Shown: one piece after another, positions 1 to 64,000 of the stretch
Layout: every line of letters starts with the position of its first letter
How positions within the stretch are numbered: position 1 is the first letter of the stretch
Origin: Candidatus Sumerlaeia bacterium
Lineage (GTDB): Bacteria > Sumerlaeota > Sumerlaeia > SLMS01 > JAHLLQ01
Assembly: GCA_019634695.1 (NCBI GenBank)
Contig: JAHCAW010000010.1
Span: 22,355 to 86,354 of the forward strand
Direction: 5' to 3'
Length of the DNA: 64,000 nucleotides
Notes under the pieces: model-generated
What the model was told of the DNA's origin: nothing
Databases searched by the model: none
Seen by the model: the letters and a program-made list of their open reading frames with translations, nothing else
Made by a program: the position numbers and the translations under genes

Positions 1-219
1 CTTCTCCAGGCGCTTGTACCACAGCGCATAGCCGTTGCGGTCCCAGTAGAGCACCTTCAGCCGGTCGCCCGCGCGGTTGCGAAACAGGAACAGATGGCCC
101 GACAGCGGGTCCTCGCCCATCGCGCCCGCCACCATCGCCGACAGCCCGTCGAGCGATTTGCGCATGTCCGCCGGCGCCAGGCAGACGAAGATTCGGATCG
201 AGGGCGAGAGCGTCAGCAT
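1..219 (-). CDS. tnpB: IS66 family TnpB (orf2), first 73 codons; the 3' end is outside the window
   Basis: My own translation of the reverse complement of 219..1 gives MLTLSPSIRIFVCLAPADMRKSLDGLSAMVAGAMGEDPLSGHLFLFRNRAGDRLKVLYWDRNGYALWYKRLEK, the conserved IS66 Orf2 pattern. It is absent from the ORF track because it runs off the window. Confidence 0.85.
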   Translation of the reverse strand, partial: MLTLSPSIRIFVCLAPADMRKSLDGLSAMVAGAMGEDPLSGHLFLFRNRAGDRLKVLYWDRNGYALWYKRLEK

Positions 220-587
220 GCGCGCACCGCCTCGACCGCCGCGCGCACCAGCACCGCATCGGCGCGCGCGAACACCCGCACCCGCGCGCCGTCCGCCAGC
301 TCGACCTCGAGCACGGCCTCCTGCGTCCGCGCGTCGCGTGTCGATTCGCCCGTCGCCGACGCAACCACCAACTCGGCAAACCCCGCCGCCTCCTGGCCAC
401 CGTCAGAGAACCGCCTCTTCCACGACACGAACGCCGCGTACCCGACGCGCTCGCGGCGGCAAAACTCGGCCATCGACAACCCGCTGCGCTCCCACCGCCC
501 GACCAACGCCCTGCGTTCCAACCACATCGCTTCGCGCTTCGCAACCATCAGGACCGCTCTCCCGAAAGGAATGGAAAGCCGCCACAT
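213..587 (-). CDS. tnpA: IS66 family accessory protein TnpA (orf1, HTH)
   Basis: The 124-aa ORF contains RRALVGRWERSGLSMAEFCRRERVGYAAFVSWKRRF, a transposase-type HTH. It lies immediately upstream of tnpB and overlaps it. Confidence 0.8.
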   Translation of the reverse strand: MWRLSIPFGRAVLMVAKREAMWLERRALVGRWERSGLSMAEFCRRERVGYAAFVSWKRRFSDGGQEAAGFAELVVASATGESTRDARTQEAVLEVELADGARVRVFARADAVLVRAAVEAVRAC

Positions 588-635
588 CAGGCCGAAACGA
601 GCCCCAGGTCAACATGGGGCAGGCGGGACGCTTAC

Positions 636-1110
636 GCAAGTCCGCCGTATGATAACTCCCTTGCTGGTCGATTGCGGCGTAGAGCTTGAAGTGGATCTGG
701 TCGAATCTGGACACGAAGTGGACCGCGAGCCTCTCGCCGTACTCGCGTGTCGTCAGGCGTTCCTCGATGCCTTCCGGTAGCCCCATCTGGAACAGCCCGC
801 CTTCGCCGCTGCTTGGCCCATTGTTCAGCCAGTTCGCAGGGAGTGAAGCCCTCCTGGCCACCGTCGCGGCAGCGACCGCCAAGGGCATCGGAATCGGATC
901 GGGTCTCTCCAACCGACGAGTGTCCGGATTCATCAGGGCCAGTACATCCACATCCCGCGTCGTACGAGCATGCAGACCCAACACAGCCAGAGCAGAACCC
1001 CCGCAGACAACGAGTTCGTATCGAGGCGATCCCTGCACCAGCAGCGCGCCCGCCAAAAGGCTCAGGCGTTCCTCAATCAACTCCCCCGACATCGACTCGT
1101 AGCTTGCCAT
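636..1110 (-). pseudogene. Nucleotidyltransferase-fold (DUF6036-like) protein whose 3' end is replaced by the IS66 terminus
   Basis: From the ATG at 1110 the product reads MASYESMSGELIEE...YELVVCGGSALAVLGLHARTTRDVDVLAL...HFKLYAAIDQQGSYHTADL. The reading frame crosses the IS66 end at 635 and continues as junk to 403. Confidence 0.45.
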
Positions 1111-1358
1111 CGGCTTGCTCCGGCGAAAAATAGCGCTGTATTGCAGCGCTAATAGCGCGCTAATACGGCGCATAAACGCCCCCTGTCAACCCCGTTTTCC
1201 GCTGAATTGAAGGATGGCGACGGGCCCCAAAGACGCCTGTGGGAGCACCCAGACGCCGGTCATCGTACCATTTCCACTCGATTCCCGCCCGCGATCCCGG
1301 CGAGCCTCCAGCGAACCCTGCCCGGGCACTTGGCCCGTTTCCCGGAGTCGTCCCTCCT

Positions 1359-2990
1359 ATGACAGCCCTGATCTTCAAGCTTGTCGGCGGCATTGGCCTG
1401 TTCCTGATGGGGATGGTGCTGATGACCGATGGACTGAAGGCGTTTGCCGGCGACTCGTTGCGTCGGGCGCTTGTCCGGTTTACCGGCACGCCGTGGAAGG
1501 CGTTTGGCTCGGGGACGCTGGTGACGGCGCTCGTGCAGTCTTCGAGCGCGACGACGGTGACGGTGATCGGCTTCGTCAGCGCCGGGCTGCTCAGCTTCCC
1601 GCAGGCCGTCGGTGTCGTCATGGGCGCGAGCCTGGGAACGACGAGCACGGGCTGGGTGGTGGCGGGGCTAGGGCTGAAGGTCAGTGTCGGCTTCTACGCG
1701 CTGCCGCTGGTGGGGATCGGGGCCTTCATGCGGCTGCTGGCGCGGGGCCGTTGGCGGTCGTTCGGGATGGCGCTTGCCGGGTTCGGCCTGATCTTCATCG
1801 GGATCGAGACTTTGCAGGAGGCCATGCGCGGACTGTCGGGCGTGCTCAACCTTTCGGCCCTGCCCGCGGGGGGGCTCGTCGGCCATCTGCTGGCGATGAT
1901 CCTGGGGATCGTGCTGACTGTCGTGATGCAGTCATCGAGCGCGGCTGTGGCCACGACGCTCACCGCGCTGCACACCGGCACGATCAGCTTCGAGCAGGCC
2001 GCCTCACTCGTCATCGGCGCGGCGATCGGCACGACGGTCACCGGCGCGCTTGCCGCCATCGGCGGCAGCGTCCCCGCCAAGCGCACCGCTCTCGCCCACG
2101 TGTCGTTCAATCTTGCCACGGGCATCATCGCCGTCGGCCTGCTGCCGCTGTTCCTGCGCGGCATCGTCTGGGCGCAGCACCATCTTGGGCTCGATCCGGG
2201 TGCGATGAGTCTGGCCGCCTTCCACACTTCATTCATCGCCGTCGGCGTTCTGATCTTCCTGCCGTTTGCGACGCGCTTCGCCGGCCTGATCGAACGCGCG
2301 CTGCCGGACGAAGGGCCCGAACTCACGCGCCACCTCGACGACACGCTGCTGCAAACGCCGGCCGTTGCGCTCGAGGCGACCCGACGCGCGCTGGCCGGCA
2401 CCGCCGGACAGGTGCTCGACAGCCTGCACGCCACGCTGGGCGACCCGCGCAAGGAACCCGACGAGGCGGGCATTGAGGAGCTGCGGCGTGCGCTCGAGCA
2501 GATCCAGCAATTCTTCGCCCGCGTTCCCGGCTACGGCGACCATGAACCGCTCTCCCAGATCCGCGTGTCCCAGATGCACGCCATCGACCACCTTGCCCGG
2601 CTGCACAAACGCCTGAATCCCCCCGCCAGCCTGCGGCACGTCTTCGACGATCCGCGGCTGCTGCCGGCGCTGAAGCTCGGACGCGAGATTCTGGCGCTCG
2701 GCTCGGCGGGACTGGGCGGGCGCGAGACGCCGGACTGGCGCACGCGCCTCGACACGATGGCCGACGAGCTCGCGGAACTGCGGCGCCAACAGCGCCCGAC
2801 CATCCTCGAGGGCACCGCCGCGGGGGCCGCGTCGCCGGCCCACACGCTCGAGTTGCTCGACGCCATCCGATGGCTCGACGTCGTGGCCTATCACACGCGC
2901 CGCCTCGCCAACTATCTGGGAGACAACGGAAGCGCGCCCGCCGCGCCCCCCACCGCCCACGAGCCAAACGACGCGGACGAAGAGAACTGA
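1359..2990 (+). CDS. Na/Pi cotransporter family protein with a PhoU-like C-terminal region
   Basis: The ATG at 1359 gives MTALIFKLVGGIGLFLMGM. The Na/Pi cotransporter motif is duplicated (LVTALVQSSSATT and LTVVMQSSSAAV), and the tail is helical. Confidence 0.85.
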   Translation: MTALIFKLVGGIGLFLMGMVLMTDGLKAFAGDSLRRALVRFTGTPWKAFGSGTLVTALVQSSSATTVTVIGFVSAGLLSFPQAVGVVMGASLGTTSTGWVVAGLGLKVSVGFYALPLVGIGAFMRLLARGRWRSFGMALAGFGLIFIGIETLQEAMRGLSGVLNLSALPAGGLVGHLLAMILGIVLTVVMQSSSAAVATTLTALHTGTISFEQAASLVIGAAIGTTVTGALAAIGGSVPAKRTALAHVSFNLATGIIAVGLLPLFLRGIVWAQHHLGLDPGAMSLAAFHTSFIAVGVLIFLPFATRFAGLIERALPDEGPELTRHLDDTLLQTPAVALEATRRALAGTAGQVLDSLHATLGDPRKEPDEAGIEELRRALEQIQQFFARVPGYGDHEPLSQIRVSQMHAIDHLARLHKRLNPPASLRHVFDDPRLLPALKLGREILALGSAGLGGRETPDWRTRLDTMADELAELRRQQRPTILEGTAAGAASPAHTLELLDAIRWLDVVAYHTRRLANYLGDNGSAPAAPPTAHEPNDADEEN

Positions 2991-3143
2991 CCGCCACGGC
3001 GGCGGCGTGAGTGCTGGCGTGCCGGCGTGGGTGCGTTTTCACGCCCCTATTGGAATAAAGTAAACCGTTTTGCTAAATCGCCTTGACAAACCGCTGCCCG
3101 CCACCTGAGATCGTGGCAGTCTCATTCACAGGAGGGACTTCGC

Positions 3144-4208
3144 ATGCGGGTTTCCCATTTCACCATCGCCACACTTCTTTCGACCGCACTTTCCGTGGGG
3201 GCGTCGGCGCAGACGCTGACGTTCGTCGGCCACATCGACACCGGCGGCTTGGAAGTCACGCCGGTCGGCATCACGGCCGATGGCTCCGGCAATGCCTACG
3301 TCGCCGGGTTCTCACAGCGGCGCGTGCTCAAGATCGCGGGCTTCAACGGCGGAACGCCCGTCGCCTCGGTCCTGACGACGACGAACGCGACCGACACGCC
3401 GGCCGGTCCCATCGCATGGATCACCGACACCGGCCTGTTCACCGCGGACTTCAAGGCGCCGAATCGCCTCGTCGTCGCCGGCGACACGTTCGACGGAACG
3501 AACGGCGGCGCAGCGATCATCATCGACACCGACACCGGCACGATCCTCGGCAACAGCGCCGGCGTGATTCCCACCGGCGAGACGACCCCGTTCCGGCACG
3601 CAGGCGCCGCATGGTACGGTCCAAACAACCTGGTCATGCAGTTCCAGGCGGGCTCGAACTACTGGTTTGCGCCCAACGGCGACTTCGCGACGGCGTCCTT
3701 CTACGGAGGCCCGGCGCCGGGCGCCTCGCGCGACCTGGCTGTCGATGCCGCCGGAACGATCTACGTCAGCCGCAACAACAAGTGGGTTGGCGACGGCACC
3801 GAGGTCTCGATCCATCGGATCATCGACACCGGCAGCGACTTCGTGCTGGCCGGCAACAGCAACGAGGCGAACTGGTTCACCACGACCGTCGCGAACAGCG
3901 GTTCGGCCCAGGGCATTGCGGTCGGCACGATCGATGGTGTCGAGTCGGTGCTGCTCTGCCTGCGCGAGAGCGGAAAGATTCTGCGCATTCCAACAACCGC
4001 GGCGACCGTGGCGCCCGCCACGCCGGTCGAGATCACGCACGTCGAGATCGAGTTCCCGGCCGACGTCACCGTTGCCACCGTCGGCAGCGAGCAGTTCCTG
4101 CTCGTGACCCAGTACGGGCGCAGCAGCGCCCCCACCTCCTGCGTCACCGTCTTCAGCCTTGGCAGCATCGCGGGCATGACGCCGGCCACCTGGCAGGCGT
4201 ACGACTGA
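3144..4208 (+). CDS. Secreted hypothetical protein, beta-propeller-like
   Basis: An AGGAGGG RBS sits 7 nt upstream. The signal peptide is MRVSHFTIATLLSTALSVGASAQ, and there are repeated strand motifs (GNAYVAGF, GTIYVSRN). No catalytic motif was recognised. Confidence 0.6.
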   Translation: MRVSHFTIATLLSTALSVGASAQTLTFVGHIDTGGLEVTPVGITADGSGNAYVAGFSQRRVLKIAGFNGGTPVASVLTTTNATDTPAGPIAWITDTGLFTADFKAPNRLVVAGDTFDGTNGGAAIIIDTDTGTILGNSAGVIPTGETTPFRHAGAAWYGPNNLVMQFQAGSNYWFAPNGDFATASFYGGPAPGASRDLAVDAAGTIYVSRNNKWVGDGTEVSIHRIIDTGSDFVLAGNSNEANWFTTTVANSGSAQGIAVGTIDGVESVLLCLRESGKILRIPTTAATVAPATPVEITHVEIEFPADVTVATVGSEQFLLVTQYGRSSAPTSCVTVFSLGSIAGMTPATWQAYD

Positions 4209-4233
4209 TCCTGACAACTGCCGCTGAACGCGC

Positions 4234-4266
4234 GATGCGCCCCGTGCCGGAAGCACGGGGCGCATC
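4234..4266. terminator. Bidirectional intrinsic terminator hairpin between convergent genes
   Basis: There is a perfect 14-bp stem, GATGCGCCCCGTGC / GCACGGGGCGCATC, with the loop CGGAA, followed by GTCTTTCG. It lies between the stops at 4208 (+) and 4296 (-). Confidence 0.7.
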
Positions 4267-4295
4267 GTCTTTCGAGCCACAAGCCTTGCCGCGGC

Positions 4296-6461
4296 TTACT
4301 TCAACGTGAAGGCCGTGTAGAGTGTCGGGATGTTGCCGCCGGAGGCCGCCAGCACGCCGGTCCATCCGCTGGTGTCACCGGTGCAGTTGACCACTGCGGA
4401 GCCGGCCGCCGGGTCGCCGATCGCCAGCGGCACGCCCGCCGCGGTCGCGAAATTGCTGGTCGAGGCCCGCAGCACCGTGCCCGAGTTGACCGACAGAGCA
4501 AAGCACTGGGCGACGTTGCTCATGCCCAGAATGCCGAACGTGGCCGGGGCGAAGGACAGGCCGCCGAGGCCGCTGATATCGCTCAAGCCGAGGAACTCCG
4601 TCGTGGCGCTCGTGCCGGTCGACGTGATCGTGCCCGTCACGTAGCCCCGCGAGAACGCGGTCTGCGCGCCATAGGAGGAGATCGTCACGTTGCCCAGGAT
4701 TTCGAATCCATTGAGCGAGGCGGTCTGCGTGGCCGGCAGCGCCACGTTCAGCAGCGTGCCCGCCGTGCCCGAGCGCCGCAGCGCGACGTCGCGCAGACGT
4801 GCGCCGCCTTGGATGTCGACCAGCACGTTGGTGGCCGGTGCGGCCGAGCCGTTGATATTCAGGTTCGCGATCGTCGCGCCGGAGGTGGGCGCCGTAATCA
4901 GGATGCCCGGATCGGCCGCGACGTTCAGATGCGTCGTCAGAGCGCCGAAGCCAACGATGTCGACGCCGACGGTATCCATGACAAGCTGGCCGGCGATCGA
5001 GTGCTGGCCCGGCGTCAGGATGATGGCGACGCGATTGAAGAAGCTGCCGCCGATGGTCTTGGCGTCGGCATAGGCCGTCAGCAGGTTGTCGTACGGGTGC
5101 GCGAGCGAGCCGTCCGGCGTGGCGGACCCGGATCCGGCGGGCACCACCCACCAGGTGCGCGTCACGTTGCCAAAGGCGCTGTCGACGTAGCTCTTCGTCG
5201 CCAGATCGCCGGGCGCGGTCGGCGTCAGGACGCTCTGCGTGGCCTTGCCCGTGATGGCGACGTCGCCTTGGAGGGCCGACGGGCCGATGGCCACGAGGGC
5301 GTTGCCGGCGGCGCCGCCCTTGTCGGCCAGCAACGCCACACCGGTCGGGATGTTGTTGAAGGCGTAGAGGCCGGTGCCGGCCGCGCTGAGGTTCGGCGCG
5401 ATCAGTCCGGGCAGGGCGAATGGATCGGCGTTGGCGGCCGCAAGGACACCGACGTTGGCAGAAACCGAGCCGCCGCCGATGCCGACAAGACCGGTGGCCG
5501 GGCCAAGGGTCGGGCCCGCGCTGAGTGAGGCGGCGAACGCACCAATGGTCGTCGCCGCGCCGGTCGTCGAGTTGTCGACTCCGAAGCGTCCACCGATGAG
5601 CGTCTGCGCCGCGGTCAGCGTCGCGCCGCTCTCGGCCTCGGCGTCGGCGCTGACGCCGGTGATCAACAGCGCGCCGGTCGTCGAACTGCTGAGAAGTTTG
5701 CCGATGAAGTAGCCGCCGGCGAGCGTCGTGTTCACGCCACCCTGACCGTTGGCCACGCCGACGACGCCCTGAATCTGACGACTGGTCAACGGAGCCGGCG
5801 GTGCACCGCCTGGCTCCGCGGTGCCGGTCTGCGTGATGGCTCCGCGCGTTCCGATCGCGCGCCAGGCGTCGGCGTGGTTCGTGCCGATGACGCTAAACGC
5901 GGCACCGGTCGTGCCGCTGGCAGAGGTGCTGACGCCTGTGGCGTCGACGCGCTGAATCGCCGTGAAGGTCTTGGCGCCGGCGATGGTCTGCGCACCGGCA
6001 AGGGTGACGAAGGCGGAGCTGTCGAGGCCGTCAAGCCGGTCAGCATTGAGCGCCGTTGGGGCGGGGACGATCTTCTGGCGCGGGGCCAACGTTTCGGGGC
6101 CTCCCCCGCTGTCGATGGTGATCTCGATGTAGACGTCGTTGTTGAGGTCGCCGACGGCCAGGCTGGCGGTCGGCACGGTCAGGTTCACGAAGCCACGAGA
6201 ATTCAGCAGATTCAGCCCGCTGAAGGACTGTGTCGTGCCAAGCTGGGTGCCGGCCACGGGGGCATCCCAGAACGAGACGTCCACGTCGACGCTGGTGGCG
6301 GTGATGGGCTGGCCGATCGGGTCGGTCAGGTAGGCCTGGTAGGAGAATTCCTGCGGGATGGCGGCCGGGGCCCAGACGGTCGTGGCGCACAGGCCCACCG
6401 CCAGGATGCTCGCCACCAAAGGGTGGCTCCAGCCAGAACGCCGCTTGTCCGAACGCCTCAT
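4296..6461 (-). CDS. Large secreted Gly/Ala/Thr-rich protein with phage tail-fibre-like motifs
   Basis: The ATG at 6461 follows AAAGGA. The signal/TM segment is WSHPLVASILAVGLCATTVWA. Motifs include NADRLDGLDSSAFVTLAGAQTIAGAKTFT and DLATKSYVDSAF, and the C-terminal part is beta-helix-like. Confidence 0.6.
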   Translation of the reverse strand: MRRSDKRRSGWSHPLVASILAVGLCATTVWAPAAIPQEFSYQAYLTDPIGQPITATSVDVDVSFWDAPVAGTQLGTTQSFSGLNLLNSRGFVNLTVPTASLAVGDLNNDVYIEITIDSGGGPETLAPRQKIVPAPTALNADRLDGLDSSAFVTLAGAQTIAGAKTFTAIQRVDATGVSTSASGTTGAAFSVIGTNHADAWRAIGTRGAITQTGTAEPGGAPPAPLTSRQIQGVVGVANGQGGVNTTLAGGYFIGKLLSSSTTGALLITGVSADAEAESGATLTAAQTLIGGRFGVDNSTTGAATTIGAFAASLSAGPTLGPATGLVGIGGGSVSANVGVLAAANADPFALPGLIAPNLSAAGTGLYAFNNIPTGVALLADKGGAAGNALVAIGPSALQGDVAITGKATQSVLTPTAPGDLATKSYVDSAFGNVTRTWWVVPAGSGSATPDGSLAHPYDNLLTAYADAKTIGGSFFNRVAIILTPGQHSIAGQLVMDTVGVDIVGFGALTTHLNVAADPGILITAPTSGATIANLNINGSAAPATNVLVDIQGGARLRDVALRRSGTAGTLLNVALPATQTASLNGFEILGNVTISSYGAQTAFSRGYVTGTITSTGTSATTEFLGLSDISGLGGLSFAPATFGILGMSNVAQCFALSVNSGTVLRASTSNFATAAGVPLAIGDPAAGSAVVNCTGDTSGWTGVLAASGGNIPTLYTAFTLK

Positions 6462-6650
6462 GATCCGTAATCCTTTCGCTATCCGATTGTCGCCGATTTC
6501 ATACACCATGGCCCGTGCTGGCTGCCCGTGGCGCCCTTCGGGTTCCATGTTTCATGCTCCCGTGTGCCAAGGTCTTCTGCCCCATCGGGGCACCCTGACG
6601 CAAGGCCACTTGCCCCGTCCGGGGGCGATTCGCTGCCTTCCAGCTCCAAG

Positions 6651-7679
6651 TTATGGGACAGCCGGGGGCCGACTGTCACGTCCAGAAACGGGGGCGGGGG
6701 CAGATTCCGGGGCCGGATGCAGGGTCAGCAGGGCGATTTCCGGGCGGCAGTTCCAGCGCACGTGCAGGGCGCTGGTGCCGACCCCGCGGCTGACGTAGAC
6801 CGTCGTGTGCGGGGCGGCGACGATGCCGCTGGAGTACTGAGCCGCCCCGCCGTTGAACAGGGCGATCGGACGTCGGAATGGGCGCACCTGGCCGCCGTGC
6901 GTGTGGCCGCTGAGTTGGAGGGCAACTTGGTGCTCGGGGCGGATCAACTCGGCCACCAACGGGTTATGGGACAGCAGGATGCGGGGAAGGTCGGCCGGCG
7001 CGGTGCCCAGCGCCCGGGCCGGGTCCACGAGGCCCTCCTGCAAGTCGCCCACGCCGGCGACCACCAACCCGGTGGGCTCGCGCCGCGGCGTCAGGAGCAA
7101 TCCGCGCTGGCGGGTGGGCCGGACAACGACATGTCGATTCTCCAGCAGGCGCACCCCGGCGCGATCGCAGGCGCGCTCCATCATGTCCAGCGAGCAGCGG
7201 TAGTCATGGTTCCCCCGGGTGGCGAGCACCCCGTCGGGTGCGCGCAGGTGGCGCAGGATGTCGAAGCAGCCCCAGAGCCGCTCGGGATTGTGCGTGACGA
7301 AGTCGCCGGTCACGACGACCAGGTCGGGGTCCAGTCCATTGGCGAGTTCGACGACGCGCTGGAGGAATCCCCGGCCGGCGATGAGGTTGTGGTGCAGGTC
7401 GCTGAGGTGCACGATGCGATAGCCATCCAGCCCGACCGGCAGGCCCGGAATGGCGAACTCGATGTGCGTGCGCTCGATCCAGCGCGGTTCGATCAGCGCG
7501 GCATATCCGACGCCGGCGCCGATGCCCTTGAGGAGGCGGGTGCCCTGCGCGCGCAGCGTGTGGCGGCCGGCCAGATGCACGTGCACCCGCGTGACAAGCT
7601 GCGACGTGGCCGCACGCCACCGGGATCGCAGATAAGGCGAGGAGGCGAAAGCACCGTCGGCATTGGACGAGACGGACAT
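6651..7679 (-). CDS. Metallophosphoesterase (YaeI-like)
   Basis: Motifs found are HLSDLHHN, VVVTGDFV, TRGNHD and LSGHTHGGQ. A GAGG RBS precedes the ATG at 7679. Confidence 0.85.
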   Translation of the reverse strand: MSVSSNADGAFASSPYLRSRWRAATSQLVTRVHVHLAGRHTLRAQGTRLLKGIGAGVGYAALIEPRWIERTHIEFAIPGLPVGLDGYRIVHLSDLHHNLIAGRGFLQRVVELANGLDPDLVVVTGDFVTHNPERLWGCFDILRHLRAPDGVLATRGNHDYRCSLDMMERACDRAGVRLLENRHVVVRPTRQRGLLLTPRREPTGLVVAGVGDLQEGLVDPARALGTAPADLPRILLSHNPLVAELIRPEHQVALQLSGHTHGGQVRPFRRPIALFNGGAAQYSSGIVAAPHTTVYVSRGVGTSALHVRWNCRPEIALLTLHPAPESAPAPVSGRDSRPPAVP

Positions 7680-7686
7680 CGGAACC

Positions 7687-8118
7687 TCAGGATGTACCCT
7701 GCCCGAGCGCGCGCAGACGCGCCGCGGTGGGCTCGTCGACGAGCGACAGCAGGATCCCCACCGAGCAATCCCCGCGCCGCGCGTGCGCGTTATCGCCCTC
7801 GGGAGTGAAGCCGATCCAGACGATGTCGCCCTCGATTCGGATCGGACCGTTCTCGTCGCGCAACTCGGCGGTCACGCCGATCGCGCCGCCCTTGTCGATA
7901 TGGCGACACCACTTCTCGTAGCGGTCGGTCTCGAAGCCGGGGATCACCACGCGCAGCCCGTTGGCCGTGATGTTGATCGTCGTGCCCGACAGCGGCGCGG
8001 GCAGCATCGTCCACGCAGGCGTGCGCGGTTCGAGCGCGCAGTCGCTCAGGACGGGCAGGCGCACCTCGCGGCGATTCTCGCCCGTGTCAATCTCGCTCGC
8101 CGGGGTATCGGGGGTCAT
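7687..8118 (-). CDS. PilZ-domain-like small protein
   Basis: From the ATG at 8118 the product reads MTPDTPASEIDTGENRREVRLPV...GLRVVIPGF...GDIVWIGF. The RxxxR-like N-terminus and beta-barrel pattern resemble PilZ, but the call rests on pattern only. Confidence 0.5.
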   Translation of the reverse strand: MTPDTPASEIDTGENRREVRLPVLSDCALEPRTPAWTMLPAPLSGTTINITANGLRVVIPGFETDRYEKWCRHIDKGGAIGVTAELRDENGPIRIEGDIVWIGFTPEGDNAHARRGDCSVGILLSLVDEPTAARLRALGQGTS

Positions 8119-8125
8119 GGGGCCA

Positions 8126-9181
8126 TCACTCCGTTGCAGGGGCACCGACGGGCGGAGCGTCGGATTCGGGATCGGCCGATGCCGCGGGGGCGCCGGCGTA
8201 CAGGTACGACTCGAACATCTTGTTGTAAGGCGTCCAGGGTTCCCCCCGGGCCTGCGCTTCCGCCACCGCGCCCGCGAAGCTCGACAGGTACGCGTCCGCA
8301 TAGTCGGCGTAGTGCAGGATCAGCGCCTCGCGCGTCTTTGGCAACGTCGGCGAGCCGTACTCCAGCTTGCCGTGATGGCTGAGCACCAGATGCAGGATCT
8401 GCAAGCGCAGCGGCTCCGGAAACCCGACGCCGGACTCGCGCTGCATCGTGCGGATGGCGCTGTCCACCATCGAGCAGCCGATGGCAATGTGACCCACCAG
8501 TCGGCCCTCGTCGGAGTAGCTGATCGCGCGCTTCCAATCGAACTCGCGAATCTTGCCCACGTCGTGCAGCAACCCGCCGGTCAGCAGCACGTCGTAGTCC
8601 ACCGGTTCGTACTGCGGCGCCATGCGCAGGGCGTTCGTCATGACGTTGAGTGTGTGCTCGAGCAGACCGCCGACATAGGCTTGGTGAATCCTCACGGCGG
8701 CGGGCGCGGTGCAGAACAACTCGCGAAAGCGCGCGTGCCCGAAGAAACGGTCAAGCAGGCGCCGGCAATCGGGCTGGCGCACGCGCCCGATCAGCTCGTC
8801 GAGCGCCCGCTCCATCTCGGCCCTCGGGCGCGGACTCACCGCCAGGAAGTCCGCGAAGTTCACTTCCGCGTCGGCCAGCCGTTCGATCCGCCGCAGGGTC
8901 AGTTGCACGTTGCCCCGATACTCGGCCGCCTGAGCCTCGACGCGCACAAACTGATCCGCCTGGATCGCCCCCGTCTCCAGCAGGGCGTGATTGTCCCACA
9001 TCACCGCGTTGACGGAACCCGTGGCATCGCCCAATACAAGGGAGAAGAACGGGTCGCCGTTCTTCTTCGACCGCCGCTCGAGACTTGCCAGATGATAGGA
9101 CGAATCGACGCTGTCGCCGGGACGCAGGTCCCGGCACGGCATCCGCGGAATCACCGCCGCATCGGTCGAAATCGACGACAT
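8126..9181 (-). CDS. YhaM-like 3'-5' exoribonuclease (OB-fold plus HD domain)
   Basis: The ATG at 9181 gives MSSISTDAAVIP. An OB-fold part (FFSLVLGDATGSVNAVMWD) is followed by HD-domain motifs (GGLLEHTL, LLHDVGK, ILHLVLSHHGK). This is the C-terminal part of the artefactual 1,553-aa ORF. Confidence 0.8.
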   Translation of the reverse strand: MSSISTDAAVIPRMPCRDLRPGDSVDSSYHLASLERRSKKNGDPFFSLVLGDATGSVNAVMWDNHALLETGAIQADQFVRVEAQAAEYRGNVQLTLRRIERLADAEVNFADFLAVSPRPRAEMERALDELIGRVRQPDCRRLLDRFFGHARFRELFCTAPAAVRIHQAYVGGLLEHTLNVMTNALRMAPQYEPVDYDVLLTGGLLHDVGKIREFDWKRAISYSDEGRLVGHIAIGCSMVDSAIRTMQRESGVGFPEPLRLQILHLVLSHHGKLEYGSPTLPKTREALILHYADYADAYLSSFAGAVAEAQARGEPWTPYNKMFESYLYAGAPAASADPESDAPPVGAPATE

Positions 9182-9324
9182 ACGCACCCCTGTGCCCGGT
9201 ACATGACCACCCCATCCGCCTCCGGGAGCAGCGTCCCCCGGTGGACGGCGGGGCTCAAGCGCAACGTTCCCCCCCGGCGGGGCCCGGGATGGGGGACGGG
9301 GGAGGCGGTCACTTTTCATTTGAC

Positions 9325-9350
9325 AACGACCGTTTTCTAAACGACCGTTT
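9325..9350. promoter_or_regulatory. Two tandem copies of the palindromic 10-mer AACGACCGTT (candidate operator) in a divergent promoter region
   Basis: The copies lie at 9325-9334 and 9340-9349, each AACG-AC-CGTT, 15 bp apart. The first abuts a TTGACA at 9320-9325. They sit in the only AT-richer patch between the divergent starts at 9181 (-) and 9401 (+). Confidence 0.4.
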
Positions 9351-9400
9351 ACCAAAACCGGGCGGCGCCTGTCGCCCCCCACCCCGCAAGGAGACCTGCC

Positions 9401-10768
9401 ATGCGCATCCTTCTCATCGCCCCCGCCACCGGAAAATGGCGCCGCACGGGCCGCCGCGCCCTCTTCAACGGCCGCACGTTCCGATTCTCGCTCCTCAGCC
9501 TGCTCACCATCGCCGCCGAAACGCCCCCCGAGCACGAGGTGCGCATCATCGACGAACAGGTCGAGGACGTCCCCTTCGACGCCGACGCGGACCTGGTCGG
9601 GGTGACGTGCATGACGGCGCTGGCACCGCGCGCCTACGAGATCGCCGCGCGTTTCCGCGCCCGCGGCATCCCGGTGGTGCTCGGCGGCATGCACCCGTCG
9701 TTGTGCACGGACGAGGCGCTCGGCCGGGCGGACGCCGTCGTGCGCGGGGAGGTCGAGGGAATCTGGGCGCAGGTGCTGGAGGACGCCGCCGCGGGTCGCC
9801 TGAGCGGACTGTATCAGGCGCCGACGCTGCCCGACCTCGCCGGCCTCAAGCGGCCGCCGCGCCATCTCCTCAACTCCCGCGAGTACGCCACGATCAACTC
9901 CGTGCAGGCGACGCGCGGTTGCCCGCACACGTGCGACTTCTGCTCCATCCGCGCCTTCCATCCCAGCGGCCAGCGCCAACGCCCGGTCGGCGAGGTCGTC
10001 GCCGAGGTGGCCACGCTGCCGGGGCGATTTGTTCTGTTCGTGGACGATCATCTTGCCGGCAACCGGGCCTACGCGGAGGAGCTGTTCAAGGCCCTCGTCC
10101 CGCTGCGCAAGCTCTGGGTGACGCAGTGCACGCTGTCGATCGGCCATGACGAACGCTTCGTCGAACTCGCCGCGCGTGCCGGCTGCTTCGGTATCTTCTC
10201 GGGCATCGAGTCCTTCTCGCAGGAGGCGCTCGGCGGCGTGCACAAGCGCTTCAATCGCGTGGAGCGCTACCGCGACGCCATCGCCTGCCTGCACGCGCAC
10301 GGCATCGGCGTGGAGGCGGGAATCGTTTTCGGGTTCGACCAGGACGACCCAAGCGTGTTCGAGACGACGCTCAAGGCGGTCGAGGAGTTGGGAATCGATG
10401 CCGTGCAGACTTCGATCATGACGCCGCTGCCCGGCACGCCGCTGTTCGAGCGCATGGGGCCGCGCCTGCGCCATCGCGACTGGTCGCTCTACGACCTGCA
10501 CAACTGCGTCTTCGAGCCGGCCGGCATGACGGCCGAGCAGCTTGAGGCGGGCCATGACTGGTTCACGCGCGAGTTCTATCGGCCGGACCGCATCGCGCGA
10601 CGGCTGGCGCGGCACATGATGCGCCCTCGCGGCATCGAGTCCGTGCGGTACGTCGCGGCGCTGAACGCGGGCTACTACGGCCGGGTGACGCAGTGGAACC
10701 TGCGCGGCTGGAATCCGGCGCGCGCTTCGGCGGGTGTCCTGCGGAGTCCCCGGCTGGCGCGGGCGTAG
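9401..10768 (+). CDS. B12-binding domain-containing radical SAM protein
   Basis: The N-terminal cobalamin-binding-like region (MRILLIAP...DLVGVTCMT) is followed by the radical SAM cluster motif CPHTCDFC and a GIESFS motif. Confidence 0.85.
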   Translation: MRILLIAPATGKWRRTGRRALFNGRTFRFSLLSLLTIAAETPPEHEVRIIDEQVEDVPFDADADLVGVTCMTALAPRAYEIAARFRARGIPVVLGGMHPSLCTDEALGRADAVVRGEVEGIWAQVLEDAAAGRLSGLYQAPTLPDLAGLKRPPRHLLNSREYATINSVQATRGCPHTCDFCSIRAFHPSGQRQRPVGEVVAEVATLPGRFVLFVDDHLAGNRAYAEELFKALVPLRKLWVTQCTLSIGHDERFVELAARAGCFGIFSGIESFSQEALGGVHKRFNRVERYRDAIACLHAHGIGVEAGIVFGFDQDDPSVFETTLKAVEELGIDAVQTSIMTPLPGTPLFERMGPRLRHRDWSLYDLHNCVFEPAGMTAEQLEAGHDWFTREFYRPDRIARRLARHMMRPRGIESVRYVAALNAGYYGRVTQWNLRGWNPARASAGVLRSPRLARA

Positions 10769-10778
10769 GACAGAGCAC

Positions 10779-11953
10779 TCAGCACCGCGCGCCCATGTCC
10801 CGGAACCAGTGGGCCAGCTCGCGGGCGTGGTGTTCCCAGGTGTTCTCGGCCAGGACGAGTTCGCGCAGGCGGCGGGTGGGTTCTTCGAAGGTGGCCGGTT
10901 CGTCGAGGAAGCGGCGTACGAGGGCTTCGAAGGCCTGTTGGTCGCCGGCGGGGAAGAGGAGCGGATTGTCCGCGCCGAGCAGATCGCGAATCGGTTCGGT
11001 GGCGGGCAGCAGAAGTGGCCGTCCGATGGCGCCTGCTTCGAAGATCTTCGTCGGCGTCTGCGGAGCGTCGGCGCCGGGCACGAGCACTGCCGACGTTGCG
11101 GCGATCCAGCCGGGCATCTCGCGCTGCGGCACGCGACCGGTTTAGCGCCCAGACCGCGCTCGGTCCAGCCGGCGAGTTGCTCGCGGTAGCGTGCCAGCCG
11201 CTCGTCCGTCCCACCGACGACAAGGAAGCGCAGCCGCGGATGGCGGCCTTCGGCGAGCAGCTTGTCCGCCAGGTCCATGAACCAGCCCGGCTGGTGGTAC
11301 GAGTTCATCGAACCAACCCAGCCGAGCACGACGGCGTCTTCGGGCCAGCCGAGGCCCGCGCATTTCTTCTGGTCGGCGGCCTCGGGTCGGAAGATACGGG
11401 GATCGACGGCGGTGCTGAACTTTCGGATGTGGTCGCGCGGCACGCCATGGGCGACAAGGTCGCGAATCAAGGTGATCGACACCGCGGTGACCGCGGGCGC
11501 GTTCGCGATGACGCGTGTCTCGCGGCGCAGCGCGAGCTTCGGATAGTGAAGTCGATGCGCCAGTTCGATGGAGAGGATCGCGTTGATCTCCATGATGCGT
11601 GGAATGCCAAGGCGACGGGCAAGGCGCTCACCGGCGTCGAAGTAGAGCGCGTTGCGCTCGTAGATGGCGTCGGGTCGAAACTCGGACGCGTAGCGGGCCA
11701 GCACGCCGCGCGCGCGCCAGTTGGCCAGCATGTAGCGCCCATCAAGCCCGAGCTTGCGCGACTTCGGCGCGGGAAGCGCGCAGGTGGCGAAATCCTCGTC
11801 GGGCCGCCGGTCGCCGGAGAGGTCGGGCGCGGCGAGCGCCACCTCGTGCCCCTGGCGGCGGAACTCGGCGATCATCTCGCGGATGTGTGTCGAGGCTCCC
11901 TTGCGTCCGAAGACGGGGATGCCCTGGTCGCCGCAGATGTAGAGAATGCGCAT
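10779..11953 (-). pseudogene. GT4-family glycosyltransferase, frameshifted
   Basis: The N-terminal 270 codons from the ATG at 11953 (MRILYICGDQGIPVFGRKGASTHIREM...) are in one frame. The conserved C-terminal part (TGRVPQREMPGWIAA...KIFEAGAIGRPLL...) is in another. The switch is near 11,135-11,150 (GCTAAACC). The total span of 1,175 nt is not a multiple of 3. Confidence 0.6.
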
Positions 11954-11976
11954 GGACCGACGAGGACTCCGGAGAA

Positions 11977-14433
11977 TCAGCGGGCGAGCAGGGCGAGGGT
12001 GCGGCCGGGGACTTCGACATGGCCGGCGACGGCGGTGAGCGGTTGAAGGTCGGCGACGTGTCCGTGCGCGTAGACGTGCCACTGGCCGCGGCCGGGCAAA
12101 TCGAAGACGTGGTTGTCGCGCGTGGGGTTGATGAGGACGGCGGCCTCGCTCCATGTCTCGCCGCCGAGGCTGCGCCCATCGAGGGTGAAGACGATCGCCT
12201 CGGCCGCGGGAAGGCTGTCGTTGTGGAAGCGCAGGCGGCGGCGGACCTCGGCGGCCGTGCGCAGCCGGAACAACGGGTGCGCGCGGCGCAGGGCGATCAA
12301 GCCCTGATGGAAGGCCACCTCCGTGCGATAGCGGCGCTTCCAGGCCCAGACGAACTTGTTGAACTCGTCGCCGGCGTTGTACGAGTTGTGATGCCCCTTC
12401 TTCGTGCGCAGCATCTCCTCGCCACCGTGGAGGAACAGCACGCCCTGCGAGACGGCCAGGATGCCGAAGGTCAGCAGGTGCATCTTGATGCGTTCGCGGG
12501 CGTCCTCGTGGCTGGAGACGGCGAGCTTGTCCCACAGCGTCAGGTTGTCGTGACAGGTGGCGTAGTTGATCGTGTCGACCGGCCCGACGGTCCAGTCGTC
12601 GATCGAGCCGGCGATGCCGCGCATGACCGCCTCGCGACCGTGCCCGTTCTGCACGTAGCCCGGCGCGCCGCCGTCGGGTTCGCCCTTGAGCGCATTGCGA
12701 TAGCGGTCGTTGAAAGCGGCAATGCCGGTGCCGCGAATCGCGCCGGCGTCGGTGATGTGGTGGACGCCGCTGGGCCCCGCCACCCACGGCTCGCCGTAGA
12801 GCAGGATGCCCGGATGCACCATCACCAGGTCCTCACGAATCTCCAGCAACGTTTCGACATCCATCAGGCCCATCAGGTCGAACCGGAAGCCATCGACGCC
12901 GTACTCCTCGACCCAGAAGCGGCAGGAATCGACGATGAACTTGCGCACCATCGGGGCCTCGGAGCGCACCTCGGTGCCGCAGCCCGAGCCGTTCCAGAGC
13001 GTGCCGTCCGGCCGCTGGCGATGGAAATAGTTCGGCACCAACTGCTCGAACGTGTTCTGCACGCCGGTGTGGTTGTAGACGACATCGAGGATCACGCCGA
13101 TGCCGGCCTCGTGCAGGCCATGGATAAGTTGCTTCAGTTCGCGAACGCGCGCCGGGCCACGCACCTCCGAGGCATACCATCCCTCGGGCGAGTCGAAGAA
13201 CGCCGTCATGTAGCCCCAATTGTACTCCGGCGCCGACTCGTCGTTGTCAAAGCACTGGACCGGCAGGAGTTGGACGTGCGTGACGCCAAGTTCCTTGAGG
13301 TGGTCGATGCCGGTGGTAATGTCGTAGTCCTCCGGCAGGCGGGTGCCGGATTCGACGAAGCCGAGGTACTTGCCGCGGCGATTGACTCCCGAATCGCTGG
13401 AGATCGTGAAGTCGCGGACGTGGGCCTCGTAGATGACGGCATCGACGATGGAACGAACCACCGTGGGGCGGCGCAGCGGGCGGAAGCCCTCGGGTTCGAC
13501 GGCACGCAGGTTGGTGATGCGAACTCGGCCGTCGAGTCCGGTCGTGTTGCGGGCGAAGGGATCGAGGAACTCGGGGCCGCGCTCCTGGCCGGGCAGGGTA
13601 ACGCGGAGCATGTAGTGTTTGCCCTCGAGGTCGCCCGGAACGCGGGCCTGCCAAACGCCGTGGCTCTTGCGCTCCAGGGGGACTTCCTTGCGGCCCGCCG
13701 GGCCGGTGGGGCCGTCGTAGAGCACGACGTCGAGCGCGCTGGCCGGCGGCGAGAAGTAGCGGAAGACGGTTGCCTCGTGCGTGTACATTGCGCCAAGCGG
13801 CTCGTCGGTGCCGAACAACTCGGGGTCCATCATGATCTCGCGCGGCACGATCGGGCAGGGCAGGTAGCCGTCCAGATGCGCCGTCAGCACGCGCGGACGC
13901 GCGCCGAGCGATTCCTCCATCCGCCCTTCGACGACCCAACTGCGGTTGTTGGCGATGTCGTACGGAATCAGCCGGGTGACCGGCGGACAGGCGCCGTCGG
14001 GCGAGACGATGCGCAGTTTCAGACCGGTGAGTTCGTCCACCAGCACGGGGTGCGACAGGCCCAGGACCACGCGCGCAAGGCCGTCGAGGAAGGCTCTGCG
14101 GATGCGGGGCCGGACATCGGGCGGGCTGGTATGCACCTTGGGGTCGCCCTCGACCAGCCAGACCTCGTTGCCCAAGGCCGGCGTCCAGAGGCGGTCCGGG
14201 CCGTCCTTGTGCTCCCAGGACTGGCGCACGCGCGGGACGAATCCCAGCCGGCAGTCGCCGGTGCCGCCGCATCGCCAGTCTGCCGGGTCGATGCGGAAGA
14301 CGACCCCGAAGTCGTCCGGCGTGTCGCCGAACACCTCATGGGCAATCGAGGCCTGTCCCTCGGTGGCGTTCCAGACCCAGAGCCCCACGTCGTTGTAGTC
14401 GCGGCTGGTGCGGTGGTAGTGGAAGACGATCAT
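11977..14433 (-). CDS. pulA: Type I pullulanase (GH13)
   Basis: The ATG at 14433 gives MIVFHYHRTSRDYNDVGLWVWN. GH13 regions include ILDVVYNHT, VDGFRFDLMG and YATCHDN, and the N-terminal region is CBM-like. Confidence 0.85.
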   Translation of the reverse strand: MIVFHYHRTSRDYNDVGLWVWNATEGQASIAHEVFGDTPDDFGVVFRIDPADWRCGGTGDCRLGFVPRVRQSWEHKDGPDRLWTPALGNEVWLVEGDPKVHTSPPDVRPRIRRAFLDGLARVVLGLSHPVLVDELTGLKLRIVSPDGACPPVTRLIPYDIANNRSWVVEGRMEESLGARPRVLTAHLDGYLPCPIVPREIMMDPELFGTDEPLGAMYTHEATVFRYFSPPASALDVVLYDGPTGPAGRKEVPLERKSHGVWQARVPGDLEGKHYMLRVTLPGQERGPEFLDPFARNTTGLDGRVRITNLRAVEPEGFRPLRRPTVVRSIVDAVIYEAHVRDFTISSDSGVNRRGKYLGFVESGTRLPEDYDITTGIDHLKELGVTHVQLLPVQCFDNDESAPEYNWGYMTAFFDSPEGWYASEVRGPARVRELKQLIHGLHEAGIGVILDVVYNHTGVQNTFEQLVPNYFHRQRPDGTLWNGSGCGTEVRSEAPMVRKFIVDSCRFWVEEYGVDGFRFDLMGLMDVETLLEIREDLVMVHPGILLYGEPWVAGPSGVHHITDAGAIRGTGIAAFNDRYRNALKGEPDGGAPGYVQNGHGREAVMRGIAGSIDDWTVGPVDTINYATCHDNLTLWDKLAVSSHEDARERIKMHLLTFGILAVSQGVLFLHGGEEMLRTKKGHHNSYNAGDEFNKFVWAWKRRYRTEVAFHQGLIALRRAHPLFRLRTAAEVRRRLRFHNDSLPAAEAIVFTLDGRSLGGETWSEAAVLINPTRDNHVFDLPGRGQWHVYAHGHVADLQPLTAVAGHVEVPGRTLALLAR

Positions 14434-14623
14434 CGTGGCGGGTGAAGCTCCGACGGGCGGTTGGGTGCGGCGCGCGAGCCGAAGAGGAGGCTGGGACCGC
14501 GAGGGGAATTCGGGCAAGGGAAAGGCTTGGTGGCGCGCGCGTTGGAGTTGACCGCCCCGTGCAAACGGGACAGGATCGCCCGTCGTTGTGGATGAATCGG
14601 ATATCCGACAAGGATGGCAGGCG

Positions 14624-14884
14624 ATGGCCGCGAAGAAATCCGACGCCGAGAAGAAGGCCCTGCCGTTGGAGAAGTCGCTCGAGCGACTCGAGGAGATCGT
14701 CGCGAAGCTGGAGTCGGGCGAGGTGTCGCTCGAGAAGTCGATCGAGCTCTACGAGGAAGGGCGCCGTCTGGGAGGCGAATGCCTGGAGCGGCTGGAGGTG
14801 CTGGAGCGCCGCGTCCAGCTCGTGCGCGAGCGGGCGGACGGAACGCTGGAAACCGAGGAGTTCGAGGACGCGGATGAGGGTTGA
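14624..14884 (+). CDS. xseB: Exodeoxyribonuclease VII small subunit
   Basis: The product reads MAAKKSDAEKKALPLEKSLERLEEIVAKLESGEVSLEKSIELYEEG. An AAGGA RBS is present, and the gene is adjacent to dxs as in many bacteria. Confidence 0.85.
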   Translation: MAAKKSDAEKKALPLEKSLERLEEIVAKLESGEVSLEKSIELYEEGRRLGGECLERLEVLERRVQLVRERADGTLETEEFEDADEG

Positions 14885-14965
14885 CGCCGTGGGCGGGCGG
14901 CCCGCGTCTTGCACGCAGAATGGGGGCGCGGGCGCACCGGCGCCCCCCAACCCGAGGAGTCCGGA

Positions 14966-16918
14966 ATGTCCCATTCGCACGCCGAACGCCTGAGTCCCCT
15001 GCGGTTGCAGGCTGGCGTGGACGCCGCCGAAGAGACCGACTCCGCCCCCGCCTGCCTGCTGGACCAGATCGTCGGGCCCGCCGACGTTCAGGCGCTGACC
15101 GTGCCCGAACTCGAGCAGCTCGCCGCCGACGTGCGCCACCGCATCATCGACGTCATCGCACGCAACGGCGGGCACTTCGGCTCCCCGCTCGGCGCCGTCG
15201 ACCTGACCATTGCGCTGCTCAAGACTTTGGACGTGCCCACCGACCGCGTCGTCTGGGACGTCGGGCACCAAGCTTATGCCTGGAAAATCCTGACCGGCCG
15301 CAACGAGCGCTTCGAGACCGTGCGCCAGTACGGTGGCCTGTCCGGATTCCTGAAGCGCACCGAGAGCCCGTGCGACGCCTTTGGCGCCGGGCATGCCTCG
15401 ACTTCCATCGCGGCCGCCCTCGGCATGGCCTTGGCCCGCGACCAGCACGATCAGAACCACCGCGTCGTGGCCGTTATCGGCGATGGCGCCATGACCGGCG
15501 GCATGGCCTACGAGGCCTTCAATAACGCGGGCCTGCGCAAGACGCGCATGCTCGTCGTCTTCAACGACAACGAGATGTCGATCGGCAAGAACGTCTGGGT
15601 CGTCCACGAGATGTTCCGCAAGGCGGTCACGTCCTCCTTCTACACGCGCATGCGCCGCGAGGTGGTCGACCTCATCAAGAAGATGAGCCCGGACAGCTTC
15701 ATCAACTACGCCCATCGCGTCGAGGAGGCAGTCAAAGGTTTCTTCGTCCCGGGCATCTTCTTCGAAGAGTTGGGCTTCCGCTACATCGGTCCGGTCGACG
15801 GGCACAACATGGGCACGATGGTCGAGACGCTGGAGGCGATCCGCGACTGGCCGGGGCCGATCTGCCTGCACGTCATCACGCGCAAGGGGAAGGGCTACAA
15901 GTTCGCCGAGGACGATCCGATCGCCTATCACGCCGCGGCCAACATGAAGATCGAGACCGGAGTGATGGCCCAGAAGGATGGCCCGCCGGCGCTGACCAAG
16001 GTCTTCGGCACGACGCTGACCGAGTTGGCCCGCACGAATCCGCACATCGTCGCCATCACGGCGGCGATGGATTCGGGGACGGGACTCAACATCTTCGGGC
16101 GCGAGTTCCCCGAGCGCTTCTACGACGTTGGCATTGCCGAGGAGTGCGCCGTCACCATGGCCGCCGGCATGGCCGCCGAAGGCCTGCGCCCCGTGTGCGC
16201 CATCTACTCCACGTTTCTGCAGCGCGCTTTCGATCAGGCCATCCACGATGTCGCGCTTCAGCACCTGCCCGTCTTCTTCGTGCTCGACCGCGCCGGTCTC
16301 GTTGGCGCCGACGGGCCGACCCATCACGGCGTCTTCGATCTGTCGTACATGCGCATGATCCCCGAAATGGTCATCATGGCCCCGCGCGACGAGGTGATGC
16401 TGCGCGACATGACTGCCACGGGTGTCGCGTACACCGCGGGCCCGATCGCCATGCGCTACCCGCGCGGTTCCGCCAAGGGGCTCGACACGTCGCGTGCCCC
16501 GCAGGCGATCCCCATCGGCACCGGCGAGATTCTGCGCCAAGGCCAACGCGTCGCCTTGGTTGGCATCGGCAACATGGTCGGCACGTTCGAGAAGACCGCG
16601 GAACTGCTAGAGAATAAACTCGGCCACCCGGTGACGGTCGTGGACGCCCGCTTCGTCAAGCCGCTGGACCGGGCTCTGCTGACCGATCTGGTCGCCACGC
16701 ACGAGGCGGTCTTCACGGCCGAGGACAACGTGCTCGCCGGCGGCTTCGGCTCTGCGGTCAACGAGATGCTGGTCGAAGAAGGCCTGCCCGGCCGCGTGGT
16801 GCCCTTCGGCATCCCGGATCGTTTTGTCGATCACGGTTCGCCCGAGCAACTCTTCGAGGAACTCGAGCTGACCCCGGACCACCTCGCCCGCCGCATCCTC
16901 GCCCACCTCGGCGCCTGA
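14966..16918 (+). CDS. dxs: 1-deoxy-D-xylulose-5-phosphate synthase
   Basis: A GAGGAG RBS precedes the start. Motifs include GGHFGSPLGAVDLTIAL, WDVGHQAYAWKILTGR and AVIGDGAMTGGMAYEA. Confidence 0.95.
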   Translation: MSHSHAERLSPLRLQAGVDAAEETDSAPACLLDQIVGPADVQALTVPELEQLAADVRHRIIDVIARNGGHFGSPLGAVDLTIALLKTLDVPTDRVVWDVGHQAYAWKILTGRNERFETVRQYGGLSGFLKRTESPCDAFGAGHASTSIAAALGMALARDQHDQNHRVVAVIGDGAMTGGMAYEAFNNAGLRKTRMLVVFNDNEMSIGKNVWVVHEMFRKAVTSSFYTRMRREVVDLIKKMSPDSFINYAHRVEEAVKGFFVPGIFFEELGFRYIGPVDGHNMGTMVETLEAIRDWPGPICLHVITRKGKGYKFAEDDPIAYHAAANMKIETGVMAQKDGPPALTKVFGTTLTELARTNPHIVAITAAMDSGTGLNIFGREFPERFYDVGIAEECAVTMAAGMAAEGLRPVCAIYSTFLQRAFDQAIHDVALQHLPVFFVLDRAGLVGADGPTHHGVFDLSYMRMIPEMVIMAPRDEVMLRDMTATGVAYTAGPIAMRYPRGSAKGLDTSRAPQAIPIGTGEILRQGQRVALVGIGNMVGTFEKTAELLENKLGHPVTVVDARFVKPLDRALLTDLVATHEAVFTAEDNVLAGGFGSAVNEMLVEEGLPGRVVPFGIPDRFVDHGSPEQLFEELELTPDHLARRILAHLGA

Positions 16919-16939
16919 CGCCGCTTTCGCTGCGGACCA

Positions 16940-18034
16940 TCAGGTCAAGGCGCCGCGTGCGGCGACCGGCCAGAGGCACTCGACCCGTCCGCTGCGAACG
17001 CCAACGTACCAATCGTAGCGGTCCACGGTCGGGTCGCAGTGACCGGGCACGAGGCGCAGCTTGCTTCCGAGTGCCGGGCCTTGCGTGTTCGGATCGAACG
17101 CGAGTTTGCCGTGCTCGTCGGAAGCATCGATATACTGCCATTCGGGATGCTGCCAGACGAGGGGCAGGCCGGAATCGACGGCCAGGGCCTTGTGCCCCGC
17201 GTCGAGCACCGCGACGCCTGGACGCGCCGCGCTCATCACGGTCGCCAAGACGAAGAGCGATTGCCGGAACATCGAGACGGGCGCGCCGGATTCGTCGAGG
17301 TTCCGCCCATAGTCCGCGTCCATGAAGATGTAGCTGCCCGCCTGGATTTCGTTGTAGATACCCGACGCCATCTCGCAGGCGAACGTGCCGGTGCCGCCGC
17401 CAGCGACGACGGGGCAGGCGATGCCCGCTTCGCGCAACAGGGCGACGGTCTGCTCCGCCGAGGCGCTGGCGTGCGCGATGGCGGCGCGGCGCTCGGCCAC
17501 GGTGCGCAGGTGCTGGGCGCTGCCGTGATAGGCCTGAATGCCACCGAAGCGCAGATGCGGAGAGGCCACGACGCGACGCGCAAGGGCGACGGCCGCAGTA
17601 CCGGGCGCAACACCACAGCGCGCACCGCCGGCGTCGATTTCGACCAGAACGGTCAGCGTGACGCGCGCGCCCGCCGCGGCCGCTTCGAGCGCGGCGACCT
17701 GCTCGTCGGCGTCGACACAGACCGAGATCGTCGCGATGCGCGCCAAGGCTGCCAGGCGCGCCAGCTTCGATGCGCCGACGACCTCGTTGCTCACGAGGAT
17801 GTCGCGCACGCCGCCCCATGCGAGCACTTCGGCCTCGGCCACCTTCTGGACGCACTGGCCGATGGCGCCGCGCGCCGCCTGCAAGTGCGCGATCACGGGC
17901 GACTTGTGCGTCTTGGCGTGGGCACGCAACCGCACACCGGTGGGCGCAAGGATCGCGGCCATCGTGTCGAGATTGGCCTCGAGGGCATCGAGATCGATCA
18001 GCAGTGCCGGCGTGTCGATTTCGGATTCTGACAT
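16940..18034 (-). CDS. DSD1-family PLP enzyme (D-threonine aldolase / D-serine dehydratase-like)
   Basis: The N-terminal domain is alanine-racemase-like: IDTPALLIDLDALEANL...RAHAKTHKS (PLP lysine context)...GHCDPTV. The start is uncertain; the ORF opens at 18079 and ATG candidates lie at 18064 and 18034. Confidence 0.7.
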   Translation of the reverse strand: MSESEIDTPALLIDLDALEANLDTMAAILAPTGVRLRAHAKTHKSPVIAHLQAARGAIGQCVQKVAEAEVLAWGGVRDILVSNEVVGASKLARLAALARIATISVCVDADEQVAALEAAAAGARVTLTVLVEIDAGGARCGVAPGTAAVALARRVVASPHLRFGGIQAYHGSAQHLRTVAERRAAIAHASASAEQTVALLREAGIACPVVAGGGTGTFACEMASGIYNEIQAGSYIFMDADYGRNLDESGAPVSMFRQSLFVLATVMSAARPGVAVLDAGHKALAVDSGLPLVWQHPEWQYIDASDEHGKLAFDPNTQGPALGSKLRLVPGHCDPTVDRYDWYVGVRSGRVECLWPVAARGALT

Positions 18035-18082
18035 GCCGGGAACGGCGGGCGGGGCTTGCAGCATGGGAGATGGTACCAAGGG

Positions 18083-19327
18083 TCAGGGTTGGACCGGCAG
18101 GGTGATGACGAAGCGGGTGCCGCGCGGGTCGGCGTCCTCGACGCGGATGCTGCCGCCGAGATCGGAGAGAATCTGCGCGCAAATGTAGAGCCCGAGCCCG
18201 GATCCGCCGGCGTCGGCGCGCGTGCTGGCAAAGGGCTCGAAGATGGTGTCGCGAATGCCGGGCGCGATGCCGGGACCGTTGTCCTCGACGTGGACCTCGA
18301 TGGTCTTCTCCCCCACCAGCAGGCGCAGGCGCAGCAGGCCCTTGCCCCCCATTGCCTGATAGGCGTTGAGGACGAGATTGGAGAAGAGTTGGACGAGACG
18401 ATACGGCGGCGCGAGCACCAGAGGCGGTGGCGTGGCGGGCAGGTCGCGCTCGACGATGACGTCGCCCTGTTCGTAGCGGACGAGGGCGACGGCGCGTTCG
18501 AGCGAGTCGGCAACGTCGCAGTATTCGTCGCTGTCGCCTTCGGCGCGCACGAACTGCTCGAAGCCGAGTTCACGCAGGATGCGCAGGAAGAGGTCGGTCT
18601 GTTCCTTCATGGCGGCAACGGCGTCGCGCACTGGGGGATCGAGCGTGCCGGGCGCGAGCAGGTCGTCCGCTTCATGCTTGATGTTGAGAATTGGCTTCTT
18701 GATGTCGTGGAAGATGTTGGCGGAAAGCTGGCCGGCGAGTGCGAGCCGTTCGAGGCGAATGACCTCCGCACGGCGCCGCTCGAGTTCGCTGACGGTGCGA
18801 TTGAGTTCGAGTTCCTTGCCGCGTTGGCGGAAGACGAGCAGCCCGAGACAGAGCACGAGGAAGAGGACGAAGAGGAGGATAGTGCGGTCGACTGCCTCGC
18901 GATTACCGCGGGCGAGCTTGACGTAGAGGGCTCCCGCAGGATTGTCGGCCGAGCCCACGGGCAGCCGCTCCCATCCGGCGACCTCCTGCTGCCAGGCGTC
19001 ATTGTCGAGTGCATACCAGAACGGATGAACGAGGACCTCGCGGCCGTCGAGCAGGCGCTTGGCGACGAACAGGCGCGCGATGAGGTCGCTCTCCTGATAG
19101 CTCTCGGCGGTGGACTCGATGACGGAGAAGCGAATGGCGGCATTCTCGGGACGACCGAGTAGGTTGCCGCGCTCGAAGACGCGAACGAGGCTGGAGAGGG
19201 CGGCGCGCTCCTCGCGCACCAGTCGGCCGCGCAGCCAAAAGAGCGTGGCAAGGGCGACGAGCGAAAGCACCAGCGCAAGAAAGAGCGGCCAGCGGGCGGG
19301 CGCACGGCGTGTGGCGGCGGGTGTCAT
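18083..19327 (-). CDS. Sensor histidine kinase
   Basis: Two TM segments flank a periplasmic region. The H-box is ANIFHDIKKP, and the HATPase boxes are NLVLNAYQA, DNGPGI and GSGLGL. There is no adjacent response regulator. Confidence 0.85.
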   Translation of the reverse strand: MTPAATRRAPARWPLFLALVLSLVALATLFWLRGRLVREERAALSSLVRVFERGNLLGRPENAAIRFSVIESTAESYQESDLIARLFVAKRLLDGREVLVHPFWYALDNDAWQQEVAGWERLPVGSADNPAGALYVKLARGNREAVDRTILLFVLFLVLCLGLLVFRQRGKELELNRTVSELERRRAEVIRLERLALAGQLSANIFHDIKKPILNIKHEADDLLAPGTLDPPVRDAVAAMKEQTDLFLRILRELGFEQFVRAEGDSDEYCDVADSLERAVALVRYEQGDVIVERDLPATPPPLVLAPPYRLVQLFSNLVLNAYQAMGGKGLLRLRLLVGEKTIEVHVEDNGPGIAPGIRDTIFEPFASTRADAGGSGLGLYICAQILSDLGGSIRVEDADPRGTRFVITLPVQP

Positions 19328-20340
19328 GGCCGACGCAGCTCCCGCCCGATGAGTTCATTGAAGCGCGCAAGCAACGCCGGCACGTCGGTGTAATCGGAGT
19401 CCTGGGCGGACTGGAGCGAGACGGCGCCGAAACCGGTCTCGATCGAGAAATCACGCAGGACGCGCTTGAGTTCGCGGCCGAGGACCGAGTCGCGGGGGGC
19501 AAGTTCCGGGCGCACGACGACGGGGTCGGTGGGAACGGGGCGCGAGACCACGACCGGACGAATCAGCCGCGCCTGGTTGTCGCGCAGCCCTGCCACCCCA
19601 AGTGTCTCGTCGAGGGCGCCCTGTTCGCACACACCGACATCGACAAGGCCGGCGAGCACCGCCTTGACGACTTCGGCGCTGGACTCCATCCAGAGGAAGT
19701 CGGCGGCGGGTGGAGCGACGCCGAAGCGCTCGGCCAGCGACGTGAGCGGCGCGACGTACTCGGCCATGCCCTCGGAGGTGACAACGGCGACGCGGGCGCG
19801 CTGCAGGTAGGCGCCGAACGGCTGCGGGTCGAGCGGATCGGTCGCGAAGAAGGGCGAACGGGGGCTGAGGAAGACGACGCCGCGTTGCAGCACCATGCTG
19901 CCGCGGGTGGCGGTGATGTCGCGTTCGCGGCGTGTTTGCAGGATGATGCGATAGCCGGCGGCGGGATTCTGCTCGGCCCAGACGCGCAGCGGCACGAAGG
20001 CGAGGTCGAATTCGCGCGCGTTGAGCCGGCGCAGCATGTCGCGTCCGCCGTCGGTTTCGTACAGGCCGAAGCCGTCATAGCCGGCCGCGGCACAGGCCTG
20101 CATCAGCGGGGCATCCTGTACGAGGCGCGCGCGCAGAGCTTCCATCTGGCCGCGGGTGAAGCCCACTTCGCCTTCGGGCCGCAGGTAGCCGATGCGCAGC
20201 AGACGGGGAGCAACGGACAGTGTGGGAGTGGAGGCGGCGTCGTTGGACTGGCCCCCAACGGGCGCGAGGGCCATCAAGGCGAACAGCATCGCCAGGAACG
20301 GTGCGAGCGCCAGACGGGCGGATGGTGAGCGGAACGTCAC
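19324..20340 (-). CDS. Periplasmic substrate-binding protein (PhnD/PBP-like)
   Basis: A signal peptide is present (LALAPFLAMLFALMALAP). The length and pattern resemble a type-2 periplasmic binding fold. The gene overlaps the kinase start by 4 nt. Confidence 0.5.
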   Translation of the reverse strand: MTFRSPSARLALAPFLAMLFALMALAPVGGQSNDAASTPTLSVAPRLLRIGYLRPEGEVGFTRGQMEALRARLVQDAPLMQACAAAGYDGFGLYETDGGRDMLRRLNAREFDLAFVPLRVWAEQNPAAGYRIILQTRRERDITATRGSMVLQRGVVFLSPRSPFFATDPLDPQPFGAYLQRARVAVVTSEGMAEYVAPLTSLAERFGVAPPAADFLWMESSAEVVKAVLAGLVDVGVCEQGALDETLGVAGLRDNQARLIRPVVVSRPVPTDPVVVRPELAPRDSVLGRELKRVLRDFSIETGFGAVSLQSAQDSDYTDVPALLARFNELIGRELRRP

Positions 20341-21596
20341 GAGGAATTGGTGCCGGTGGTGGGGCTGCCCTGATAGATTGTTTCCTGCGCGGGCGGGGGC
20401 GGAATGGGCACCGGCGTGAGAGCCGGCGTCGTGCGTTGAAGGGAGGGGGAGGTGGAGAGGTCCTCCACGGCGACCGGTGGCGGCAGGTGGGTCTGCGTCG
20501 GCCGAGGCGTTGGAGTGGGAATCGGGATGGGAGTCGGGCGGGGCGCTTCGACGACTGGCGCGGGATCGGGTTCGCGCTGGAAGAATCGCACGCGCACGAA
20601 GCGCGGGCGGATCGTGGCGCGCAAGCGGTCAAGGGCGTCGGGATCGACGCCTTCGAAGGAGGCGTCGATCAGGGTCTCGAAGCTTTCGCCCGGGGCCTCG
20701 GCGTCGAGGAACTCGTTGGGCCGGGGAACGAGCCGGATGGTCGAGGTGGTCAGACGGTCGAGCTGGCTCACGGGACCTGTGACCGTGACGGCGGCGAATT
20801 CGGGCAGCAGGCTGGCGCCGACGCGGCGGCGGATCGGTTCATACCGGATGGGAACGCGGGCGAAGCTGCGTTCGCCTTCGATCTCGGGGATGGGAACGAA
20901 GACGGTCACACTGTTGGTCGGATTGGTTGGCATCGGATAGACGCCCGCCTGCGTGTCGTAGACGACGCCGACGACGCGGCGGACGGAGGCGCGGGCGCCG
21001 GCCAAGGAGATCTCCTCGGTGGAGATATCGAGTTGTTCGCGCTGTGCGAGTTCGAAGTGGAAGCGATCGACGGCCACATCGATTTCGGCCGGTTCTGCGC
21101 GCACCTGATCGGTTTCGACGCGGAAGCCTTCGGCGGGGGGCGCGGCGCCCAATCGAGGGCGAACCACCGCGCGGGCAACGCGCAGCCGGGCGTTGAAGCG
21201 GACTTCGGGTTCGCTGCGGAACTCGATGAAGGTGAGTCCGCTCGGCGCCCGCAGGTTGTCGCGCGAAACCCGAACGGCATGCTCGGAGAAGCGCTCGGTG
21301 CTGCCGACGCGCTGGGCCAGCTCACCCAAGTCGAGGGTGATGCGGAACTCGGCGGAGCCGACCATGCGCTCCTCGCCTTTGGGAAAGCTGAAGCTGACCG
21401 GAATCTGCTGGGGTGCGTAGGTGCGGCCGGGCTCGAGCTCGACGAACGGGGGCAGGTTGCGGAACTCGACCGGAACAAGGATCGTCTGGGTCAGGATCTC
21501 CTGCTGGCGCACGATGGCCCAGACAACGAAGGCCAGTGCCAGCGAGAAGAGGACGAGGACGAGGTCGCTGACCTGCTTGCTAGCCTGCTTCGCCAC
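20337..21596 (-). CDS. cdaR: YbbR-domain protein, likely CdaR (diadenylate cyclase regulator)
   Basis: An N-terminal TM segment is followed by repeated YbbR-like segments and a Pro/Thr-rich tail. The gene lies immediately downstream of cdaA and overlaps it. Confidence 0.65.
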   Translation of the reverse strand: MAKQASKQVSDLVLVLFSLALAFVVWAIVRQQEILTQTILVPVEFRNLPPFVELEPGRTYAPQQIPVSFSFPKGEERMVGSAEFRITLDLGELAQRVGSTERFSEHAVRVSRDNLRAPSGLTFIEFRSEPEVRFNARLRVARAVVRPRLGAAPPAEGFRVETDQVRAEPAEIDVAVDRFHFELAQREQLDISTEEISLAGARASVRRVVGVVYDTQAGVYPMPTNPTNSVTVFVPIPEIEGERSFARVPIRYEPIRRRVGASLLPEFAAVTVTGPVSQLDRLTTSTIRLVPRPNEFLDAEAPGESFETLIDASFEGVDPDALDRLRATIRPRFVRVRFFQREPDPAPVVEAPRPTPIPIPTPTPRPTQTHLPPPVAVEDLSTSPSLQRTTPALTPVPIPPPPAQETIYQGSPTTGTNSS

Positions 21597-22398
21597 GGTC
21601 GCCCTCCTCGTCGATCTCGAACAGATCGCGGAGTTTCTCGCGCAGGCTCTCGGGGGTTTCGGGGCGGGAGATCGTTCCGTCGTGGGCGATCGAGATGATG
21701 CCGGTCTCCTCCGAGACGACGACGACGACGGCGTCGGTCTCTTCCGTCAGACCGATGGCGGCGCGGTGGCGGGTGCCGAGGTCCTTGGGAAGTTCCTGAG
21801 TGGACAGGGGGAGCAGGCAGCCGGCCGCGGCGATGCGATTGTTCCGGATGATCACGGCACCGTCATGCAGCGGGGTGTACATGGCGAAGATGGTACGCAG
21901 GGTCTCGACCGAGACGACGGCGTCCATCAGCGTGCCGGTTTCGATGTAGGGGCGCAGGGGGGTTCGCCGTTCGAGGCATATGAGGGCGCCGACCCTCTTC
22001 TCGGCAAGGCGTGCGGCGGCCTTGATGATCTCCTCGATGGGGGCGGCGTCCTGATGGAAGAGGGCCCGGAAGATGGGCAGCCGGCCGTAGTCGGTCAGGC
22101 CCTTCTTGATCTCGTTCTGGAAGACGATGAGGAAGAGGACGACCAGGACGATCCATGCCCGGCCGAGCAGGGCGCGCATGGCGCTGAGTTCGCCGAGGGC
22201 GGTCACGAGGTAGAAGACGAGCGTCCCGCCCAGAACGATCATGAGGCCCCGCAGGGCGACCTGGCTGCGGGACTGGCGAATCATGTGGAGCAGGAAGTAG
22301 AAGAGCAGGGCCAGCATGAGGATGTCCACGACGTCGCGGAACCCCATGTTGGCGGTCAGGGAGATCAGGTCGGAGAAGAAGGAGCGGAGTTGCTTCAT
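21580..22398 (-). CDS. cdaA: Diadenylate cyclase CdaA
   Basis: The ATG at 22398 gives MKQLRSFFSDLISL. Three TM helices precede the DAC domain, with motifs GALICLER, PLHDGAVII, GTRHRAAIG and EETGIISIA. Confidence 0.9.
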   Translation of the reverse strand: MKQLRSFFSDLISLTANMGFRDVVDILMLALLFYFLLHMIRQSRSQVALRGLMIVLGGTLVFYLVTALGELSAMRALLGRAWIVLVVLFLIVFQNEIKKGLTDYGRLPIFRALFHQDAAPIEEIIKAAARLAEKRVGALICLERRTPLRPYIETGTLMDAVVSVETLRTIFAMYTPLHDGAVIIRNNRIAAAGCLLPLSTQELPKDLGTRHRAAIGLTEETDAVVVVVSEETGIISIAHDGTISRPETPESLREKLRDLFEIDEEGDRGEAG

Positions 22399-22715
22399 GT
22401 TCGCCCGGGATCTGCGGCCTCGTCCATCCCACGGCGCAGTGTCGCGGCTGAGGCCCGGGAAGGTCAAATGCGATATGGATGCATGGGCGGACCGAACTTT
22501 CCGGCGGTACGACTTGTCTGATGGTCAGGGGGGCGGAAGCCGAAGCGCCCCGGATGCCCGGGTGGCCGGGGATTCGGGGGCTCTTTGCGACGGCGCGCAA
22601 CGGACCCGATGAGTTGCTTGACGGCGTGCGCCGGGGCGTGTGTTTTTGTCCTGCGGGCCATGGCGTGGGCAGCTCTGTCAGCGCCGACGAATTCCTGACC
22701 CGCCCCCCGGCCCCG

Positions 22716-25700
22716 ATGACAGCGCGCGAATCACCCCCGCTGATCCTGATCGTGACCGTGGCCGTCGTGGTCGCCCTGTTGGGGGTGTTCTTGAGCCGCC
22801 CCGGGCCGAAATCGGGCAATGCCGGCGTCCGCGATCTGTCCGCCGGTCACATCGTGCGCGAGGACCCGGCGGGAATGACGGTGCGCACGCGGGCATCGCC
22901 CGAGCCCTCCCCCACCCCCGAGCCGACGCCCGAACCGACCCCGCCCCCCGAACCCGAAGTGGGCAGCGAGGAACTGGAGCCGATCGATCAGGCGATGCTG
23001 TTGCCCCCCGGCAGCATGCGCGGCTGGCTCATCACGGAAGATGGTCTGGCGGTCAGCGGGGCCGACGTTCGGCTGGAGTTCACCAATCTGGTGCCCAACG
23101 GCAAGCCGGGCCCGGACCTGAAGACCCGATCCGCCGAGGGGGGTCAGTTCGAGTTCCTCGAAGTGCCGCCGGGCGAATGGAACGTCATCGCGGAGCACCC
23201 GGCCTACGCGACCGGGATCGCCGGGGCGGTGGCGGTCGAGTCCGGGCGCATGACCGACAACGTCGATATCATCATGCAGCCGGCCATCGAGCTGGACGGC
23301 CGGGTGCGAACCTCCGCGGGCGTGGCGCTCGAGGGCGTCGAGGTCGTGCTGGCCCGACAGGTGGTAAGCGTGTCGCGCGCCTCGGGCGAGATCGTCACGA
23401 TCGAAGTGCCCTACCGGACGATTCAGACGGATTCGAAGGGGCAGTTCCGCATGGAGCGGGCGGCGCCGGGACCGCACGTGCTGACCGCGACCATGCGGGG
23501 CTTCGCGACCGAGCGCCTTGAAGTAGTGCTGGAAAAGGAAGCCAAGAACTCCTTTCAGATCATCATGGTGCCCGGTTCGAGCATCGGCGGACGCGTGCGC
23601 TCGGACACGGGATTGCCGGTGGGCAATACGCGCATCGACTTGCGCGATCCGCTGGATTCGAAGTTCAAGGCCAACACGACAAGCCTGCCGGACGGTTCCT
23701 TCATCATTGGGGGGCTCCGCAGCGAGCGCACGTTCCGCCTGACGGCCAAGGCGAACAACTTCGCGCCGGCGGGTCCGTTCGACATCCCGGCCGGCCGCCT
23801 CGAAAATCTGATCATTCTGGAAAGCGGCGGCGGCATCTCCGGAACCGTCACGAGTCTGGAGTCCGGACGTCCCGAGAACGGGATGCTGGTAACGCTGGAG
23901 GCGACGAACGAGGAGATGGCCTTCACGCGCAAGATGCTGACCCTATCGGACGGAACCTACCGCTTCGGTCAGCTTCCGTCGGGCACGTTCCATGTCCGGG
24001 TGCAGAGCGACCGACTGACCTGCGAGCCGCGCCTCGGTGTGCGGGTGCGCATTCCCAACGAGACGACCGGGATCGACTTCCAAGTCTATCCGGGCAAGGA
24101 AATCCGGGGCACGGTTTCGGACGCGACCACGGGCGAGCGCATCGCCGGGGCGACCGTGAAGTTGTCGAGCCGGGTGGGGCCGCAGTTCCTGACGCGCCAG
24201 AACAACCAGACGACGACCGATGCCGGCGGGATGTTCTCCGTCGAGAATCTGCCGTTTGGACTCTACTCGCTGGAGGCCACGGCGCCGGGCTATCGGCGCT
24301 ATCCAGGACCTGAGGGGACGGCGGAAGTGCGGCTGCTGCCGGACGAGACGCCGGAACCGGTCGAGCTGTATCTGGCCCGCGGCGGGACGGTGACGGGCAA
24401 CGTGGTCGACGCGTCGCGAGCCGCGGTTCGGGGGGCCATCGTGCGCCTGTACAACACGCCCGGTGCTCCCGTGCGGATCGACACCGGACGGCTCGAAGCC
24501 CTGACGGACGAGACGGGCAACTTCACGATCGATGGCATCCCGCTGGACACAGACGTCTACCTGACGGCGAGCGCGACGCCGCTGGGCAGCAGCATCCCGC
24601 TGGACGACGCCGGCAAGCCGCGCATGGAAAGCCCGGCGCTCTTCGGACGAGCGAAGGGCAAGAGCGAGCCGATCGTTCTGACCGAGTTTCTCTCGACCGC
24701 CAACGTGACGATTCAGCTCGGCATCGGAGGACCGTTGACGATCCGCGTTGTGGATGCGCGCGGCACCTCGATCGTGGATGCGGATGCGCGCATCGGCCAT
24801 GACGATTTTTCCGGCGACCGCGTGCCGGATGCGTGGAGCGGCAAGACGTCGGGCATGGGGGAGCTGGTGATCGGCAACGTGCCGGCCGGCGCGGGATCGG
24901 CGAGCGCCTCGAAGGCGGGTTACATCGGCGGCTCGCGGCGGTACACGATCCAGGACGGCAAGGCGGCCGAGGTGACGGTGACGCTGTACGAGGGCACGTT
25001 CATCGAGGGCTACGTGTTCGACGACGTGGGCGTGCCGTTCCAGGAGGGCCATGTGGACGCGCGGGCCGAGAGCGGCGCGCGGGGAGGCGGACGCGGGAAC
25101 ATCGACGCGCGGGGTCGATTCCGGATCGAGGGACTGGGCACATCGGGAACGTTCACGCTGGTGGCGAACGCGGCGCGCTCGACACCGACGGGCCGCCACG
25201 TCGTGGTGCGCGAGGTGCCCGGCGTGGACGTGCGGGAGAAGGAGACGGTGATTATCGTGCCGATGAGCGGCCGGCTGGAGGGCGTGGTGGTCGACAAGGA
25301 GACCAACCAGCCGATCCCGGGCGCGTCGGTCAGCATCGAGGGAGTCTACGAGACGCGGCCGGGACGGACGGCGACGTTCCGGTCCAACGCGCAGGCGCGC
25401 CAGCGTCCGGGCGAATTCAACTTCGAGAGCCTGCCACCGGCGACCTATCGCCTGACCGCCAACGCGAGCAACTACCTGCCGGTGACCGTGACGGATCTGG
25501 TGGTGAGCTCACCCGGCACGTACTGGGCGGGCCGTATCGCGCTCGACCAAGGGGCGTCCGTGCAGGCTCGGATCGTGGACGGCAGTACCGGGGAGCCGGT
25601 CGCCGGTGCGCGCTTGGCGCTCTCTCCCGGGGGCCGTGCGGCCAACTCAAACGCCAACGGCATCGTGACCATCGCCTCGCTGCCGGCCGACATCTACAAC

Positions 25701-26624
25701 GCCACGATCACGCATGCACGCTATCTGCCCAAGACGGTCAACCTCGTGCAGGTGCCCGAGGAGGGACGGGCCGACATGGGCACCATCGAACTCGAGCAGG
25801 GCGGCAAGCTTTCCGGGCGTGTGACGGACGGTTTCGGCAAACCGGTGGTCGGTGCGCTGGTGACGGTGCGCTATCAGGGCGAGGACTTCAAGCGATCGGC
25901 CCGCACCGACGGTGGCGGCCGCGTGAGCATGGAGGGGCTGCGACCCGGCTCGGTGACGATCACGGTGACGCACCGCTTCCCACGCGGCAACGTGACCCGC
26001 AGCATCGAGCGCACGATCACCTCCACGCAGGAGACCACCTTCGAGATCGAACTGGTCGGCACGCTGCGGCTGGACGGCACGGTCTTCAGCGATGGCCGGG
26101 GATCGGTGACCGCCGCCGTCGTGGACATCTATCCGCTGGAGTTCGACGGCACGCCGGTGCTCAACGGCCGCATCCGCGCGACGATCACCGGCGTCTCGTA
26201 CCGCGCCGAGAACATGATCGAGGGCGAGTACCTGATCCTGGCGACGGCGACGATCGGCGAGCGCGTCGTGCAGTGGCACGACCGCACGATGCTGGAGTAT
26301 CCGGGCAAGACGCTGCCGCTGACACCGCCGCGCGGCCGCCTCAACGGGCGCGTGCTCAACCGCAACGCCACCTACGCCCTGCCCGACATCAACATCCGCC
26401 TGCGGCTGCTGTCCGCCCCGCAGAGCGGCTACGCCGGCCTGAAGGCCCACTGGGAGTTCACCACGCGATCCGACGAGCTTGGCTTCTACGAGTTCTCGAA
26501 TCTGCCGGTCGGCACGTACGAGGTGGTCGGCACCGAGATCGGCTCGTCCAGCCCCATCGTGTTGCAGATCATCCAGCTTGAACGCGCCAACACGACGCGC
26601 ACATTCGACCTGATCGAGCAGTAG
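22716..26624 (+). CDS. Giant secreted or anchored protein built from about 12-13 carboxypeptidase-regulatory-like (CarboxypepD_reg) repeats
   Basis: An N-terminal TM segment (PPLILIVTVAVVVALLGVF) and a PTPEPTPEPTPPPEPE linker come first. They are followed by recurring units of about 95 aa of the type G-x-V-x-D-x-x-G-x-P-[VI]-x-G-A-x-V (e.g. GRVTDGFGKPVVGALVTV, ARIVDGSTGEPVAGARLAL). Confidence 0.75.
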   Translation: MTARESPPLILIVTVAVVVALLGVFLSRPGPKSGNAGVRDLSAGHIVREDPAGMTVRTRASPEPSPTPEPTPEPTPPPEPEVGSEELEPIDQAMLLPPGSMRGWLITEDGLAVSGADVRLEFTNLVPNGKPGPDLKTRSAEGGQFEFLEVPPGEWNVIAEHPAYATGIAGAVAVESGRMTDNVDIIMQPAIELDGRVRTSAGVALEGVEVVLARQVVSVSRASGEIVTIEVPYRTIQTDSKGQFRMERAAPGPHVLTATMRGFATERLEVVLEKEAKNSFQIIMVPGSSIGGRVRSDTGLPVGNTRIDLRDPLDSKFKANTTSLPDGSFIIGGLRSERTFRLTAKANNFAPAGPFDIPAGRLENLIILESGGGISGTVTSLESGRPENGMLVTLEATNEEMAFTRKMLTLSDGTYRFGQLPSGTFHVRVQSDRLTCEPRLGVRVRIPNETTGIDFQVYPGKEIRGTVSDATTGERIAGATVKLSSRVGPQFLTRQNNQTTTDAGGMFSVENLPFGLYSLEATAPGYRRYPGPEGTAEVRLLPDETPEPVELYLARGGTVTGNVVDASRAAVRGAIVRLYNTPGAPVRIDTGRLEALTDETGNFTIDGIPLDTDVYLTASATPLGSSIPLDDAGKPRMESPALFGRAKGKSEPIVLTEFLSTANVTIQLGIGGPLTIRVVDARGTSIVDADARIGHDDFSGDRVPDAWSGKTSGMGELVIGNVPAGAGSASASKAGYIGGSRRYTIQDGKAAEVTVTLYEGTFIEGYVFDDVGVPFQEGHVDARAESGARGGGRGNIDARGRFRIEGLGTSGTFTLVANAARSTPTGRHVVVREVPGVDVREKETVIIVPMSGRLEGVVVDKETNQPIPGASVSIEGVYETRPGRTATFRSNAQARQRPGEFNFESLPPATYRLTANASNYLPVTVTDLVVSSPGTYWAGRIALDQGASVQARIVDGSTGEPVAGARLALSPGGRAANSNANGIVTIASLPADIYNATITHARYLPKTVNLVQVPEEGRADMGTIELEQGGKLSGRVTDGFGKPVVGALVTVRYQGEDFKRSARTDGGGRVSMEGLRPGSVTITVTHRFPRGNVTRSIERTITSTQETTFEIELVGTLRLDGTVFSDGRGSVTAAVVDIYPLEFDGTPVLNGRIRATITGVSYRAENMIEGEYLILATATIGERVVQWHDRTMLEYPGKTLPLTPPRGRLNGRVLNRNATYALPDINIRLRLLSAPQSGYAGLKAHWEFTTRSDELGFYEFSNLPVGTYEVVGTEIGSSSPIVLQIIQLERANTTRTFDLIEQ

Positions 26625-26629
26625 CGAAG

Positions 26630-27892
26630 TCAGCCGCCGCCGGCGGCGAGGGCGGCGAGCCGGGCGCGTTCGTCGCGAGCCAGGGCGCGGAGGTCGAGCG
26701 CCTCGAAGCCCATGACCAACGCGTCGTCGGGCGACAGCTCGAGTTGCAGGACGATGTCGAGTTGTTCGAGTGCGCGCTGCCAGGAGCGGGTGCGCTCGAG
26801 CGAGCGCGCCATGAAGACACGCGCGAGTGCCGTCTCGTGGCGCTGCTGCGGGTAGCGGCGGACAACGTCGGCGGCCAGCATCTCGACGCGCTCCCAGTTA
26901 CCCTGCCAGGCGAAGGATTGCATGTAGACCAGTTCGATCTTGGCGAGCAGGCGCCGGTTCTCGACGGTCGCGCCGTCATAGGCACGACGCAGCGCGGCGC
27001 GGACATCTTCCCATGAGGGTGCGGGCTCCTCTGCCCGAGCGGCCAAGTCGACGAGAAGGGCGACCTGCCGGAGCCGGTCGCGGGTGCGGCCATTGCGGTC
27101 GCGCGCAGGGTCGTTGAGCAGGGCCTGTGTGGCGGCCCATGCGGCGCGCCAATCGCGGCGGTGACCGTAGAGCAGGTCGGCGGCGAGTTCGGCGCAGCGA
27201 AGCCGATGCTCCGGATCGGCGGGCCACTCGCCCCGCGCCACCTTGGCGGCCAGAAAGAGAGCGGCCTCGGGATGCTGGCGGTCGCGGGCAAGCAGCTCGG
27301 CGAGCGCCGCCGCGGCGGGCCCGCGCTCGTGCACGTTGGTTTCGGCCTCGAGTTTGGCGAGGTGCTCCTGCGTGGCGCGCGAGTCGGCCAGCGGAACGCG
27401 CTCGACGAAGTCGGCGAGTTGGCGGCGAACGCCCTCCCAAGGGTCCTGATCCGCTGCAGCCGTCGCCAGGAAGGCGGGAAGGACGGGGCCGCTGGCGAGT
27501 TCCTCGGGCGCCCGCACCTCCGGGCGCAGGACGACCACGCGGGCTTCTGCGACCTGTTGGGCGCGCAACTCCTCGGCGAAGTAGGTAGCCTCGGGCAACG
27601 CATGGAAGTTGCCGAGCAGAACGCGGGTGTCCTGACCGTCGCGGAGGGTGTAAATCGGGGCCCAGCCCAGATTCGTCAGGCCGGCGCGGACGCTCTCGGC
27701 CAGCGCGCTGGAGGGGAAGCGGGCGACTTCCACGGCGAAGCGGCGGGGACGGACGGCGGTGTCCTCCGGCAGCCACAGGCCCGGGGCGATCGTGTGCTGG
27801 CCGGCGGGCTCGTCGGCGAAGGCGGGCTTCGGCCCGGCAAGCGTCAGGACCAGCAGGAGCAGGAGGGGAAGGACTGGACGGGAGAGGGCCAC
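26630..27892 (-). CDS. Secreted protein with an N-terminal SPOR-like domain and a helical repeat region
   Basis: The signal peptide is MALSRPVLPLLLLLVLTLAG. A SPOR-like segment reads FAVEVARFPSSALAESVRAGLTNLGWAPIYTL...RVLLGNF, and the C-terminal part is TPR-like helical. Confidence 0.55.
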   Translation of the reverse strand: MALSRPVLPLLLLLVLTLAGPKPAFADEPAGQHTIAPGLWLPEDTAVRPRRFAVEVARFPSSALAESVRAGLTNLGWAPIYTLRDGQDTRVLLGNFHALPEATYFAEELRAQQVAEARVVVLRPEVRAPEELASGPVLPAFLATAAADQDPWEGVRRQLADFVERVPLADSRATQEHLAKLEAETNVHERGPAAAALAELLARDRQHPEAALFLAAKVARGEWPADPEHRLRCAELAADLLYGHRRDWRAAWAATQALLNDPARDRNGRTRDRLRQVALLVDLAARAEEPAPSWEDVRAALRRAYDGATVENRRLLAKIELVYMQSFAWQGNWERVEMLAADVVRRYPQQRHETALARVFMARSLERTRSWQRALEQLDIVLQLELSPDDALVMGFEALDLRALARDERARLAALAAGGG

Positions 27893-28055
27893 GAAACCGC
27901 CTCGGATTCGGAGCGTTGCATCACGGCCGACAGACTGGCGGGGTCGGCCGGGGGAACCAAGCAGAAAGATGGGATTGCCCGTTGACCGCCAGCGGGGGCT
28001 GGCCCGTTTCTAGCCGGGCGGGCGATCGGAACGCCGGCCAAGGGGAACGCGTATC

Positions 28056-29468
28056 GTGGGCGAGAAGCCACAGGCAGCCAGGAAGGCGAACGGAATCAAG
28101 CGCGGCGACATCGTCGAGGCGGATGTCGAGTCGCTGGTCTACGGCGGACGGGCGCTGGCGCGTGTGGATGGCTATGTGCTGTTCGTGCCGCATGCGGCGC
28201 CGGGCGACCGCGTGCGGGTGCGCGTCACCCGACGCAAGAGCACGTGGGGCGAGGCGGAGCTGGTCTCGATCGTGTCGCCGGCGCCCGAACGCATCGCGCC
28301 GCCCTGTCCGCTCTTCGGTAGTTGCGGCGGATGCTCGTGGCAGCACCTGCCGATCCGCATGCAGGAGCACTGGAAGGAACGCATCATCGCCGAGGCGCTG
28401 CATCCGGCGCAGGCGTTGCAGAAGGACCCGATCGTCATCGAGCCGATCGTGCCGAGCCCGACGCCGTTCCACTATCGCAACAAGATGGAGTTCACCTTCG
28501 GGCGCAGCGAGCCGGACGGGCCGCTGCTGCTGGGGTTCCACACGCCGGGCAACTGGCGCGACGTGCTCGACGTCCCCGAGTGCTGGCTGCATCCCGCGCC
28601 CTTCAACGCGATCCTGACGGCGGCGCGGCGCGAAGGCCAACGCCAATGGCTGAGCGCGTGGAATCCGTCGCGCCACGAGGGGATGCTGCGGCATCTGGTG
28701 GTGCGGTGGAGCGACCATGAGCAGGCGGCGCTGGTGGCAGTGCTGACGGGCAAGCGAACCGGTTTCGACTTCGAGGCATTCCGCAAGGCGCTGGTCGAGG
28801 CCTGCCCGCAGATCAAGGGCGTGACGTGGGGCCTGAACGCGGGCAAGAGCGACGTGGCGCGCGCCGAGGAGGTGCTGGGCACGTGGGGCGAGCAGAGCCT
28901 CGAGGAGCGGCTCGGCACGCTGCGCTTCCGCGTGTCGCTGCAGTCGTTCTTCCAGACGAACACGCGCGGGGCGCTGCAACTGTATTCGGTGGCGCGCGAG
29001 TATCTCGGGCTGACGGGCCGCGAGCGACTCTTCGATGCCTACTGCGGGACGGGCACGATCGGCATCTTCTGCGCTGACCGGGCGGGCGAGGTCTACGGCA
29101 TCGATCTCGTGCGCGAGGCAATCTGGGACGCGCGCACGAATGCGGAGGCCAACGGGTTGCGCAACTGCACGTTCATGGCGGGCGACATGGCAAGCGCGCT
29201 GCCGAGCCTGCTGGCGGCGATTCCGGGCAAGTTCGACCGCCTGGTGGTCGATCCGCCGCGTGGCGGCATGGACAAGCGCGCGCTCGACCAACTCCTCGCG
29301 CTGCGCGTGCCGGTGATGGTCTATGTCTCGTGCAATCCGACGACGATGGCGCGCGACCTGCAAGCCGCCGTCCAGGCCGGCTATCGCATCGAGCGCGTGC
29401 GCCCCGTCGACATGTTCCCGCAGACCTATCACATCGAGTGCGTGACACGCTGTGTCCTTGCCACCTGA
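28056..29468 (+). CDS. 23S rRNA (uracil-C5)-methyltransferase, RlmD/RumA family
   Basis: The N-terminus is TRAM-like and the Cys cluster is CPLFGSCGGCSWQH. SAM motif I is DAYCGTGTIG, and the catalytic region is VYVSCNP. The start appears to be a GTG. Confidence 0.85.
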   Translation: MGEKPQAARKANGIKRGDIVEADVESLVYGGRALARVDGYVLFVPHAAPGDRVRVRVTRRKSTWGEAELVSIVSPAPERIAPPCPLFGSCGGCSWQHLPIRMQEHWKERIIAEALHPAQALQKDPIVIEPIVPSPTPFHYRNKMEFTFGRSEPDGPLLLGFHTPGNWRDVLDVPECWLHPAPFNAILTAARREGQRQWLSAWNPSRHEGMLRHLVVRWSDHEQAALVAVLTGKRTGFDFEAFRKALVEACPQIKGVTWGLNAGKSDVARAEEVLGTWGEQSLEERLGTLRFRVSLQSFFQTNTRGALQLYSVAREYLGLTGRERLFDAYCGTGTIGIFCADRAGEVYGIDLVREAIWDARTNAEANGLRNCTFMAGDMASALPSLLAAIPGKFDRLVVDPPRGGMDKRALDQLLALRVPVMVYVSCNPTTMARDLQAAVQAGYRIERVRPVDMFPQTYHIECVTRCVLAT

Positions 29469-30390
29469 CACGCTCGGCGAACTGGCCGACCCCGCGCTGC
29501 GCGACCACGCCCCAATGGGACGGCGCCTGTGGCGCAGCCGCGAACTGATCTTCACGCTGGTCAAACGCGACCTTAAGATTCGCTACAAGTCCTCGTCGCT
29601 GGGCTTCCTGTGGTCGTTCGGGCGGCCGCTCTTCCTGATGCTGGTGATCTGGGCGGTCTTCTCGCTGATGGTGCGCATTCCATCCAGCCATCCGTGGCTG
29701 CCGTTCTCGCTGCACCTGCTGACCGGCTTGCTGCCGTGGATGTTCTTCGCGAGTGCCCTCAGCGAGGCGCTCTACTCGGTGATCGGCAACTCGAACGTCG
29801 TGAAGAAGGTCTGGTTGCCGGTGGAGGTGTTCCCGGCCTCGGTGGTGGCGGGGCAACTGGTGCACCTGATTCTTGCCGGCGTGCCCTTCGCGGTGTTCAT
29901 CGTGGCGTATGCGCTGTTCGGGCACGTGCCGGACGATGGCGGTCGGCTTGGTTTCCTGATCGTGCCGTCGTGGGAGTTGGTGCTGCTGCCCTTCGTGGTG
30001 TTGCTGCAAGTGCTGCTCGTGTTCGGTTTGGCGCTGATCGTGGCGTCGTTGAACGTGTTCTATCGCGACATGGCCTCGATCACGGAGATTCTGCTGACGG
30101 CGTGGTTCTACGTGACGCCGGTGATCTATCCGGCGCAGCTCGCGCGCGAGACGCTGAAGGGGCACGGACTCGATCCGTTCTACTGGATCTGGCTGGCGAA
30201 TCCGATGACGCCGATCACGTTGGCTTATCGACGCATCTTCTTCGGCCGCCTGTTCGAGGACGCGCCGGAAGTTTCGGACGCGACGCTGCTGCTCGGGTTG
30301 GGCCTCGCCACGGCCTCGACACTGATCGTGCTGTGGGTGGGCATCCGGCTGTTCGAGCGCATGAGCCGGCGGTTCGCCGATGAACTTTGA
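29452..30390 (+). CDS. ABC-2 type (Wzm/TagG-like) polysaccharide export permease
   Basis: The family signature RDLKIRYKSSSLGFLWSF is followed by six predicted TM segments. An alternative start is the ATG at 29515. No cognate ATPase is adjacent. Confidence 0.8.
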   Translation: MSLPPDTLGELADPALRDHAPMGRRLWRSRELIFTLVKRDLKIRYKSSSLGFLWSFGRPLFLMLVIWAVFSLMVRIPSSHPWLPFSLHLLTGLLPWMFFASALSEALYSVIGNSNVVKKVWLPVEVFPASVVAGQLVHLILAGVPFAVFIVAYALFGHVPDDGGRLGFLIVPSWELVLLPFVVLLQVLLVFGLALIVASLNVFYRDMASITEILLTAWFYVTPVIYPAQLARETLKGHGLDPFYWIWLANPMTPITLAYRRIFFGRLFEDAPEVSDATLLLGLGLATASTLIVLWVGIRLFERMSRRFADEL

Positions 30391-31069
30391 CCCGCTGCCC
30401 GGGTTGCCGGCGCGCGCCGCGGCGCTGGCATGGGGATGCTGCCGGCATCCGGCGATGCTGCTCCACCTGCCCCGCGTGGCCCGCAACCGGCGCAATCGCC
30501 GCACGCCGCTCTACGATGGGCTGCCGTGGATTTCGATTCCGGCCATTGCGTGGCTGGAGCAAACGATCCGCCCCGAGTGGCAGGCGTTCGAGTACGGCGC
30601 AGGCGGCTCGACCGTGTTTCTGCTCCAGCGGCTCGCCCGCGTCGTGTCCGTCGAGCACGACGGCGAGTGGCTCGCCTCCGTCCGCGAGCGCCTTTCGCCG
30701 GAGACCGCCACGCGCGCCGACCTGCGCCACGCCCCACCGCAACCCGGCGACGATCCCGCGACCGCCTCCACCGTGCCGGCCTATCGCGGGATGAACTTCC
30801 GCAACTACGTTTCCATGATCGACGAATTCGCCGATGCCACGTTCGACCTGGTGCTCGTCGACGGCCGCGCGCGCAATGCGTGCGTGCGCGCCGCGTGGCC
30901 CAAAGTGCGACCCGGTGGCTGGCTCGTGCTCGACAACTCCGAGCGCCCCAAGTACCGCGACGCCCTCGCCCACCTTGCCCCCCACCCCCGCCACGATTTC
31001 CCCGGCCTCTCGCCCTATCAATACGACCCCACCCGAACGAGCGCCTGGCAGAAACCGGCTCAGCCCTGA
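30380..31069 (+). CDS. Class I SAM-dependent methyltransferase
   Basis: The motif I-like sequence is AFEYGAGGSTVFL, and the post-I region is DLVLVDGR...VRPGGWLVLDN. The gene overlaps the permease stop by 11 nt. Confidence 0.65.
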   Translation: MNFDPLPGLPARAAALAWGCCRHPAMLLHLPRVARNRRNRRTPLYDGLPWISIPAIAWLEQTIRPEWQAFEYGAGGSTVFLLQRLARVVSVEHDGEWLASVRERLSPETATRADLRHAPPQPGDDPATASTVPAYRGMNFRNYVSMIDEFADATFDLVLVDGRARNACVRAAWPKVRPGGWLVLDNSERPKYRDALAHLAPHPRHDFPGLSPYQYDPTRTSAWQKPAQP

Positions 31070-31220
31070 CACGACACGACTTCCGCTCCCCCACTCGGAT
31101 CGGCCCAAGACTGAATTCAACTCACAATGGGTTGACGGCGGCGGTCTCCGAATCCATAATACGATTGCGTTGAGCGAGGCGGGGGCGGCCGTCGCGTACA
31201 CTTGCAGGGGGAGCATTGCC

Positions 31221-34200
31221 ATGTCCGCGACGAGCGTTGCAGGTGCGTGGTTTCTTCGGGTCCTTGCCGCGCTGGCGGCTCTTGTCGGGTGTGCCTCGGT
31301 GGCCGGCGCCCAAGGGGAATACTGGCGGGATACGTCGGTTCCGGGCGAGATCGTCGTCCAGTACCGTGCCGCGGCGCCGCCGGTGGCATGGGAAGCGACG
31401 GCCAGGGGTGCCGGGCCCGGCAAGTACCTGCTGGATGCGGATTCGGGCATGTCGGGGCAACTGCTCGCGGTGCTAAAGGCGGCGGGCGTGGTGGAAGTCG
31501 AACCGCTGGTGACCCCGGCAAGTGCGCGCAATCGCGCCAAGGGGCTGCACCCGGCCGAAGGGTCGCGCCTGCACCGGTTGGTGCTGGCCGAGGGAGCGGA
31601 CACTGCGGCGATCATCGCAGCGCTGCGCGGGCTGGCGGTCGTCGATTTCGCCGAGCCCAACTATGCCGGGCGATTGGTGTCGTTGCCCAACGATCCGTTG
31701 CTCGGCGCCCAGCAGGCGCTGATGGATGCCGTCGGGCTGGAGCAGGCGTGGCAGGCTCAGATTGATGCGGGCAAGCCGGCGGGCGGTTCGGCCAGTGTCC
31801 GGGTTGCCGTGATCGATTCGGGCGTGGATGCGGCACACGAGGACCTTGTCGGCGCACTGGACCTGAGCACGTCGTTCAACTTCGTGTCGAACGACGACGC
31901 GGTGTTCGACGATCTTGGTCATGGCACGCGTGTGGCCGGGCTGATCGGCGCCCGTGGAGGCAATGGGCTGGGCATGGCAGGGGTAGCGTTTGGGGCGACG
32001 CTGGTGTCGCTCGACGTGGCCGATGGCGCGGGAGTGGTGACGTCGGCTCGGGTGGCCTCGGCGGTGAACTACGCCGTGGCGACCGGTTGCGACATTGCGA
32101 ACCTGAGCATCGCGTTCAATGCCAAGTCGACGGCGCTGGAGCAGGCCTGCGCGGCGGCAGCCGATGCGGGCGTGTTGTTGGTGGCGGCGGCCGGGAACGA
32201 GAACCAAGGAATGTTGCCAGTCTATCCGTCCAGCTTCGCGTCGGTGCTCGGCGTCGGGGCGTTGGCCGCCGACGGCCAGGCGCGGGCATCCTTCTCCAAT
32301 TTCAATGGCTCGCAGCGCGATCTCGTCGACCTGTTCGCGCCGGGCACAATGCTGCTGTCGACGACGCCGGGCTCGCAATACGACGGGTTCCTGGGCTCGG
32401 GAACGAGCTATGCCGCTCCCGTCGTCGCCGGCGTGGCGGCGCTGCTGAAGTCAACCGATCCCGCGCAGGGTGGCCGCGCGTTGCGAGCACATCTGGCCGC
32501 AACGGCCGCCGCGCCCGACGCCGCGTTCCAGCCGGCCAACGGCTCCGGACATGGACGTGTGGACGCGGCGGCGGCGCTGGGCACCCCCTTCGTTCCGGCG
32601 CTCGCCCTCGACCGCATGGTCGTCGACGACGCCCCGAGCCACAATCCGGACAATGACGGAGATGGCACGCTGGACGTTGGCGAGACTGTCAATCTGGTGG
32701 TGCACGTGACCTCGACGGGCGGCGACGCGACGAACGTCACGGGTACGCTGTCATCCAGCGATCCGGCCTTCCTCTCGCTCGGCACGACGACGGCGACCTT
32801 CGGTGCCGTGCGCGTGGGTTCGAGCACCTCGAATGCCTCGGCACCTTTTGGACCGATCCTCGTCGCGCCCGTTGCCCTTGGCACGCAGGCGACGCTGACG
32901 CTCGAGCTTGCCGGCGATGGCGGCACGAGCGCCACGCTCGCGCTCGTCCTGCGATTGGAGGACGAAATCACCCTCTCGGGCGTCGTGCAGAACTTCGCCT
33001 TCCAGGAGGACAAGACGTACCGCGTCCCGGCGAACCTGCTGCTGCGCGGCGACGTGACGATCGAGCCGGGGACGATCATCCGTTCCGATCCGGGCGTGCA
33101 CGTGCTGGCCTCGACGGGCGCGCGGCTGACGGCCGTCGGCACCGCCGAGAAGCCCATCGTCTTCACTGCCGCCCGTCGGAACGCCGACCTCAAGGTGCCC
33201 AAGCCCCTGATCGACCCGAGCGAACTGGGACCCCGGACCGAACCCGTGCCGGTCAACGAATACGACCATGTCTTCCACGTCTCCATTGAAGCCGGGTCCG
33301 ACGCCACCGGCGACGGATCAATGGAATCCCCTTGGGCGAGCCTGCAACACGCCGAGTCCCAGATCCCCACCGGCGCCAAGGCTGCCCTGCTCGTGGCGGC
33401 GGGAGAGTACGCCGTCTCCGTCAGTGCGTTGATAAACACAGGGAAGAATGTCGGCATCTTTGGGGGGTTTCATCCATCCACGTGGGAGCGCGATATCGAC
33501 GCCTTCCGAACCTTGTTCGTCCGCAACTCATCAAGCCTGCCTGTGTCCTCGGCGATCCTCCGATTCCGGGGCGCCTCCCAAAGCCGAGTCGATGGCATTC
33601 GCTTCACCGCGACACAGATTCCACACACAGGCTCTGCGATCAGCATCGATTTCCAGGGCACGTCAATCGCGCTCTCCAATTGCCACTTTTCCGGCCATAC
33701 ACAGATGATGATTGCGGACGTCCCCGCAGTTCCAGAGTCATTCACTCTCGACAACTGTATTCTGACACGCACCTCGCTGACCTTCGAAAACATTGCGGTG
33801 CCAACCGGAAGCGAGTCCGGATTTGCACGTCTGCGCCGCAATGTCTTCCTTCAGATGCCCAGCATCGTGCTTGACACAATGCTGGATGACGGCATTCCGG
33901 CGGCTCGATTGTATGGAGCCATCTTCGAAGACAATGTCTTCGCCGACATTGCGGGAGACCGGGTCGAGTTCTTGAGAGTTGGCCACTCACGCTCGTCTGC
34001 ACTGTACCGGCGGGGCGTGATTACCGGCCCTGTCCTTCAGACCATGGAAGACGGCAACCGGACGATGTTCGACATGATCTCCAACAGGGGGCGCCTGGAC
34101 ATGGAGGACATTCTCGTGTCGGGCATCTCCGTTCCCCACGGCCAGGACCACACGTTCTCCACCGGCGCTTCGTTGACGAATGGAGCGATCATCGCAAACA

Positions 34201-36968
34201 ATCGCATATATATTGGCTTCTCAAAGTTTATAAACAGCACAATGATGATGAACGACTATTATGCCGTATATGGTTTTCGGAAGACCGCTATTCTGAACTC
34301 AATCCTGTTCGACAATGAACGCCGAGACTTGCCGTTTGAATCCGCCAGCTATTCAATCATCGAAGGAGGCGCGGCAGGACAAGGCGTCATGGAGAGCGAT
34401 CCCATGTTGCTCGGTGTCCTTGTCGCGGGCGTCATTGAGGATGCCACCTTCCACCCGGAGCGAAATCAGAGCCGATTTCTGTTCTCGGCAGACGATTCGA
34501 TCCCCGCAGGTTCTTTGGCCGGACACGTGCTCCTGGTCGGCGGAATGGGATGCTACGTGATGTCCCATGGAGACGGCGAGGCTTGGGTATGGGGCGACAT
34601 GACCGGTTTCGTGTCCTATCCCGCCGCATGGAAGCTCGTCACGCACCACATTCGACCGGGCTCACCCGCGATCGACGCCGGGCCGGGACCGGCTGCGAAT
34701 GGCTCTGTACCCGCCGCGGATATGGACGGCGATCCCCGCGCGGGCTTGACCACTGACATTGGAGCCGACCAGTACAGCGCCCTGACTGCCCCGTTGGCCG
34801 GGAGTGCTTGGGGCTCGCTTCGCATCACCTCAGGCATCGATTCTGCATCTCTCCAGCACGTCGTCGTCGAAAAGTCCCGCGGCTTCATCGTCGAGTCCGC
34901 TCTCGCCGAGTTGTCAGACATCACGACGAGAGCGAATCATGGGTCAGGCCTCGAGATTACCGTGCCGCTGAGCCAGCCGGCTCGAGCAGTGCGAGCGCTC
35001 CTCAACTATGCAGATGGAATCACGGCGCCAGCGAGTAGCGTCACCGACTGCGAAGCTGACAACAACAGTGGTCGAGGGATCGTTGCCGACTCGGTCGCCG
35101 GCTCGATCGCAACCGCAAACGGCGGCATCGGAATCCGCGCCCGCATCGCGACCGATTCGGAGGCCAGTTCCAATGCGAGCGCCGGGTTCGTTTTGCTGGA
35201 GTCCGGGTCCGGCCTTGTCGCGCGCCACAACGGAGCGCACGGAATCTCTTCGGCATGGCTCGGTTCACCAGCGGCGTCATCAGTGACTCGCTCGCGGAAT
35301 TCAACGCCCGGGGATGGAATCGTCTTCGGGGATGAGGATTTCTCCGACGGCGACAGTGGCAACGGCAACGCGAGTCGGCACCGTGCGCGACAGCTCCTCG
35401 CATACAACGGGCGGCATGGTGTCTCCTTGTCCAGAGGAGCCGTCGAGGGGACGACGGTGCGGGAGAATGCCGGCTTCGGAGTCGCATTTTCCGACAACAC
35501 CACAAACACGGTTTCGGGCAGTCGCATCGAAGGCAACCAGTCCAGCGGAATTCGCGGCCCATCGAGCGTGGCGGACTCGGTTGTTGTCCGCAACGCGGGC
35601 GGCGTCGTACCGTTGACCAGCAGTTTCACACCCCGGGCACGTGTCCGGGACTCGTACTTTGCCGAGAACGGCGACCCCGCGCTCGACGGCATTGAGGTCA
35701 ACCGCTCCGTCTTCCTGGCGAACCTCGGGGACGCGATCCGGCGCGCCTCCACCACCGGCGCCCTTGAGGCCGTCGCGGACAGCTACATCGCGCGCAACGC
35801 AGGCTGGGGGGTGCGGTCCACAACGGGGCGGGGCACGATTGCCCGCAGCACCTTCCGGCACAACGCCAAGGGCGTGCTGGATGTGCTTTCGGCCACCCAG
35901 TCCAACTTCATCGACAACGGGACCCTGGCGGCCGAGGACACCAGCAGCGTCGGCAGCGACGACCGGAACTTCAAGGACTCCTACTGGGGGCCGACCGGCA
36001 CCGCGTTGCTGCAGGCCGCCGCGCCCTATGCCAACATGCCCTTCCTGCGCGACGTGCTGGACCAGTCGGGCACGCATCTGATCGACGTCTGGCCCTTCAG
36101 CGCGACACCCGTCGCGAACGCGCCCGACATGTCGGCCATTCCGGGCTTCCTCCATTCGGTGTCGCCGGCATTCGAGGAGCCGATCTCCATCGGCCAGCTC
36201 GAGATCGAACTCGTCTTCAGCGCCCCGATGCGCACGGATGCCGACCCGGCGGTGACGTTCGGCATCGCCCCGCCGTTCACCACACATGTGGTCAATCCCG
36301 ATCCGGGCTGGACGGACGATCGCACGTGGCGCGGCTCGCTGTGGATGCAGGCGGATGCGGGTGATGGCACGCACACGCTGCGTGTCAGCGGCGCGATGGA
36401 TGCCAACGACTTCGCGATACCGGACGATCTGTCGCATCGGCTTGCCGTGGACACCGCCGGCGGGCTGGCCGGAACGAACGGGGCGGCGCTGGCGCTGGGC
36501 ACCAGCGAGATGCGCGTGCTGTGGTCCGGCGACGGCGCGCCCGACGACGCGGCCGGGTTCAATGTGCTGCGCAGCCTTTCGGGTGCTCCCGGCACGTTCG
36601 CACGCGCCAACGCCGCCCCGGTGGCCGGTGGCGAGTTCATCGACACCGGGCTCGCCGAGGACACGCTCTATCACTATCGGATCGACGTGGTGCGCGGCGG
36701 CACAAGTGCCCTGCAGTGGACCACGCCGTTTGCCGGTCGCACGGAGGAGGGCTTCCTTCTCGGCGACGTGAATGCCGACGGGGCGATCACGCCGGCCGAC
36801 GCGCAAGCGGCGTTCGAGTGCTACCTCGACGGCCAATGCGCGCAGACCCACAAGGCGCAGGCAGCGGATGTCTGTCCCGGGGACGACACGCCAATCACGC
36901 CCCGGGATGCACAGGCCATCTTCGAGATGTTCCTTGGGCTGGAGCCGACGTGCGAGCCGGCGCGCTGA
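31221..36968 (+). CDS. S8 (subtilisin-family) peptidase with a very long right-handed beta-helix region and a C-terminal dockerin-like module
   Basis: The signal peptide is MSATSVAGAWFLRVLAALAALVGCASVAGA. The catalytic triad contexts are VAVIDSGVD, HGTRVAG and GTSYAAPVVAG. A beta-helix/choice-of-anchor-like motif reads PGSPAIDAG...DGDPRAGLTTDIGADQY. The C-terminus has the pair DVNADGAITPADAQ...DDTPITPRDAQ. Confidence 0.85.
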   Translation: MSATSVAGAWFLRVLAALAALVGCASVAGAQGEYWRDTSVPGEIVVQYRAAAPPVAWEATARGAGPGKYLLDADSGMSGQLLAVLKAAGVVEVEPLVTPASARNRAKGLHPAEGSRLHRLVLAEGADTAAIIAALRGLAVVDFAEPNYAGRLVSLPNDPLLGAQQALMDAVGLEQAWQAQIDAGKPAGGSASVRVAVIDSGVDAAHEDLVGALDLSTSFNFVSNDDAVFDDLGHGTRVAGLIGARGGNGLGMAGVAFGATLVSLDVADGAGVVTSARVASAVNYAVATGCDIANLSIAFNAKSTALEQACAAAADAGVLLVAAAGNENQGMLPVYPSSFASVLGVGALAADGQARASFSNFNGSQRDLVDLFAPGTMLLSTTPGSQYDGFLGSGTSYAAPVVAGVAALLKSTDPAQGGRALRAHLAATAAAPDAAFQPANGSGHGRVDAAAALGTPFVPALALDRMVVDDAPSHNPDNDGDGTLDVGETVNLVVHVTSTGGDATNVTGTLSSSDPAFLSLGTTTATFGAVRVGSSTSNASAPFGPILVAPVALGTQATLTLELAGDGGTSATLALVLRLEDEITLSGVVQNFAFQEDKTYRVPANLLLRGDVTIEPGTIIRSDPGVHVLASTGARLTAVGTAEKPIVFTAARRNADLKVPKPLIDPSELGPRTEPVPVNEYDHVFHVSIEAGSDATGDGSMESPWASLQHAESQIPTGAKAALLVAAGEYAVSVSALINTGKNVGIFGGFHPSTWERDIDAFRTLFVRNSSSLPVSSAILRFRGASQSRVDGIRFTATQIPHTGSAISIDFQGTSIALSNCHFSGHTQMMIADVPAVPESFTLDNCILTRTSLTFENIAVPTGSESGFARLRRNVFLQMPSIVLDTMLDDGIPAARLYGAIFEDNVFADIAGDRVEFLRVGHSRSSALYRRGVITGPVLQTMEDGNRTMFDMISNRGRLDMEDILVSGISVPHGQDHTFSTGASLTNGAIIANNRIYIGFSKFINSTMMMNDYYAVYGFRKTAILNSILFDNERRDLPFESASYSIIEGGAAGQGVMESDPMLLGVLVAGVIEDATFHPERNQSRFLFSADDSIPAGSLAGHVLLVGGMGCYVMSHGDGEAWVWGDMTGFVSYPAAWKLVTHHIRPGSPAIDAGPGPAANGSVPAADMDGDPRAGLTTDIGADQYSALTAPLAGSAWGSLRITSGIDSASLQHVVVEKSRGFIVESALAELSDITTRANHGSGLEITVPLSQPARAVRALLNYADGITAPASSVTDCEADNNSGRGIVADSVAGSIATANGGIGIRARIATDSEASSNASAGFVLLESGSGLVARHNGAHGISSAWLGSPAASSVTRSRNSTPGDGIVFGDEDFSDGDSGNGNASRHRARQLLAYNGRHGVSLSRGAVEGTTVRENAGFGVAFSDNTTNTVSGSRIEGNQSSGIRGPSSVADSVVVRNAGGVVPLTSSFTPRARVRDSYFAENGDPALDGIEVNRSVFLANLGDAIRRASTTGALEAVADSYIARNAGWGVRSTTGRGTIARSTFRHNAKGVLDVLSATQSNFIDNGTLAAEDTSSVGSDDRNFKDSYWGPTGTALLQAAAPYANMPFLRDVLDQSGTHLIDVWPFSATPVANAPDMSAIPGFLHSVSPAFEEPISIGQLEIELVFSAPMRTDADPAVTFGIAPPFTTHVVNPDPGWTDDRTWRGSLWMQADAGDGTHTLRVSGAMDANDFAIPDDLSHRLAVDTAGGLAGTNGAALALGTSEMRVLWSGDGAPDDAAGFNVLRSLSGAPGTFARANAAPVAGGEFIDTGLAEDTLYHYRIDVVRGGTSALQWTTPFAGRTEEGFLLGDVNADGAITPADAQAAFECYLDGQCAQTHKAQAADVCPGDDTPITPRDAQAIFEMFLGLEPTCEPAR

Positions 36969-36983
36969 TACGCCCAACGCCTT

Positions 36984-37811
36984 TCACATAAGCTCGAACT
37001 GCCCCACGAGGGCGTGTTCCTTGCCGGGGGCGAGGGTGACGGGGTGGTGCAGGCAGTTGGCCGGTTCGACGCAGACGAAGGGCGACGCGGGGGAGCCGTC
37101 CTTGCCGGGGCCGGGGTTCCAGACGACGATCTCGGTGGCGCCCGTGTGGGCGATGCGCACGTGCGGGCGCCCGCCGTCGTGCAGGACGACGGCACGGCGA
37201 GGCGCTTCGACGACACGATCCACGGCGCCCGGGAAGGTGATGGAGCCCTGCTGGATGCGGTCGCCGCCGGCGACCTTGTCGCGGAACGAGCGCCCGGCGA
37301 GGCCCTCGACGCAGGCCTGCGTCGCGTCGGAGACGGCGAAGTAGGGATGGAACGCGCACTCGTACGCGAGGGGGGACGTGTCCTCGTTGCGAACGGTCAG
37401 GGTCATGCGAACACCGGTGTCGGCGAGTTGGATCGCGAGCCGCGCATGGAAGCGATGCGGCCACAGGAAGCGCGTGACTTCGGAATCCCTGAGGCCCAGC
37501 ACGATGCGACGGCCGACGGTTTCCTCCAGAGACCATGCGAGGTTGCGCGCGAAGCCGTGTCGCGGGCGCGTGGCGTCGGTGGCATGGGGGCCGAACCACG
37601 GAAAGACGAGCGGGACGCCACCGCGAATCGCGCGGCCGCCGATGTACTCCTCGCCCGGGGCCAGCCAGAGCAGGGCGCGGCCGGTGGCGCGCTGCTCGAA
37701 GGCCGTGAGGTGCGCGCCGTTCAGCATCACTTCGGCCCGAATGTCCGCATCGGCGCAGCACAGGCGCGGCAGGCCGCTGGCGGTGAAGTCGAGAATCCAT
37801 TCCGCTGACAT
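36984..37811 (-). CDS. D-hexose-6-phosphate mutarotase (aldose 1-epimerase family, YeaD-like)
   Basis: The ATG at 37811 gives MSAEWILDF. Motifs include IRGGVPLVFPWFGP, RHGFARN and FHPYF. Confidence 0.8.
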   Translation of the reverse strand: MSAEWILDFTASGLPRLCCADADIRAEVMLNGAHLTAFEQRATGRALLWLAPGEEYIGGRAIRGGVPLVFPWFGPHATDATRPRHGFARNLAWSLEETVGRRIVLGLRDSEVTRFLWPHRFHARLAIQLADTGVRMTLTVRNEDTSPLAYECAFHPYFAVSDATQACVEGLAGRSFRDKVAGGDRIQQGSITFPGAVDRVVEAPRRAVVLHDGGRPHVRIAHTGATEIVVWNPGPGKDGSPASPFVCVEPANCLHHPVTLAPGKEHALVGQFELM

Positions 37812-37960
37812 GGCTGCCCCTCCACAGAACGAGTTGCCGTGCACTTCGGCACAGGCGCGCCGTGGGGGCAACTGCGCGATGGAGGAATCTTTCCGTTGCA
37901 CCCAGCGCTTGCCGGCATCAGATGCAGGGCAGGATCCGAAAGCCCGCTTCGGAGGACGCA

Positions 37961-38899
37961 ATGCACTTCTCCCCCGCCCATCGCGACGCGCCTTCGCCGC
38001 TGGCCAATGCCCTTTCGGGTCTGGTGCAGCGGCGTGTCGTGGAAGTCGAATCGCTGCCACAGCGGCGCGTAGTCCTGTCCGCAGTGCTGATGATGGTATT
38101 CGCAGCGACGTTCGACTGGCTCACGGGGCACCAGACACGCGTGCTGCCCTTCTACTTCGTGCCATTGGTGTTGATGTCGTGGCGGGTGACGCTGGAGCAG
38201 TCGCTGCTGGCGGCCGGGGGGTGCACGCTGCTCTGGCTGGCGGCACACGCGTTCAGCCAGGGATACACGATTCATGAGGTGGTGTGGGCATGGAACACAC
38301 TGGTGGTGTTCGCATCGCTGGCCTTCGTGGCGCTGACGACGGGGATCGTTCGCTTGCTGGCGGACGACCTGCGCACGATGGCGCTGCACGACGGGCTGAC
38401 AGGAATCTACAACAGGCGGGCGTTCCGTTCGGTGCTGGAGACGGAGGTAGCCCGGGCCCATCGACACGGGCACACGCTGACGCTGCTGTATCTGGACATC
38501 GACGACTTCAAGAGGGTGAACGACCAGCACGGCCACGAGATGGGGGACGAGGCGCTGCGAACAATGGGCCGCATCCTGCTCGGGCGATTGCGGACAAGCG
38601 ATTCGCCGGCCCGCCTGGGTGGCGACGAGTTCGCTATCCTGTTGCCGGAGACCGACGAGGCCAGCGCGCGCAAGGTGGCAGGGGTGCTCACGGAGGCGCT
38701 TCGTGCCGAGCAAACGCGGCTCGGGTTCCCCATCTCGTGCAGCCTGGGCGCCGCGACGTTCGCCCCGGCACCCGAACGTGCCGAAGAGGTGCTGCACCAT
38801 GCGGACGAACTCATGTACGAGGTGAAGCGCGGCGGCAAAGGCGCCATCTCCTCGCGAACATTCCAGCCCGCGAAGGCCCCACGGCCGGACGCCCCTTGA
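37961..38899 (+). CDS. Membrane-anchored diguanylate cyclase (GGDEF)
   Basis: A GGAGGA RBS precedes the start. N-terminal TM helices are followed by DGLTGIYNRRAF, RLGGDEFAILL and HHADELMYEVK. Confidence 0.9.
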   Translation: MHFSPAHRDAPSPLANALSGLVQRRVVEVESLPQRRVVLSAVLMMVFAATFDWLTGHQTRVLPFYFVPLVLMSWRVTLEQSLLAAGGCTLLWLAAHAFSQGYTIHEVVWAWNTLVVFASLAFVALTTGIVRLLADDLRTMALHDGLTGIYNRRAFRSVLETEVARAHRHGHTLTLLYLDIDDFKRVNDQHGHEMGDEALRTMGRILLGRLRTSDSPARLGGDEFAILLPETDEASARKVAGVLTEALRAEQTRLGFPISCSLGAATFAPAPERAEEVLHHADELMYEVKRGGKGAISSRTFQPAKAPRPDAP

Positions 38900-38982
38900 C
38901 ACCCGCTCACACCCGGTCGCCTGTGGCACCCGTGCCCAACGAGATGCCCGGCCGCACCCGGCGGCAAAGGAAGCATGACCCG

Positions 38983-39708
38983 ATGCACCGACTCGCCCTT
39001 GTCCTGACCGTACTTCTCGGCGCCCTGTCGAGCGCATGTGCGTGGGCGGAAGCGCCCGCCTCCGCGCCGGTCGCCCCGCCGGAGATCGTCGAATCGCGCA
39101 TCGCCGCAAACTGCTACAACGTCCACGACGGCGTGCGCTCGATCGACACGGTCGTCGTACACTATGCCAGCGCCATCTACTGGTTCGACCCCTCCTTCCA
39201 GCGCATCCTGGGCGACGAGGGCCGCGCCTATGCGGAGAGCATCGGCCTGACGCGCGAGAACCTCGCCCAGCACAAGTACGACTGGCAGCTCGTGAAGCCG
39301 ATCTTCGAGGCGTACAAGGTCTCGGCGCACTACATCATCGCGCGCGACGGGACCATCGTGCGCCTGGTGCCGGACAACGACCGCGCGTGGCACGCCGGCC
39401 AGAGCACCATGCCGACCGACGGGCGCCAGGGCGTGAACAACTTCTCCATCGGCATCGAGCTGATGTCGAGCCACCCGAAGGACGACCCGACCGTCGTGAC
39501 GCCGCAGGATGCGTACACGGAGGCGCAGTACGCCTCGCTGACGCGCCTGATCGCGATGTTCTGCGAGAAGCATCCCATCACGGCCGTCGTGGGACACGAC
39601 GAGATCGCCCCCGGCCGCAAGACGGATCCCGGACCGTTGTTCCAGTGGGGTCGCGTGCGCACGCCGGACTATCGACCGTTGGCCTGCGTCGAGTCGGCCA
39701 GCGAATGA
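38983..39708 (+). CDS. N-acetylmuramoyl-L-alanine amidase (Amidase_2/AmpD-like), secreted
   Basis: The signal peptide is MHRLALVLTVLLGALSSACAWA. Motifs include HYIIARDGTIVRLVP..RAWHAG and GHDEIAPGRKTDPG. Confidence 0.85.
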   Translation: MHRLALVLTVLLGALSSACAWAEAPASAPVAPPEIVESRIAANCYNVHDGVRSIDTVVVHYASAIYWFDPSFQRILGDEGRAYAESIGLTRENLAQHKYDWQLVKPIFEAYKVSAHYIIARDGTIVRLVPDNDRAWHAGQSTMPTDGRQGVNNFSIGIELMSSHPKDDPTVVTPQDAYTEAQYASLTRLIAMFCEKHPITAVVGHDEIAPGRKTDPGPLFQWGRVRTPDYRPLACVESASE

Positions 39709-40757
39709 CGGGAAGCCGCATCCGGTTCGAGAACCACGACAAGCGGGCGGTGGTCGCTCAGCGAACTCTTCGCGACGCGTGCGCTGGTGGGGCGCAGGCC
39801 GCCGGCAACGTGAAGATGATCGATGCGGGCGACGGGGAATTCGCGCGTGATCGTGGCGCCCCATCCGCGTCCGGCCGTGGGCCACACGTCGTGGGCCACG
39901 GCACGGATCGGCGCCAGCGACCGCGCGCCGGCATCGACGTTGAAGTCGCCGCCAACAATCGTGGCCGCGAAGGGCTCCGCAGCCTGAAGTTCGCGCACCA
40001 GATCCACCAGCGCCGCGTACTGGCCAACGCGTTGGCGATGGGCCTGGGCGAAGTCCGCGCGCGCCGACGCCGATAGCGGAAACAGTCGCAGCGAAGGCAG
40101 CATCAACCGCACGTTCACCACGAGCAATGCGTCCCCGTCCGGGCGATCCACGGCAAGCACCTGCGGCGCCTCCCACGGCCCGACGGACCGCGTTGCGAGC
40201 ACGCGCACCGGCCAACGCGACAGCACACCGCAGTCGCCGGCATCCGTCCACGTCCAGCCGTCCCAGTGACCAATCAAGTCCTCGGCAAGGAACCCGGCCG
40301 CTCCGTCGGGTGACTCCTGCAAGAGCACGAGATCGGGCTGCCAACCGGCCAGTTCCTCCAGCAATGCCGCCTTGGACGGATACCCGCCGCCGACGTTCCA
40401 TGTGACGACCCGCACGGTATCGGGCGATTCCGCCGGCGAGCCGAAACGCAGCAGCGGGCGCCACTCGATCAGCAGAAGCGCGAACAGCAGGAGCGCCGCG
40501 GCCAACGTCCAGCGCGCCCGCGGCGTGGCACGCACCAGCGGCACCGCGCTCACAACCAACGCCGGCGCCCACCACAGCAGTGGCGGCCAGACCGTGAGCC
40601 ACTCCCCCGCCGGCGCGCGATCCCCGACGGTCAGGTGCACCATCAAGAGCACAAGCAGCAGTCCGGACAGCACCCAGGCGACCGCCGTCCATCCGCGGCT
40701 GCTGGCCTTGGGTACGGCGTCCTGGGGATGGGTCATGCGCGGAATCCTCTGGACCAT
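39669..40757 (-). CDS. Endonuclease/exonuclease/phosphatase (EEP) family membrane protein
   Basis: N-terminal TM helices are followed by VRVVTWNVGGG, LVLLQES, GGDFN and LSDHRPLVV. The start is at 40757 or 40736. The 3' end overlaps the convergent amidase gene by 40 nt. Confidence 0.8.
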   Translation of the reverse strand: MVQRIPRMTHPQDAVPKASSRGWTAVAWVLSGLLLVLLMVHLTVGDRAPAGEWLTVWPPLLWWAPALVVSAVPLVRATPRARWTLAAALLLFALLLIEWRPLLRFGSPAESPDTVRVVTWNVGGGYPSKAALLEELAGWQPDLVLLQESPDGAAGFLAEDLIGHWDGWTWTDAGDCGVLSRWPVRVLATRSVGPWEAPQVLAVDRPDGDALLVVNVRLMLPSLRLFPLSASARADFAQAHRQRVGQYAALVDLVRELQAAEPFAATIVGGDFNVDAGARSLAPIRAVAHDVWPTAGRGWGATITREFPVARIDHLHVAGGLRPTSARVAKSSLSDHRPLVVVLEPDAASRHSLADSTQANGR

Positions 40758-40808
40758 GCGGCCTTGCCGCGACAGGATCGGGCAACTCTCGATGGGGAGT
40801 CTACGATA

Positions 40809-41483
40809 GTGGAACCGCGCGCGCAAGAGCACCGACATGGCCCGCCCGGCGGGCCGCCTCCCGAGTGCCGCCATCCCATCGCGGCCTTCCCGCAGATCGC
40901 CTTTCTGAAGAACGTCATCACGTCGCCCATGATCGAAGTGGGCGACTACACCTACTTTGACGATCCGGAGGGGCCGGAGAACTTCGAGCGTCGCAATGTT
41001 CTGTACCACTTCGACTTCATCGGCGACCGGCTGGTGATCGGCAAGTTCTGCTCGATCGCGCGCGGGGTACGCTTCCTGATGAACGGCGGAAACCACTCGC
41101 TGGCCGGACTTTCCGCCTATCCATTCTACATCTTCGGCCGCGGATGGGAGGGGCATGTGCCGCCCGACGAGGATCGCACCAGCAAGGGCGACACGGTGGT
41201 GGGCAACGATGTCTGGCTTGGCTACGGGGCAACGGTGTTGCCGGGCGTGACGATCGGCGACGGCGCGGTGATCGGTGCCTGTTCGGTGGTGAGCGGCAAC
41301 GTCGCGCCGTACACCATTGTTGCGGGCAACCCGGCGCGGCCCATTCGTCGGCGCTTCGACGAGGCGACGATCGACCGGCTGCTCGCGCTGCGCTGGTGGG
41401 ACTGGCCCATCGACCGTATCACTGCGAGCCTTGACGCAATCGTGCGCGGGGACGTCGCGGGACTGGAACGTGCGTGGCCGTGA
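40809..41483 (+). CDS. Vat/CatB-type xenobiotic (streptogramin A-like) O-acetyltransferase, hexapeptide repeat
   Basis: The product contains FLKNVITSPMIEVGDYTYFDD, LMNGGNH and the hexapeptide repeats VGNDVWLGYGATVLPGVTIGDGAVIGA. The proposed GTG start at 40809 follows GGGAG, and that start is an inference. Confidence 0.75.
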   Translation: MEPRAQEHRHGPPGGPPPECRHPIAAFPQIAFLKNVITSPMIEVGDYTYFDDPEGPENFERRNVLYHFDFIGDRLVIGKFCSIARGVRFLMNGGNHSLAGLSAYPFYIFGRGWEGHVPPDEDRTSKGDTVVGNDVWLGYGATVLPGVTIGDGAVIGACSVVSGNVAPYTIVAGNPARPIRRRFDEATIDRLLALRWWDWPIDRITASLDAIVRGDVAGLERAWP

Positions 41484-42358
41484 TGCCGGAGTCGCCAGTT
41501 CGCGGCAACCACCTCACCCGACGCCGCTTTCTGCAGGCGCTGGGCGGCGGCGCCGCTGCGGGCATCGGCGTCGTGGGCTACACCTTCCTTGTCGAGCCGC
41601 ATTGGCTGCGCGTGATCCGGCGCCCGCTTCCCATTCGTGCACTACCCCCAAGCCTTGAGGGCAAGCTGCTGCTCCAGATCAGCGACTTGCATATCGGGGC
41701 GCGCGTGGATTCGAAGTATCTGGTGCGTGTCCTGCAACTGGCGAGTTCGCTCTCTCCCGACATCGTCGTCCTGACCGGCGACACCGCCGACGACGCGTCG
41801 CCCCGATGGCATCGCGAGGCGGCCCGCATTCTCTCCCATCTACCGCTGGCACCCATCGGAACGTTCGCGATCATGGGCAACCACGACTACGGGCCGGGTT
41901 GGCGGCATCCCGAGATGGCGGACGATGTCACGGATCTGCTGACCGACGCGGGCGCCACAGTGCTGCGCAACGCACGCGCCGACGTGCAGGGACTGCAAGT
42001 CCTTGGCATGGACGACTTCTGGACCGAGCGTTTCGATGGTGCCGGGACGATGGCCTTGCTGGACCCGGCGCGGCCCGCGCTGGTCCTCTGCCATAATCCC
42101 GACGTGTGCGATCTCGACATCTGGGCCGACTATCAAGGGTGGATTCTTTCCGGCCACACGCACGGCGGCCAGTGCAAGCCGCCGTTCCTTCCGCCGCCAC
42201 TGTTGCCGGTGCGCAATCGCCGCTACACCCGTGGGGAGTTCTCCTTGCCCGGCGGGCGGAACCTGCACATCAGTGCGGGCGTCGGCTACCTGCGCAAGGT
42301 GCGCTTCAACGTGCGCCCGGATGTTGTGCTCTTCACACTTCAAGCGCAATCCGCCTGA
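41483..42358 (+). CDS. Tat-exported metallophosphoesterase (second YaeI-like paralogue)
   Basis: The start overlaps the Vat stop (TGATG). The Tat motif is TRRRFLQALGGGAAAG. Metallophosphoesterase motifs are SDLHIG, LTGDTAD, MGNHD and SGHTHGGQ. Confidence 0.85.
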   Translation: MPESPVRGNHLTRRRFLQALGGGAAAGIGVVGYTFLVEPHWLRVIRRPLPIRALPPSLEGKLLLQISDLHIGARVDSKYLVRVLQLASSLSPDIVVLTGDTADDASPRWHREAARILSHLPLAPIGTFAIMGNHDYGPGWRHPEMADDVTDLLTDAGATVLRNARADVQGLQVLGMDDFWTERFDGAGTMALLDPARPALVLCHNPDVCDLDIWADYQGWILSGHTHGGQCKPPFLPPPLLPVRNRRYTRGEFSLPGGRNLHISAGVGYLRKVRFNVRPDVVLFTLQAQSA

Positions 42359-42371
42359 ACAGTCAGTCGCC

Positions 42372-42806
42372 ATGCCCGGTCCGCCCACTATCTCCTGGCT
42401 TTCGCGAATCGCTCCCCACCGCCTCGATAGCTACTGGTCTCTTGTCTCCTGGTACGGCTTGGCACTTGCTGTCTCGTGGGCGATACTCGTGGCCTCGCCC
42501 AGTTGGCTCCCTCACCGCACCATCGGTTGGATCATCGGGATGGTCTGGACGGCATGGTTTACGGTCGGAGCCGCCCATCTCGCCAACGCCCTTCGCCACA
42601 AGGGCTACGAGTGGGCGCGGTGGTGGAACTGCATTGGACTTCAGATCCAGTTCGCGCGCCGGGCGCGACAATTGCCACCCCACGACGAGGTTGCGTCGCT
42701 TCCAGACTTCACGGATTCCCCTCGCGGGCTGGCGGAGTTCCTGTCCCGCCAGTTCCCACATCCGCGGGCAAATGCCGATTCATCCCGTTCGAATAGAAAG
42801 GAGTAG
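42372..42806 (+). CDS. Small membrane protein, unknown function
   Basis: From the ATG at 42372 there are two hydrophobic helices (WYGLALAVSWAILVA and IGWIIGMVWTAWFTVGAAHLA). The GC content is lower than upstream. Confidence 0.4.
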   Translation: MPGPPTISWLSRIAPHRLDSYWSLVSWYGLALAVSWAILVASPSWLPHRTIGWIIGMVWTAWFTVGAAHLANALRHKGYEWARWWNCIGLQIQFARRARQLPPHDEVASLPDFTDSPRGLAEFLSRQFPHPRANADSSRSNRKE

Positions 42807-43027
42807 GGCGATGACACCAGAGCAGCCTGCACCACTGTCTCGCATGCGGTCCGGAAGAGGAGCTCGGGGCAGCCTTCGCCCAACCTTCCGCCTTCCAATG
42901 CCCCGTGCATTTCGCGCTTGTTTCAGGGGTTTGTCATCGGGTAGCGATCTCGGTTGAAACGTCGAAGTGCCGCTCCCGGAACGGCTCGGCCCTTCCCGAG
43001 AATGAAAGGTCAAGAGCGATGCTGCAG

Positions 43028-43504
43028 ATGGCCAAGAACACCGTATGCTTGTGGTACGACGGCGACGCCGAAGAGGCGGCGCGGTTCTATGCACGGACGT
43101 TCCCCGACTCCTCCGTCGAGTCGGTCGGCCGCGCACCGGGCGACTACACCTCGGGCAAGGAAGGTGACGTCCTGATCGTCAACTTCACCGTGATGGGAAT
43201 CCCTTGTCTCGGGCTCAACGGCGGGCCCCAATTCAAGCACAACGAGGCCTTCTCGTTTCAGGTGGCCACCGTCGATCAGGCGGAGACGGATCGCTACTGG
43301 AACGCGATCATCGAGAGCGGCGGCCAGGAGAGCGAGTGCGGCTGGTGCAAGGACAAGTGGGGCATCTCCTGGCAGATCACCCCCATCGTCCTGATGCAGG
43401 CTGTCTTCGGCCCCGACCCAGCCGCAGCCAAGCGGGCATTCGCAGCCTTGAGCCCGATGAAGAAGATCGACATCGCAACGATCGAGGCCGCGATTCGGGG
43501 ATGA
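43028..43504 (+). CDS. VOC/PhnB-like (3-demethylubiquinone-9 3-methyltransferase domain) protein
   Basis: The sequences VCLWYDGDAEEAARFYARTFPDS and ECGWCKDKWGISWQITP are typical of this glyoxalase-fold family. Confidence 0.8.
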   Translation: MAKNTVCLWYDGDAEEAARFYARTFPDSSVESVGRAPGDYTSGKEGDVLIVNFTVMGIPCLGLNGGPQFKHNEAFSFQVATVDQAETDRYWNAIIESGGQESECGWCKDKWGISWQITPIVLMQAVFGPDPAAAKRAFAALSPMKKIDIATIEAAIRG

Positions 43505-43555
43505 GAACCGGCACCGAATCGCCGGATACCGGAAGGAAATGGAGTGGATTACCTC

Positions 43556-43707
43556 ATGGCACAATCAGAAGCAGACCCCTCTGGGCTGATCGGCAAGAAG
43601 GCGCCCGCCTTCTCCCTCCTCGATCAGGCCGGGAGGATTCACAAACTATCCGACTTCAAGTCGGCAAGCGGGTGGTCCTGTTCGCGTAACCGAAGGATGG
43701 CGCGCCG
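43556..43707 (+). pseudogene. bcp: Decayed 5' fragment of a bcp peroxiredoxin gene (fragment A), ending at an attL-like junction
   Basis: The fragment reads MAQSEADPSGLIGKKAPAFSLLDQAGRIHKLSDFK. Relative to the intact copy it then has a 2-nt insertion (TC), after which GKRVVLFA is followed by TAA in place of Tyr, then PKD. Homology stops at GCGCCG (43702-43707). Confidence 0.7.
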
Positions 43708-43812
43708 AGTCTTGACTACACACATGAAGAAGACGAATGACAGTCTGTCTCCGCATGCAGGAAGGCCATGGATCGTGCTGCCGGGGATCCAGAACCGAGG
43801 ACTTGTGCCATC

Positions 43813-44655
43813 ATGACTCGTGATGCCGGGAACAGCCTCAACTATGACCTAATCGGCTTGTCGTACTCTGCGCGCCGATGTGCCGACCCACGGATCGTTG
43901 ACGCTCTGATATCGAACCTGCGCCTCGGAAAGGGATCCCTCGTAGCCGACATCGGCGCCGGTACCGGAAACTATGCGTGTGCCTTGGCCGACCTTGGTAT
44001 GCGGGTCAGTGCGGTGGAGCCGTCCAGCATCATGCGGCGTCAAAGCAGGGATCATGAGTTGGTGACTTGGTACGAGGGCGTGGCGGAGGAATTGCCGTTG
44101 GCAGGCGAGTCTCATGCTGGTGTGATTTGCGTTCTGGCCTATCATCATTTCAAATCAGGCAGGCAAGCCGTTCGCGAAATGAATCGCGTCTGTCCGCGGG
44201 GGATGATCGTCATCCTTGCTTGCGATCCGAGCCTCGCGGAGCAGACTTGGTGGTTGAATGAGTACTTCCCAGATGTATGGCAGCAGGCACGGTCCACATG
44301 CCCGACCGCCAAGACGATCCTTGATGATTTCGCGGCCGCTGGCCGTCCCGCCGTATCAATCCCGTTCCTCATACCCTTCGACCTGCAAGACTGCTTTGCC
44401 GCGGCCGGCTGGCGCAGACCAGCGATGTACCTCGACCCTCAGGTTCGTAGCTGCATCTCCAGCTTTGCTTGCCAGGAGCCCGAACTGCTCGCGATGGGAT
44501 TGGACCTGCTTCGGGCTGACTTGGAGAGTGGGAGATGGTATCAGAAGAATTCCCGCCTGGCGGCGCTGAATGAAATCGATTGGGGCTATCGACTGATCGT
44601 TTCTCATCCATCCGCTTCTGATCATAGCCGGGGTTGGAACCCGAATCCGCCGTGA
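43813..44655 (+). CDS. Class I SAM-dependent methyltransferase (Methyltransf_11-like)
   Basis: Motif I is LVADIGAGTGNYA, and the post-I acidic residue context is MRVSAVEPS. The ATG is at 43813. Confidence 0.7.
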   Translation: MTRDAGNSLNYDLIGLSYSARRCADPRIVDALISNLRLGKGSLVADIGAGTGNYACALADLGMRVSAVEPSSIMRRQSRDHELVTWYEGVAEELPLAGESHAGVICVLAYHHFKSGRQAVREMNRVCPRGMIVILACDPSLAEQTWWLNEYFPDVWQQARSTCPTAKTILDDFAAAGRPAVSIPFLIPFDLQDCFAAAGWRRPAMYLDPQVRSCISSFACQEPELLAMGLDLLRADLESGRWYQKNSRLAALNEIDWGYRLIVSHPSASDHSRGWNPNPP

Positions 44656-44767
44656 CCACCACTCACCTTCCGGACCCATGACTGGAATACCGTGTACGAC
44701 ACGGCGGGGAAAGGGGATGCGGGACGAAGACGGCGACGCCGCCTGAATCCAGATAGGGAGATCCACC

Positions 44768-44944
44768 ATGGCCAAGAAGACCTCCGAAGAAGCATCCTCC
44801 GAAATGCTCGGCAGGAAGGCGCCTGCCTTTTCACTCCCCGACCAGAACGGCAAGGTCCACAAGCTCTCGGAATACAAGGGCAAGTGGGTGGTCCTGTTCG
44901 CGTATCCGAAGGATGACACGCCGTCTTTTGGTCTTACACAGTAG
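44768..44944 (+). pseudogene. bcp: 5' fragment of bcp (fragment B, codons 1-52) fused to element-end sequence
   Basis: The fragment reads MAKKTSEEASSEMLGRKAPAFSLPDQNGKVHKLSEYKGKWVVLFAYPKDDTP, then diverges (SFGLTQ*). By my alignment, 40 of the first 52 residues match the intact copy. It is under 60 aa and so absent from the ORF track. Confidence 0.85.
44901..44944. other. attL of the 18.3-kb element (core ACGCCG at 44918-44923)
   Basis: bcp homology ends exactly after GATGAC-ACGCCG. The element arm TCTTTTGGTCTTACACA follows. Confidence 0.7.
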
Positions 44945-44984
44945 TCCGACTTACCACCCATAACGCCTGAAAGGACAAGCATTC

Positions 44985-45485
44985 ATGGCAAAAAACACCT
45001 CTGAAGAAACCCCCTCCGACATGATCGGCAAGAAGGCCCCGGCCTTCGCCCTGCCGGATCAAGACGGCAAGATTCACAAGCTCAGCGACTACAAGGGAAA
45101 GTGGTTGGTCTTGTTCGCGTACCCGAAAGATTTGACTCCCGGCTGCTCTGCTGAGAGCTGCGGCTTCAGGGACACCAACGCTGAGTTCGAGAAGCTTGGT
45201 GCAGTGGTCTTGGGCATCTCGATCCTCGACTCGAAGTCGAAGAAGAAGTTCGCCGAGAAGCTGGGCCTGAACTTTCCGCTGCTCGCCGATGAGGACATGA
45301 AGGTCCTGGAGGAGTACGGACTCTGGCAGGAGAAGTCGATGTACGGGAAGAAGTACATGGGCGTATCCCGCGAGACCTTCGTCATCAACCCTGAGGGCAA
45401 GTTCGCCATGCACTGGCCGAACGCCAAGGGCAGCGAGGCTCACTCGGCTGAAGTGCTGGCCTGGTTGAAGGAGAAGTCGGGCTGA
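44985..45485 (+). CDS. bcp: Peroxiredoxin Bcp/PrxQ, an intact copy carried just inside the element's left end
   Basis: The 166-aa product reads MAKNTSEETPSDMIGKKAPAFALPDQDGKIHKLSDYKGKWLVLFAYPKDLTPGCSAESCGFRD, with the peroxidatic and resolving Cys arranged as CxxxxC. Confidence 0.9.
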   Translation: MAKNTSEETPSDMIGKKAPAFALPDQDGKIHKLSDYKGKWLVLFAYPKDLTPGCSAESCGFRDTNAEFEKLGAVVLGISILDSKSKKKFAEKLGLNFPLLADEDMKVLEEYGLWQEKSMYGKKYMGVSRETFVINPEGKFAMHWPNAKGSEAHSAEVLAWLKEKSG

Positions 45486-45618
45486 GGAGCCGGGATTTCA
45501 TCCGCTTCATGCGTGGCAGAATGGAACGCAACACGGCATCCGGTATAGATAAGGAAAGGGCCAGAGTGCAGCCACCGCGCACCCCGGCCCTACAACATGA
45601 CGAGGAGGCACCCTCACC

Positions 45619-46629
45619 ATGTCGGATACCGTATCTATACTATATCCAGAAGGCTCTTGGAGACATGCGCTCTCGGCCTTTTCGCTGGACTCCGCGAAGG
45701 ATTTCCTTCGGGAGCCAGCTCTTTGGCGACCCAACAACTCCCCGATCGAAGCGTACCGGCTTGAACCCTATCTCGTTGAATACCCAGGTTCGCCACTTGT
45801 GGTCCTCGTTCTGTCAGAGGAATGGGACGAAGAAAGGCGACAGCACTGGCTTGAACGCCTTCGAGATCCTCACACCGGGAACATTCGGCCTCGCGGCAAG
45901 ATTCGGGGTCTTTCAGACGCAGTAGCGAACCGGCTCGCCATCCAGTTCAGGAAGCTCGTCCCTGAGCGCTGCATCGACAGGAGTATGGGGATGGCCCTGA
46001 TGTTCCCGTCCTTGAAGATGATTGACGAGAAGGCCGCCCTCCGCGTGTTCAACAAGTACATCAAGAGAGTTGAACGGTGGTGCAGGAAGAGAGGAGCCCA
46101 GATTGCGGGCTACCGCGGCATGGAGCGTGGGCCCGACGGCTGCACGATTCACTTCCACGTCTGGCTCTGGGTGTCTGACCCGAAGCTGTTGAAGGACGTG
46201 CACCAGAAGATTGAGGATGAGTGGCCTGAGGCGGCGGGCTACAAGCGCCGAGAGAGCACGGCAACAGACGTGCAGGCCATCCAGAGCGAAGCCAGCTTGC
46301 ATTGGTTCCTCCGCTATCTGGCGAAGCCGGAGTCCAAGCAGGACATCTCCGGGGTCCACCCAGTGGCACCCATTCGACAACAGAACCTACCCATCGCAGA
46401 ACCCAAGAAGGAAGAGGTCGATCTTCCGCAAGCGAGGTTCCTGAAGGAAGAGGTGAACAGGACTTTAGGGCGACGAAACGACCCGTCACCCATGCGCATG
46501 ATCTTCAATCTTCCTGAAGCGGAGTGGCGGAGAATCAAGATCGAGAGCTACAGTCACCGTCGTGGCCCCACGCCGAGCGAGGATCATGCAAACAAGGTCC
46601 GGGCAGCGGAGTTGGGGGACGATTGGTAG
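45619..46629 (+). CDS. HUH-endonuclease-like replication initiator/relaxase candidate
   Basis: A GAGGAGG RBS precedes the start. The HUH-like motif is CTIHFHVWLWV, and a downstream Tyr motif reads FLRYLAKPESK. No other domain was recognised. Confidence 0.45.
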   Translation: MSDTVSILYPEGSWRHALSAFSLDSAKDFLREPALWRPNNSPIEAYRLEPYLVEYPGSPLVVLVLSEEWDEERRQHWLERLRDPHTGNIRPRGKIRGLSDAVANRLAIQFRKLVPERCIDRSMGMALMFPSLKMIDEKAALRVFNKYIKRVERWCRKRGAQIAGYRGMERGPDGCTIHFHVWLWVSDPKLLKDVHQKIEDEWPEAAGYKRRESTATDVQAIQSEASLHWFLRYLAKPESKQDISGVHPVAPIRQQNLPIAEPKKEEVDLPQARFLKEEVNRTLGRRNDPSPMRMIFNLPEAEWRRIKIESYSHRRGPTPSEDHANKVRAAELGDDW

Positions 46630-46713
46630 TCCCTTGCGGACCACTATGCCTAACAAGAGTATTTTCTTTGGGACCCAATGGTCGCCCTACGGCTTGTGTC
46701 CATCATCGGATTC

Positions 46714-47298
46714 CTAATCCAGTGGATCCACATCAGGGTGATCATCATGGTCCAGAGCCGCCACCAGATCCCATGACAAGATGTTGGCACTTCCTCTCAA
46801 TAGGACATCCCCCCGCCAGCGCAGATACCGAACCCTTTCATGGCAAAGCAGCGTCACGATGGCCGGGACATGCTCCACAGGTGCTGAAAGAATCACCCAA
46901 GGCGTTCCGCCATTTTTTAGCCCCTGTACCATCCCGACGCCGTGTGGTTTGCGATCATCGGATTCTTCTTCAGTCCGGGCAATGATGCCGCTGATGGTCC
47001 GTTGACCGCTGATGGTCACATCGATTGCAACGCCCCGGATGGGAAACCTTCTGACGGACGCTGGTGCCAACATTCTTCCGCAGATCCTGACGCCAAAACT
47101 CTCCCAGTAGGGCCGCTGCCACACTCGGCTGTAGTCCACGCCCAGGCCGACCTGGGGTTCCCAAGCATCGATCTGGATGTAGTAGTCCATGATCTCCGCC
47201 ACCACCGCCTTTCTTCTTTTCTTCGCCACGTTTGTCCTCCATGTGCTTGGGATGGGGCTTGCACCGCGAACCAAAGCCCTGTTTGATCCTTCTGACAT
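46714..47298 (-). CDS. Hypothetical protein
   Basis: The ATG at 47298 follows GAAAGGA, and the codon usage looks coding. No motif was recognised. The gene is divergent from the HTH gene. Confidence 0.4.
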   Translation of the reverse strand: MSEGSNRALVRGASPIPSTWRTNVAKKRRKAVVAEIMDYYIQIDAWEPQVGLGVDYSRVWQRPYWESFGVRICGRMLAPASVRRFPIRGVAIDVTISGQRTISGIIARTEEESDDRKPHGVGMVQGLKNGGTPWVILSAPVEHVPAIVTLLCHERVRYLRWRGDVLLRGSANILSWDLVAALDHDDHPDVDPLD

Positions 47299-47337
47299 GT
47301 CCTTTCTACCGGGTTTCTTCCAGTTCCTCACCCAGGA

Positions 47338-47556
47338 TTGACCAGAATGCCAGACCAAAGATGGCTCTCAGTGCCTGAAGCCGCCGAGTACCTCGGGATC
47401 AAGCCGGACACCGTGTACGAGTGGATAGGCAAGAAAGGCATGCCTGCCCATCGAGTGGGGAGGCTTTGGCGGCTGGATGTGGAAGAGATCGACGCTTGGG
47501 TCAAGTCTGGGAAGGCGGGTGCGCCAGATGCCCAAGCCGAAGGAGAGAGCCATTGA
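47338..47556 (+). CDS. Excisionase-family (HTH_17/MerR-like) DNA-binding protein
   Basis: The product contains WLSVPEAAEYLGIKPDTVYEWIGKKGMPAHRVGRLWRLDVEEIDAWV. The likely ATG is at 47347. Its stop overlaps the helicase start. Confidence 0.8.
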   Translation: MTRMPDQRWLSVPEAAEYLGIKPDTVYEWIGKKGMPAHRVGRLWRLDVEEIDAWVKSGKAGAPDAQAEGESH

Positions 47557-50500
47557 ACAGCAGGACACTCCTCTCCGGCATCAGGGACAACCATACCCGC
47601 GGCTGCGTGGGCGACTACCTTCGCGATCAGGTGCAGCCGGGGTGCCACATGTCCGTGGTTTCGGCCTTCTTCACGGTCTACGCCTACGACCTCATGAAGC
47701 ACGAGCTAGACGCCATTGGCCACATGGACTTCCTGTTCGGGGAACCCCGGTTCATCACGCGCCTGGACCCCGACAGAACGGAGAAGAAAGCCTTCATCAT
47801 CGACGCAAGGGGCCTTCGCCTTGCCAACGTCCTTCAGCAGAAGCGCGTCGCTCGTGAGTGCGCTGACTGGATCAGGGCGAAGGTGGATGTTCGCTCGGTC
47901 CGTCAGCTCAACTTCCTTCACGGAAAGATGTACCACGTCTCCCGGAACGGCGTAGACCGCGCCATCATGGGTTCCTCCAACTTCACCCCGGCGGGCCTTG
48001 GGCTCTCCTCCGATGGTGGGAACATAGAACTCAACCTCGTCGTGGACAGCGACCGTGATCGGCATGATCTGAAGGCTTGGTTCGATGACCTCTGGAACAG
48101 CAGCGAACTCACCAAAGATGTGAAAGACGACGTTCTTCAATACCTCGCACAGATCTACCAGAATCACAGCCCTGAGTTCATCTACTTCAAGACCCTTTAC
48201 GAAATCTTCAAGTCGTACCTGGATGGAGCCGACAAGACGGACCTCGACCTGGGGCGCACTACGCTCTTCGATACCGAGATTTGGAAGACTCTCTTCGAGT
48301 TTCAGAAAGATGGCGCGAAGGGCGCGATCAACAAAATCCTCCGCCATAATGGCTGCGTTGTGGCTGACTCCACGGGTCTTGGCAAAACATTCCTGGCCTT
48401 GGCCGTCATCAAGTACTTCGAGCTGAAGAATGAGCGGGTCTTGGTCCTTTGCCCCAAGAAGCTCCGTGGCAACTGGACCGTCTACCGAAGCAATGATGTC
48501 CTGAACCCCTTTGATAAGGACCGCTTCAGATTCGATGTTCTTTCCCACACAGACCTGAGCCGCGACTCCGGCTACAGTGGTGACATCAATCTGGAGACCC
48601 TGAACTGGGCCAACTACGACCTCGTCGTGATCGATGAATCGCACAATTTCCGGAACAACCTTCCCGGCAAGAAGGACGAAGACGGCAACGTCATTAGGAA
48701 GAGCCGATACATGCGGCTCATGGAAGACATCATCCAATCGGGCGTCAGGACGAAGGTTCTTCTCCTGTCAGCAACGCCGGTAAACAACGATCTCAAGGAC
48801 TTGCGAAACCAGCTCTACTTCATCTCCGCTGGTGAGGATGACTATTTCGCCAACTCTGGTATTCCAGACCTGAAGGAAACCCTGCGTAAGGCCCAAGGGC
48901 ACTTCACTGCATGGTCGAAGCTCAAACCAGAAGAACGCAGGGTCTCAGAGCTTCTCAGCCGACTTGGCAGCGACTTCTTCAAGATCCTCGATGGACTCAC
49001 CATCGCTCGCGCCAGGAAGCACGTTCAGAAGTACTACTCCCATGAGATGGAGCGTCTTGGCAAGTTCCCCAAGCGGCTCAAGCCTCAAACGGAGAGTCCC
49101 GACATCGACGCCAAGGGTCGCTTCCTTCCCTATGATCGGCTCAGTGAAGAGATTGACCATTACAAACTCTCACTTTTCAAGCCTTCCACCTTCCTCAGGC
49201 CTGATTTGCCAAAGGAAGTCATGGACGAGTATACACGCCGCGTCGGCAACTTCACCCAGGCGCAACGCGAAGACTTCCTCATCGGCATGATGAAGGTGAA
49301 CTTCCTCAAGCGCCTGGAAAGCTCCGTCTACTCGTTTGCTCTCACCATGGAGCGGACCATCGACAAGATCGAAAAGCTTGAAGCTCGGCTGGAAAAGTTC
49401 CTTCGCCTTCAGGAAGACTTCCCTGACCTTGATTTGTCCGAAGTTCATCCGGAGGACCTCGCTGGCGAAGAAGACGATGAGGTCCGCGATGCCCTGGAGG
49501 TCGGCAAGAAGCTGCGTTACAAGGTCGCCCATCTCAACGTGGCAAAGTGGCTCCGTGCCCTGCATGAAGACAAGCAGCAGCTCAACCTTCTGTACATTCA
49601 GGCAAAGGACGTCACCCCGGACAGAGACCTCAAGCTACAACGCCTCCGTGAAATCATCAGCGCAAAGGTCCGCAATCCCCCGATCAACCGTGATGGCAAG
49701 CCGAACCGGAAAATCCTCATCTTCACTGCGTTCGCAGACACCGCACGCTACCTTTACGAGCACCTCAGTGAGTGGGCCATGGACGAGCTTGGCATTCACT
49801 CTGCGCTCGTTGTGGGCGGCGGTGGATGCCAGACGACCTATACGCCAAAGGGCTACTCCAGACAGGAAGAATTCGACCGCATCCTTACCAACTTCTCCCC
49901 CATGGCCAAGAAGCGCGACAAGATCGCGTCCATGCCTCAGGAAGGCGAAATCGATCTCCTGATCGGCACAGACTGTATCTCCGAAGGTCAGAATCTTCAG
50001 GATTGCGACACAATTGTAAACGCCGACATACATTGGAACCCTGTTCGTATCATTCAAAGATTTGGAAGATGTGACAGAATTGGATCTCGAAATGAAGCCA
50101 TCCAGCTTATCAACTTCTGGCCCACGAAGAACCTGGACAACTACATCAACCTCAAGCACCGGGTCGAAGCCCGCATGGCCTTGGTGGACGTTTCGGCCAC
50201 ACAGGAAGACAACCTTCTCCAGCAGGAACTGGAGGACCTCATCACCGAAGACCTTCGGATACCGCGATCGTGTCAACTCAAGCGGGCTTCGCGATGAGGT
50301 CTTGGACTTGGAGGATCTCGACGAGACCATCAGTCTGACCGAGTTCAACCTTGATGACTTCCGGATCGAATTGCTGAAGTTCTTGGAGGCCAATCGGCAG
50401 GCCCTTGAGGATGCCCCCTTTGGCTTGTATACCGTGGTGCCTTCGCTCTCCGACTTGGTGACCACGATCCAACCGGGCGTCATCTACTGCCTCCGCCAAA

Positions 50501-50898
50501 AGGCGAAATCCGTGGATCACTCCTCAGGCGAGAGGATCAACCCGCTGCAACCCTTCTACCTGGTTTATGTCCACAACGATGGCAACGTGCGCTTGAACTT
50601 CGTCCACCCCAAGCAGATTCTGAACCTCTATCGCCAACTCTGCTCCGAAAAGACGCTGCCTTACGACGAACTGTGCGCCCTCTTCGATCAGGAAACCCAA
50701 GACGGGCGCGACATGAGCCATTACGACAAGATCCTTCAGCGCTGCATCGACGCTATCGCGGCCACCTTCCAGAAGCGCGTTTCCACCAGCCTTCAATCTG
50801 ATCGGGGTTTTCTGATTCCTGAGGAAGACGATCAGGTCGACAATGAAGAAGACTTCGAGCTGGTGACCTGGCTTGTGATCAAGGGGGCCCATCAATGA
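47553..50898 (+). CDS. PLD-nuclease domain plus SNF2-family helicase/translocase, interrupted by a frameshift near 50,250
   Basis: The TTG start at 47553 lies 5 nt after AAGGAGAG. A single HKD motif reads HGKMYH...GSSNFT (47919 onward). Helicase motifs are ADSTGLGKT, VIDESHNF, LLSATPVNN and QRFGRCDRIG. Frame 0 stops at 50297, and the conserved tail (YRDRVNSSGLRDEVLDLEDL... to 50898) lies in the +1 frame. Confidence 0.85.
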
Positions 50899-53800
50899 GC
50901 CTGGAACAGCGCGAACGCATCCATGAAGCCCTCAACATCTTCACAACCTCCAGCCTCCTGGAGGCATCCCAGGGTCTCTTCGAGACCTTGGGCTACAAGA
51001 GCAAGCGTCGCCCCAAGCGCTGGAACTCGGCCCCAAGCCATTTCCTGAATCAGTACGGACAGGGCGAGCAGCCCCTCAACGAGAAGCGGGCGCTCTTCGA
51101 TCGCTGGAAGGCGGTGGAGATCCTCTTCCAGCTTGGTGATGAGGAAGTCCGCTCCGCCCTGGGATACGGCGAGGACCTTTTCGGTAGCGCAGGGGAGATC
51201 GACAACAAGCGCATCGAGAGCTACCTCTTCTTTGCCATCCAACTGGAGCCGAAGGGAGAGGGCCTCGCCTACACCCGCACCGAGCTTTCCAACGCCACCA
51301 GGGCCGTCAACGCCCTCTTCCCCATGCCCGCCATGCTTCTGTTCAAGCACGGCGAAACGATCTCCATCGCGGTCATCAACCGCAGGCTCCACAAGCGAGA
51401 TGCCTCGAAGGACGTGATGGAGAAGGTCACGCTCATCAAGGACATCGCCACGGCGGATCCCCTCAGGGCCCACCTGGAGATCCTGTCAGACCTCGGCATC
51501 CATGCCTTGGAAGACGAGTTCAAGTTCACCAACTTCGCAGGTCTGCATGCGGCCTGGGAAAAGCGGCTGGGAACCTACGCACTCAGCGAACGATTCTACC
51601 GCGAGGTGGCCGACTGGTACTTCTACGCCTTGGAGAAGAATCAGGACATCAAGTTCCCCCGGTCGATCGAGGAAATGGCCGACCGGACTGAGGAGCAGCA
51701 GGACGAGAAGAAGAAGCAGAAGTCCCTCTTCCTGATCCGTCTCCTGACCCGCCTGATCTTCTGCTGGTTCCTGCAAGAAAAGCGTCTGATCCCCCGCGAC
51801 ATGTTCCGCGAGCGTATCGTGAAGAAGCTGCTCAAGGACGCATCGCCCGCATCTGGAACCTACTACAAGGCCTTCCTCCAGAACCTGTTCTTCGCCACGC
51901 TGAACCAGGAGCAGGACAAGCGCGACTGGCGCAAGAAGTACAAGGGCAGCCGCGATGGCAATGTGGGCATCACCAACCTGTGGCGATTTGCCGATGACCT
52001 GAACGATCCTGCCAAGCTCGAAGCCATGCTTCGCGATCAGGTACCCTTCGTAAACGGCGGCCTGTTCGACTGCCTGGATGATCGATACACGAAAGAAGAA
52101 GCACTGCCAGACAGATTCCTGGACGGCTTCTCAGAGCGCAAAGACAACACCCTCCACCTGCCCAACGCCCTCTTCTTTGCCAAGGAGCGCACCGTCGATC
52201 TCAGCGATGTATACCATGACAAACGGCGTTCACGCGAAAAACTCTCCGGCCTGATCGACATCCTGAGCCGCTACAAGTTCACCGTCGAAGAAAACACCCC
52301 CCTCGAAGAGGAAATCGCTCTCGACCCCGAGTTGCTGGGCAAGGTCTTCGAGAACCTGCTCGCCAGCTACAACGACGACACCCAGACCACCGCTCGCAAG
52401 GCCCTGGGAGCCTTCTACACCCCGCGCTCGGTCGTCAGCTACATGGTGGATGAAGCCCTGTGCTGCTTCCTCGCCACCAAGGTCACCTCTACCTCTGCGG
52501 CCAAAGTCCGTCAGCTCATCCAGACCGTCCCTGGGGAATACGACCCCCACCAGCATTTCTCCCAGGACGAGATCAACACCCTGATTCAGGAAATCGGCAA
52601 GGTCCGCGTTCTGGATCATGCCTGCGGTTCCGGGGCCTACCTGATGGGTGCGCTCCACCGCCTGGTGGACCTGCTTCAAAAGCTGGACCCCAAGAACGCC
52701 GCCTGGAAGCAGGACAAGCTGAAGGCCGCCCAGCAGCTCCTGGATGATCGCCGCAAGGAAGGAGCCGACGAGGACGAGCAGCGGCAGCTCGAAGAGCGCA
52801 CCCAGGAGATCAAGCGCTCCTTCGACGAAGCTTTCCACGAGCTGGACTACGCCCGTAAGCTCTATCTGATCGAGGACTGCATCTACGGCGTGGACATCCA
52901 GCCCGTGGCCTGCCAGATCGCCAAGCTGCGCTTCTTCATCTCGCTGATCGTGGACCAGAAGGTGAAGCGCAAGAGCGCCAACCTGGGCGTGCGCCCCATG
53001 CCCAACCTGGAAACAAAGATCGTCGCCGCCAATGCCTTGCTCCCCATCGACTTCCCCCAGCTTGATCTCTTCTCCATGGGCAAGGTCGAGGACCTGCGTA
53101 AGGACCTGCTCCGAATTCGCCACGAGCACTTCGACGCCCGCACGCCCCAGCGCAAGAAGCGGCTGCGCGAGAAGGACAAATCCCTGCGGGCCGACATCGC
53201 GAAGTTCCTGAAGGAAAGCGGCCTCCCTTCGGCCAGCGCCAACGCCCTGGCGGGTTGGGATCCTTACGACCAGAGCGGCTTCGCCCCGTTCTTCGACCCC
53301 TCCTGGATGTTCGGCTTCACCCAGAAGGACGCTCTCTTCGATGTTGTCCTAGCGAACCCCCCTTACGTCCGCCAGGAGAAGATCAAGGATCAGAAAGCCG
53401 CGCTGAAGCCCCACTACACGCAGACCTACAGCGGCACGGCTGACCTGTACGTGTACTTCTACGACCGCGCCCTGCAACTCCTCAGACCCAACGGGGCGCT
53501 CTCGTTTATCACGTCAAACAGCTTCCTGAGTGCCGCATTCGCTGAAGGACTGCGTAAGACACTGGTCCGCGAAACGACCATTCAGTCGGTGATCGATTTT
53601 GGTGAGACGCCTGTCTTCACGGCCATTACAGAGCCTGCTATTCTGATCGCATCAAAGGCGTCGTCCAAGGACAATCAGGTCCGTGCCCTCCGGTGGGATG
53701 AGAAGCTTGATCCCAAGGACTTGAAAAGAACCATCGACGAAGAAGGGTTCTCTTTACCCCAGGCCACGCTGGGTTCCGAGATTTGGAAGATTGAGAAACC

Positions 53801-54812
53801 CCACATTCTGAAACTACTGAAACGTCTTGAGGAAGTGGGCACACATCTTGGACCTTTAGTAACAAGTCGTTTTTACAGAGGCGTTTTGACGGGGTTGAAC
53901 GAAGCCTTCGTAATCGACCAAGTCACCTATGAGCAGTTGGTCCGGGAGGATGCCAAGTCGTCAGAGGTGATCTACCCTTTCCTGCGTGGCAGGGATGTAA
54001 AGAGGTGGAGTGTCACTCAGCCAGAGCAGTGGCTTATCTTTACGCGAAGAGGCATCGACATTCGCCGCTATCCTGCAATTCATAAACATTTATCACAGTA
54101 CCGGGAGAAGCTGGAACCCAAGCCATCGAATTGGCCGAGTGGGAAGCCTTGGAATGGGCGCAAGACCGGAACTTACAAATGGTATGAGATTCAGGACAAC
54201 ATCGCGTATTGGGAGGAATTTGCTGAACCCAAAATCGTCTATCAAGACATCGCTCGGAGCTATGGCATGGCTTGGGATGAGAGCGGTGCGATGCTCGTCA
54301 ACACCTGTTATTTCATACCAGGTCAACGTCCATGGCTGCTCGGTGAGCTACTTTCTCCTGTGATTCGCTTTTGGGTCCAGAAGGTTCTCGGACACGATGA
54401 GGGTGGCTTCTTGCGCCTCTTCTCGGTTCATGTGGGCAAGTTCCCGATCGTTCCCCCCGAGCCGAAGCAGGCTGACTTGATGGATTCAATTGCCCGCATT
54501 CTGATTGAAGGAAACCGACATAAGGATCTGGAAGCGCGGGATACGATGATGCTCGGGTTCTACGAACAGATCCTAAACGCGCTCGTGTATGAACTCTACT
54601 TCACCGAAGACCTTCACCGCGGGGATCTCCATTTCTTCGATTTGGTAGAGAAGGCGACGATTCCCGATGTGACGGCCCTACCAGAGCAGAACCGAATCGC
54701 TGCCATGCGTGCAGCCTTTGAGCGTCTGTACGAACGCAGCCATCCACTTCAGGGAGCACTTCAGTCTCTGGAGAGCCTTGATGTTGTGCGGATGATTGAG
54801 GGGCGAACATGA
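50895..54812 (+). CDS. Eco57I/PglX-family gamma-class N6-adenine DNA methyltransferase with a TaqI_C-like specificity domain (1,305 aa)
   Basis: The start overlaps the helicase stop (ATGA). Motifs are GAFYTPR, VLDHACGSGAYL (motif I) and NPPY at 53355-53366. The C-terminal region KWYEIQDNIAYWEEFAEPKIVYQDI is typical of type IIG/PglX target-recognition modules. The N-terminal region of about 480 aa is unassigned. Confidence 0.9.
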   Translation: MSLEQRERIHEALNIFTTSSLLEASQGLFETLGYKSKRRPKRWNSAPSHFLNQYGQGEQPLNEKRALFDRWKAVEILFQLGDEEVRSALGYGEDLFGSAGEIDNKRIESYLFFAIQLEPKGEGLAYTRTELSNATRAVNALFPMPAMLLFKHGETISIAVINRRLHKRDASKDVMEKVTLIKDIATADPLRAHLEILSDLGIHALEDEFKFTNFAGLHAAWEKRLGTYALSERFYREVADWYFYALEKNQDIKFPRSIEEMADRTEEQQDEKKKQKSLFLIRLLTRLIFCWFLQEKRLIPRDMFRERIVKKLLKDASPASGTYYKAFLQNLFFATLNQEQDKRDWRKKYKGSRDGNVGITNLWRFADDLNDPAKLEAMLRDQVPFVNGGLFDCLDDRYTKEEALPDRFLDGFSERKDNTLHLPNALFFAKERTVDLSDVYHDKRRSREKLSGLIDILSRYKFTVEENTPLEEEIALDPELLGKVFENLLASYNDDTQTTARKALGAFYTPRSVVSYMVDEALCCFLATKVTSTSAAKVRQLIQTVPGEYDPHQHFSQDEINTLIQEIGKVRVLDHACGSGAYLMGALHRLVDLLQKLDPKNAAWKQDKLKAAQQLLDDRRKEGADEDEQRQLEERTQEIKRSFDEAFHELDYARKLYLIEDCIYGVDIQPVACQIAKLRFFISLIVDQKVKRKSANLGVRPMPNLETKIVAANALLPIDFPQLDLFSMGKVEDLRKDLLRIRHEHFDARTPQRKKRLREKDKSLRADIAKFLKESGLPSASANALAGWDPYDQSGFAPFFDPSWMFGFTQKDALFDVVLANPPYVRQEKIKDQKAALKPHYTQTYSGTADLYVYFYDRALQLLRPNGALSFITSNSFLSAAFAEGLRKTLVRETTIQSVIDFGETPVFTAITEPAILIASKASSKDNQVRALRWDEKLDPKDLKRTIDEEGFSLPQATLGSEIWKIEKPHILKLLKRLEEVGTHLGPLVTSRFYRGVLTGLNEAFVIDQVTYEQLVREDAKSSEVIYPFLRGRDVKRWSVTQPEQWLIFTRRGIDIRRYPAIHKHLSQYREKLEPKPSNWPSGKPWNGRKTGTYKWYEIQDNIAYWEEFAEPKIVYQDIARSYGMAWDESGAMLVNTCYFIPGQRPWLLGELLSPVIRFWVQKVLGHDEGGFLRLFSVHVGKFPIVPPEPKQADLMDSIARILIEGNRHKDLEARDTMMLGFYEQILNALVYELYFTEDLHRGDLHFFDLVEKATIPDVTALPEQNRIAAMRAAFERLYERSHPLQGALQSLESLDVVRMIEGRT

Positions 54813-56773
54813 GAATCTCCAAGATCACCGTCAATGACTTCCGAGCCTTCCCGCACGTGGCAACGTTTGATCTGACGGACGGAGCCAACTTGCTCGTCTA
54901 TGGCGAGAACGGCTCCGGGAAGTCATCTCTCTTTCAAGCTCTTCGTGAGTTTTTTCGAGCTGGCAGACAGCCGCCTCCTGCCTACTCTCAGTTCAAGAAC
55001 ATCTTCATCGCACCCGCGACCACTCCAACCGCTCCCGGAGACGGCCAGGTTTCGTTGGAGCTGATGGAAACAACGGGCTCTCCCGTGAAGAGGACGGTCA
55101 CCTGGGCTGAGGGCCGTCCAAGACCGCTGGATGATCCGACACTTTCGCGCTCGGACCGCGAACTGCTGGCAGACGCTGCGGCAAGATCTTCCTTTCTTGA
55201 GTACCGATCTCTTCTCAGGACCAACTTCGACCTCAAGACTCCGAACCAGCGACTCTTTGAGCTGGCAGTAAGTGTCCTTCTTGCCGATGTCCCTGCAACG
55301 TTACCTGGCAGAGGAAGAGTTCCTATCAAAACTCTCTGGAAGGCCCTCAATCAGGCCCCCCCTGGTCCCGGCGAACATTACAACACATCGCGCAAGAACC
55401 GTGTCGCCAATGCCGAACAAGAGTTCAACGTTGCCCTGAAAGGGATCCTCCCAGAGGTGCAGCAAGAGGCATCCAAGTATCTTGCCATGTTTGAAGGTGT
55501 GGGAATCGATCTCAAGATCGACTTCAATGGGCTACGTTTCGACCCCAGCAAACCACGTGACTGGAATCGACATTTCATAGGGCGTGAGCTGGATTTCAAA
55601 GTTTTGCTAAATGGTGAAGAGTTGTCGGAGTGGACAGAGTTCTTGAACGAGGCGCGGCTCTCTGCTCTTGCGCTGTCCTTGTACCTTGCAGGAGTGCGTC
55701 GAAGTGACTTTGGTACTTCGCCTGATCCATTGCGCCTGTTGGTTCTTGATGATGTGCTCATCGGTCTCGACCTCGGTAACAGAATCCCTGTTCTCAGGAT
55801 TCTTGAGCGCTACTTTCCCGACTACCAGGTCGTACTGCTGACTCATGACAGAGTGTGGTTTGAGATGGCACAAATCTCCTTTCAGGAGCCCGAGAACTGG
55901 ATCTCCTACGAAATGTACGCACGGGAAATGCGGGAGGGGGCAAAAATATTTGAAGCTCCCGTCATAAAGCCACCCATTGAGAAGATCAAAGAATTGGCGG
56001 GTCAGTATCTCCAGCTTGCCGAAAATGAACTGAATTCTGCCACGCCATCTCTGCGCACCGCCGCTTTTCATGCTCGTGTGGCTCTCGAAATCAAGCTGAA
56101 GTCATTCTGCGACAGGAAGGTACCCGTCCAGTTCAACATGAACCCAAGGTTGATTTCGGTGGACAATTTCATGGAAGCAGTTGAGGCGTTCCTGATCTCC
56201 ACAGGCCATGATGTCTTGGGGCTTTTTCATCTGCACCGAATCGAACTGTTCAAGAAGGGCGTACTGAATCCCTCTGCCCACTTTCATCCAGTCACTCTTT
56301 CTACTGACGAAGTGAAGGAGGCAATACGGGCAGTCAAGGAGCTTGAGCTACATAAGGAAACCACGAACTTCGCCCTGAAGGCGGAGCCGAAAACCCAGGC
56401 CGTTCCCACTGGGCATGACCCAACGGCTTGGACTCATGATGCTGCCTGTTGGGTGCGCGTTACCTTTGAAGTGGATCTGAGAAGATTCCTGAAAGACCGC
56501 GGAGGCAGGCTTCCCTTTACATACGTCCCGCCCCTCTGGCCGCTCAGTGAACTATGGGAAAGCGCCAAGGCGCGGATGAATGAACTGAATCCGACAGCCG
56601 CGCCTCCGGTGATTGCAGCGATCGAAGGCCACCGAAGCGTTCTTCTTGATGATTGGAGTTATGCACGGGTTTCGGGATTGAGCCTGAGCGACATCCAGAA
56701 CGCATGGGCTGCGCTGAAGGATCCCAGCTCCACGCCCACCAATGTAAAGACCATCCTGGCGACGTTCAACTGA
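54809..56773 (+). CDS. SMC/RecF/ABC-like ATPase (654 aa) with an uncharacterised helical C-terminal half
   Basis: The start overlaps the methyltransferase stop (ATGA). Walker A is GENGSGKSS, the signature-like motif is NEARLSALALSLYLA, Walker B is LLVLDDVLIGLD and the H-loop is LLTHD. Confidence 0.8.
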   Translation: MRISKITVNDFRAFPHVATFDLTDGANLLVYGENGSGKSSLFQALREFFRAGRQPPPAYSQFKNIFIAPATTPTAPGDGQVSLELMETTGSPVKRTVTWAEGRPRPLDDPTLSRSDRELLADAAARSSFLEYRSLLRTNFDLKTPNQRLFELAVSVLLADVPATLPGRGRVPIKTLWKALNQAPPGPGEHYNTSRKNRVANAEQEFNVALKGILPEVQQEASKYLAMFEGVGIDLKIDFNGLRFDPSKPRDWNRHFIGRELDFKVLLNGEELSEWTEFLNEARLSALALSLYLAGVRRSDFGTSPDPLRLLVLDDVLIGLDLGNRIPVLRILERYFPDYQVVLLTHDRVWFEMAQISFQEPENWISYEMYAREMREGAKIFEAPVIKPPIEKIKELAGQYLQLAENELNSATPSLRTAAFHARVALEIKLKSFCDRKVPVQFNMNPRLISVDNFMEAVEAFLISTGHDVLGLFHLHRIELFKKGVLNPSAHFHPVTLSTDEVKEAIRAVKELELHKETTNFALKAEPKTQAVPTGHDPTAWTHDAACWVRVTFEVDLRRFLKDRGGRLPFTYVPPLWPLSELWESAKARMNELNPTAAPPVIAAIEGHRSVLLDDWSYARVSGLSLSDIQNAWAALKDPSSTPTNVKTILATFN

Positions 56774-57618
56774 TGCGAAAAATGGCAGACCCCCTGAAGA
56801 TCGACCTCAGCTTCGGTCCCGCCACCTTGGACCTCAACACCCTGCGTCGTTGGTTCAAGGAAGCCCCTGTGCGCACGGTGGCCTACCGATTCCTGAAGGT
56901 CTTCAACGATCATGGGGTCAAGAATACACAAATCCAGCGACTGGTGCCTGAGGTAACCCTCGACAGAGTCACTGATCCGATAGCGCTCCTGCCCGCGCTG
57001 ACGAACGACGTGCTGACCAGGACGGCCAAGACCCTCGGGATTGAGCGTGCGTGGCTGGATGGCGTCCAGGAGCGCATGTACCGCCACCACGGCAGCTACC
57101 AAAATCCAGCGGCCTTTTTCGACGTCGTGAGGGGGCTGGAAAAGCCCTTCGTCGGGCACGCGTTGAGGGCGTACTGCATGGATCCGAATCTGGATATCCG
57201 AAAAGGTCGGCCGCAGCCGATTGTGTTGGTCTTCGCCGAAAAGATTTGTGACTGGGATGATGATGGTGAACTTCTGAGATTCATCCCCTTCACCGAGGAG
57301 TGGGACTGGGGCTACCCGAAGAGCCGCCTCCAGTTGAAGGCCACCATCCGCGCCTGCCATGACTACCTGGGCATCGCGGTCGTTCCCCTCTACCAGGTCG
57401 ACAGGAAGACCCTGAAGGACCTCTCCGAGGGCGAAGCCGTGCCACCTGACGTTCCCTGGAGCCGCGACGTCTCCCTGGAGGACTACGTCTTCTCACCAGA
57501 CGAAAGCCACGTCTCCAAGGAGTCCGAAGAGCTGGAGGCGGTCTTTTCTTGGATGAAGAGGATGAAGATGGAGGAACTGGCGAAAGCATCCGCGCATGAA
57601 GAGGACGGCTCACCATGA
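56773..57618 (+). CDS. Orphan protein (281 aa), no recognisable domain
   Basis: It overlaps the ATPase stop (TGATG) and the next gene's start (ATGA). The product reads MRKMADPLKIDLSFGPATLDLNTLRRWFKE... and has an acidic C-terminus. Confidence 0.55.
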   Translation: MRKMADPLKIDLSFGPATLDLNTLRRWFKEAPVRTVAYRFLKVFNDHGVKNTQIQRLVPEVTLDRVTDPIALLPALTNDVLTRTAKTLGIERAWLDGVQERMYRHHGSYQNPAAFFDVVRGLEKPFVGHALRAYCMDPNLDIRKGRPQPIVLVFAEKICDWDDDGELLRFIPFTEEWDWGYPKSRLQLKATIRACHDYLGIAVVPLYQVDRKTLKDLSEGEAVPPDVPWSRDVSLEDYVFSPDESHVSKESEELEAVFSWMKRMKMEELAKASAHEEDGSP

Positions 57619-59675
57619 CCAAGCTACATGTCGAAGTCAAACAAGACCACATCCAGAAGCTGACGTCTTCCGATCCCGTGCGAGCGATCGGTGAGCTGGT
57701 GTGGAACGCGCTGGATGCCGACGCCAGCCGTGTTGATGTGGAGTTTGAAATCGACTACGCCGGGGGCATTGAAGAGGTACGTGTCATCGACAACGGCAGC
57801 GGCATGACGATCGATGACGCCAGGTCAGGGTTCAGCAGCCTGGGTGGCTCATGGAAAGGACACTCCACCTACACGAAGCAGGGTAGACGCATCCTCCATG
57901 GCAAGGAAGGGAAGGGGCGGTTCAAGGCCTTTGCGCTTGGCTCTCCTGTTGAATGGACGACGCGTTTCCAATCCAACGGCCAGGTGAAGTCGTTCCGAAT
58001 CTTGGGCGAACTACCACACCTTCACGAGTTCGACCTGAGTGATCCCGCGCCTGCGGACATCGACAAGACAGGCACCGAAGTCAGAATCCTCAACGTCGCG
58101 GAAGGGCGAAGTGATCTGACAGGAGAGAGTGCGCGGCAGAAGCTGATTCAGCTCCTTGCGCCATACCTCGCGAAGTATCCAGGGATCGACATCTTCTACG
58201 GCGGAACCCGTCTCGATCTTGCCGAGGTGACCGAAGAGTATGAGCCTCTGGATCTCGAACCCGTAACGCTCGATGGCGGCACAACGATCGAGGCTGAACT
58301 GTCGGTGAGGATCTGGACGTTTCCGAACGACCGGAAGATCGCCCTCTGCGACGCGAAGGGCTTCACCTTGGCTGAGGCAACTTCGGGAAGAGGTGTGCGT
58401 GCGCCTGGGTTCAACTTCACCGCATACCTTGCGAGCGACTACTTCGTTGGCTTCCACGAGGCGGGCACCCTCCAGGTCAGCGAGATGTTCAGTGAGGATG
58501 AAGGGATTTGGAAGCTCATAGGCGCAGCCAGAAAGCGACTGAGCGGGTACTTCAGGGAGCGTCTTGCTGCACGAACTGCTGGGCTGGTTGACGAATGGCG
58601 AGCCCAGAAGATCTACCCCTTCAAGGATGAGCCCGCTGACGATGTAGAGAAGGCCGAGCGTCAGGTCTTCGACATCATGGCGCTCAACGTGAACCGGTAC
58701 CTTCCTGACTTCGACGAAATGGAGGTGGAAGCCAAGGGCCTCATTTTCGAGTGCCTGAGGGTTGCCATCGACAGTGGCGAAGAAACCACCAGAAGGCTAC
58801 TGAGCAAGATCACAAAGATTCCCAAGAAGACGCAGGAAGATCTGCTGGAGTTGATCGAGAAGACGGATCTGATTTCTGTCATCGAAGCGACCAAGGAGGT
58901 CTCGTCCCGGTTGGAGTTCCTGGCGGGATTGAGAACAATTCTTTTTGAACCTGAGGTCCGAGATAAGACCAAGGAGCGATCCCAGCTTCACCGCCTCTTA
59001 GCAAAGAACATCTGGGTTTTCGGCGAGCACTTCAACCTCACGGTGGACGATCAGAGCTTGACCGAGGTCCTGAAGCGTCACGAGGAGCTTCTGGGACGAG
59101 AACCCTCTGGCAAGGAAATCAATCGAGCCGATGGACGCCGTGGCATTGTGGATCTGATGCTCTCAGGTTTGGTTTCACCTTCAGATCTGGAACGACGGGA
59201 GCATCTTGTGGTGGAACTGAAGCGCCCGAGCGTGAAGCTGAAGAAGGCGGAGTACGACCAGATCCTCGACTACGCTCTTGCTGTGGTAAAGGACCCGGCA
59301 TTCGCGGGTACGGAGACCACATGGCACTTCTGGCTGATCGGTGACGAAGTTGATGAGTATGTGGAGAGGCGTCGCACCGAAGCCAACCGCCCCAAGGGAG
59401 CGATCTACATGGCGGACTCACCGAAGGTGGTTGTCTGGGCGAAGAACTGGGGAGAGATCATTCATGGATGCGAGACCAGGCTGCGGTTCTTCAAGGACAG
59501 GCTCAAGTACAGCCCGACCAAGGAACAGGGTATGGCCCACCTCTCCAAGGAGTACGCCAAGTACGTACCCCAAGTGGTCCATGACCTGGCTGGTAACGAT
59601 GCGGGACTGGAGGATGTGTCAGGCAGCGGGGACATTGGTGATAATGAGGAACCGGTGGAGCCTAAAGCCCCTTGA
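57615..59675 (+). CDS. GHKL (MORC/paraMORC-like, HATPase_c_3-type) ATPase fused to a C-terminal PD-(D/E)xK nuclease-like domain
   Basis: The Bergerat N-box is IGELVWNALDA and the G1 box is IDNGSGM (57789 onward), followed by HGKEGKGRF. The C-terminal motif is GRRGIVDLML...HLVVELKRPSVKL...QILDY (59151-59222), a D...ExK...Q pattern like DUF4263/Shedu-type nucleases. Confidence 0.75.
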   Translation: MTKLHVEVKQDHIQKLTSSDPVRAIGELVWNALDADASRVDVEFEIDYAGGIEEVRVIDNGSGMTIDDARSGFSSLGGSWKGHSTYTKQGRRILHGKEGKGRFKAFALGSPVEWTTRFQSNGQVKSFRILGELPHLHEFDLSDPAPADIDKTGTEVRILNVAEGRSDLTGESARQKLIQLLAPYLAKYPGIDIFYGGTRLDLAEVTEEYEPLDLEPVTLDGGTTIEAELSVRIWTFPNDRKIALCDAKGFTLAEATSGRGVRAPGFNFTAYLASDYFVGFHEAGTLQVSEMFSEDEGIWKLIGAARKRLSGYFRERLAARTAGLVDEWRAQKIYPFKDEPADDVEKAERQVFDIMALNVNRYLPDFDEMEVEAKGLIFECLRVAIDSGEETTRRLLSKITKIPKKTQEDLLELIEKTDLISVIEATKEVSSRLEFLAGLRTILFEPEVRDKTKERSQLHRLLAKNIWVFGEHFNLTVDDQSLTEVLKRHEELLGREPSGKEINRADGRRGIVDLMLSGLVSPSDLERREHLVVELKRPSVKLKKAEYDQILDYALAVVKDPAFAGTETTWHFWLIGDEVDEYVERRRTEANRPKGAIYMADSPKVVVWAKNWGEIIHGCETRLRFFKDRLKYSPTKEQGMAHLSKEYAKYVPQVVHDLAGNDAGLEDVSGSGDIGDNEEPVEPKAP

Positions 59676-59684
59676 ATCACGTGC

Positions 59685-60026
59685 TCAAACTGACCTGTGT
59701 TCCACGCATCGAGTTCCAACAAACCCAGGGGAAATGATCATCGTCGTACCTAGTTGACCGCAAACCTCGCAGATGCGTTCTGATCGCTTCATGGCTTCTT
59801 CTCGAATGGCGCGGGCCGTGGGGTGGCACTGGTCAGAGAAGTAGATCCTGATCGATCCGAGCTTCTCCTTCGATCTGGTGATGGCGGGTGCGTTGCTGTC
59901 GCGGCAACGCGCCAGCATCTCTGCGAACAAATCGTTCCATCCAGACCTGAATTCGACCCCCGGCCACCGCGGGTTGAAGAGGTAAAGATTTGCAGTCACA
60001 AGTTGTTCGAGTTCTTCGGACGTCAT
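59685..60026 (-). CDS. Small hypothetical protein with a C-terminal Cys pair (zinc-ribbon-like)
   Basis: The 113-aa product contains KEKLGSIRIYF...CEVCG...RCVEH. Its function is unknown. Confidence 0.45.
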   Translation of the reverse strand: MTSEELEQLVTANLYLFNPRWPGVEFRSGWNDLFAEMLARCRDSNAPAITRSKEKLGSIRIYFSDQCHPTARAIREEAMKRSERICEVCGQLGTTMIISPGFVGTRCVEHRSV

Positions 60027-60029
60027 AGC

Positions 60030-60377
60030 TCAGTCCACGTTCATGCTACAGCGAACACTGGTGCAGTTGCGGTCGAACCAGCCCCTGCGCATGACCACCG
60101 CCGACACGAAAGGGTAGCTGGGAGCAACGGGCTCCTCGGTGGGATCATGCACTTCCAGGAGCTTTCCATCATTTGAGATGAGGGCGATCTCGATCTGTGG
60201 CGGCAACGCTGCGATGTCGATGAAGTGGTACCCCACCGAAGGCCAGAAAAAGAGGACACCATGATCCTCGTTCACGTCGTAACTGAGGGCCACCTCCACC
60301 AGGAGGTGACCGGGATAGGCTACCACACGTGCAGGTGCGCCGCCGATGATGACCTCGTGAACACCTGTCCTCTTCAT
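60030..60377 (-). CDS. DUF192-like small protein
   Basis: The product contains HGVLFFWPSVGYHFIDIAALPPQIEIALISNDGKLLEVHD...AVVMRRGWFDRN, which resembles the DUF192 pattern, but the match is weak. It overlaps the integrase stop by 4 nt. Confidence 0.35.
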   Translation of the reverse strand: MKRTGVHEVIIGGAPARVVAYPGHLLVEVALSYDVNEDHGVLFFWPSVGYHFIDIAALPPQIEIALISNDGKLLEVHDPTEEPVAPSYPFVSAVVMRRGWFDRNCTSVRCSMNVD

Positions 60378-61357
60378 AGTACGATCCTCTTGGCTGCATT
60401 TTCCGCAAACACGGTTCCTGCCTGTATGTATGTGCGCAGAATGCGGAGGGATCGATGGCCGGTGCTTCTGGCGATTTCCCGCTCGGACGCCCCAGCCCTC
60501 GCGGCAGCGGTGCAGAATCCAGAGCGCAACGAATGGCCGGAGAATACTTCAGGATCCAATCCAGTAAGACTTGCGCGATCCTTGATAATGCTTGCGACGG
60601 CGTTTCCACTGAGCGCCTTTCCCGTCGGTGTGCCTCCACGACGAAAAGACTGAAATATCGGTCCATCAGTGATTCTTGCGGAGTTCAGGTAAGCAGCCAG
60701 AGCGAGCACTGGACAAGTCTCGGCTTTGTTGCCCATGGGGATCCCAACTTCCCTCCCGTGACCATCAGCGTCTGTTTTGGATTTTCTTATCAGGATCCGA
60801 AGGCCTTCTTCCTCGATATGTACATCACCAACACAAAGTGCAGCCAACTCCGACCTTCTGAATCCGCCCAGAAATCCCACCAGCAAGAGCGCTCGATCTC
60901 TGCGGCCCTTGGGGCTGTTGTCACAGGTGCTGACCAGTCCTCGCAGTTCCGCTACGCCGACAGCCTTTTTCCTTTTCGGCATCGTACCCTTGGTTCGCCG
61001 AATGCCTTTCAGTACATCCCGCACGATTTGGCTCTTTGTCGGCGTTTCCTGTCCCGCGGTCTTGTGGGCTTGGGAGATGGTCGCCAATCGCCTTTCGATC
61101 GTGGCGATGCTGACGCCACGTTCGGCAAGGTCGGTGATGTAGATGGCAAGCGTCGGTCCGTCTGAAGGCAGGCTTGCTCGTCCAGCTTGATCACACCAGG
61201 ACACAAAAAGTCTCCAGTCCGTCTTGTAGGCTCTCTTGGTATTAGCCGCTCTGGACTCCCCAGCATACTCACGTGCACGCTGGACAATCCGCAGAGACGA
61301 CTCCGTCTGCGGGATGGCGGCTGGGAGACTTTCCTGAGGAGCTTCGTCAGAATTCAT
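60374..61357 (-). CDS. Tyrosine recombinase / phage-type integrase
   Basis: An N-terminal SAM-like core-binding domain (AANTKRAYKTDWRLFVSWC) is followed by the catalytic residue contexts GFRRSELAAL, HSLRSGF and HRSLRILRTYI. Confidence 0.85.
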   Translation of the reverse strand: MNSDEAPQESLPAAIPQTESSLRIVQRAREYAGESRAANTKRAYKTDWRLFVSWCDQAGRASLPSDGPTLAIYITDLAERGVSIATIERRLATISQAHKTAGQETPTKSQIVRDVLKGIRRTKGTMPKRKKAVGVAELRGLVSTCDNSPKGRRDRALLLVGFLGGFRRSELAALCVGDVHIEEEGLRILIRKSKTDADGHGREVGIPMGNKAETCPVLALAAYLNSARITDGPIFQSFRRGGTPTGKALSGNAVASIIKDRASLTGLDPEVFSGHSLRSGFCTAAARAGASEREIARSTGHRSLRILRTYIQAGTVFAENAAKRIVL

Positions 61358-61375
61358 GGCCTGGCCTCCGATTAC

Positions 61376-61400
61376 CTGTGATAAGGTTCCATTATCACAG
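61376..61400. promoter_or_regulatory. Perfect 9-bp inverted repeat CTGTGATAA-N7-TTATCACAG between the two recombinase genes
   Basis: It lies 13 nt downstream of the serine recombinase stop (61413) and 19 nt upstream of the tyrosine recombinase ATG (61357). It could be an operator, a terminator stem or a recombination site. Confidence 0.4.
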
Positions 61401-61412
61401 CTTATTATTCAT

Positions 61413-63158
61413 CTAATTACTCGGCTTCCTTGGGCGCGGCTTGCTCGCCCTCTGCTTCGGCATGATTGGCTGGCTCTGTTCCTTCCAGCCTGACCAGGCA
61501 TCCCAGAATTTCCCTGGTTGGCGTGGTAGCATGTGACCGTCACCATTCTTGAAAAAGACGCTCGCAAATCCATGATCCGGATCGCAGTCGACTTCAATCC
61601 GATCGATCAAACGCTCGCACGCTGCGCGGAGCCTTGCACGATCCTCATCTGTTTCGCGCATGCCCGCGGCGAGTTCCTTGAGGTGCCTGCCCTGGTCGGT
61701 TATTGAAGGAGAGAGCTTTCGCTGAGCAGCTTGCTGTTCGAGGACCAGCAGTTCATCGCGAAAAGCCTGAAGCTGGTCCTCCCGATTGGTGATCGAGTCC
61801 ATGAGAAGGTTCCAGCGGCGGTCATTCTGCTCCGTGAGGATACGCGCTCTTGCACGCTCGATCTCGTCCTCGGCGGCGCGGATCTCGTCCTGGAGCGTAG
61901 AGATTCGCGCAGTCTCTTCCTCCGGTGGTTGGGCCTGAGGCATGAGCAGGTTGGGATCGAAGTCTTGAGCGATGTATTGAAGAACGTGTTCCTCAAAATC
62001 GGCTACCCTCCAGAACCGACCATTCGAGCAAGCTTTCGCAGCCCGGCGACGTCTATGGCAGTAGTAGTACCTGTAATGCCAGCGGGCTTCTGGAGCGTTT
62101 CCACCGATGTGCATCGCTCCTCCGCACTGGGCGCACTTCATCAAGCCGATGAACAGGTTGGGGACCAGCCGTCGCCTTCTTCCTCCACCGGTTTTCGGAG
62201 CATTCCTGATCCTCTGCTGAAGGAGTAGCCAGCGGCCCTTGCTGATGACGGCTGGGTAGTAGTCTTCGATCGGCTCGGGAGTCTCGCCATCAACCTTACG
62301 ATTGAAGACGAAGGCACCGTATAGCGCGGGATGAGTGAGAGTAAATTTGACCGAGGAGTCGGACCAGCCGTGGACGCTCTTCATGCCTCCATACACGCCT
62401 TGAAAAGCTGGGACGCCCGCCTTGTTGAGCCGCTTGGCGATGCCGGTCAGGCCAACGCGAGGGAACTCTTCCACAACCACGCCGTCCCCATCCGTTCGAT
62501 TGCCGAGACTCCAGTCCACCATCTTGAGAACCCAGGGGGCCCGTTCCGGATGAAGGTGGCGGGTCCCACTGATGAGCCGGGTGCCTTTTCTCACCACATC
62601 ACGGACCTCGATCCAGCCGGGGACTCTCGTCGTGGCCGTCTCGCCGCTCGCGATGGCTTGGACTTTGGCCTTCCAGTTGTTTCGTGCTCGTCGGGCCTTG
62701 ATCTCACTTTCCTCATGGGCGCGTTGCATCTCCGAAATGAGGCCATGGAGGTCCCAGGGCGACTTCTTGAATCTGTCCCTGGTATAGACTTCTGCCCTGA
62801 CGTGAGAGCCGAGGTCATCCCTCACCACGGCGATTGCGATGGAGGCCTTCACGAGCTGGCTCACGATCTCCAGTGCATCGATTGGCGTCTCGCGGGAAAG
62901 ACGATCAATACTCTCTACCACCAGGACGGTGTCCTTAGGAATCGCTCCGGCTTTGACCTGTGCCAGCAACACACCGAGCTTTCCGCTCTTCACATGGTCG
63001 CCGCGGTACGCTGAAAGCCCCTGATCAACGATCTCTTCAAGCAGCACCAAGCCCTCCTGCTCGCAGTATCGGCGGGCGACGTCTACCTGACGCTCTTGCG
63101 AACTTCCCAGTTTCTGCCGTTTCGAGGAGTAGCGGGTGTAGCTGATGGCGTGCTTCAT
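61413..63158 (-). CDS. Large serine recombinase (integrase)
   Basis: The ATG at 63158 gives MKHAISYTRYSSKRQ, which contains the catalytic Ser. The resolvase domain (VVESIDRLSR), a recombinase domain, a zinc ribbon (CAQCGG...YYYCHRRR) and a coiled coil follow. The gene sits 64 bp from attR. Confidence 0.9.
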   Translation of the reverse strand: MKHAISYTRYSSKRQKLGSSQERQVDVARRYCEQEGLVLLEEIVDQGLSAYRGDHVKSGKLGVLLAQVKAGAIPKDTVLVVESIDRLSRETPIDALEIVSQLVKASIAIAVVRDDLGSHVRAEVYTRDRFKKSPWDLHGLISEMQRAHEESEIKARRARNNWKAKVQAIASGETATTRVPGWIEVRDVVRKGTRLISGTRHLHPERAPWVLKMVDWSLGNRTDGDGVVVEEFPRVGLTGIAKRLNKAGVPAFQGVYGGMKSVHGWSDSSVKFTLTHPALYGAFVFNRKVDGETPEPIEDYYPAVISKGRWLLLQQRIRNAPKTGGGRRRRLVPNLFIGLMKCAQCGGAMHIGGNAPEARWHYRYYYCHRRRRAAKACSNGRFWRVADFEEHVLQYIAQDFDPNLLMPQAQPPEEETARISTLQDEIRAAEDEIERARARILTEQNDRRWNLLMDSITNREDQLQAFRDELLVLEQQAAQRKLSPSITDQGRHLKELAAGMRETDEDRARLRAACERLIDRIEVDCDPDHGFASVFFKNGDGHMLPRQPGKFWDAWSGWKEQSQPIMPKQRASKPRPRKPSN

Positions 63159-63196
63159 CGTGGGTCCATCCCGCCGAGGAACCTGCATGGAGCCGT

Positions 63197-63240
63197 ATTA
63201 TGTGTAAAGGCAAATCAAGGCACGCCGGGCTGCAGCGCTC
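63197..63240. other. attR of the 18.3-kb element (core ACGCCG at 63222-63227)
   Basis: The element arm TGTGTAAAGGCAAATCAAGGC is followed by ACGCCG-GGCTGCAGCGCT, which encodes TPGCSA and resumes bcp in frame. Confidence 0.7.
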
Positions 63241-63569
63241 AGAGTTGCGGTTTCCGGGATACGGGCGTCGAGTTCGCAAAGCTCAACGCCGTGGTGCTCG
63301 GTATCTCAATTCTCGACTCCGCCTCGAAGAAGAAGTTCGCGGACAAGCTCGGGCTCAACTTCCCGTTGCTTGCCGACGAGGAGCACGCCGTCTTGCACAA
63401 GTATGGACTGTGGAAGGAGAAGTCCCTGTACGGCAAGAAATACATGGGCGTCAGCCGCGAAACGTTCCTGATCGATCCCGCCGGCAGGATTGCGATGCAC
63501 TGGCCGAAGGCGAAAGGAAGCGAGGACCATTCGGCTGAAGTTCTCGAGTGGCTCAAGGAACACGTTTGA
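63222..63569 (+). pseudogene. bcp: 3' fragment of bcp (fragment D, from the TPGC active site to the stop)
   Basis: The fragment reads TPGCSAQSCGFRDTGVEFAKLNAVVLGISILDSASKKKFADKLGLNFPLLADEEH...EVLEWLKEHV and is collinear with residues 51-166 of the intact copy. No start codon or N-terminus is attached. Confidence 0.85.
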
Positions 63570-63622
63570 TTCGAACAAAGAATCGCGTCGGCCTTCTGCG
63601 GGCGACGTCTGTGGAACCTATT

Positions 63623-64000
63623 TCAGGGACTCGATTTTCCCCAGGCGAGATGTTTCTCCAGTTCCACAAAGCCATACATCAGCACGCCCAGGCCCGCAGC
63701 GATCAGCAATTCTACCGGGCTCAGTGCAAGAGTGTGGAAGTAGGGCTGAAGCGGCGGCAGGTAAACGACTGCGAGTTGCAGCGATAACACCACTAGCAGC
63801 ATCGAGAGGAGCACGAGGTTCGTGAGTGGGTTCATCAGAAACGCGGACCGGACAAAAGAGCGAACCCCCCAGGCGCGACCTGCTTGCATTGTTGCCAGCG
63901 AAGTAAAGACCATTGTTTGCCAGTTCGGAGCACCAGTCTGGAGCAGGTACACCGCGAGGCCGATCAGGGCAAGGCCCATGAAAGAACCTATAGCGCCGAT
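63623..64000 (-). CDS. P-type cation-transporting ATPase, C-terminal TM region only; the 5' part lies beyond the window
   Basis: The product reads ...GLALIGLAVYLLQTGAPNWQTMVFTSLATMQAGRAWGVRSF...NLVLLSMLLVVLSLQLAVVYLPPLQPYFHT..LSPVELL, which matches the Cation_ATPase_C pattern. The frame is open to the window edge. Confidence 0.7.
   Translation of the reverse strand: MGAIGSFMGLALIGLAVYLLQTGAPNWQTMVFTSLATMQAGRAWGVRSFVRSAFLMNPLTNLVLLSMLLVVLSLQLAVVYLPPLQPYFHTLALSPVELLIAAGLGVLMYGFVELEKHLAWGKSSP

Follow-up and report, generated by a model that had tools for sequence, protein, structure and literature searches.

The 64,000-nucleotide stretch of Sumerlaeota DNA analysed here (the window) carries a bcp locus that we read, with a probability of roughly four in five, as a hot spot at which integrative elements of one small family insert; these would be moved by a large serine recombinase (LSR), and bcp appears to be both their target and their cargo. 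Using tblastn, we recovered all four bcp pieces named in a preliminary description of this DNA, namely three 5' pieces or copies (A, B and the intact C) and one 3' piece (D; Table 1), at E-values of 3e-10 to 2e-111, and the matches are therefore not a matter of chance. Intact bcp matches A in two frames (residues 6-37 and 38-52), and alignment to B bears out the 2-nt insertion (CAAG-TC-GGCAAG, at about 43661-43662, a +2 frameshift) and the nonsense codon (TAA replacing TAT at 43687-43689) ascribed to A earlier; the piece ends at the crossover position, with GC at 43702-43703 where the other sites carry AC. B and D, 77% and 80.5% identical to C, respectively, had been described as joining without gap or overlap, which is wrong: ACGCCG is present in both pieces as delimited, within a full common core CACGCCG at 44917-44923 and 63221-63227. 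Literal concatenation reads ..DDTPTPGC.., and removal of one core copy gives a clean 166-aa open reading frame. The accompanying claims, that an 18.3-kb element (E2) split this copy and that the insertions lie in active-site codons, are supported, the predicted crossover falling on AC in the T-P-G-C Thr codon (44918-44919 in B).

The stub open reading frame of B closes at a TAG (44942-44944), and 61 bp inside the left E2 junction, in the same direction as the split gene, begins copy C, named a thioredoxin-dependent thiol peroxidase by NCBI (MBX3728497.1). It is predicted to be a BCP/PrxQ protein with an AhpC-TSA fold, in which T-P-G-C supplies the peroxidatic Cys and the resolving Cys follows five residues on (motif TPGCSAESC, reading ..DLTPGCSAESCGF..).

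The same insertion point recurs in five other metagenomic or MAG loci, from NCBI, JGI and Logan assemblies of different samples, where a replacement bcp adjoins the left arm. Among these, L039/L040 reads from a host Hexapep gene through one stub and an arm into a full bcp and is a sister of E2 (helicase about 90% identical); L021/L022 features two stubs and L043 two stubs and a relic, and L044, like the P0166 contig, has a single stub; in every case an arm and then a full bcp follow. The intact bcp that each element was proposed to bring beside its left arm is seen in the window, L021, L039, L043 and the P0166 contig, and L041 holds a native uninterrupted bcp (site sequence GACGACACGCCGGGCTGC). 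A comparison with an insertion-free relative, as the preliminary description had suggested, was provided by L042 and L043, which are 99.6% identical over 2749 bp and diverge exactly after ..GGATTCAAC, one going on as bcp and the other as an arm and then a new bcp. These loci form an empty/occupied pair for a bcp copy already behind an older scar, differing only by the element within it, and thus show directly both serial integration into bcp copies at one locus and the proposed use of an element-borne bcp as the next landing pad. Furthermore, proteins spanning a right junction, in which an arm translation (..CVK.. or ..VTL..) is followed by TPGC, account for at least 8 of the 120 top-ranking bcp matches in the database; the corresponding NCBI protein of the window, MBX3728509.1, is D plus read-through of the right arm.

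To the left of B, the oldest layer comprises A (about 79-81% identical to the in-frame fragment 1 of L043), an arm relic that can be matched position by position to the other left arms and is also present in L042 and L043, and a methyltransferase that is its cargo, with a 79%-identical homologue in the same place after the A-type junction of both loci. Common to the window, L042 and L043 at 79% nucleotide identity, this layer is an old relic rather than a recognisable live element. The degenerate stretch that follows it (about 44696-44767) is probably a real third junction, and with it a fifth bcp relic: its similarity to arm units of L021 (f1) and L043 (f2) was reached in none of 300 shuffles, it has a counterpart at L043 1640-1716, and in both the window and L043 one bcp stub is cut down to about 10-25 nt before a decayed arm. 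Since this junction separates the methyltransferase from B, there are at least three layers on the left side, and the single element E1 to which the preliminary description had assigned both the methyltransferase and the B+D copy is not supported in that form. The nested arrangement proposed there is supported in part, namely in the reuse of an element's own bcp as landing pad (L042/L043). E2 is the youngest layer in the window and is structurally complete, and what lies behind B, first the degenerate junction and then the A junction with its methyltransferase, goes back to two or more earlier rounds.

The older element bodies to the right of D are most likely partly deleted remnants, and two accounts of their fate have to be weighed. 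According to the first, to which we give about an even chance, these bodies were lost by deletion or by recombination between an inner attL and an outer attR, the compact left scars stayed, and D with its right flank is what survives of either an older layer or the chromosome. Left units of only about 215 bp that persist in several loci argue for this account, as do the bcp stubs cut short in the window and L043. Two further loci point the same way: WGMQ01000044.1, with at least two left scars and one visible right junction followed by host genes (putA, pgk; about 10 kb lie outside view), and L001, where about 0.8 kb, free of any recombinase, separates two right junctions. No attL-attR mispairing event was observed, and the right-hand flank of D (430 bp) has a foreign-DNA composition (GC 0.57 and GC3 0.66, versus GC3 0.78-0.87 in the host), the P-type ATPase gene there resembling the elements in composition more than the host. 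This unhostlike flank instead favours the second account, a strict Russian doll in which each 5' fragment is matched by one 3' fragment and E1, with its own recombinase, continues to the right of D and comes to its end past 64,000, where a right arm would meet GCCGGGCTGC, the 3' partner of A; the second right junction of L001, with its bcp 3' relic, is also consistent with it. We consider strict nesting possible but doubtful, because the outer layer of L001 lacks a recombinase and has a 3' relic with an internal deletion, A is a pseudogene within an old layer (79% in L042 and L043), the 102,764-bp contig contributes no third bcp protein to the 120 best bcp matches, and the left scars of WGMQ01000044.1 exceed its one visible right junction.

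E2 is bounded by a left arm (P') nearly identical in L039 and a right arm (P) conserved in L001, L019 and L020, symmetric to each other about AC at 16 of 24 positions, and its attL and attR have the CACGCCG core in common. When both strands of the window were scanned with the right-arm consensus, four sites were returned: the true arm (63201), the left arms that follow A (43724) and B (44940), both as reverse complements, and a single off-target site. The attP is predicted to have a 21-2-21 bp layout, in which the arms form an imperfect inverted repeat and flank a 2-bp crossover; when the L042 attB is compared with the L043 attL, the exchange maps in sequence to AC. The LSR gene, which starts 13 bp from the right arm, encodes the domains Resolvase (Pfam, E = 1.4e-15), Recombinase (E = 1.1e-10) and Zn_ribbon_recom (E = 1.4e-11), and its Ser nucleophile motif (Y17-x-R19-x-S21-S22-x-R24-Q25) is invariant in four family members. 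A PDB search with the single LSR sequence gave no match, and one with the family profile matched the A118 integrase (4kis, E = 1.1e-7) as well as those of phiC31 and TP901-1. When profile searching was carried out exhaustively, known bcp-targeting recombinases appeared in the top five clusters at 50% identity. In L001, L019 and L020, LSRs 86%, 35% and 33% identical to that of the window adjoin a bcp 3' part starting at the same TPGC. On these sequence grounds, we infer that the LSR is the integrase of E2. It is improbable that the conserved tyrosine recombinase does the integration instead, even though it adjoins the LSR in all four loci where the region is visible and is the better conserved of the two: attP and the L042 attB have little in common beyond the crossover AC, short inverted-repeat arms with a 2-bp centre point to a serine integrase whereas the overlap region of tyrosine integrases is 6-8 bp, and it is the LSR gene that abuts the arm.

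More improbable still is an assembly artefact, a chimeric MAG contig joined through repeated bcp; copies about 80% identical can mislead assemblers and the WGMQ contig begins inside a stub, but the junctions are specific arm sequences rather than bcp-to-bcp joins, and the architecture is shared by six independent assemblies. Tandem duplication of bcp followed by decay, without site-specific integration, is suggested by several co-oriented copies within 2 kb and is the least credible reading of all, being contradicted by breaks that all fall at one dinucleotide followed by homologous arms, by the empty/occupied pair, by a recombinase at the right junction in four loci, and by copies inside one stack that are only 70-89% identical to each other (77-81% among the copies weighed against this reading), not near-identical, and are thus not recent duplications.

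Between its arms, E2 encodes a Rep-like protein with 81% amino acid identity to its L039 counterpart, an HTH_17 protein (gene also present in L039 and the P0166 contig) that is a candidate regulator or directionality factor, and an HKD/Snf2 helicase frameshifted at about 50260-50285 relative to the 1113-aa L039 orthologue. The gene order of the conserved core is repeated in L001 and L019, and its 113-aa and 115-aa proteins, which matched no family, are further recombination directionality factor candidates. Overall, the cargo looks defence-system-like. No phage structural, packaging or lysis genes were found with Pfam, PHROGs and PADLOC across 44.9-63.2 kb, on which ground we rejected a prophage identity of E2; IMG/VR held no relatives with bcp junctions.

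Table 1. Features of the bcp locus in the window, from left to right.
Feature	Position	Strand	Basis or remark
A, decayed bcp 5' fragment, codons 1-52	43556..43707	+	tblastn
Left-arm (P') relic of the oldest layer, GCCGAGTCTTGACTACACACA	43704..43724	+	
Class I SAM-dependent methyltransferase, MBX3728495.1	43768..44655	+	Pfam Methyltransf_11, E = 3.7e-14; NCBI call from 43813
Probable degenerate third junction: ACGACACGGCG (bcp 5' end), decayed left arm (distal half), leader/RBS before B	44696..44767	+	
B, bcp codons 1-52, left half of the E2-split copy (attL B-arm)	44768..44923	+	
E2, 18.3 kb	44920-63221		LSR at right end, intact bcp at left end
Left arm (P') of E2, GCCGTCTTTTGGTCTTACACA	44920..44940	+	
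C, intact bcp carried by E2, 166 aa	44985..45485	+	Pfam AhpC-TSA, E = 1.6e-39
Rep-like protein, 336 aa	45619..46629	+	Weak Pfam REP_ORF2-G2P, E = 6.4e-6, under curated cut-off
HTH_17 small protein (excisionase/AlpA-like)	47338..47556	+	Pfam HTH_17, E = 7.6e-17
HKD (PLD) + Snf2 helicase	47553..50898	+	PADLOC HKD+Snf2, E = 1.9e-116
Eco57I/type IIG-like N6-adenine methyltransferase, 1305 aa	50895..54812	+	
SMC/AAA ATPase	54809-56773	+	
321-aa protein, function not assigned	56653-57618	+	
HATPase_c_3 protein	57615-59675	+	
Conserved element core: ORFs of 113 aa and 115 aa, tyrosine recombinase (60374-61357)	59685..61357	-	
LSR, 591-aa ORF	61413..63188	-	NCBI MBX3728508.1, 581 aa
Right arm (P) of E2, TGTGTAAAGGCAAATCAAGGC, plus crossover AC (63222-63223)	63201..63223	+	
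D, bcp 3' part, TPGC to stop, right half of the split copy	63222..63569	+	NCBI MBX3728509.1
P-type cation ATPase C-terminus, runs off the window	63623..64000	-	

We propose a model where the excised element would carry an attP of about 44 bp, made up of a 21-bp arm, AC and a second 21-bp arm in imperfect inverted repeat, and where attB would be the best-conserved part of bcp, ..CCG AAG GAy nnn AC|n CCn GGn TGC.. (..P-K-D-x-T-P-G-C..). Strand exchange at AC would take place in the Thr codon, which stands two codons ahead of the peroxidatic Cys, and would leave a 52-codon 5' stub with an early stop in the left arm and a promoterless 3' part. The element's own bcp, which lies about 40-60 bp inside the left arm, has a ribosome-binding site and is oriented like the split gene, would probably be read from the native promoter, as the geometry suggests, and the function of the split gene would thereby be replaced. 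As the new copy has the same attB, it could accept a later element, each round lengthening the left side by one stub-plus-arm unit (about 215 bp). A more far-reaching and rather unlikely reading would make the element-borne bcp a portable landing pad within an open-ended LSR platform, in which elements nest in one another's bcp, attL/attR recombination between layers swaps or sheds defence cargo, and one working bcp is kept under the native promoter; if true, these events could be read off the stub ladder.

Several known systems have features in common with E2. The LSRs of phages such as A118, phiC31, TP901-1 and Bxb1 have the same order of resolvase domain, recombinase domain and zinc ribbon, and likewise use short attP and attB sites with a 2-bp crossover for insertion inside genes. 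The sequence relation of the E2 LSR to A118, phiC31 and TP901-1 is remote (the PDB match being by profile only), E2 has no phage genes, unlike phage-type LSR carriers, and we know of no replacement brought by these four phages for the gene that they split. SCC/SCCmec elements at rlmH (orfX) of staphylococci resemble the E2 family in using a serine recombinase, regenerating the site each time and accumulating one by one at a single locus; their site is the 3' end of rlmH, the gene, unlike in the E2 family, stays intact, they are not known to carry a replacement, and their arrays are tandem, whereas E2-family insertions enter the element-carried copy. Genomic islands at tRNA, tmRNA and dusA genes restore the split target, and displaced fragments mark their ends and can pile up in arrays (Islander, PMC4383910); these islands use tyrosine integrases and restore a gene end through attP/attB identity, whereas E2 brings a whole gene with its own ribosome-binding site.

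The closest likeness in strategy is to the Tn6283 and SE-6283-like elements of Vibrio, which insert site-specifically in bcp, carry a bcp homologue thought to be compensatory, vary in cargo and can occur in tandem copies (PMC5991714, PMC9345347). This likeness, bcp as target and a bcp homologue as cargo, is one of strategy and not of membership, which we rejected because the SE-6283 core intA-tfp-intB-CDS4 with its tyrosine recombinases (PMC9345347) is absent from E2. In its place, E2 has an LSR, one tyrosine recombinase and two small open reading frames, compared with two tyrosine recombinases in the Vibrio elements; its inverted-repeat arms surround a 2-bp crossover, whereas Tn6283 and SE-6283 have 6-bp footprints, C/C' end motifs and an attB without inverted repeat (PMC5991714, PMC9345347); and the hosts are Sumerlaeota versus Gammaproteobacteria. 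We found no report of a bcp stub ladder, or of reuse of the element's own copy, for Tn6283/SE-6283. PMC5991714 also cites the recA-mobile elements (RME) of Vibrio cholerae, which supply a copy of the host gene that they disrupt; from what that paper conveys of them, they differ from E2 in target and machinery.

Bcp as both target and cargo is already known from the tyrosine-recombinase elements of Vibrio, and the E2 family is unrelated to those, making it a second, mechanistically unrelated family that converges on this gene; bcp can thus serve as a model for why some genes are preferred as landing sites. Furthermore, the family offers a natural set of attP and attB sites, useful for the study of serine integrase site specificity, in which recombinases only 30-39% identical have kept one target, together with a variable, defence-like cargo in a poorly studied phylum. 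Finally, with its stub ladders and a natural empty/occupied pair, the order of integration becomes readable from sequence alone.

With the intact gene C as query, tblastn recovered exactly four bcp segments in the window, A to D, in agreement with the preliminary description, which had also correctly recorded the 2-nt insertion and the TAA codon in A. The host part (1-42 kb) has a G+C content of 66-70%, and the stretch from ~43.5 kb to the window end one of 53-60%. B terminates in ..GATGA-CACGCCG-TCTTTTGGTCTTACACA and the sequence upstream of D reads TGTGTAAAGGCAAATCAAGG-CACGCCG-GGCTGC, so that the two pieces, which flank the 18.3-kb element E2 (44920-63221, between the two junctions), overlap by the core CACGCCG shared at both. 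The earlier proposal that B and D make a full-length gene is thereby retained in amended form: they do so with one core copy removed (a 166-aa ORF) and not, as had been stated, without overlap, literal joining doubling residues T-P. The choice of B or A as partner of D was not discriminated by scoring the halves against 96 full-length bcp proteins, where the best-hit profiles correlate alike for every pairing (r = 0.48-0.58), by the GC3 of the pieces, or by the regions downstream of various bcp copies, which gave no informative alignment. Between a Hexapep homologue and A, a TAT-signal metallophosphoesterase and a PhnB-like gene (41474-43504, G+C 0.62-0.67) may belong to the host or to an even earlier insertion; in L039, a related Sumerlaeia locus, the bcp stub directly follows the Hexapep gene, unlike in the window. 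A G+C dip to ~0.60 at 33000-35000 falls inside a 2044-aa ORF (30834-36968) of the surrounding 68% host region.

Features of the window and of related loci (LSR, large serine recombinase; stub, 5' bcp remnant; arm, 21-bp element end)
Feature	Position	Description
A	43565-43707	bcp segment in two reading frames; tblastn with C
Methyltransferase		MBX3728495.1
B	44768-44923	bcp segment; tblastn with C
C (E2 gene 1)	44985-45485	complete BCP/PrxQ peroxiredoxin, motif ..TPGCSAESC..; Pfam AhpC-TSA, E = 1.6e-39; MBX3728497.1; 61 bp inside left junction
E2 gene 2	45619-46629	Rep-like; weak REP_ORF2-G2P and PHROG replication-initiator matches
E2 gene 3		HTH_17 gene, 3' of Rep-like
E2 gene 4		HKD-Snf2 helicase
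E2 gene 5		Eco57I/type IIG-like methyltransferase
E2 gene 6		SMC-like ATPase
E2 gene 7		321-aa protein, no family match
E2 gene 8		HATPase_c_3 gene
E2 genes 9-10	within 59685-61357	two small ORFs, no family match
E2 gene 11	within 59685-61357	tyrosine recombinase
E2 gene 12		LSR, 591 aa, MBX3728508.1; start 13 bp from right arm
D	63222-63560	bcp 3' segment; tblastn with C; MBX3728509.1
L039/L040 (Sumerlaeia MAG), left end		host Hexapep gene, one native 5' stub, arm, leader, full bcp
L021 (WGMQ01000044.1), left end		two stubs, each with arm and leader, then full bcp
L020 (WGMQ01000044.1)	~30 kb beyond full bcp	recombinase, right arm, 3' part, host genes
P0166 contig and L044, left ends		one stub, then full copy
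L041		native uninterrupted bcp, site GAC GAC ACG CCG GGC TGC
bcp copies with ACT	window 45135-45140; L021 594; L039 10151; L042 8714; L043 2953; L044 541	Thr codon of TPGC

The same insertion point recurs in related loci. The recombinase of the contig CAYTRP010000078.1 (L001) is 86% identical to the window LSR, those of L019 and L020 35% and 33%, and each adjoins a bcp 3' part starting at the same TPGC, with the right arm followed by C-AC-GCC in all three. At least eight of the 120 best database matches to the bcp 3' part consist of a right-arm translation (..CVK.. or ..VTL..) fused to TPGC, each such "protein" being an independent right junction. When 1.84 billion representative proteins were searched exhaustively with a profile, the known bcp-targeting recombinases took up the top five 50%-identity clusters, below which scores grade into those of LSRs at large. 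With 30-39% identity between branches, this small family is an old one. IMG/VR yielded no junction or arm matches and no serine recombinase with bcp nearby.

At the left ends, stub and arm precede a full bcp. In L039/L040 the Hexapep gene shares 70% identity with window 40869-41453 and the full bcp 87% with C, while the arm is nearly identical to that of E2; an E2 sister begins after the bcp (Rep-like protein 81%, helicase ~90% identical). The first stub of WGMQ01000044.1, inside which the contig begins, already has a leader of element type, implying at least three rounds of integration.

Two loci from different samples, L042 and L043, found through a homologue 79% identical to the window methyltransferase, document reuse of the replacement copy. 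Both contain an A-type junction (an in-frame stub and an arm homologous to the post-A arm), the methyltransferase, a degenerate junction, two cargo genes and another bcp with its own leader. They share 99.6% of positions over 2749 bp and part exactly after ..CCGAAGGATTCAAC, where L042 continues as TCCAGGCTGC.., an intact bcp, and L043 as GCCGGGCTTTGTCTTTACGCACG.., an arm, behind which come a leader and a new, full-length bcp. As aligned, they are an empty and an occupied version of a bcp copy already behind an older scar, and their comparison places the predicted exchange at the AC of the Thr codon. Together with the stub-arm-bcp loci, this pair bears out the proposed insertion site, replacement gene and serial integration. 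The Thr codon of TPGC is ACT in 6/6 intact bcp copies behind an arm and ACG in native L041 bcp and all recombined 3' arms. Self-immunity of an element's own ACT copy as an absolute block is ruled out, the ACT CCA copy of L042 being the one occupied in L043. The L043 stubs have homologous ~70-bp leaders (384-453 and 2520-2589), unlike the usual element leader, and the duplicated stretch (leader and stub, 217 nt) is ~81% identical; one older element thus apparently picked up its bcp along with an upstream region of native type.

Nine stub-arm-leader units, among them the one after A in the window, align collinearly throughout. The 72 bp before B (44696-44767) contain ACGACACGGCG and then, at the right spacing, a distal arm half and a leader; 0/300 shuffles resembled the units of L021 and L043 as closely, and the L043 counterpart of these 72 bp lies at 1640-1716. 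The collinear units and this degenerate stretch argue for at least three junctions on the left side of the window, at ~43702, ~44701 and 44918. The preliminary description had assigned the methyltransferase and the B+D copy to one earlier element, E1; the degenerate junction separates them and they are read as different layers, the oldest of which is read as predating the split of the window lineage from that of L042/L043. We favour, at a probability of roughly 0.5, a reading of the older layers as remnants that have been deleted in part. In L001 a second right junction lies ~0.8 kb past the first; the interval holds nothing but a DUF1016 relic, a recombinase being absent, and the outer bcp 3' part is internally deleted, whereas WGMQ01000044.1 shows one right junction, then host genes, against at least two left scars (~10 kb of the contig lie outside view); related loci thus point both ways. 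An intact nested E1, rated lower, is a doubtful alternative. The window closes only 430 bp 3' of D, within a minus-strand P-type ATPase gene of which it includes the C-terminus; the G+C of 0.57 and GC3 of 0.66 of these 430 bp resemble elements and not host, which weakly favours continuation of foreign DNA beyond D. Recent duplication is excluded by the 70-89% identity of copies within one stack. The proposed Russian-doll nesting is probably too simple.

The E2 arms are imperfect inverted repeats of 21 bp on each side of the AC (16/24 positions match). Its LSR has resolvase, recombinase and zinc-ribbon domains; a profile of the family matches the A118, phiC31 and TP901-1 integrases in the PDB, where the LSR searched as a single sequence had no match. 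No family match was obtained for the two small core ORFs, one of which (113 aa) shows a C-terminal CxxC...C..H pattern, or for the 321-aa protein. The tyrosine recombinase and small-ORF core recurs at L001 3320-4989 and L019 5428-7097; at the amino-acid level, window and L019 are ~62%, 68% and 58% identical in the tyrosine recombinase and two small ORFs, which are thus much better conserved than the neighbouring serine recombinase (35%). A Rep-like protein is conserved after the replacement bcp (L039 10635-11648), and the excised element may replicate. The HKD-Snf2 helicase, IIG-like methyltransferase, SMC-like ATPase, function-unassigned protein and HATPase_c_3 protein form a defence-like set; between E2 (47553-59675) and its L039 sister (12558-20431) the helicase is ~90% identical at the amino-acid level and the adjacent Eco57I-like methyltransferase 35%, as if the specificity module had been exchanged and the rest of the set kept. 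The E2 helicase, whose L039 orthologue is one 1113-aa protein, shifts frame at 50260-50285 (residues 1-910 of the orthologue, then 903-1111), reflecting either a pseudogene or an assembly error. Cargo differs widely between family members: that of the WGMQ01000044.1 element includes a czcCBA-type RND efflux operon beside the recombinase module (L020 1-6196) and, at the other end (L021), a type ISP restriction enzyme, a WD40 protein and an HTH-M78 peptidase pair.

At the level of sequence comparison, the site, arms and crossover position are established, as are the position and orientation of the replacement gene and the reuse of the replacement copy as target. The LSR is the probable catalyst, given its family, position and site architecture; the native promoter would drive the replacement copy, stubs would be harmless and old element bodies would presumably have been lost. 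SCC arrays are a known case of serine recombinases integrating elements in series. Neither serine-recombinase elements in bcp nor Sumerlaeota mobile elements were the subject of any paper in our literature search. In tRNA and tmRNA islands it is usual for the target to be restored and fragments displaced (PMC4383910). Vibrio Tn6283/SE-6283-like elements likewise enter bcp and carry a bcp homologue, but they use tyrosine recombinases and another site architecture (PMC5991714, PMC9345347), whereas E2 has a predicted LSR with inverted-repeat arms around the AC; recA-mobile elements are cited as an analogue in PMC5991714. The strategy is already known, and this version of it is new.

What the first reader, a model, noticed from the sequence alone, without database searches (positions are those of the whole stretch)
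47338..59675. Translationally coupled six-gene defence-like operon with an unclassified gene set: HTH, PLD-SNF2 translocase, PglX/Eco57I-type methyltransferase, SMC/ABC-like ATPase, orphan protein and GHKL-ATPase/PD-(D/E)xK nuclease
Seen in the sequence: six same-strand ORFs abut or overlap by 1-4 nt. The junctions are helicase TTG 47553 with the HTH stop at 47554-56, ATGA at 50895, ATGA at 54809, TGATG at 56771 and ATGA at 57615. This argues for one transcription/translation unit, and it is the cargo of an integrative element. The motifs are unambiguous for a single-HKD PLD nuclease fused to an SNF2 motor, for a 1,305-aa NPPY adenine methyltransferase with a TaqI_C-like target-recognition region, for a Walker A/B plus signature ATPase, and for a Bergerat-fold ATPase with a D...ExK tail. 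Established knowledge: BREX needs PglZ/BrxC/BrxL, DISARM needs DrmA plus DrmB (DUF1998), and type I/III R-M systems need HsdS/HsdR or Res. None of these is present. The SNF2-then-methyltransferase order recalls DISARM class 1 drmD-drmMI, and the PLD domain recalls DrmC, here fused to the motor. Prokaryotic MORC/paraMORC GHKL ATPases were predicted by comparative genomics (Iyer, Abhiman and Aravind, 2008) to work within R-M-like operons, but to my knowledge such systems remain experimentally uncharacterised. Inference: this is a methylation-based self/non-self module (methyltransferase plus PLD-SNF2) coupled to a second ATP-driven sensing/effector module (ATPase, orphan, GHKL-nuclease).
Basis: partly seen in the sequence, partly recalled or inferred. 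Interest (0 to 1): 0.88.

Follow-up and report, generated by a model that had tools for sequence, protein, structure and literature searches.

The report
Composite restriction-like defence operon on mobile element
The six genes are real and tightly packed, but they are a stack of parts: a widespread, apparently unnamed three-gene restriction-like system (nuclease-motor, DNA methylase, ATPase), followed by a swappable add-on made of an unannotated defence-linked protein and a known type of stand-alone defence nuclease.

Summary
In detail: six same-strand genes with 1-4 nt overlaps sit on an ~18 kb integrative element, and all domain calls are confirmed. The proposed split into modules does not hold.

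- **Core.** The ATPase belongs with the PLD-SNF2 helicase and the Eco57I/PglX-type methyltransferase. Of 64 loci with ATPase relatives and full upstream flanks, 56 have the methyltransferase (or at least its TaqI_C domain) directly upstream, and 44 have the PLD-SNF2 gene. These loci span more than 10 phyla.
- **Variable slot.** The gene after the ATPase differs from locus to locus and is defence-like (GmrSD, McrBC, TIR, SIR2, Schlafen and others). None of the 80 loci carries the orphan or the GHKL gene.
- **GHKL protein.** It has the paraMORC3 architecture. Its relatives occur alone or beside other R-M enzymes. A protein with the same architecture, VcSduA, is an experimentally proven stand-alone defence.
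- **Orphan.** It belongs to a family of at least 700 clusters with no Pfam model. The only fusions found are to TIR, SEFIR, Schlafen and DUF4062.
- **Naming.** PADLOC 2.0 and NCBIfam 20 assign the triad to no named system. MANTIS/Gao_RL is the closest characterised analogue.
- **Damage.** The helicase here is frameshifted; a 99 % identical intact copy exists elsewhere.

The parts
47347..47556 (+). HTH_17 / excisionase-family small DNA-binding protein. Either an optional regulator or the element's Xis.
   Evidence: Pfam HTH_17 61.9 bits. TIGR01764 excisionase 66 bits. MAD1 65.6 bits, below its cut-off of 80. 100 % identical in L092. Found upstream of only 3 of 49 related helicase genes.
47553..50297 (+). 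PLD(single HKD)-SNF2 nuclease/translocase: N-terminal 914 codons up to a premature stop.
   Evidence: PLDc_2, SNF2-rel_dom and Helicase_C. PADLOC 'HKD+Snf2' 389 bits. 99 % identical to the intact 1081-aa L092 protein.
50257..50286 (+). Frameshift zone: three small insertions (+1, +2, +1 nt) relative to L092.
   Evidence: DNA alignment A2.
50258..50898 (+). C-terminal tail of the PLD-SNF2 gene, in the other reading frame.
   Evidence: ORF 50062-50898 matches the end of the HKD+Snf2 profile (positions 792-946) and the tails of homologous helicases.
50895..54812 (+). Eco57I/PglX-type N6-adenine methyltransferase (1305 aa) with a TaqI_C target-recognition domain. No nuclease domain detected.
   Evidence: Eco57I 129 bits, N6_Mtase, TaqI_C. 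Below all BREX PglX and MAD2 cut-offs. The region 53518-54547 (TRD) has no nucleotide similarity to L092, while the rest is about 93 % identical.
54809..56773 (+). SMC/Rad50-head-type ABC ATPase (654 aa) with short coiled-coil stubs and an unassigned helical C-terminal domain. Third core gene of the triad.
   Evidence: Pfam. Conserved Walker A, Walker B and H-loop. PDB profile hits to Rad50. AF2 model with Foldseek E = 1e-10. Context tallies.
56782..57618 (+). 'Orphan': member of an unannotated defence-associated domain family. An alternative start is ATG 56773.
   Evidence: No Pfam, PADLOC or NCBIfam hit. AF2 pLDDT 82.8, with no PDB fold match. 707 clusters found in the exhaustive search. Fusions to TIR, SEFIR, SLFN_AlbA_2 and DUF4062. 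Contexts.
57615..59675 (+). GHKL ATPase fused to a PD-(D/E)xK nuclease (paraMORC3 architecture, VcSduA-like). Swapped-in cassette.
   Evidence: HATPase_c_3. Invariant E27, N31, D59, G61, D513, E534, K536. HSDR_N_2 hits in 20 of 32 members. Relatives occur alone or beside other R-M enzymes. Replaced by other genes in L090 and L092.
59685..63188 (-). Element backbone: two small conserved ORFs, a tyrosine integrase (60374-61357) and a large serine recombinase (61413-63188).
   Evidence: Pfam. Conserved in L090 and L092.
45135..45472 (+). Left copy of the bcp (AhpC/TSA) repeat that marks the insertion site. The right copy is at 63222-63559.
   Evidence: Direct repeats D2 and D3, about 75 % identical, spaced 18087 nt apart. 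AhpC-TSA Pfam hit.

Best explanation
The locus is a layered defence island carried by an ~18 kb integrative element inserted in a bcp gene. It has three layers.

**Layer 1: a conserved three-gene restriction-modification-like system.**
- A PLD(single HKD)-SNF2 nuclease/translocase.
- A PglX/Eco57I-type adenine methyltransferase that carries the DNA-recognition (TaqI_C) domain.
- An SMC-head ABC ATPase that is always translationally coupled to the TaqI_C-bearing protein.

Inferred mechanism, by analogy with MANTIS/Gao_RL and BREX: the methyltransferase reads a short asymmetric motif, and the ABC ATPase gates or loads it on DNA. Modified sites mark self. Unmodified sites license the PLD-SNF2 enzyme, probably a dimer because each chain has one HKD motif, to translocate and cut.

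**Layer 2: a variable slot at the 3' end of the triad.** In this element family the slot starts with the 'orphan'. The orphan is an unannotated domain that is elsewhere fused to TIR, SEFIR or Schlafen effectors, so it is probably a sensor or adaptor.

**Layer 3: an exchangeable effector in that slot.** Here it is a GHKL-ATPase/PD-(D/E)xK nuclease of the paraMORC3/VcSduA type, which can act as a stand-alone ATP-controlled nuclease.

**Other points.** The HTH is an optional regulator or the element's excisionase. As assembled, the helicase is frameshifted, so restriction by layer 1 may be lost in this copy.

**Shown:** the gene content, the conservation pattern, the domain identities and the cassette exchange. 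**Inferred:** every biochemical step.
For: **The triad is conserved.**
- The closest ATPase homologues (46-47 % identity) lie in helicase-methyltransferase-ATPase operons with 4-nt overlaps and differing downstream genes.
- A genome scan gave 80 loci from more than 10 phyla.
- Of the 64 with at least 9 kb upstream, 56 have a methyltransferase or TaqI_C homologue abutting the ATPase, and 44 have PLD-SNF2 on the same strand.

**The ATPase is tied to the recognition domain.**
- In L017 the upstream partner is a TIR-TPR-TaqI_C protein. In L101 and L031 it is a stand-alone TaqI_C protein.
- Between the window and L092, the TRD and the ATPase have diverged together (ATPase 45 % aa; TRD with no nucleotide similarity), while the helicase is 99 % identical.

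**The downstream slot is variable.**
- 59 downstream ORFs fall into 47 clusters.
- They include GmrSD, McrB-like, RhuM, TIR, SIR2, YhcG, NucS-like, Schlafen, RecD-like and GNAT proteins.

**The GHKL protein is an independent unit.**
- Its relatives occur alone or after other R-M enzymes.
- Catalytic residues are conserved.
- paraMORC3 is defined in PMC2292703. VcSduA defends alone (PMC12137116).

**The orphan is defence-associated.**

**Mechanistic analogue.** MANTIS and BR type 2.
Against: - There are no experiments on any member of the triad. The mechanism is transferred from systems whose ATPase (DUF499 AAA+) and methyltransferase (DUF1156) are not homologous to these.
- The orphan keeps translational coupling to both neighbours in every element copy. 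It is 82 % nt identical to L092 while its flanks differ. This could mean it links layers 1 and 3 functionally.
- The GHKL C-terminal domain gives no SduA_C (DUF4263) signal. Equivalence with VcSduA therefore rests on architecture, not demonstrated homology.
- In about 20 of the 64 loci no PLD-SNF2 gene lies within 10 kb upstream, so the 'triad' is not universal.
- The helicase frameshift may make this copy non-functional.
Confidence: 0.7

Rival explanations
1. There are two modules, [methyltransferase + PLD-SNF2] for self/non-self marking and [ATPase + orphan + GHKL-nuclease] as a second ATP-driven sensing/effector unit. Together they form one six-gene system.
For: All junctions overlap. ATPase, orphan and GHKL are adjacent here.
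Against: - 0 of 80 ATPase loci carry the orphan or the GHKL gene, whereas 56 of 64 carry the methyltransferase/TaqI_C partner.
- No ATPase homologue was found in the GHKL-relative loci L001-L004; the annotated neighbours in L096-L098 are other genes.
- In L092 the same element has a GNAT protein in place of GHKL.
Confidence: 0.05
2. An integrated layered system. The orphan is an adaptor that physically couples ATP-dependent R-M motor enzymes (the triad here; type ISP or HsdR elsewhere) to a second, interchangeable nuclease or effector. The downstream effector is then triggered when the primary system engages, or fails on, foreign DNA.
For: - Orphan-family genes lie between a type ISP enzyme and GmrSD (L113) and after HsdR (L116).
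- They lie between the triad, or a Schlafen protein, and GmrSD-HNH, GNAT or GHKL.
- 4-nt overlaps are kept on both sides.
- The orphan is conserved while both flanks are exchanged.
Against: - Many family members are solitary (L099, L103, L107, L108).
- Some are fused directly to TIR, SEFIR or Schlafen domains with no R-M enzyme in the same protein.
- GHKL, GmrSD and Shedu nucleases work without such a partner in characterised cases.
Confidence: 0.2
3. A decaying locus. The frameshift is real and the PLD-SNF2 restriction arm is dead. The element then carries an orphan methyltransferase (epigenetic or anti-restriction role) plus an independent GHKL nuclease.
For: Three indels within 30 nt of an otherwise 99 %-identical gene give a premature stop.
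Against: - The window comes from a metagenome-assembled genome, and the indels sit in G runs and a GT repeat, which is typical of assembly or sequencing error.
- The truncated product would still contain the PLD and the full SNF2 core.
- All other genes are intact.
Confidence: 0.3
4. The HTH is the element's excisionase (Xis), and merely abuts the defence cargo, rather than being a regulator of the operon.
For: - Best curated hit is the excisionase family TIGR01764.
- The element has an integrase and a serine recombinase.
- The HTH is absent upstream of 46 of 49 related helicase genes.
Against: - Its stop overlaps the helicase start, and this is conserved in L092.
- Two distant triads (L049, L065) also have an HTH_17 gene just upstream.
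- MADS has an analogous MAD1.
Confidence: 0.4

Closest known systems
MANTIS (formerly Gao_RL / Gao_29; 'BREX-related type 2' of Rakesh and Krishnan 2026)
   Same: - An operon combining an N-terminal HKD/PLD nuclease fused to an SNF2-type motor, an N6-adenine methyltransferase that carries specificity, and a separate ATPase.
- The ATPase is needed for methylation, and the effector is a dimeric helicase-nuclease.
- These systems also have auxiliary nucleases appended (abstract).
   Different: - The ATPase here is an SMC/Rad50-head ABC ATPase, not a DUF499 AAA+.
- The methyltransferase is Eco57I/PglX + TaqI_C, not DUF1156.
- There is no DUF3780 (MtsB).
- The helicase scores 131 bits against the NF042964 cut-off of 1100.
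DISARM class 1 (DrmD SNF2 + DrmMI methyltransferase + DrmA/B/C)
   Same: Order SNF2 then Eco57I-like methyltransferase, with a PLD nuclease present. Partial DrmD and DrmMI profile hits.
   Different: - No DrmA and no DUF1998 DrmB.
- PLD is fused to the SNF2 protein instead of being a separate DrmC.
- DrmD scores 131 bits against a cut-off of 610.
BREX (PglX, PglZ, BrxC, BrxL)
   Same: A PglX-like gamma-class adenine methyltransferase plus an accessory ATPase. The locus acts as a hotspot for embedded type IV nucleases.
   Different: No PglZ, BrxC, BrxA/B or BrxL. PglX models score 81 bits or less against cut-offs of 400 or more.
VcSduA / Shedu type I-D / paraMORC3 (for the GHKL gene)
   Same: - N-terminal GHKL with a catalytic Glu at position 27, a middle domain, and a C-terminal PD-(D/E)xK nuclease with D...ExK.
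- About 650-690 aa.
- Often a stand-alone gene.
   Different: - No SduA_C/DUF4263 signal in 32 family members. Weak HSDR_N_2 hits instead.
- hhalign against one true Shedu protein is negative.
- Direct comparison with the VcSduA sequence was not possible.
PbeABCD / CxC-ABC ATPase systems
   Same: An HKD-SF2 helicase combined with an ABC ATPase, sometimes with methylases.
   Different: - Those ATPases have long coiled coils with a Zn hook and pair with a DndE-like protein.
- Their methylases are C5/N4.
- PbeA and PbeC hits here are only 20-30 bits.
MADS
   Same: HTH + methyltransferase + ABC-type ATPase at the start of the operon. Weak mad1 and mad3 hits.
   Different: MAD6-8, which are mandatory in the published model, are absent. 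MAD1 and MAD2 scores are below cut-off.

Membership tests
DISARM class 1 | DrmA helicase and DrmB (DUF1998) present | tested here: not met
   No such domains in any of the six proteins or in the other element ORFs scanned. There is only a weak DrmA-profile hit on the SNF2 core.
DISARM class 1 | DrmD equivalog score | tested here: not met
   NF038317 scores 130.6 bits against a cut-off of 610.
BREX | PglZ, BrxC and (BrxL or equivalent) in the locus | tested here: not met
   No hits.
BREX | PglX equivalog score | tested here: not met
   Best is NF033452 at 81.2 bits against a cut-off of 500.
MANTIS / Gao_RL / BR type 2 | DUF499 AAA+ ATPase, DUF3780, DUF1156 methyltransferase | tested here: not met
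   Pfam finds none of these. The ATPase is an SMC-head ABC type.
MANTIS / Gao_RL / BR type 2 | PLD-helicase effector of the NF042964 family | tested here: not met
   130.9 bits against a cut-off of 1100. The architecture (N-terminal HKD + SNF2) is the same.
MADS | MAD6, MAD7 and MAD8 (mandatory in the authors' model) | tested here: not met
   No PADLOC or NCBIfam hits to them. MAD1 65.6 < 80 and MAD2 31 < 720.
Hma / BR type 1 | SNF2 with C-terminal PD-(D/E)xK, m5C methyltransferase, DUF499 ATPase | tested here: not met
   The HmaA hit is partial (79 bits). The methyltransferase is N6A with NPPY. There is no DUF499.
Type I / III R-M | HsdS/HsdR or Res/Mod subunits | tested here: not met
   Only a generic ResIII helicase-core hit.
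Type IIG R-M (single-chain nuclease-methyltransferase) | Nuclease domain in the methyltransferase chain | tested here: inconclusive
   PADLOC IIG models align only from residue ~441 onward. The N-terminal 250 aa give only a weak DUF4391 hit. No nuclease motif was identified, but no structure was modelled.
paraMORC3 (Iyer, Abhiman, Aravind 2008) | GHKL with ATP-binding motifs plus a C-terminal RE-fold domain with a D-ExK motif | tested here: met
   Invariant E27, N31, D59, G61, D513, E534, K536. HSDR_N_2 (PDDEXK clan) hits in 20 of 32 members. Family definition.
paraMORC3 | S5-fold middle domain | not tested
   No structure model was made for this protein.
Shedu (type I-D, VcSduA) | SduA_C / DUF4263 nuclease domain | tested here: not met
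   No PF14082 hit at E <= 0.05 in 32 members. hhalign probability 0.17 against a true SduA_C protein. No Shedu chain among the PDB profile hits.
Shedu (type I-D, VcSduA) | Protects as a single gene | not testable with these tools
   Stand-alone genomic occurrences (L001, L002, L098) are consistent with this.
PbeABCD / CxC-ABC systems | ABC ATPase with long coiled coil and Zn hook, plus a DndE-like partner | tested here: not met
   The AF2 model shows only short helical stubs (residues 193-225 and 281-298). There is no DndE-like gene.

The most novel reading that the evidence does not exclude
Two previously unnamed modules are present.

1. A portable 'TaqI_C recognition domain + SMC-head ABC ATPase' pair acts as an ATP-gated DNA-sequence sensor. 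With a PglX-like methyltransferase and a PLD-SNF2 nuclease it forms a widespread restriction-like defence family, distinct from BREX, DISARM and MANTIS. It can instead be wired to TIR-TPR effectors.
2. The 'orphan' defines a new defence-associated domain family of at least 700 clusters. The family is either fused to TIR, SEFIR, Schlafen or DUF4062, or is inserted between ATP-dependent R-M enzymes and type IV/Shedu-like nucleases. It acts as a sensor or coupler for second-line effectors.
Probability: 0.4. Interest if true: 0.75.

Novelty: new variant of a known kind. Interest (0 to 1): 0.6.

Why it matters
- **A new test case for ATPases in methylation-based defence.** BREX, MANTIS and MADS all raise the same open question: why do these systems need extra ATPases? 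This triad uses a different ATPase fold (SMC/Rad50 head). The ATPase always sits next to the recognition domain and co-varies with it. That gives an independent, widespread system in which to test ATP-gated target recognition.
- **A concrete view of layered immunity.** The locus shows primary R-M-like systems acting as docking sites for exchangeable second-line nucleases.
- **A family that needs annotation.** The orphan family has no Pfam or PADLOC model and has only immune fusion partners. It is a clear candidate for annotation and experiment.

Tried and rejected
- **PADLOC model 'C3a139 HKD+Snf2'.** It is only a type III CRISPR accessory cluster from Shah 2018, not a named system.
- **Named systems.** MADS, Hma, BREX, DISARM, MANTIS and Pbe all fail their membership tests.
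- **Literature.** Searches for a named PLD-SNF2 / PglX-like / ABC-ATPase system found none. The Krishnan 2020 ABC-ATPase classification (PMC7544218) and Gu 2025 on Shedu (PMC11805627) are not held, so a prior description there cannot be excluded.
- **VcSduA sequence.** The supplementary table holding it was truncated, so no direct comparison was possible.
- **Shedu relationship of the GHKL C-terminus.** Negative by Pfam and hhalign.
- **Orphan fold.** No PDB match. There are only weak local XRE-HTH-like matches in BFVD.
- **Promoter and terminator scan.** No more sites than expected by chance, so it is uninformative about operon boundaries.
- **tRNA attachment site.** None found.
- **HTH as a conserved member.** Rejected: present in 3 of 49 loci.
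- **Metagenome scan.** A narrower alignment, A7, worked.
- **Plasmid collection.** It holds only one ATPase relative.

Full report
**1. The observation**

The six ORFs are present as described.
- HTH: 47347-47556.
- PLD-SNF2: 47553-50297, with a tail that runs to 50898 in another frame.
- Methyltransferase: 50895-54812.
- ATPase: 54809-56773.
- 'Orphan': 56773 or 56782 to 57618.
- GHKL protein: 57615-59675.

The junctions were read directly.
- The helicase TTG (47553) overlaps the HTH stop TGA (47554-56).
- There are ATGA overlaps at 50895, 54809 and 57615.
- At 56771 the sequence is TGATG.
- The orphan more likely starts at ATG 56782. Its homologues and the public gene call begin at MxDP.
- The helicase TTG start is supported, because relatives at 58-64 % identity align from residue 5-8.

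Source and setting.
- The window comes from a Candidatus Sumerlaeia metagenome-assembled genome.
- GC falls from 0.68 to 0.55-0.59 from about 43 kb to the window end.
- About 340 nt of a bcp (AhpC/TSA) gene are repeated at 45135-45472 and 63222-63559.
- Between the repeats lie a Rep-like gene, the operon, two small conserved ORFs, a tyrosine integrase and a large serine recombinase.
- The operon is therefore cargo of an ~18 kb integrative element.

**2. Domain calls**

- PLDc_2, SNF2-rel_dom and Helicase_C in the helicase.
- Eco57I, N6_Mtase and TaqI_C in the methyltransferase.
- SMC_N, AAA_15 and AAA_23 in the ATPase.
- HATPase_c_3 in the GHKL protein.

Further support.
- A confident AF2 model of the ATPase (pLDDT 82.7) matches cohesin, SMC and Rad50 heads at E = 1e-10. 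It has only short coiled-coil stubs and an unassigned helical C-terminal domain.
- In 32 GHKL homologues E27, N31, D59, G61, D513, E534 and K536 are invariant.
- 20 of the 32 give weak hits to the PD-(D/E)xK family HSDR_N_2.

**3. The frameshift**

A metagenomic contig (L092) carries the same element.
- Its HTH is 100 % identical, and its helicase is 99 % identical and intact at 1081 aa.
- Against it the window has three insertions within 30 nt: G at 50257, GT at 50270-71 and G at 50284.
- The first two compensate each other. The third causes the stop at 50295-97.
- The insertions sit in short runs, so an assembly error is as likely as real decay.

**4. What belongs together**

Close ATPase homologues.
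- The closest homologues (46-47 % identity) lie in operons of PLD-SNF2, Eco57I methyltransferase and ATPase, with the same 4-nt overlaps.
- What follows the ATPase differs: McrBC in Geomobilimonas, nothing in a second genome, GmrSD in a third.

The genome scan.
- A scan of one genome per species with an ATPase alignment returned 80 loci.
- They come from Proteobacteria, Desulfobacterota, Cyanobacteria, Bacteroidota, Acidobacteriota, Chlorobi, Verrucomicrobia, Planctomycetes, Chloroflexi, Poribacteria, Latescibacteria and others.
- Of the 64 loci with at least 9 kb upstream, 56 have a methyltransferase homologue ending at the ATPase start.
- 44 have a PLD-SNF2 gene upstream on the same strand.
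- None of the 80 has an orphan or GHKL homologue.

The tightest link is between the ATPase and the recognition domain.
- In Poribacteria the overlapping upstream protein is TIR-TPR-TaqI_C.
- In Nostoc it is a 338-aa TaqI_C protein.
- Between the window and L092 the methyltransferase TRD (53518-54547) and the ATPase have diverged (ATPase 45 % aa). The helicase and the catalytic part of the methyltransferase are 93-99 % identical.

**5. The slot after the ATPase**

- The next co-directional ORF falls into 47 clusters for 59 loci.
- Where it can be annotated it is a defence gene: GmrSD, McrB-like AAA_5, RhuM, RecD/UvrD-like helicases, NucS-like/DUF5655, TIR, YhcG PDDEXK, DUF3800, Schlafen-AlbA_2/HATPase_c_4, SIR2_2 or GNAT.
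- This resembles the auxiliary or embedded effectors described for BREX-related and Hma loci.

**6. The GHKL protein**

- Its family has more than 1300 hits at about 40 % identity over the full length.
- Members occur alone (L001, L002, Streptomyces SAP1), directly after an unrelated 1376-aa Eco57I methyltransferase (Rhizomicrobium), or overlapping a type ISP enzyme on a Phaeobacter plasmid.
- The architecture is that of paraMORC3 as defined by Iyer et al. 2008, who already noted stand-alone members.
- VcSduA of Vibrio cholerae has the same architecture. It protects as a single gene, and E27A and K557A mutations abolish protection.
- I could not show homology of the nuclease domain to Shedu's SduA_C.
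- I therefore file the protein as paraMORC3-type and VcSduA-like in operation, not as proven Shedu.
- In sister elements the segment between the orphan and the conserved backbone ORF holds other genes: a 57-aa ORF plus a GNAT protein in L092 and L100, and a 336-aa unknown in L090. The GHKL gene is thus an exchanged cassette.

**7. The 'orphan'**

Family size and fusions.
- The word-indexed search found 12 relatives.
- The exhaustive profile search found 707 clusters at 50 % identity, 155 of them below 1e-30.
- Among the best 150, the only Pfam domains anywhere are N-terminal TIR_2 (5), SLFN_AlbA_2 (4), DUF4062 (2) and SEFIR (1).
- The SEFIR fusion matches the bSEFIR model only in its SEFIR part.

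Structure.
- The AF2 model is confident (pLDDT 82.8, pTM 0.79).
- It has no PDB match at E <= 0.001.
- Its N-terminal helices resemble XRE-type HTH domains only weakly.

Contexts.
- After the triad ATPase: the window and L092.
- Between a Schlafen/HATPase_c_4 protein and a GmrSD_N-HNH protein: L094.
- After an EVE protein: L090.
- Alone: L099, L103, L107.
- Between a type ISP enzyme and GmrSD: L113.
- After HsdR: L116.
- Directly before a canonical Shedu gene: L105.

Reading. It is a defence-associated domain, probably a sensor or coupler. It is not tied to the triad ATPase or to the GHKL protein.

**8. Known systems**

- NCBIfam release 20 (June 2026) and PADLOC-DB 2.0 assign none of the triad proteins to a named family. 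Every equivalog hit is several-fold below its cut-off.
- The strong PADLOC helicase hit is a CRISPR type III accessory cluster.
- The membership tests rule out BREX, DISARM, MADS, Hma, Pbe and type I/III R-M.
- The closest characterised system is MANTIS/Gao_RL. Its parts are a DUF499 AAA+ ATPase, MtsB, a DUF1156 methyltransferase and a dimeric PLD-helicase. The ATPase loads the methyltransferase on DNA, and restriction depends on site orientation.
- The triad has the same logic but a non-homologous ATPase and methyltransferase.
- Literature searches found no name for it.

**9. Mechanism (inference)**

- The methyltransferase's TaqI_C domain reads a motif.
- The ABC ATPase dimer, coupled to that domain, gates binding or methylation.
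- Unmodified sites recruit the PLD-SNF2 enzyme. It must pair to form one HKD active site, and then translocates and cuts.
- The orphan and the GHKL nuclease add a second, independently acquired layer.
- The HTH is either a regulator or the element's Xis. It is found in 3 of 49 loci, and its best curated hit is the excisionase family.

**10. Verdict**

- The locus is a composite of (a) an unnamed but widespread variant of ATP-dependent R-M-like defence, (b) an unannotated defence-associated domain protein, and (c) a member of a known stand-alone nuclease class.
- Interest is moderate to high. It rests on the TaqI_C-ABC ATPase coupling and on the orphan family, not on the six-gene set as a unit.

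Noticed in passing
window 43565-43714, 44783-44930, 45000-45147 (and 63222-63559): Three diverged copies of the 5' part of a bcp (AhpC/TSA) gene lie in tandem upstream of the element, and another bcp copy lies at its far end. This suggests bcp is a repeatedly used integration site with remnants of earlier insertions, including a SAM methyltransferase gene at 43768-44655.
   Followed up: partly
window 53518-56773 versus L092 6647-10004: The methyltransferase TRD and the whole ATPase have been replaced or have diverged together (ATPase 45 % aa). The flanking helicase (99 %) and orphan (74 % aa, 82 % nt) remain similar. This indicates block exchange of a specificity + ATPase unit.
   Followed up: partly
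L017 6687-11425; L101 9988-12434; L031 8934-11434: Here the ATPase family is coupled, by a 4-nt overlap, to non-methyltransferase proteins that end in a TaqI_C domain. These are a TIR-TPR-TaqI_C protein in Poribacteria and ~340-aa stand-alone TaqI_C proteins in Nostoc. The conserved pair is therefore TaqI_C + ABC ATPase.
   Followed up: partly
P0267, P0270, P0273, P0306, P0313, P0383, P0390; L109 7879-9765: The orphan domain occurs as the C-terminal half of proteins whose N-terminus is TIR, SEFIR, Schlafen-AlbA_2 or DUF4062. No Pfam or PADLOC model covers the domain.
   Followed up: yes
L105 8953-11018; L113 3753-11454; L116 706-4922: Distant orphan-family genes sit directly before a canonical Shedu gene, between a type ISP R-M enzyme and a GmrSD-like gene, and directly after a type I HsdR.
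   Followed up: partly
L094 5592-6281 and L065, L072, L077, L080, L086: In some triads extra genes are inserted between the methyltransferase and the ATPase. One example is a 229-aa protein with no Pfam hit.
   Followed up: no
window 60374-63188 (-); L090, L092, L100: The element family carries both a tyrosine integrase and a large serine recombinase side by side, together with two small conserved ORFs (59685-60377). Which recombinase mobilises the element is unclear.
   Followed up: no
window 45619-46629: A 336-aa ORF at the left end of the element gives a marginal hit to the rolling-circle Rep family REP_ORF2-G2P (26.8 bits against a cut-off of 27.8).
   Followed up: no
window 30834-36968: A 2044-aa ORF with a subtilase (Peptidase_S8) domain and a beta-helix region coincides with a local GC dip at 33-35 kb. 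It is unrelated to the finding.
   Followed up: no
L096 (Phaeobacter pGal_E78) 2055-10116: A type ISP R-M enzyme, a GHKL-nuclease homologue (4-nt overlap) and a 374-aa hypothetical protein with no Pfam hit form an apparent operon on a conjugative plasmid. This is another example of the GHKL nuclease docked to an R-M enzyme.
   Followed up: partly
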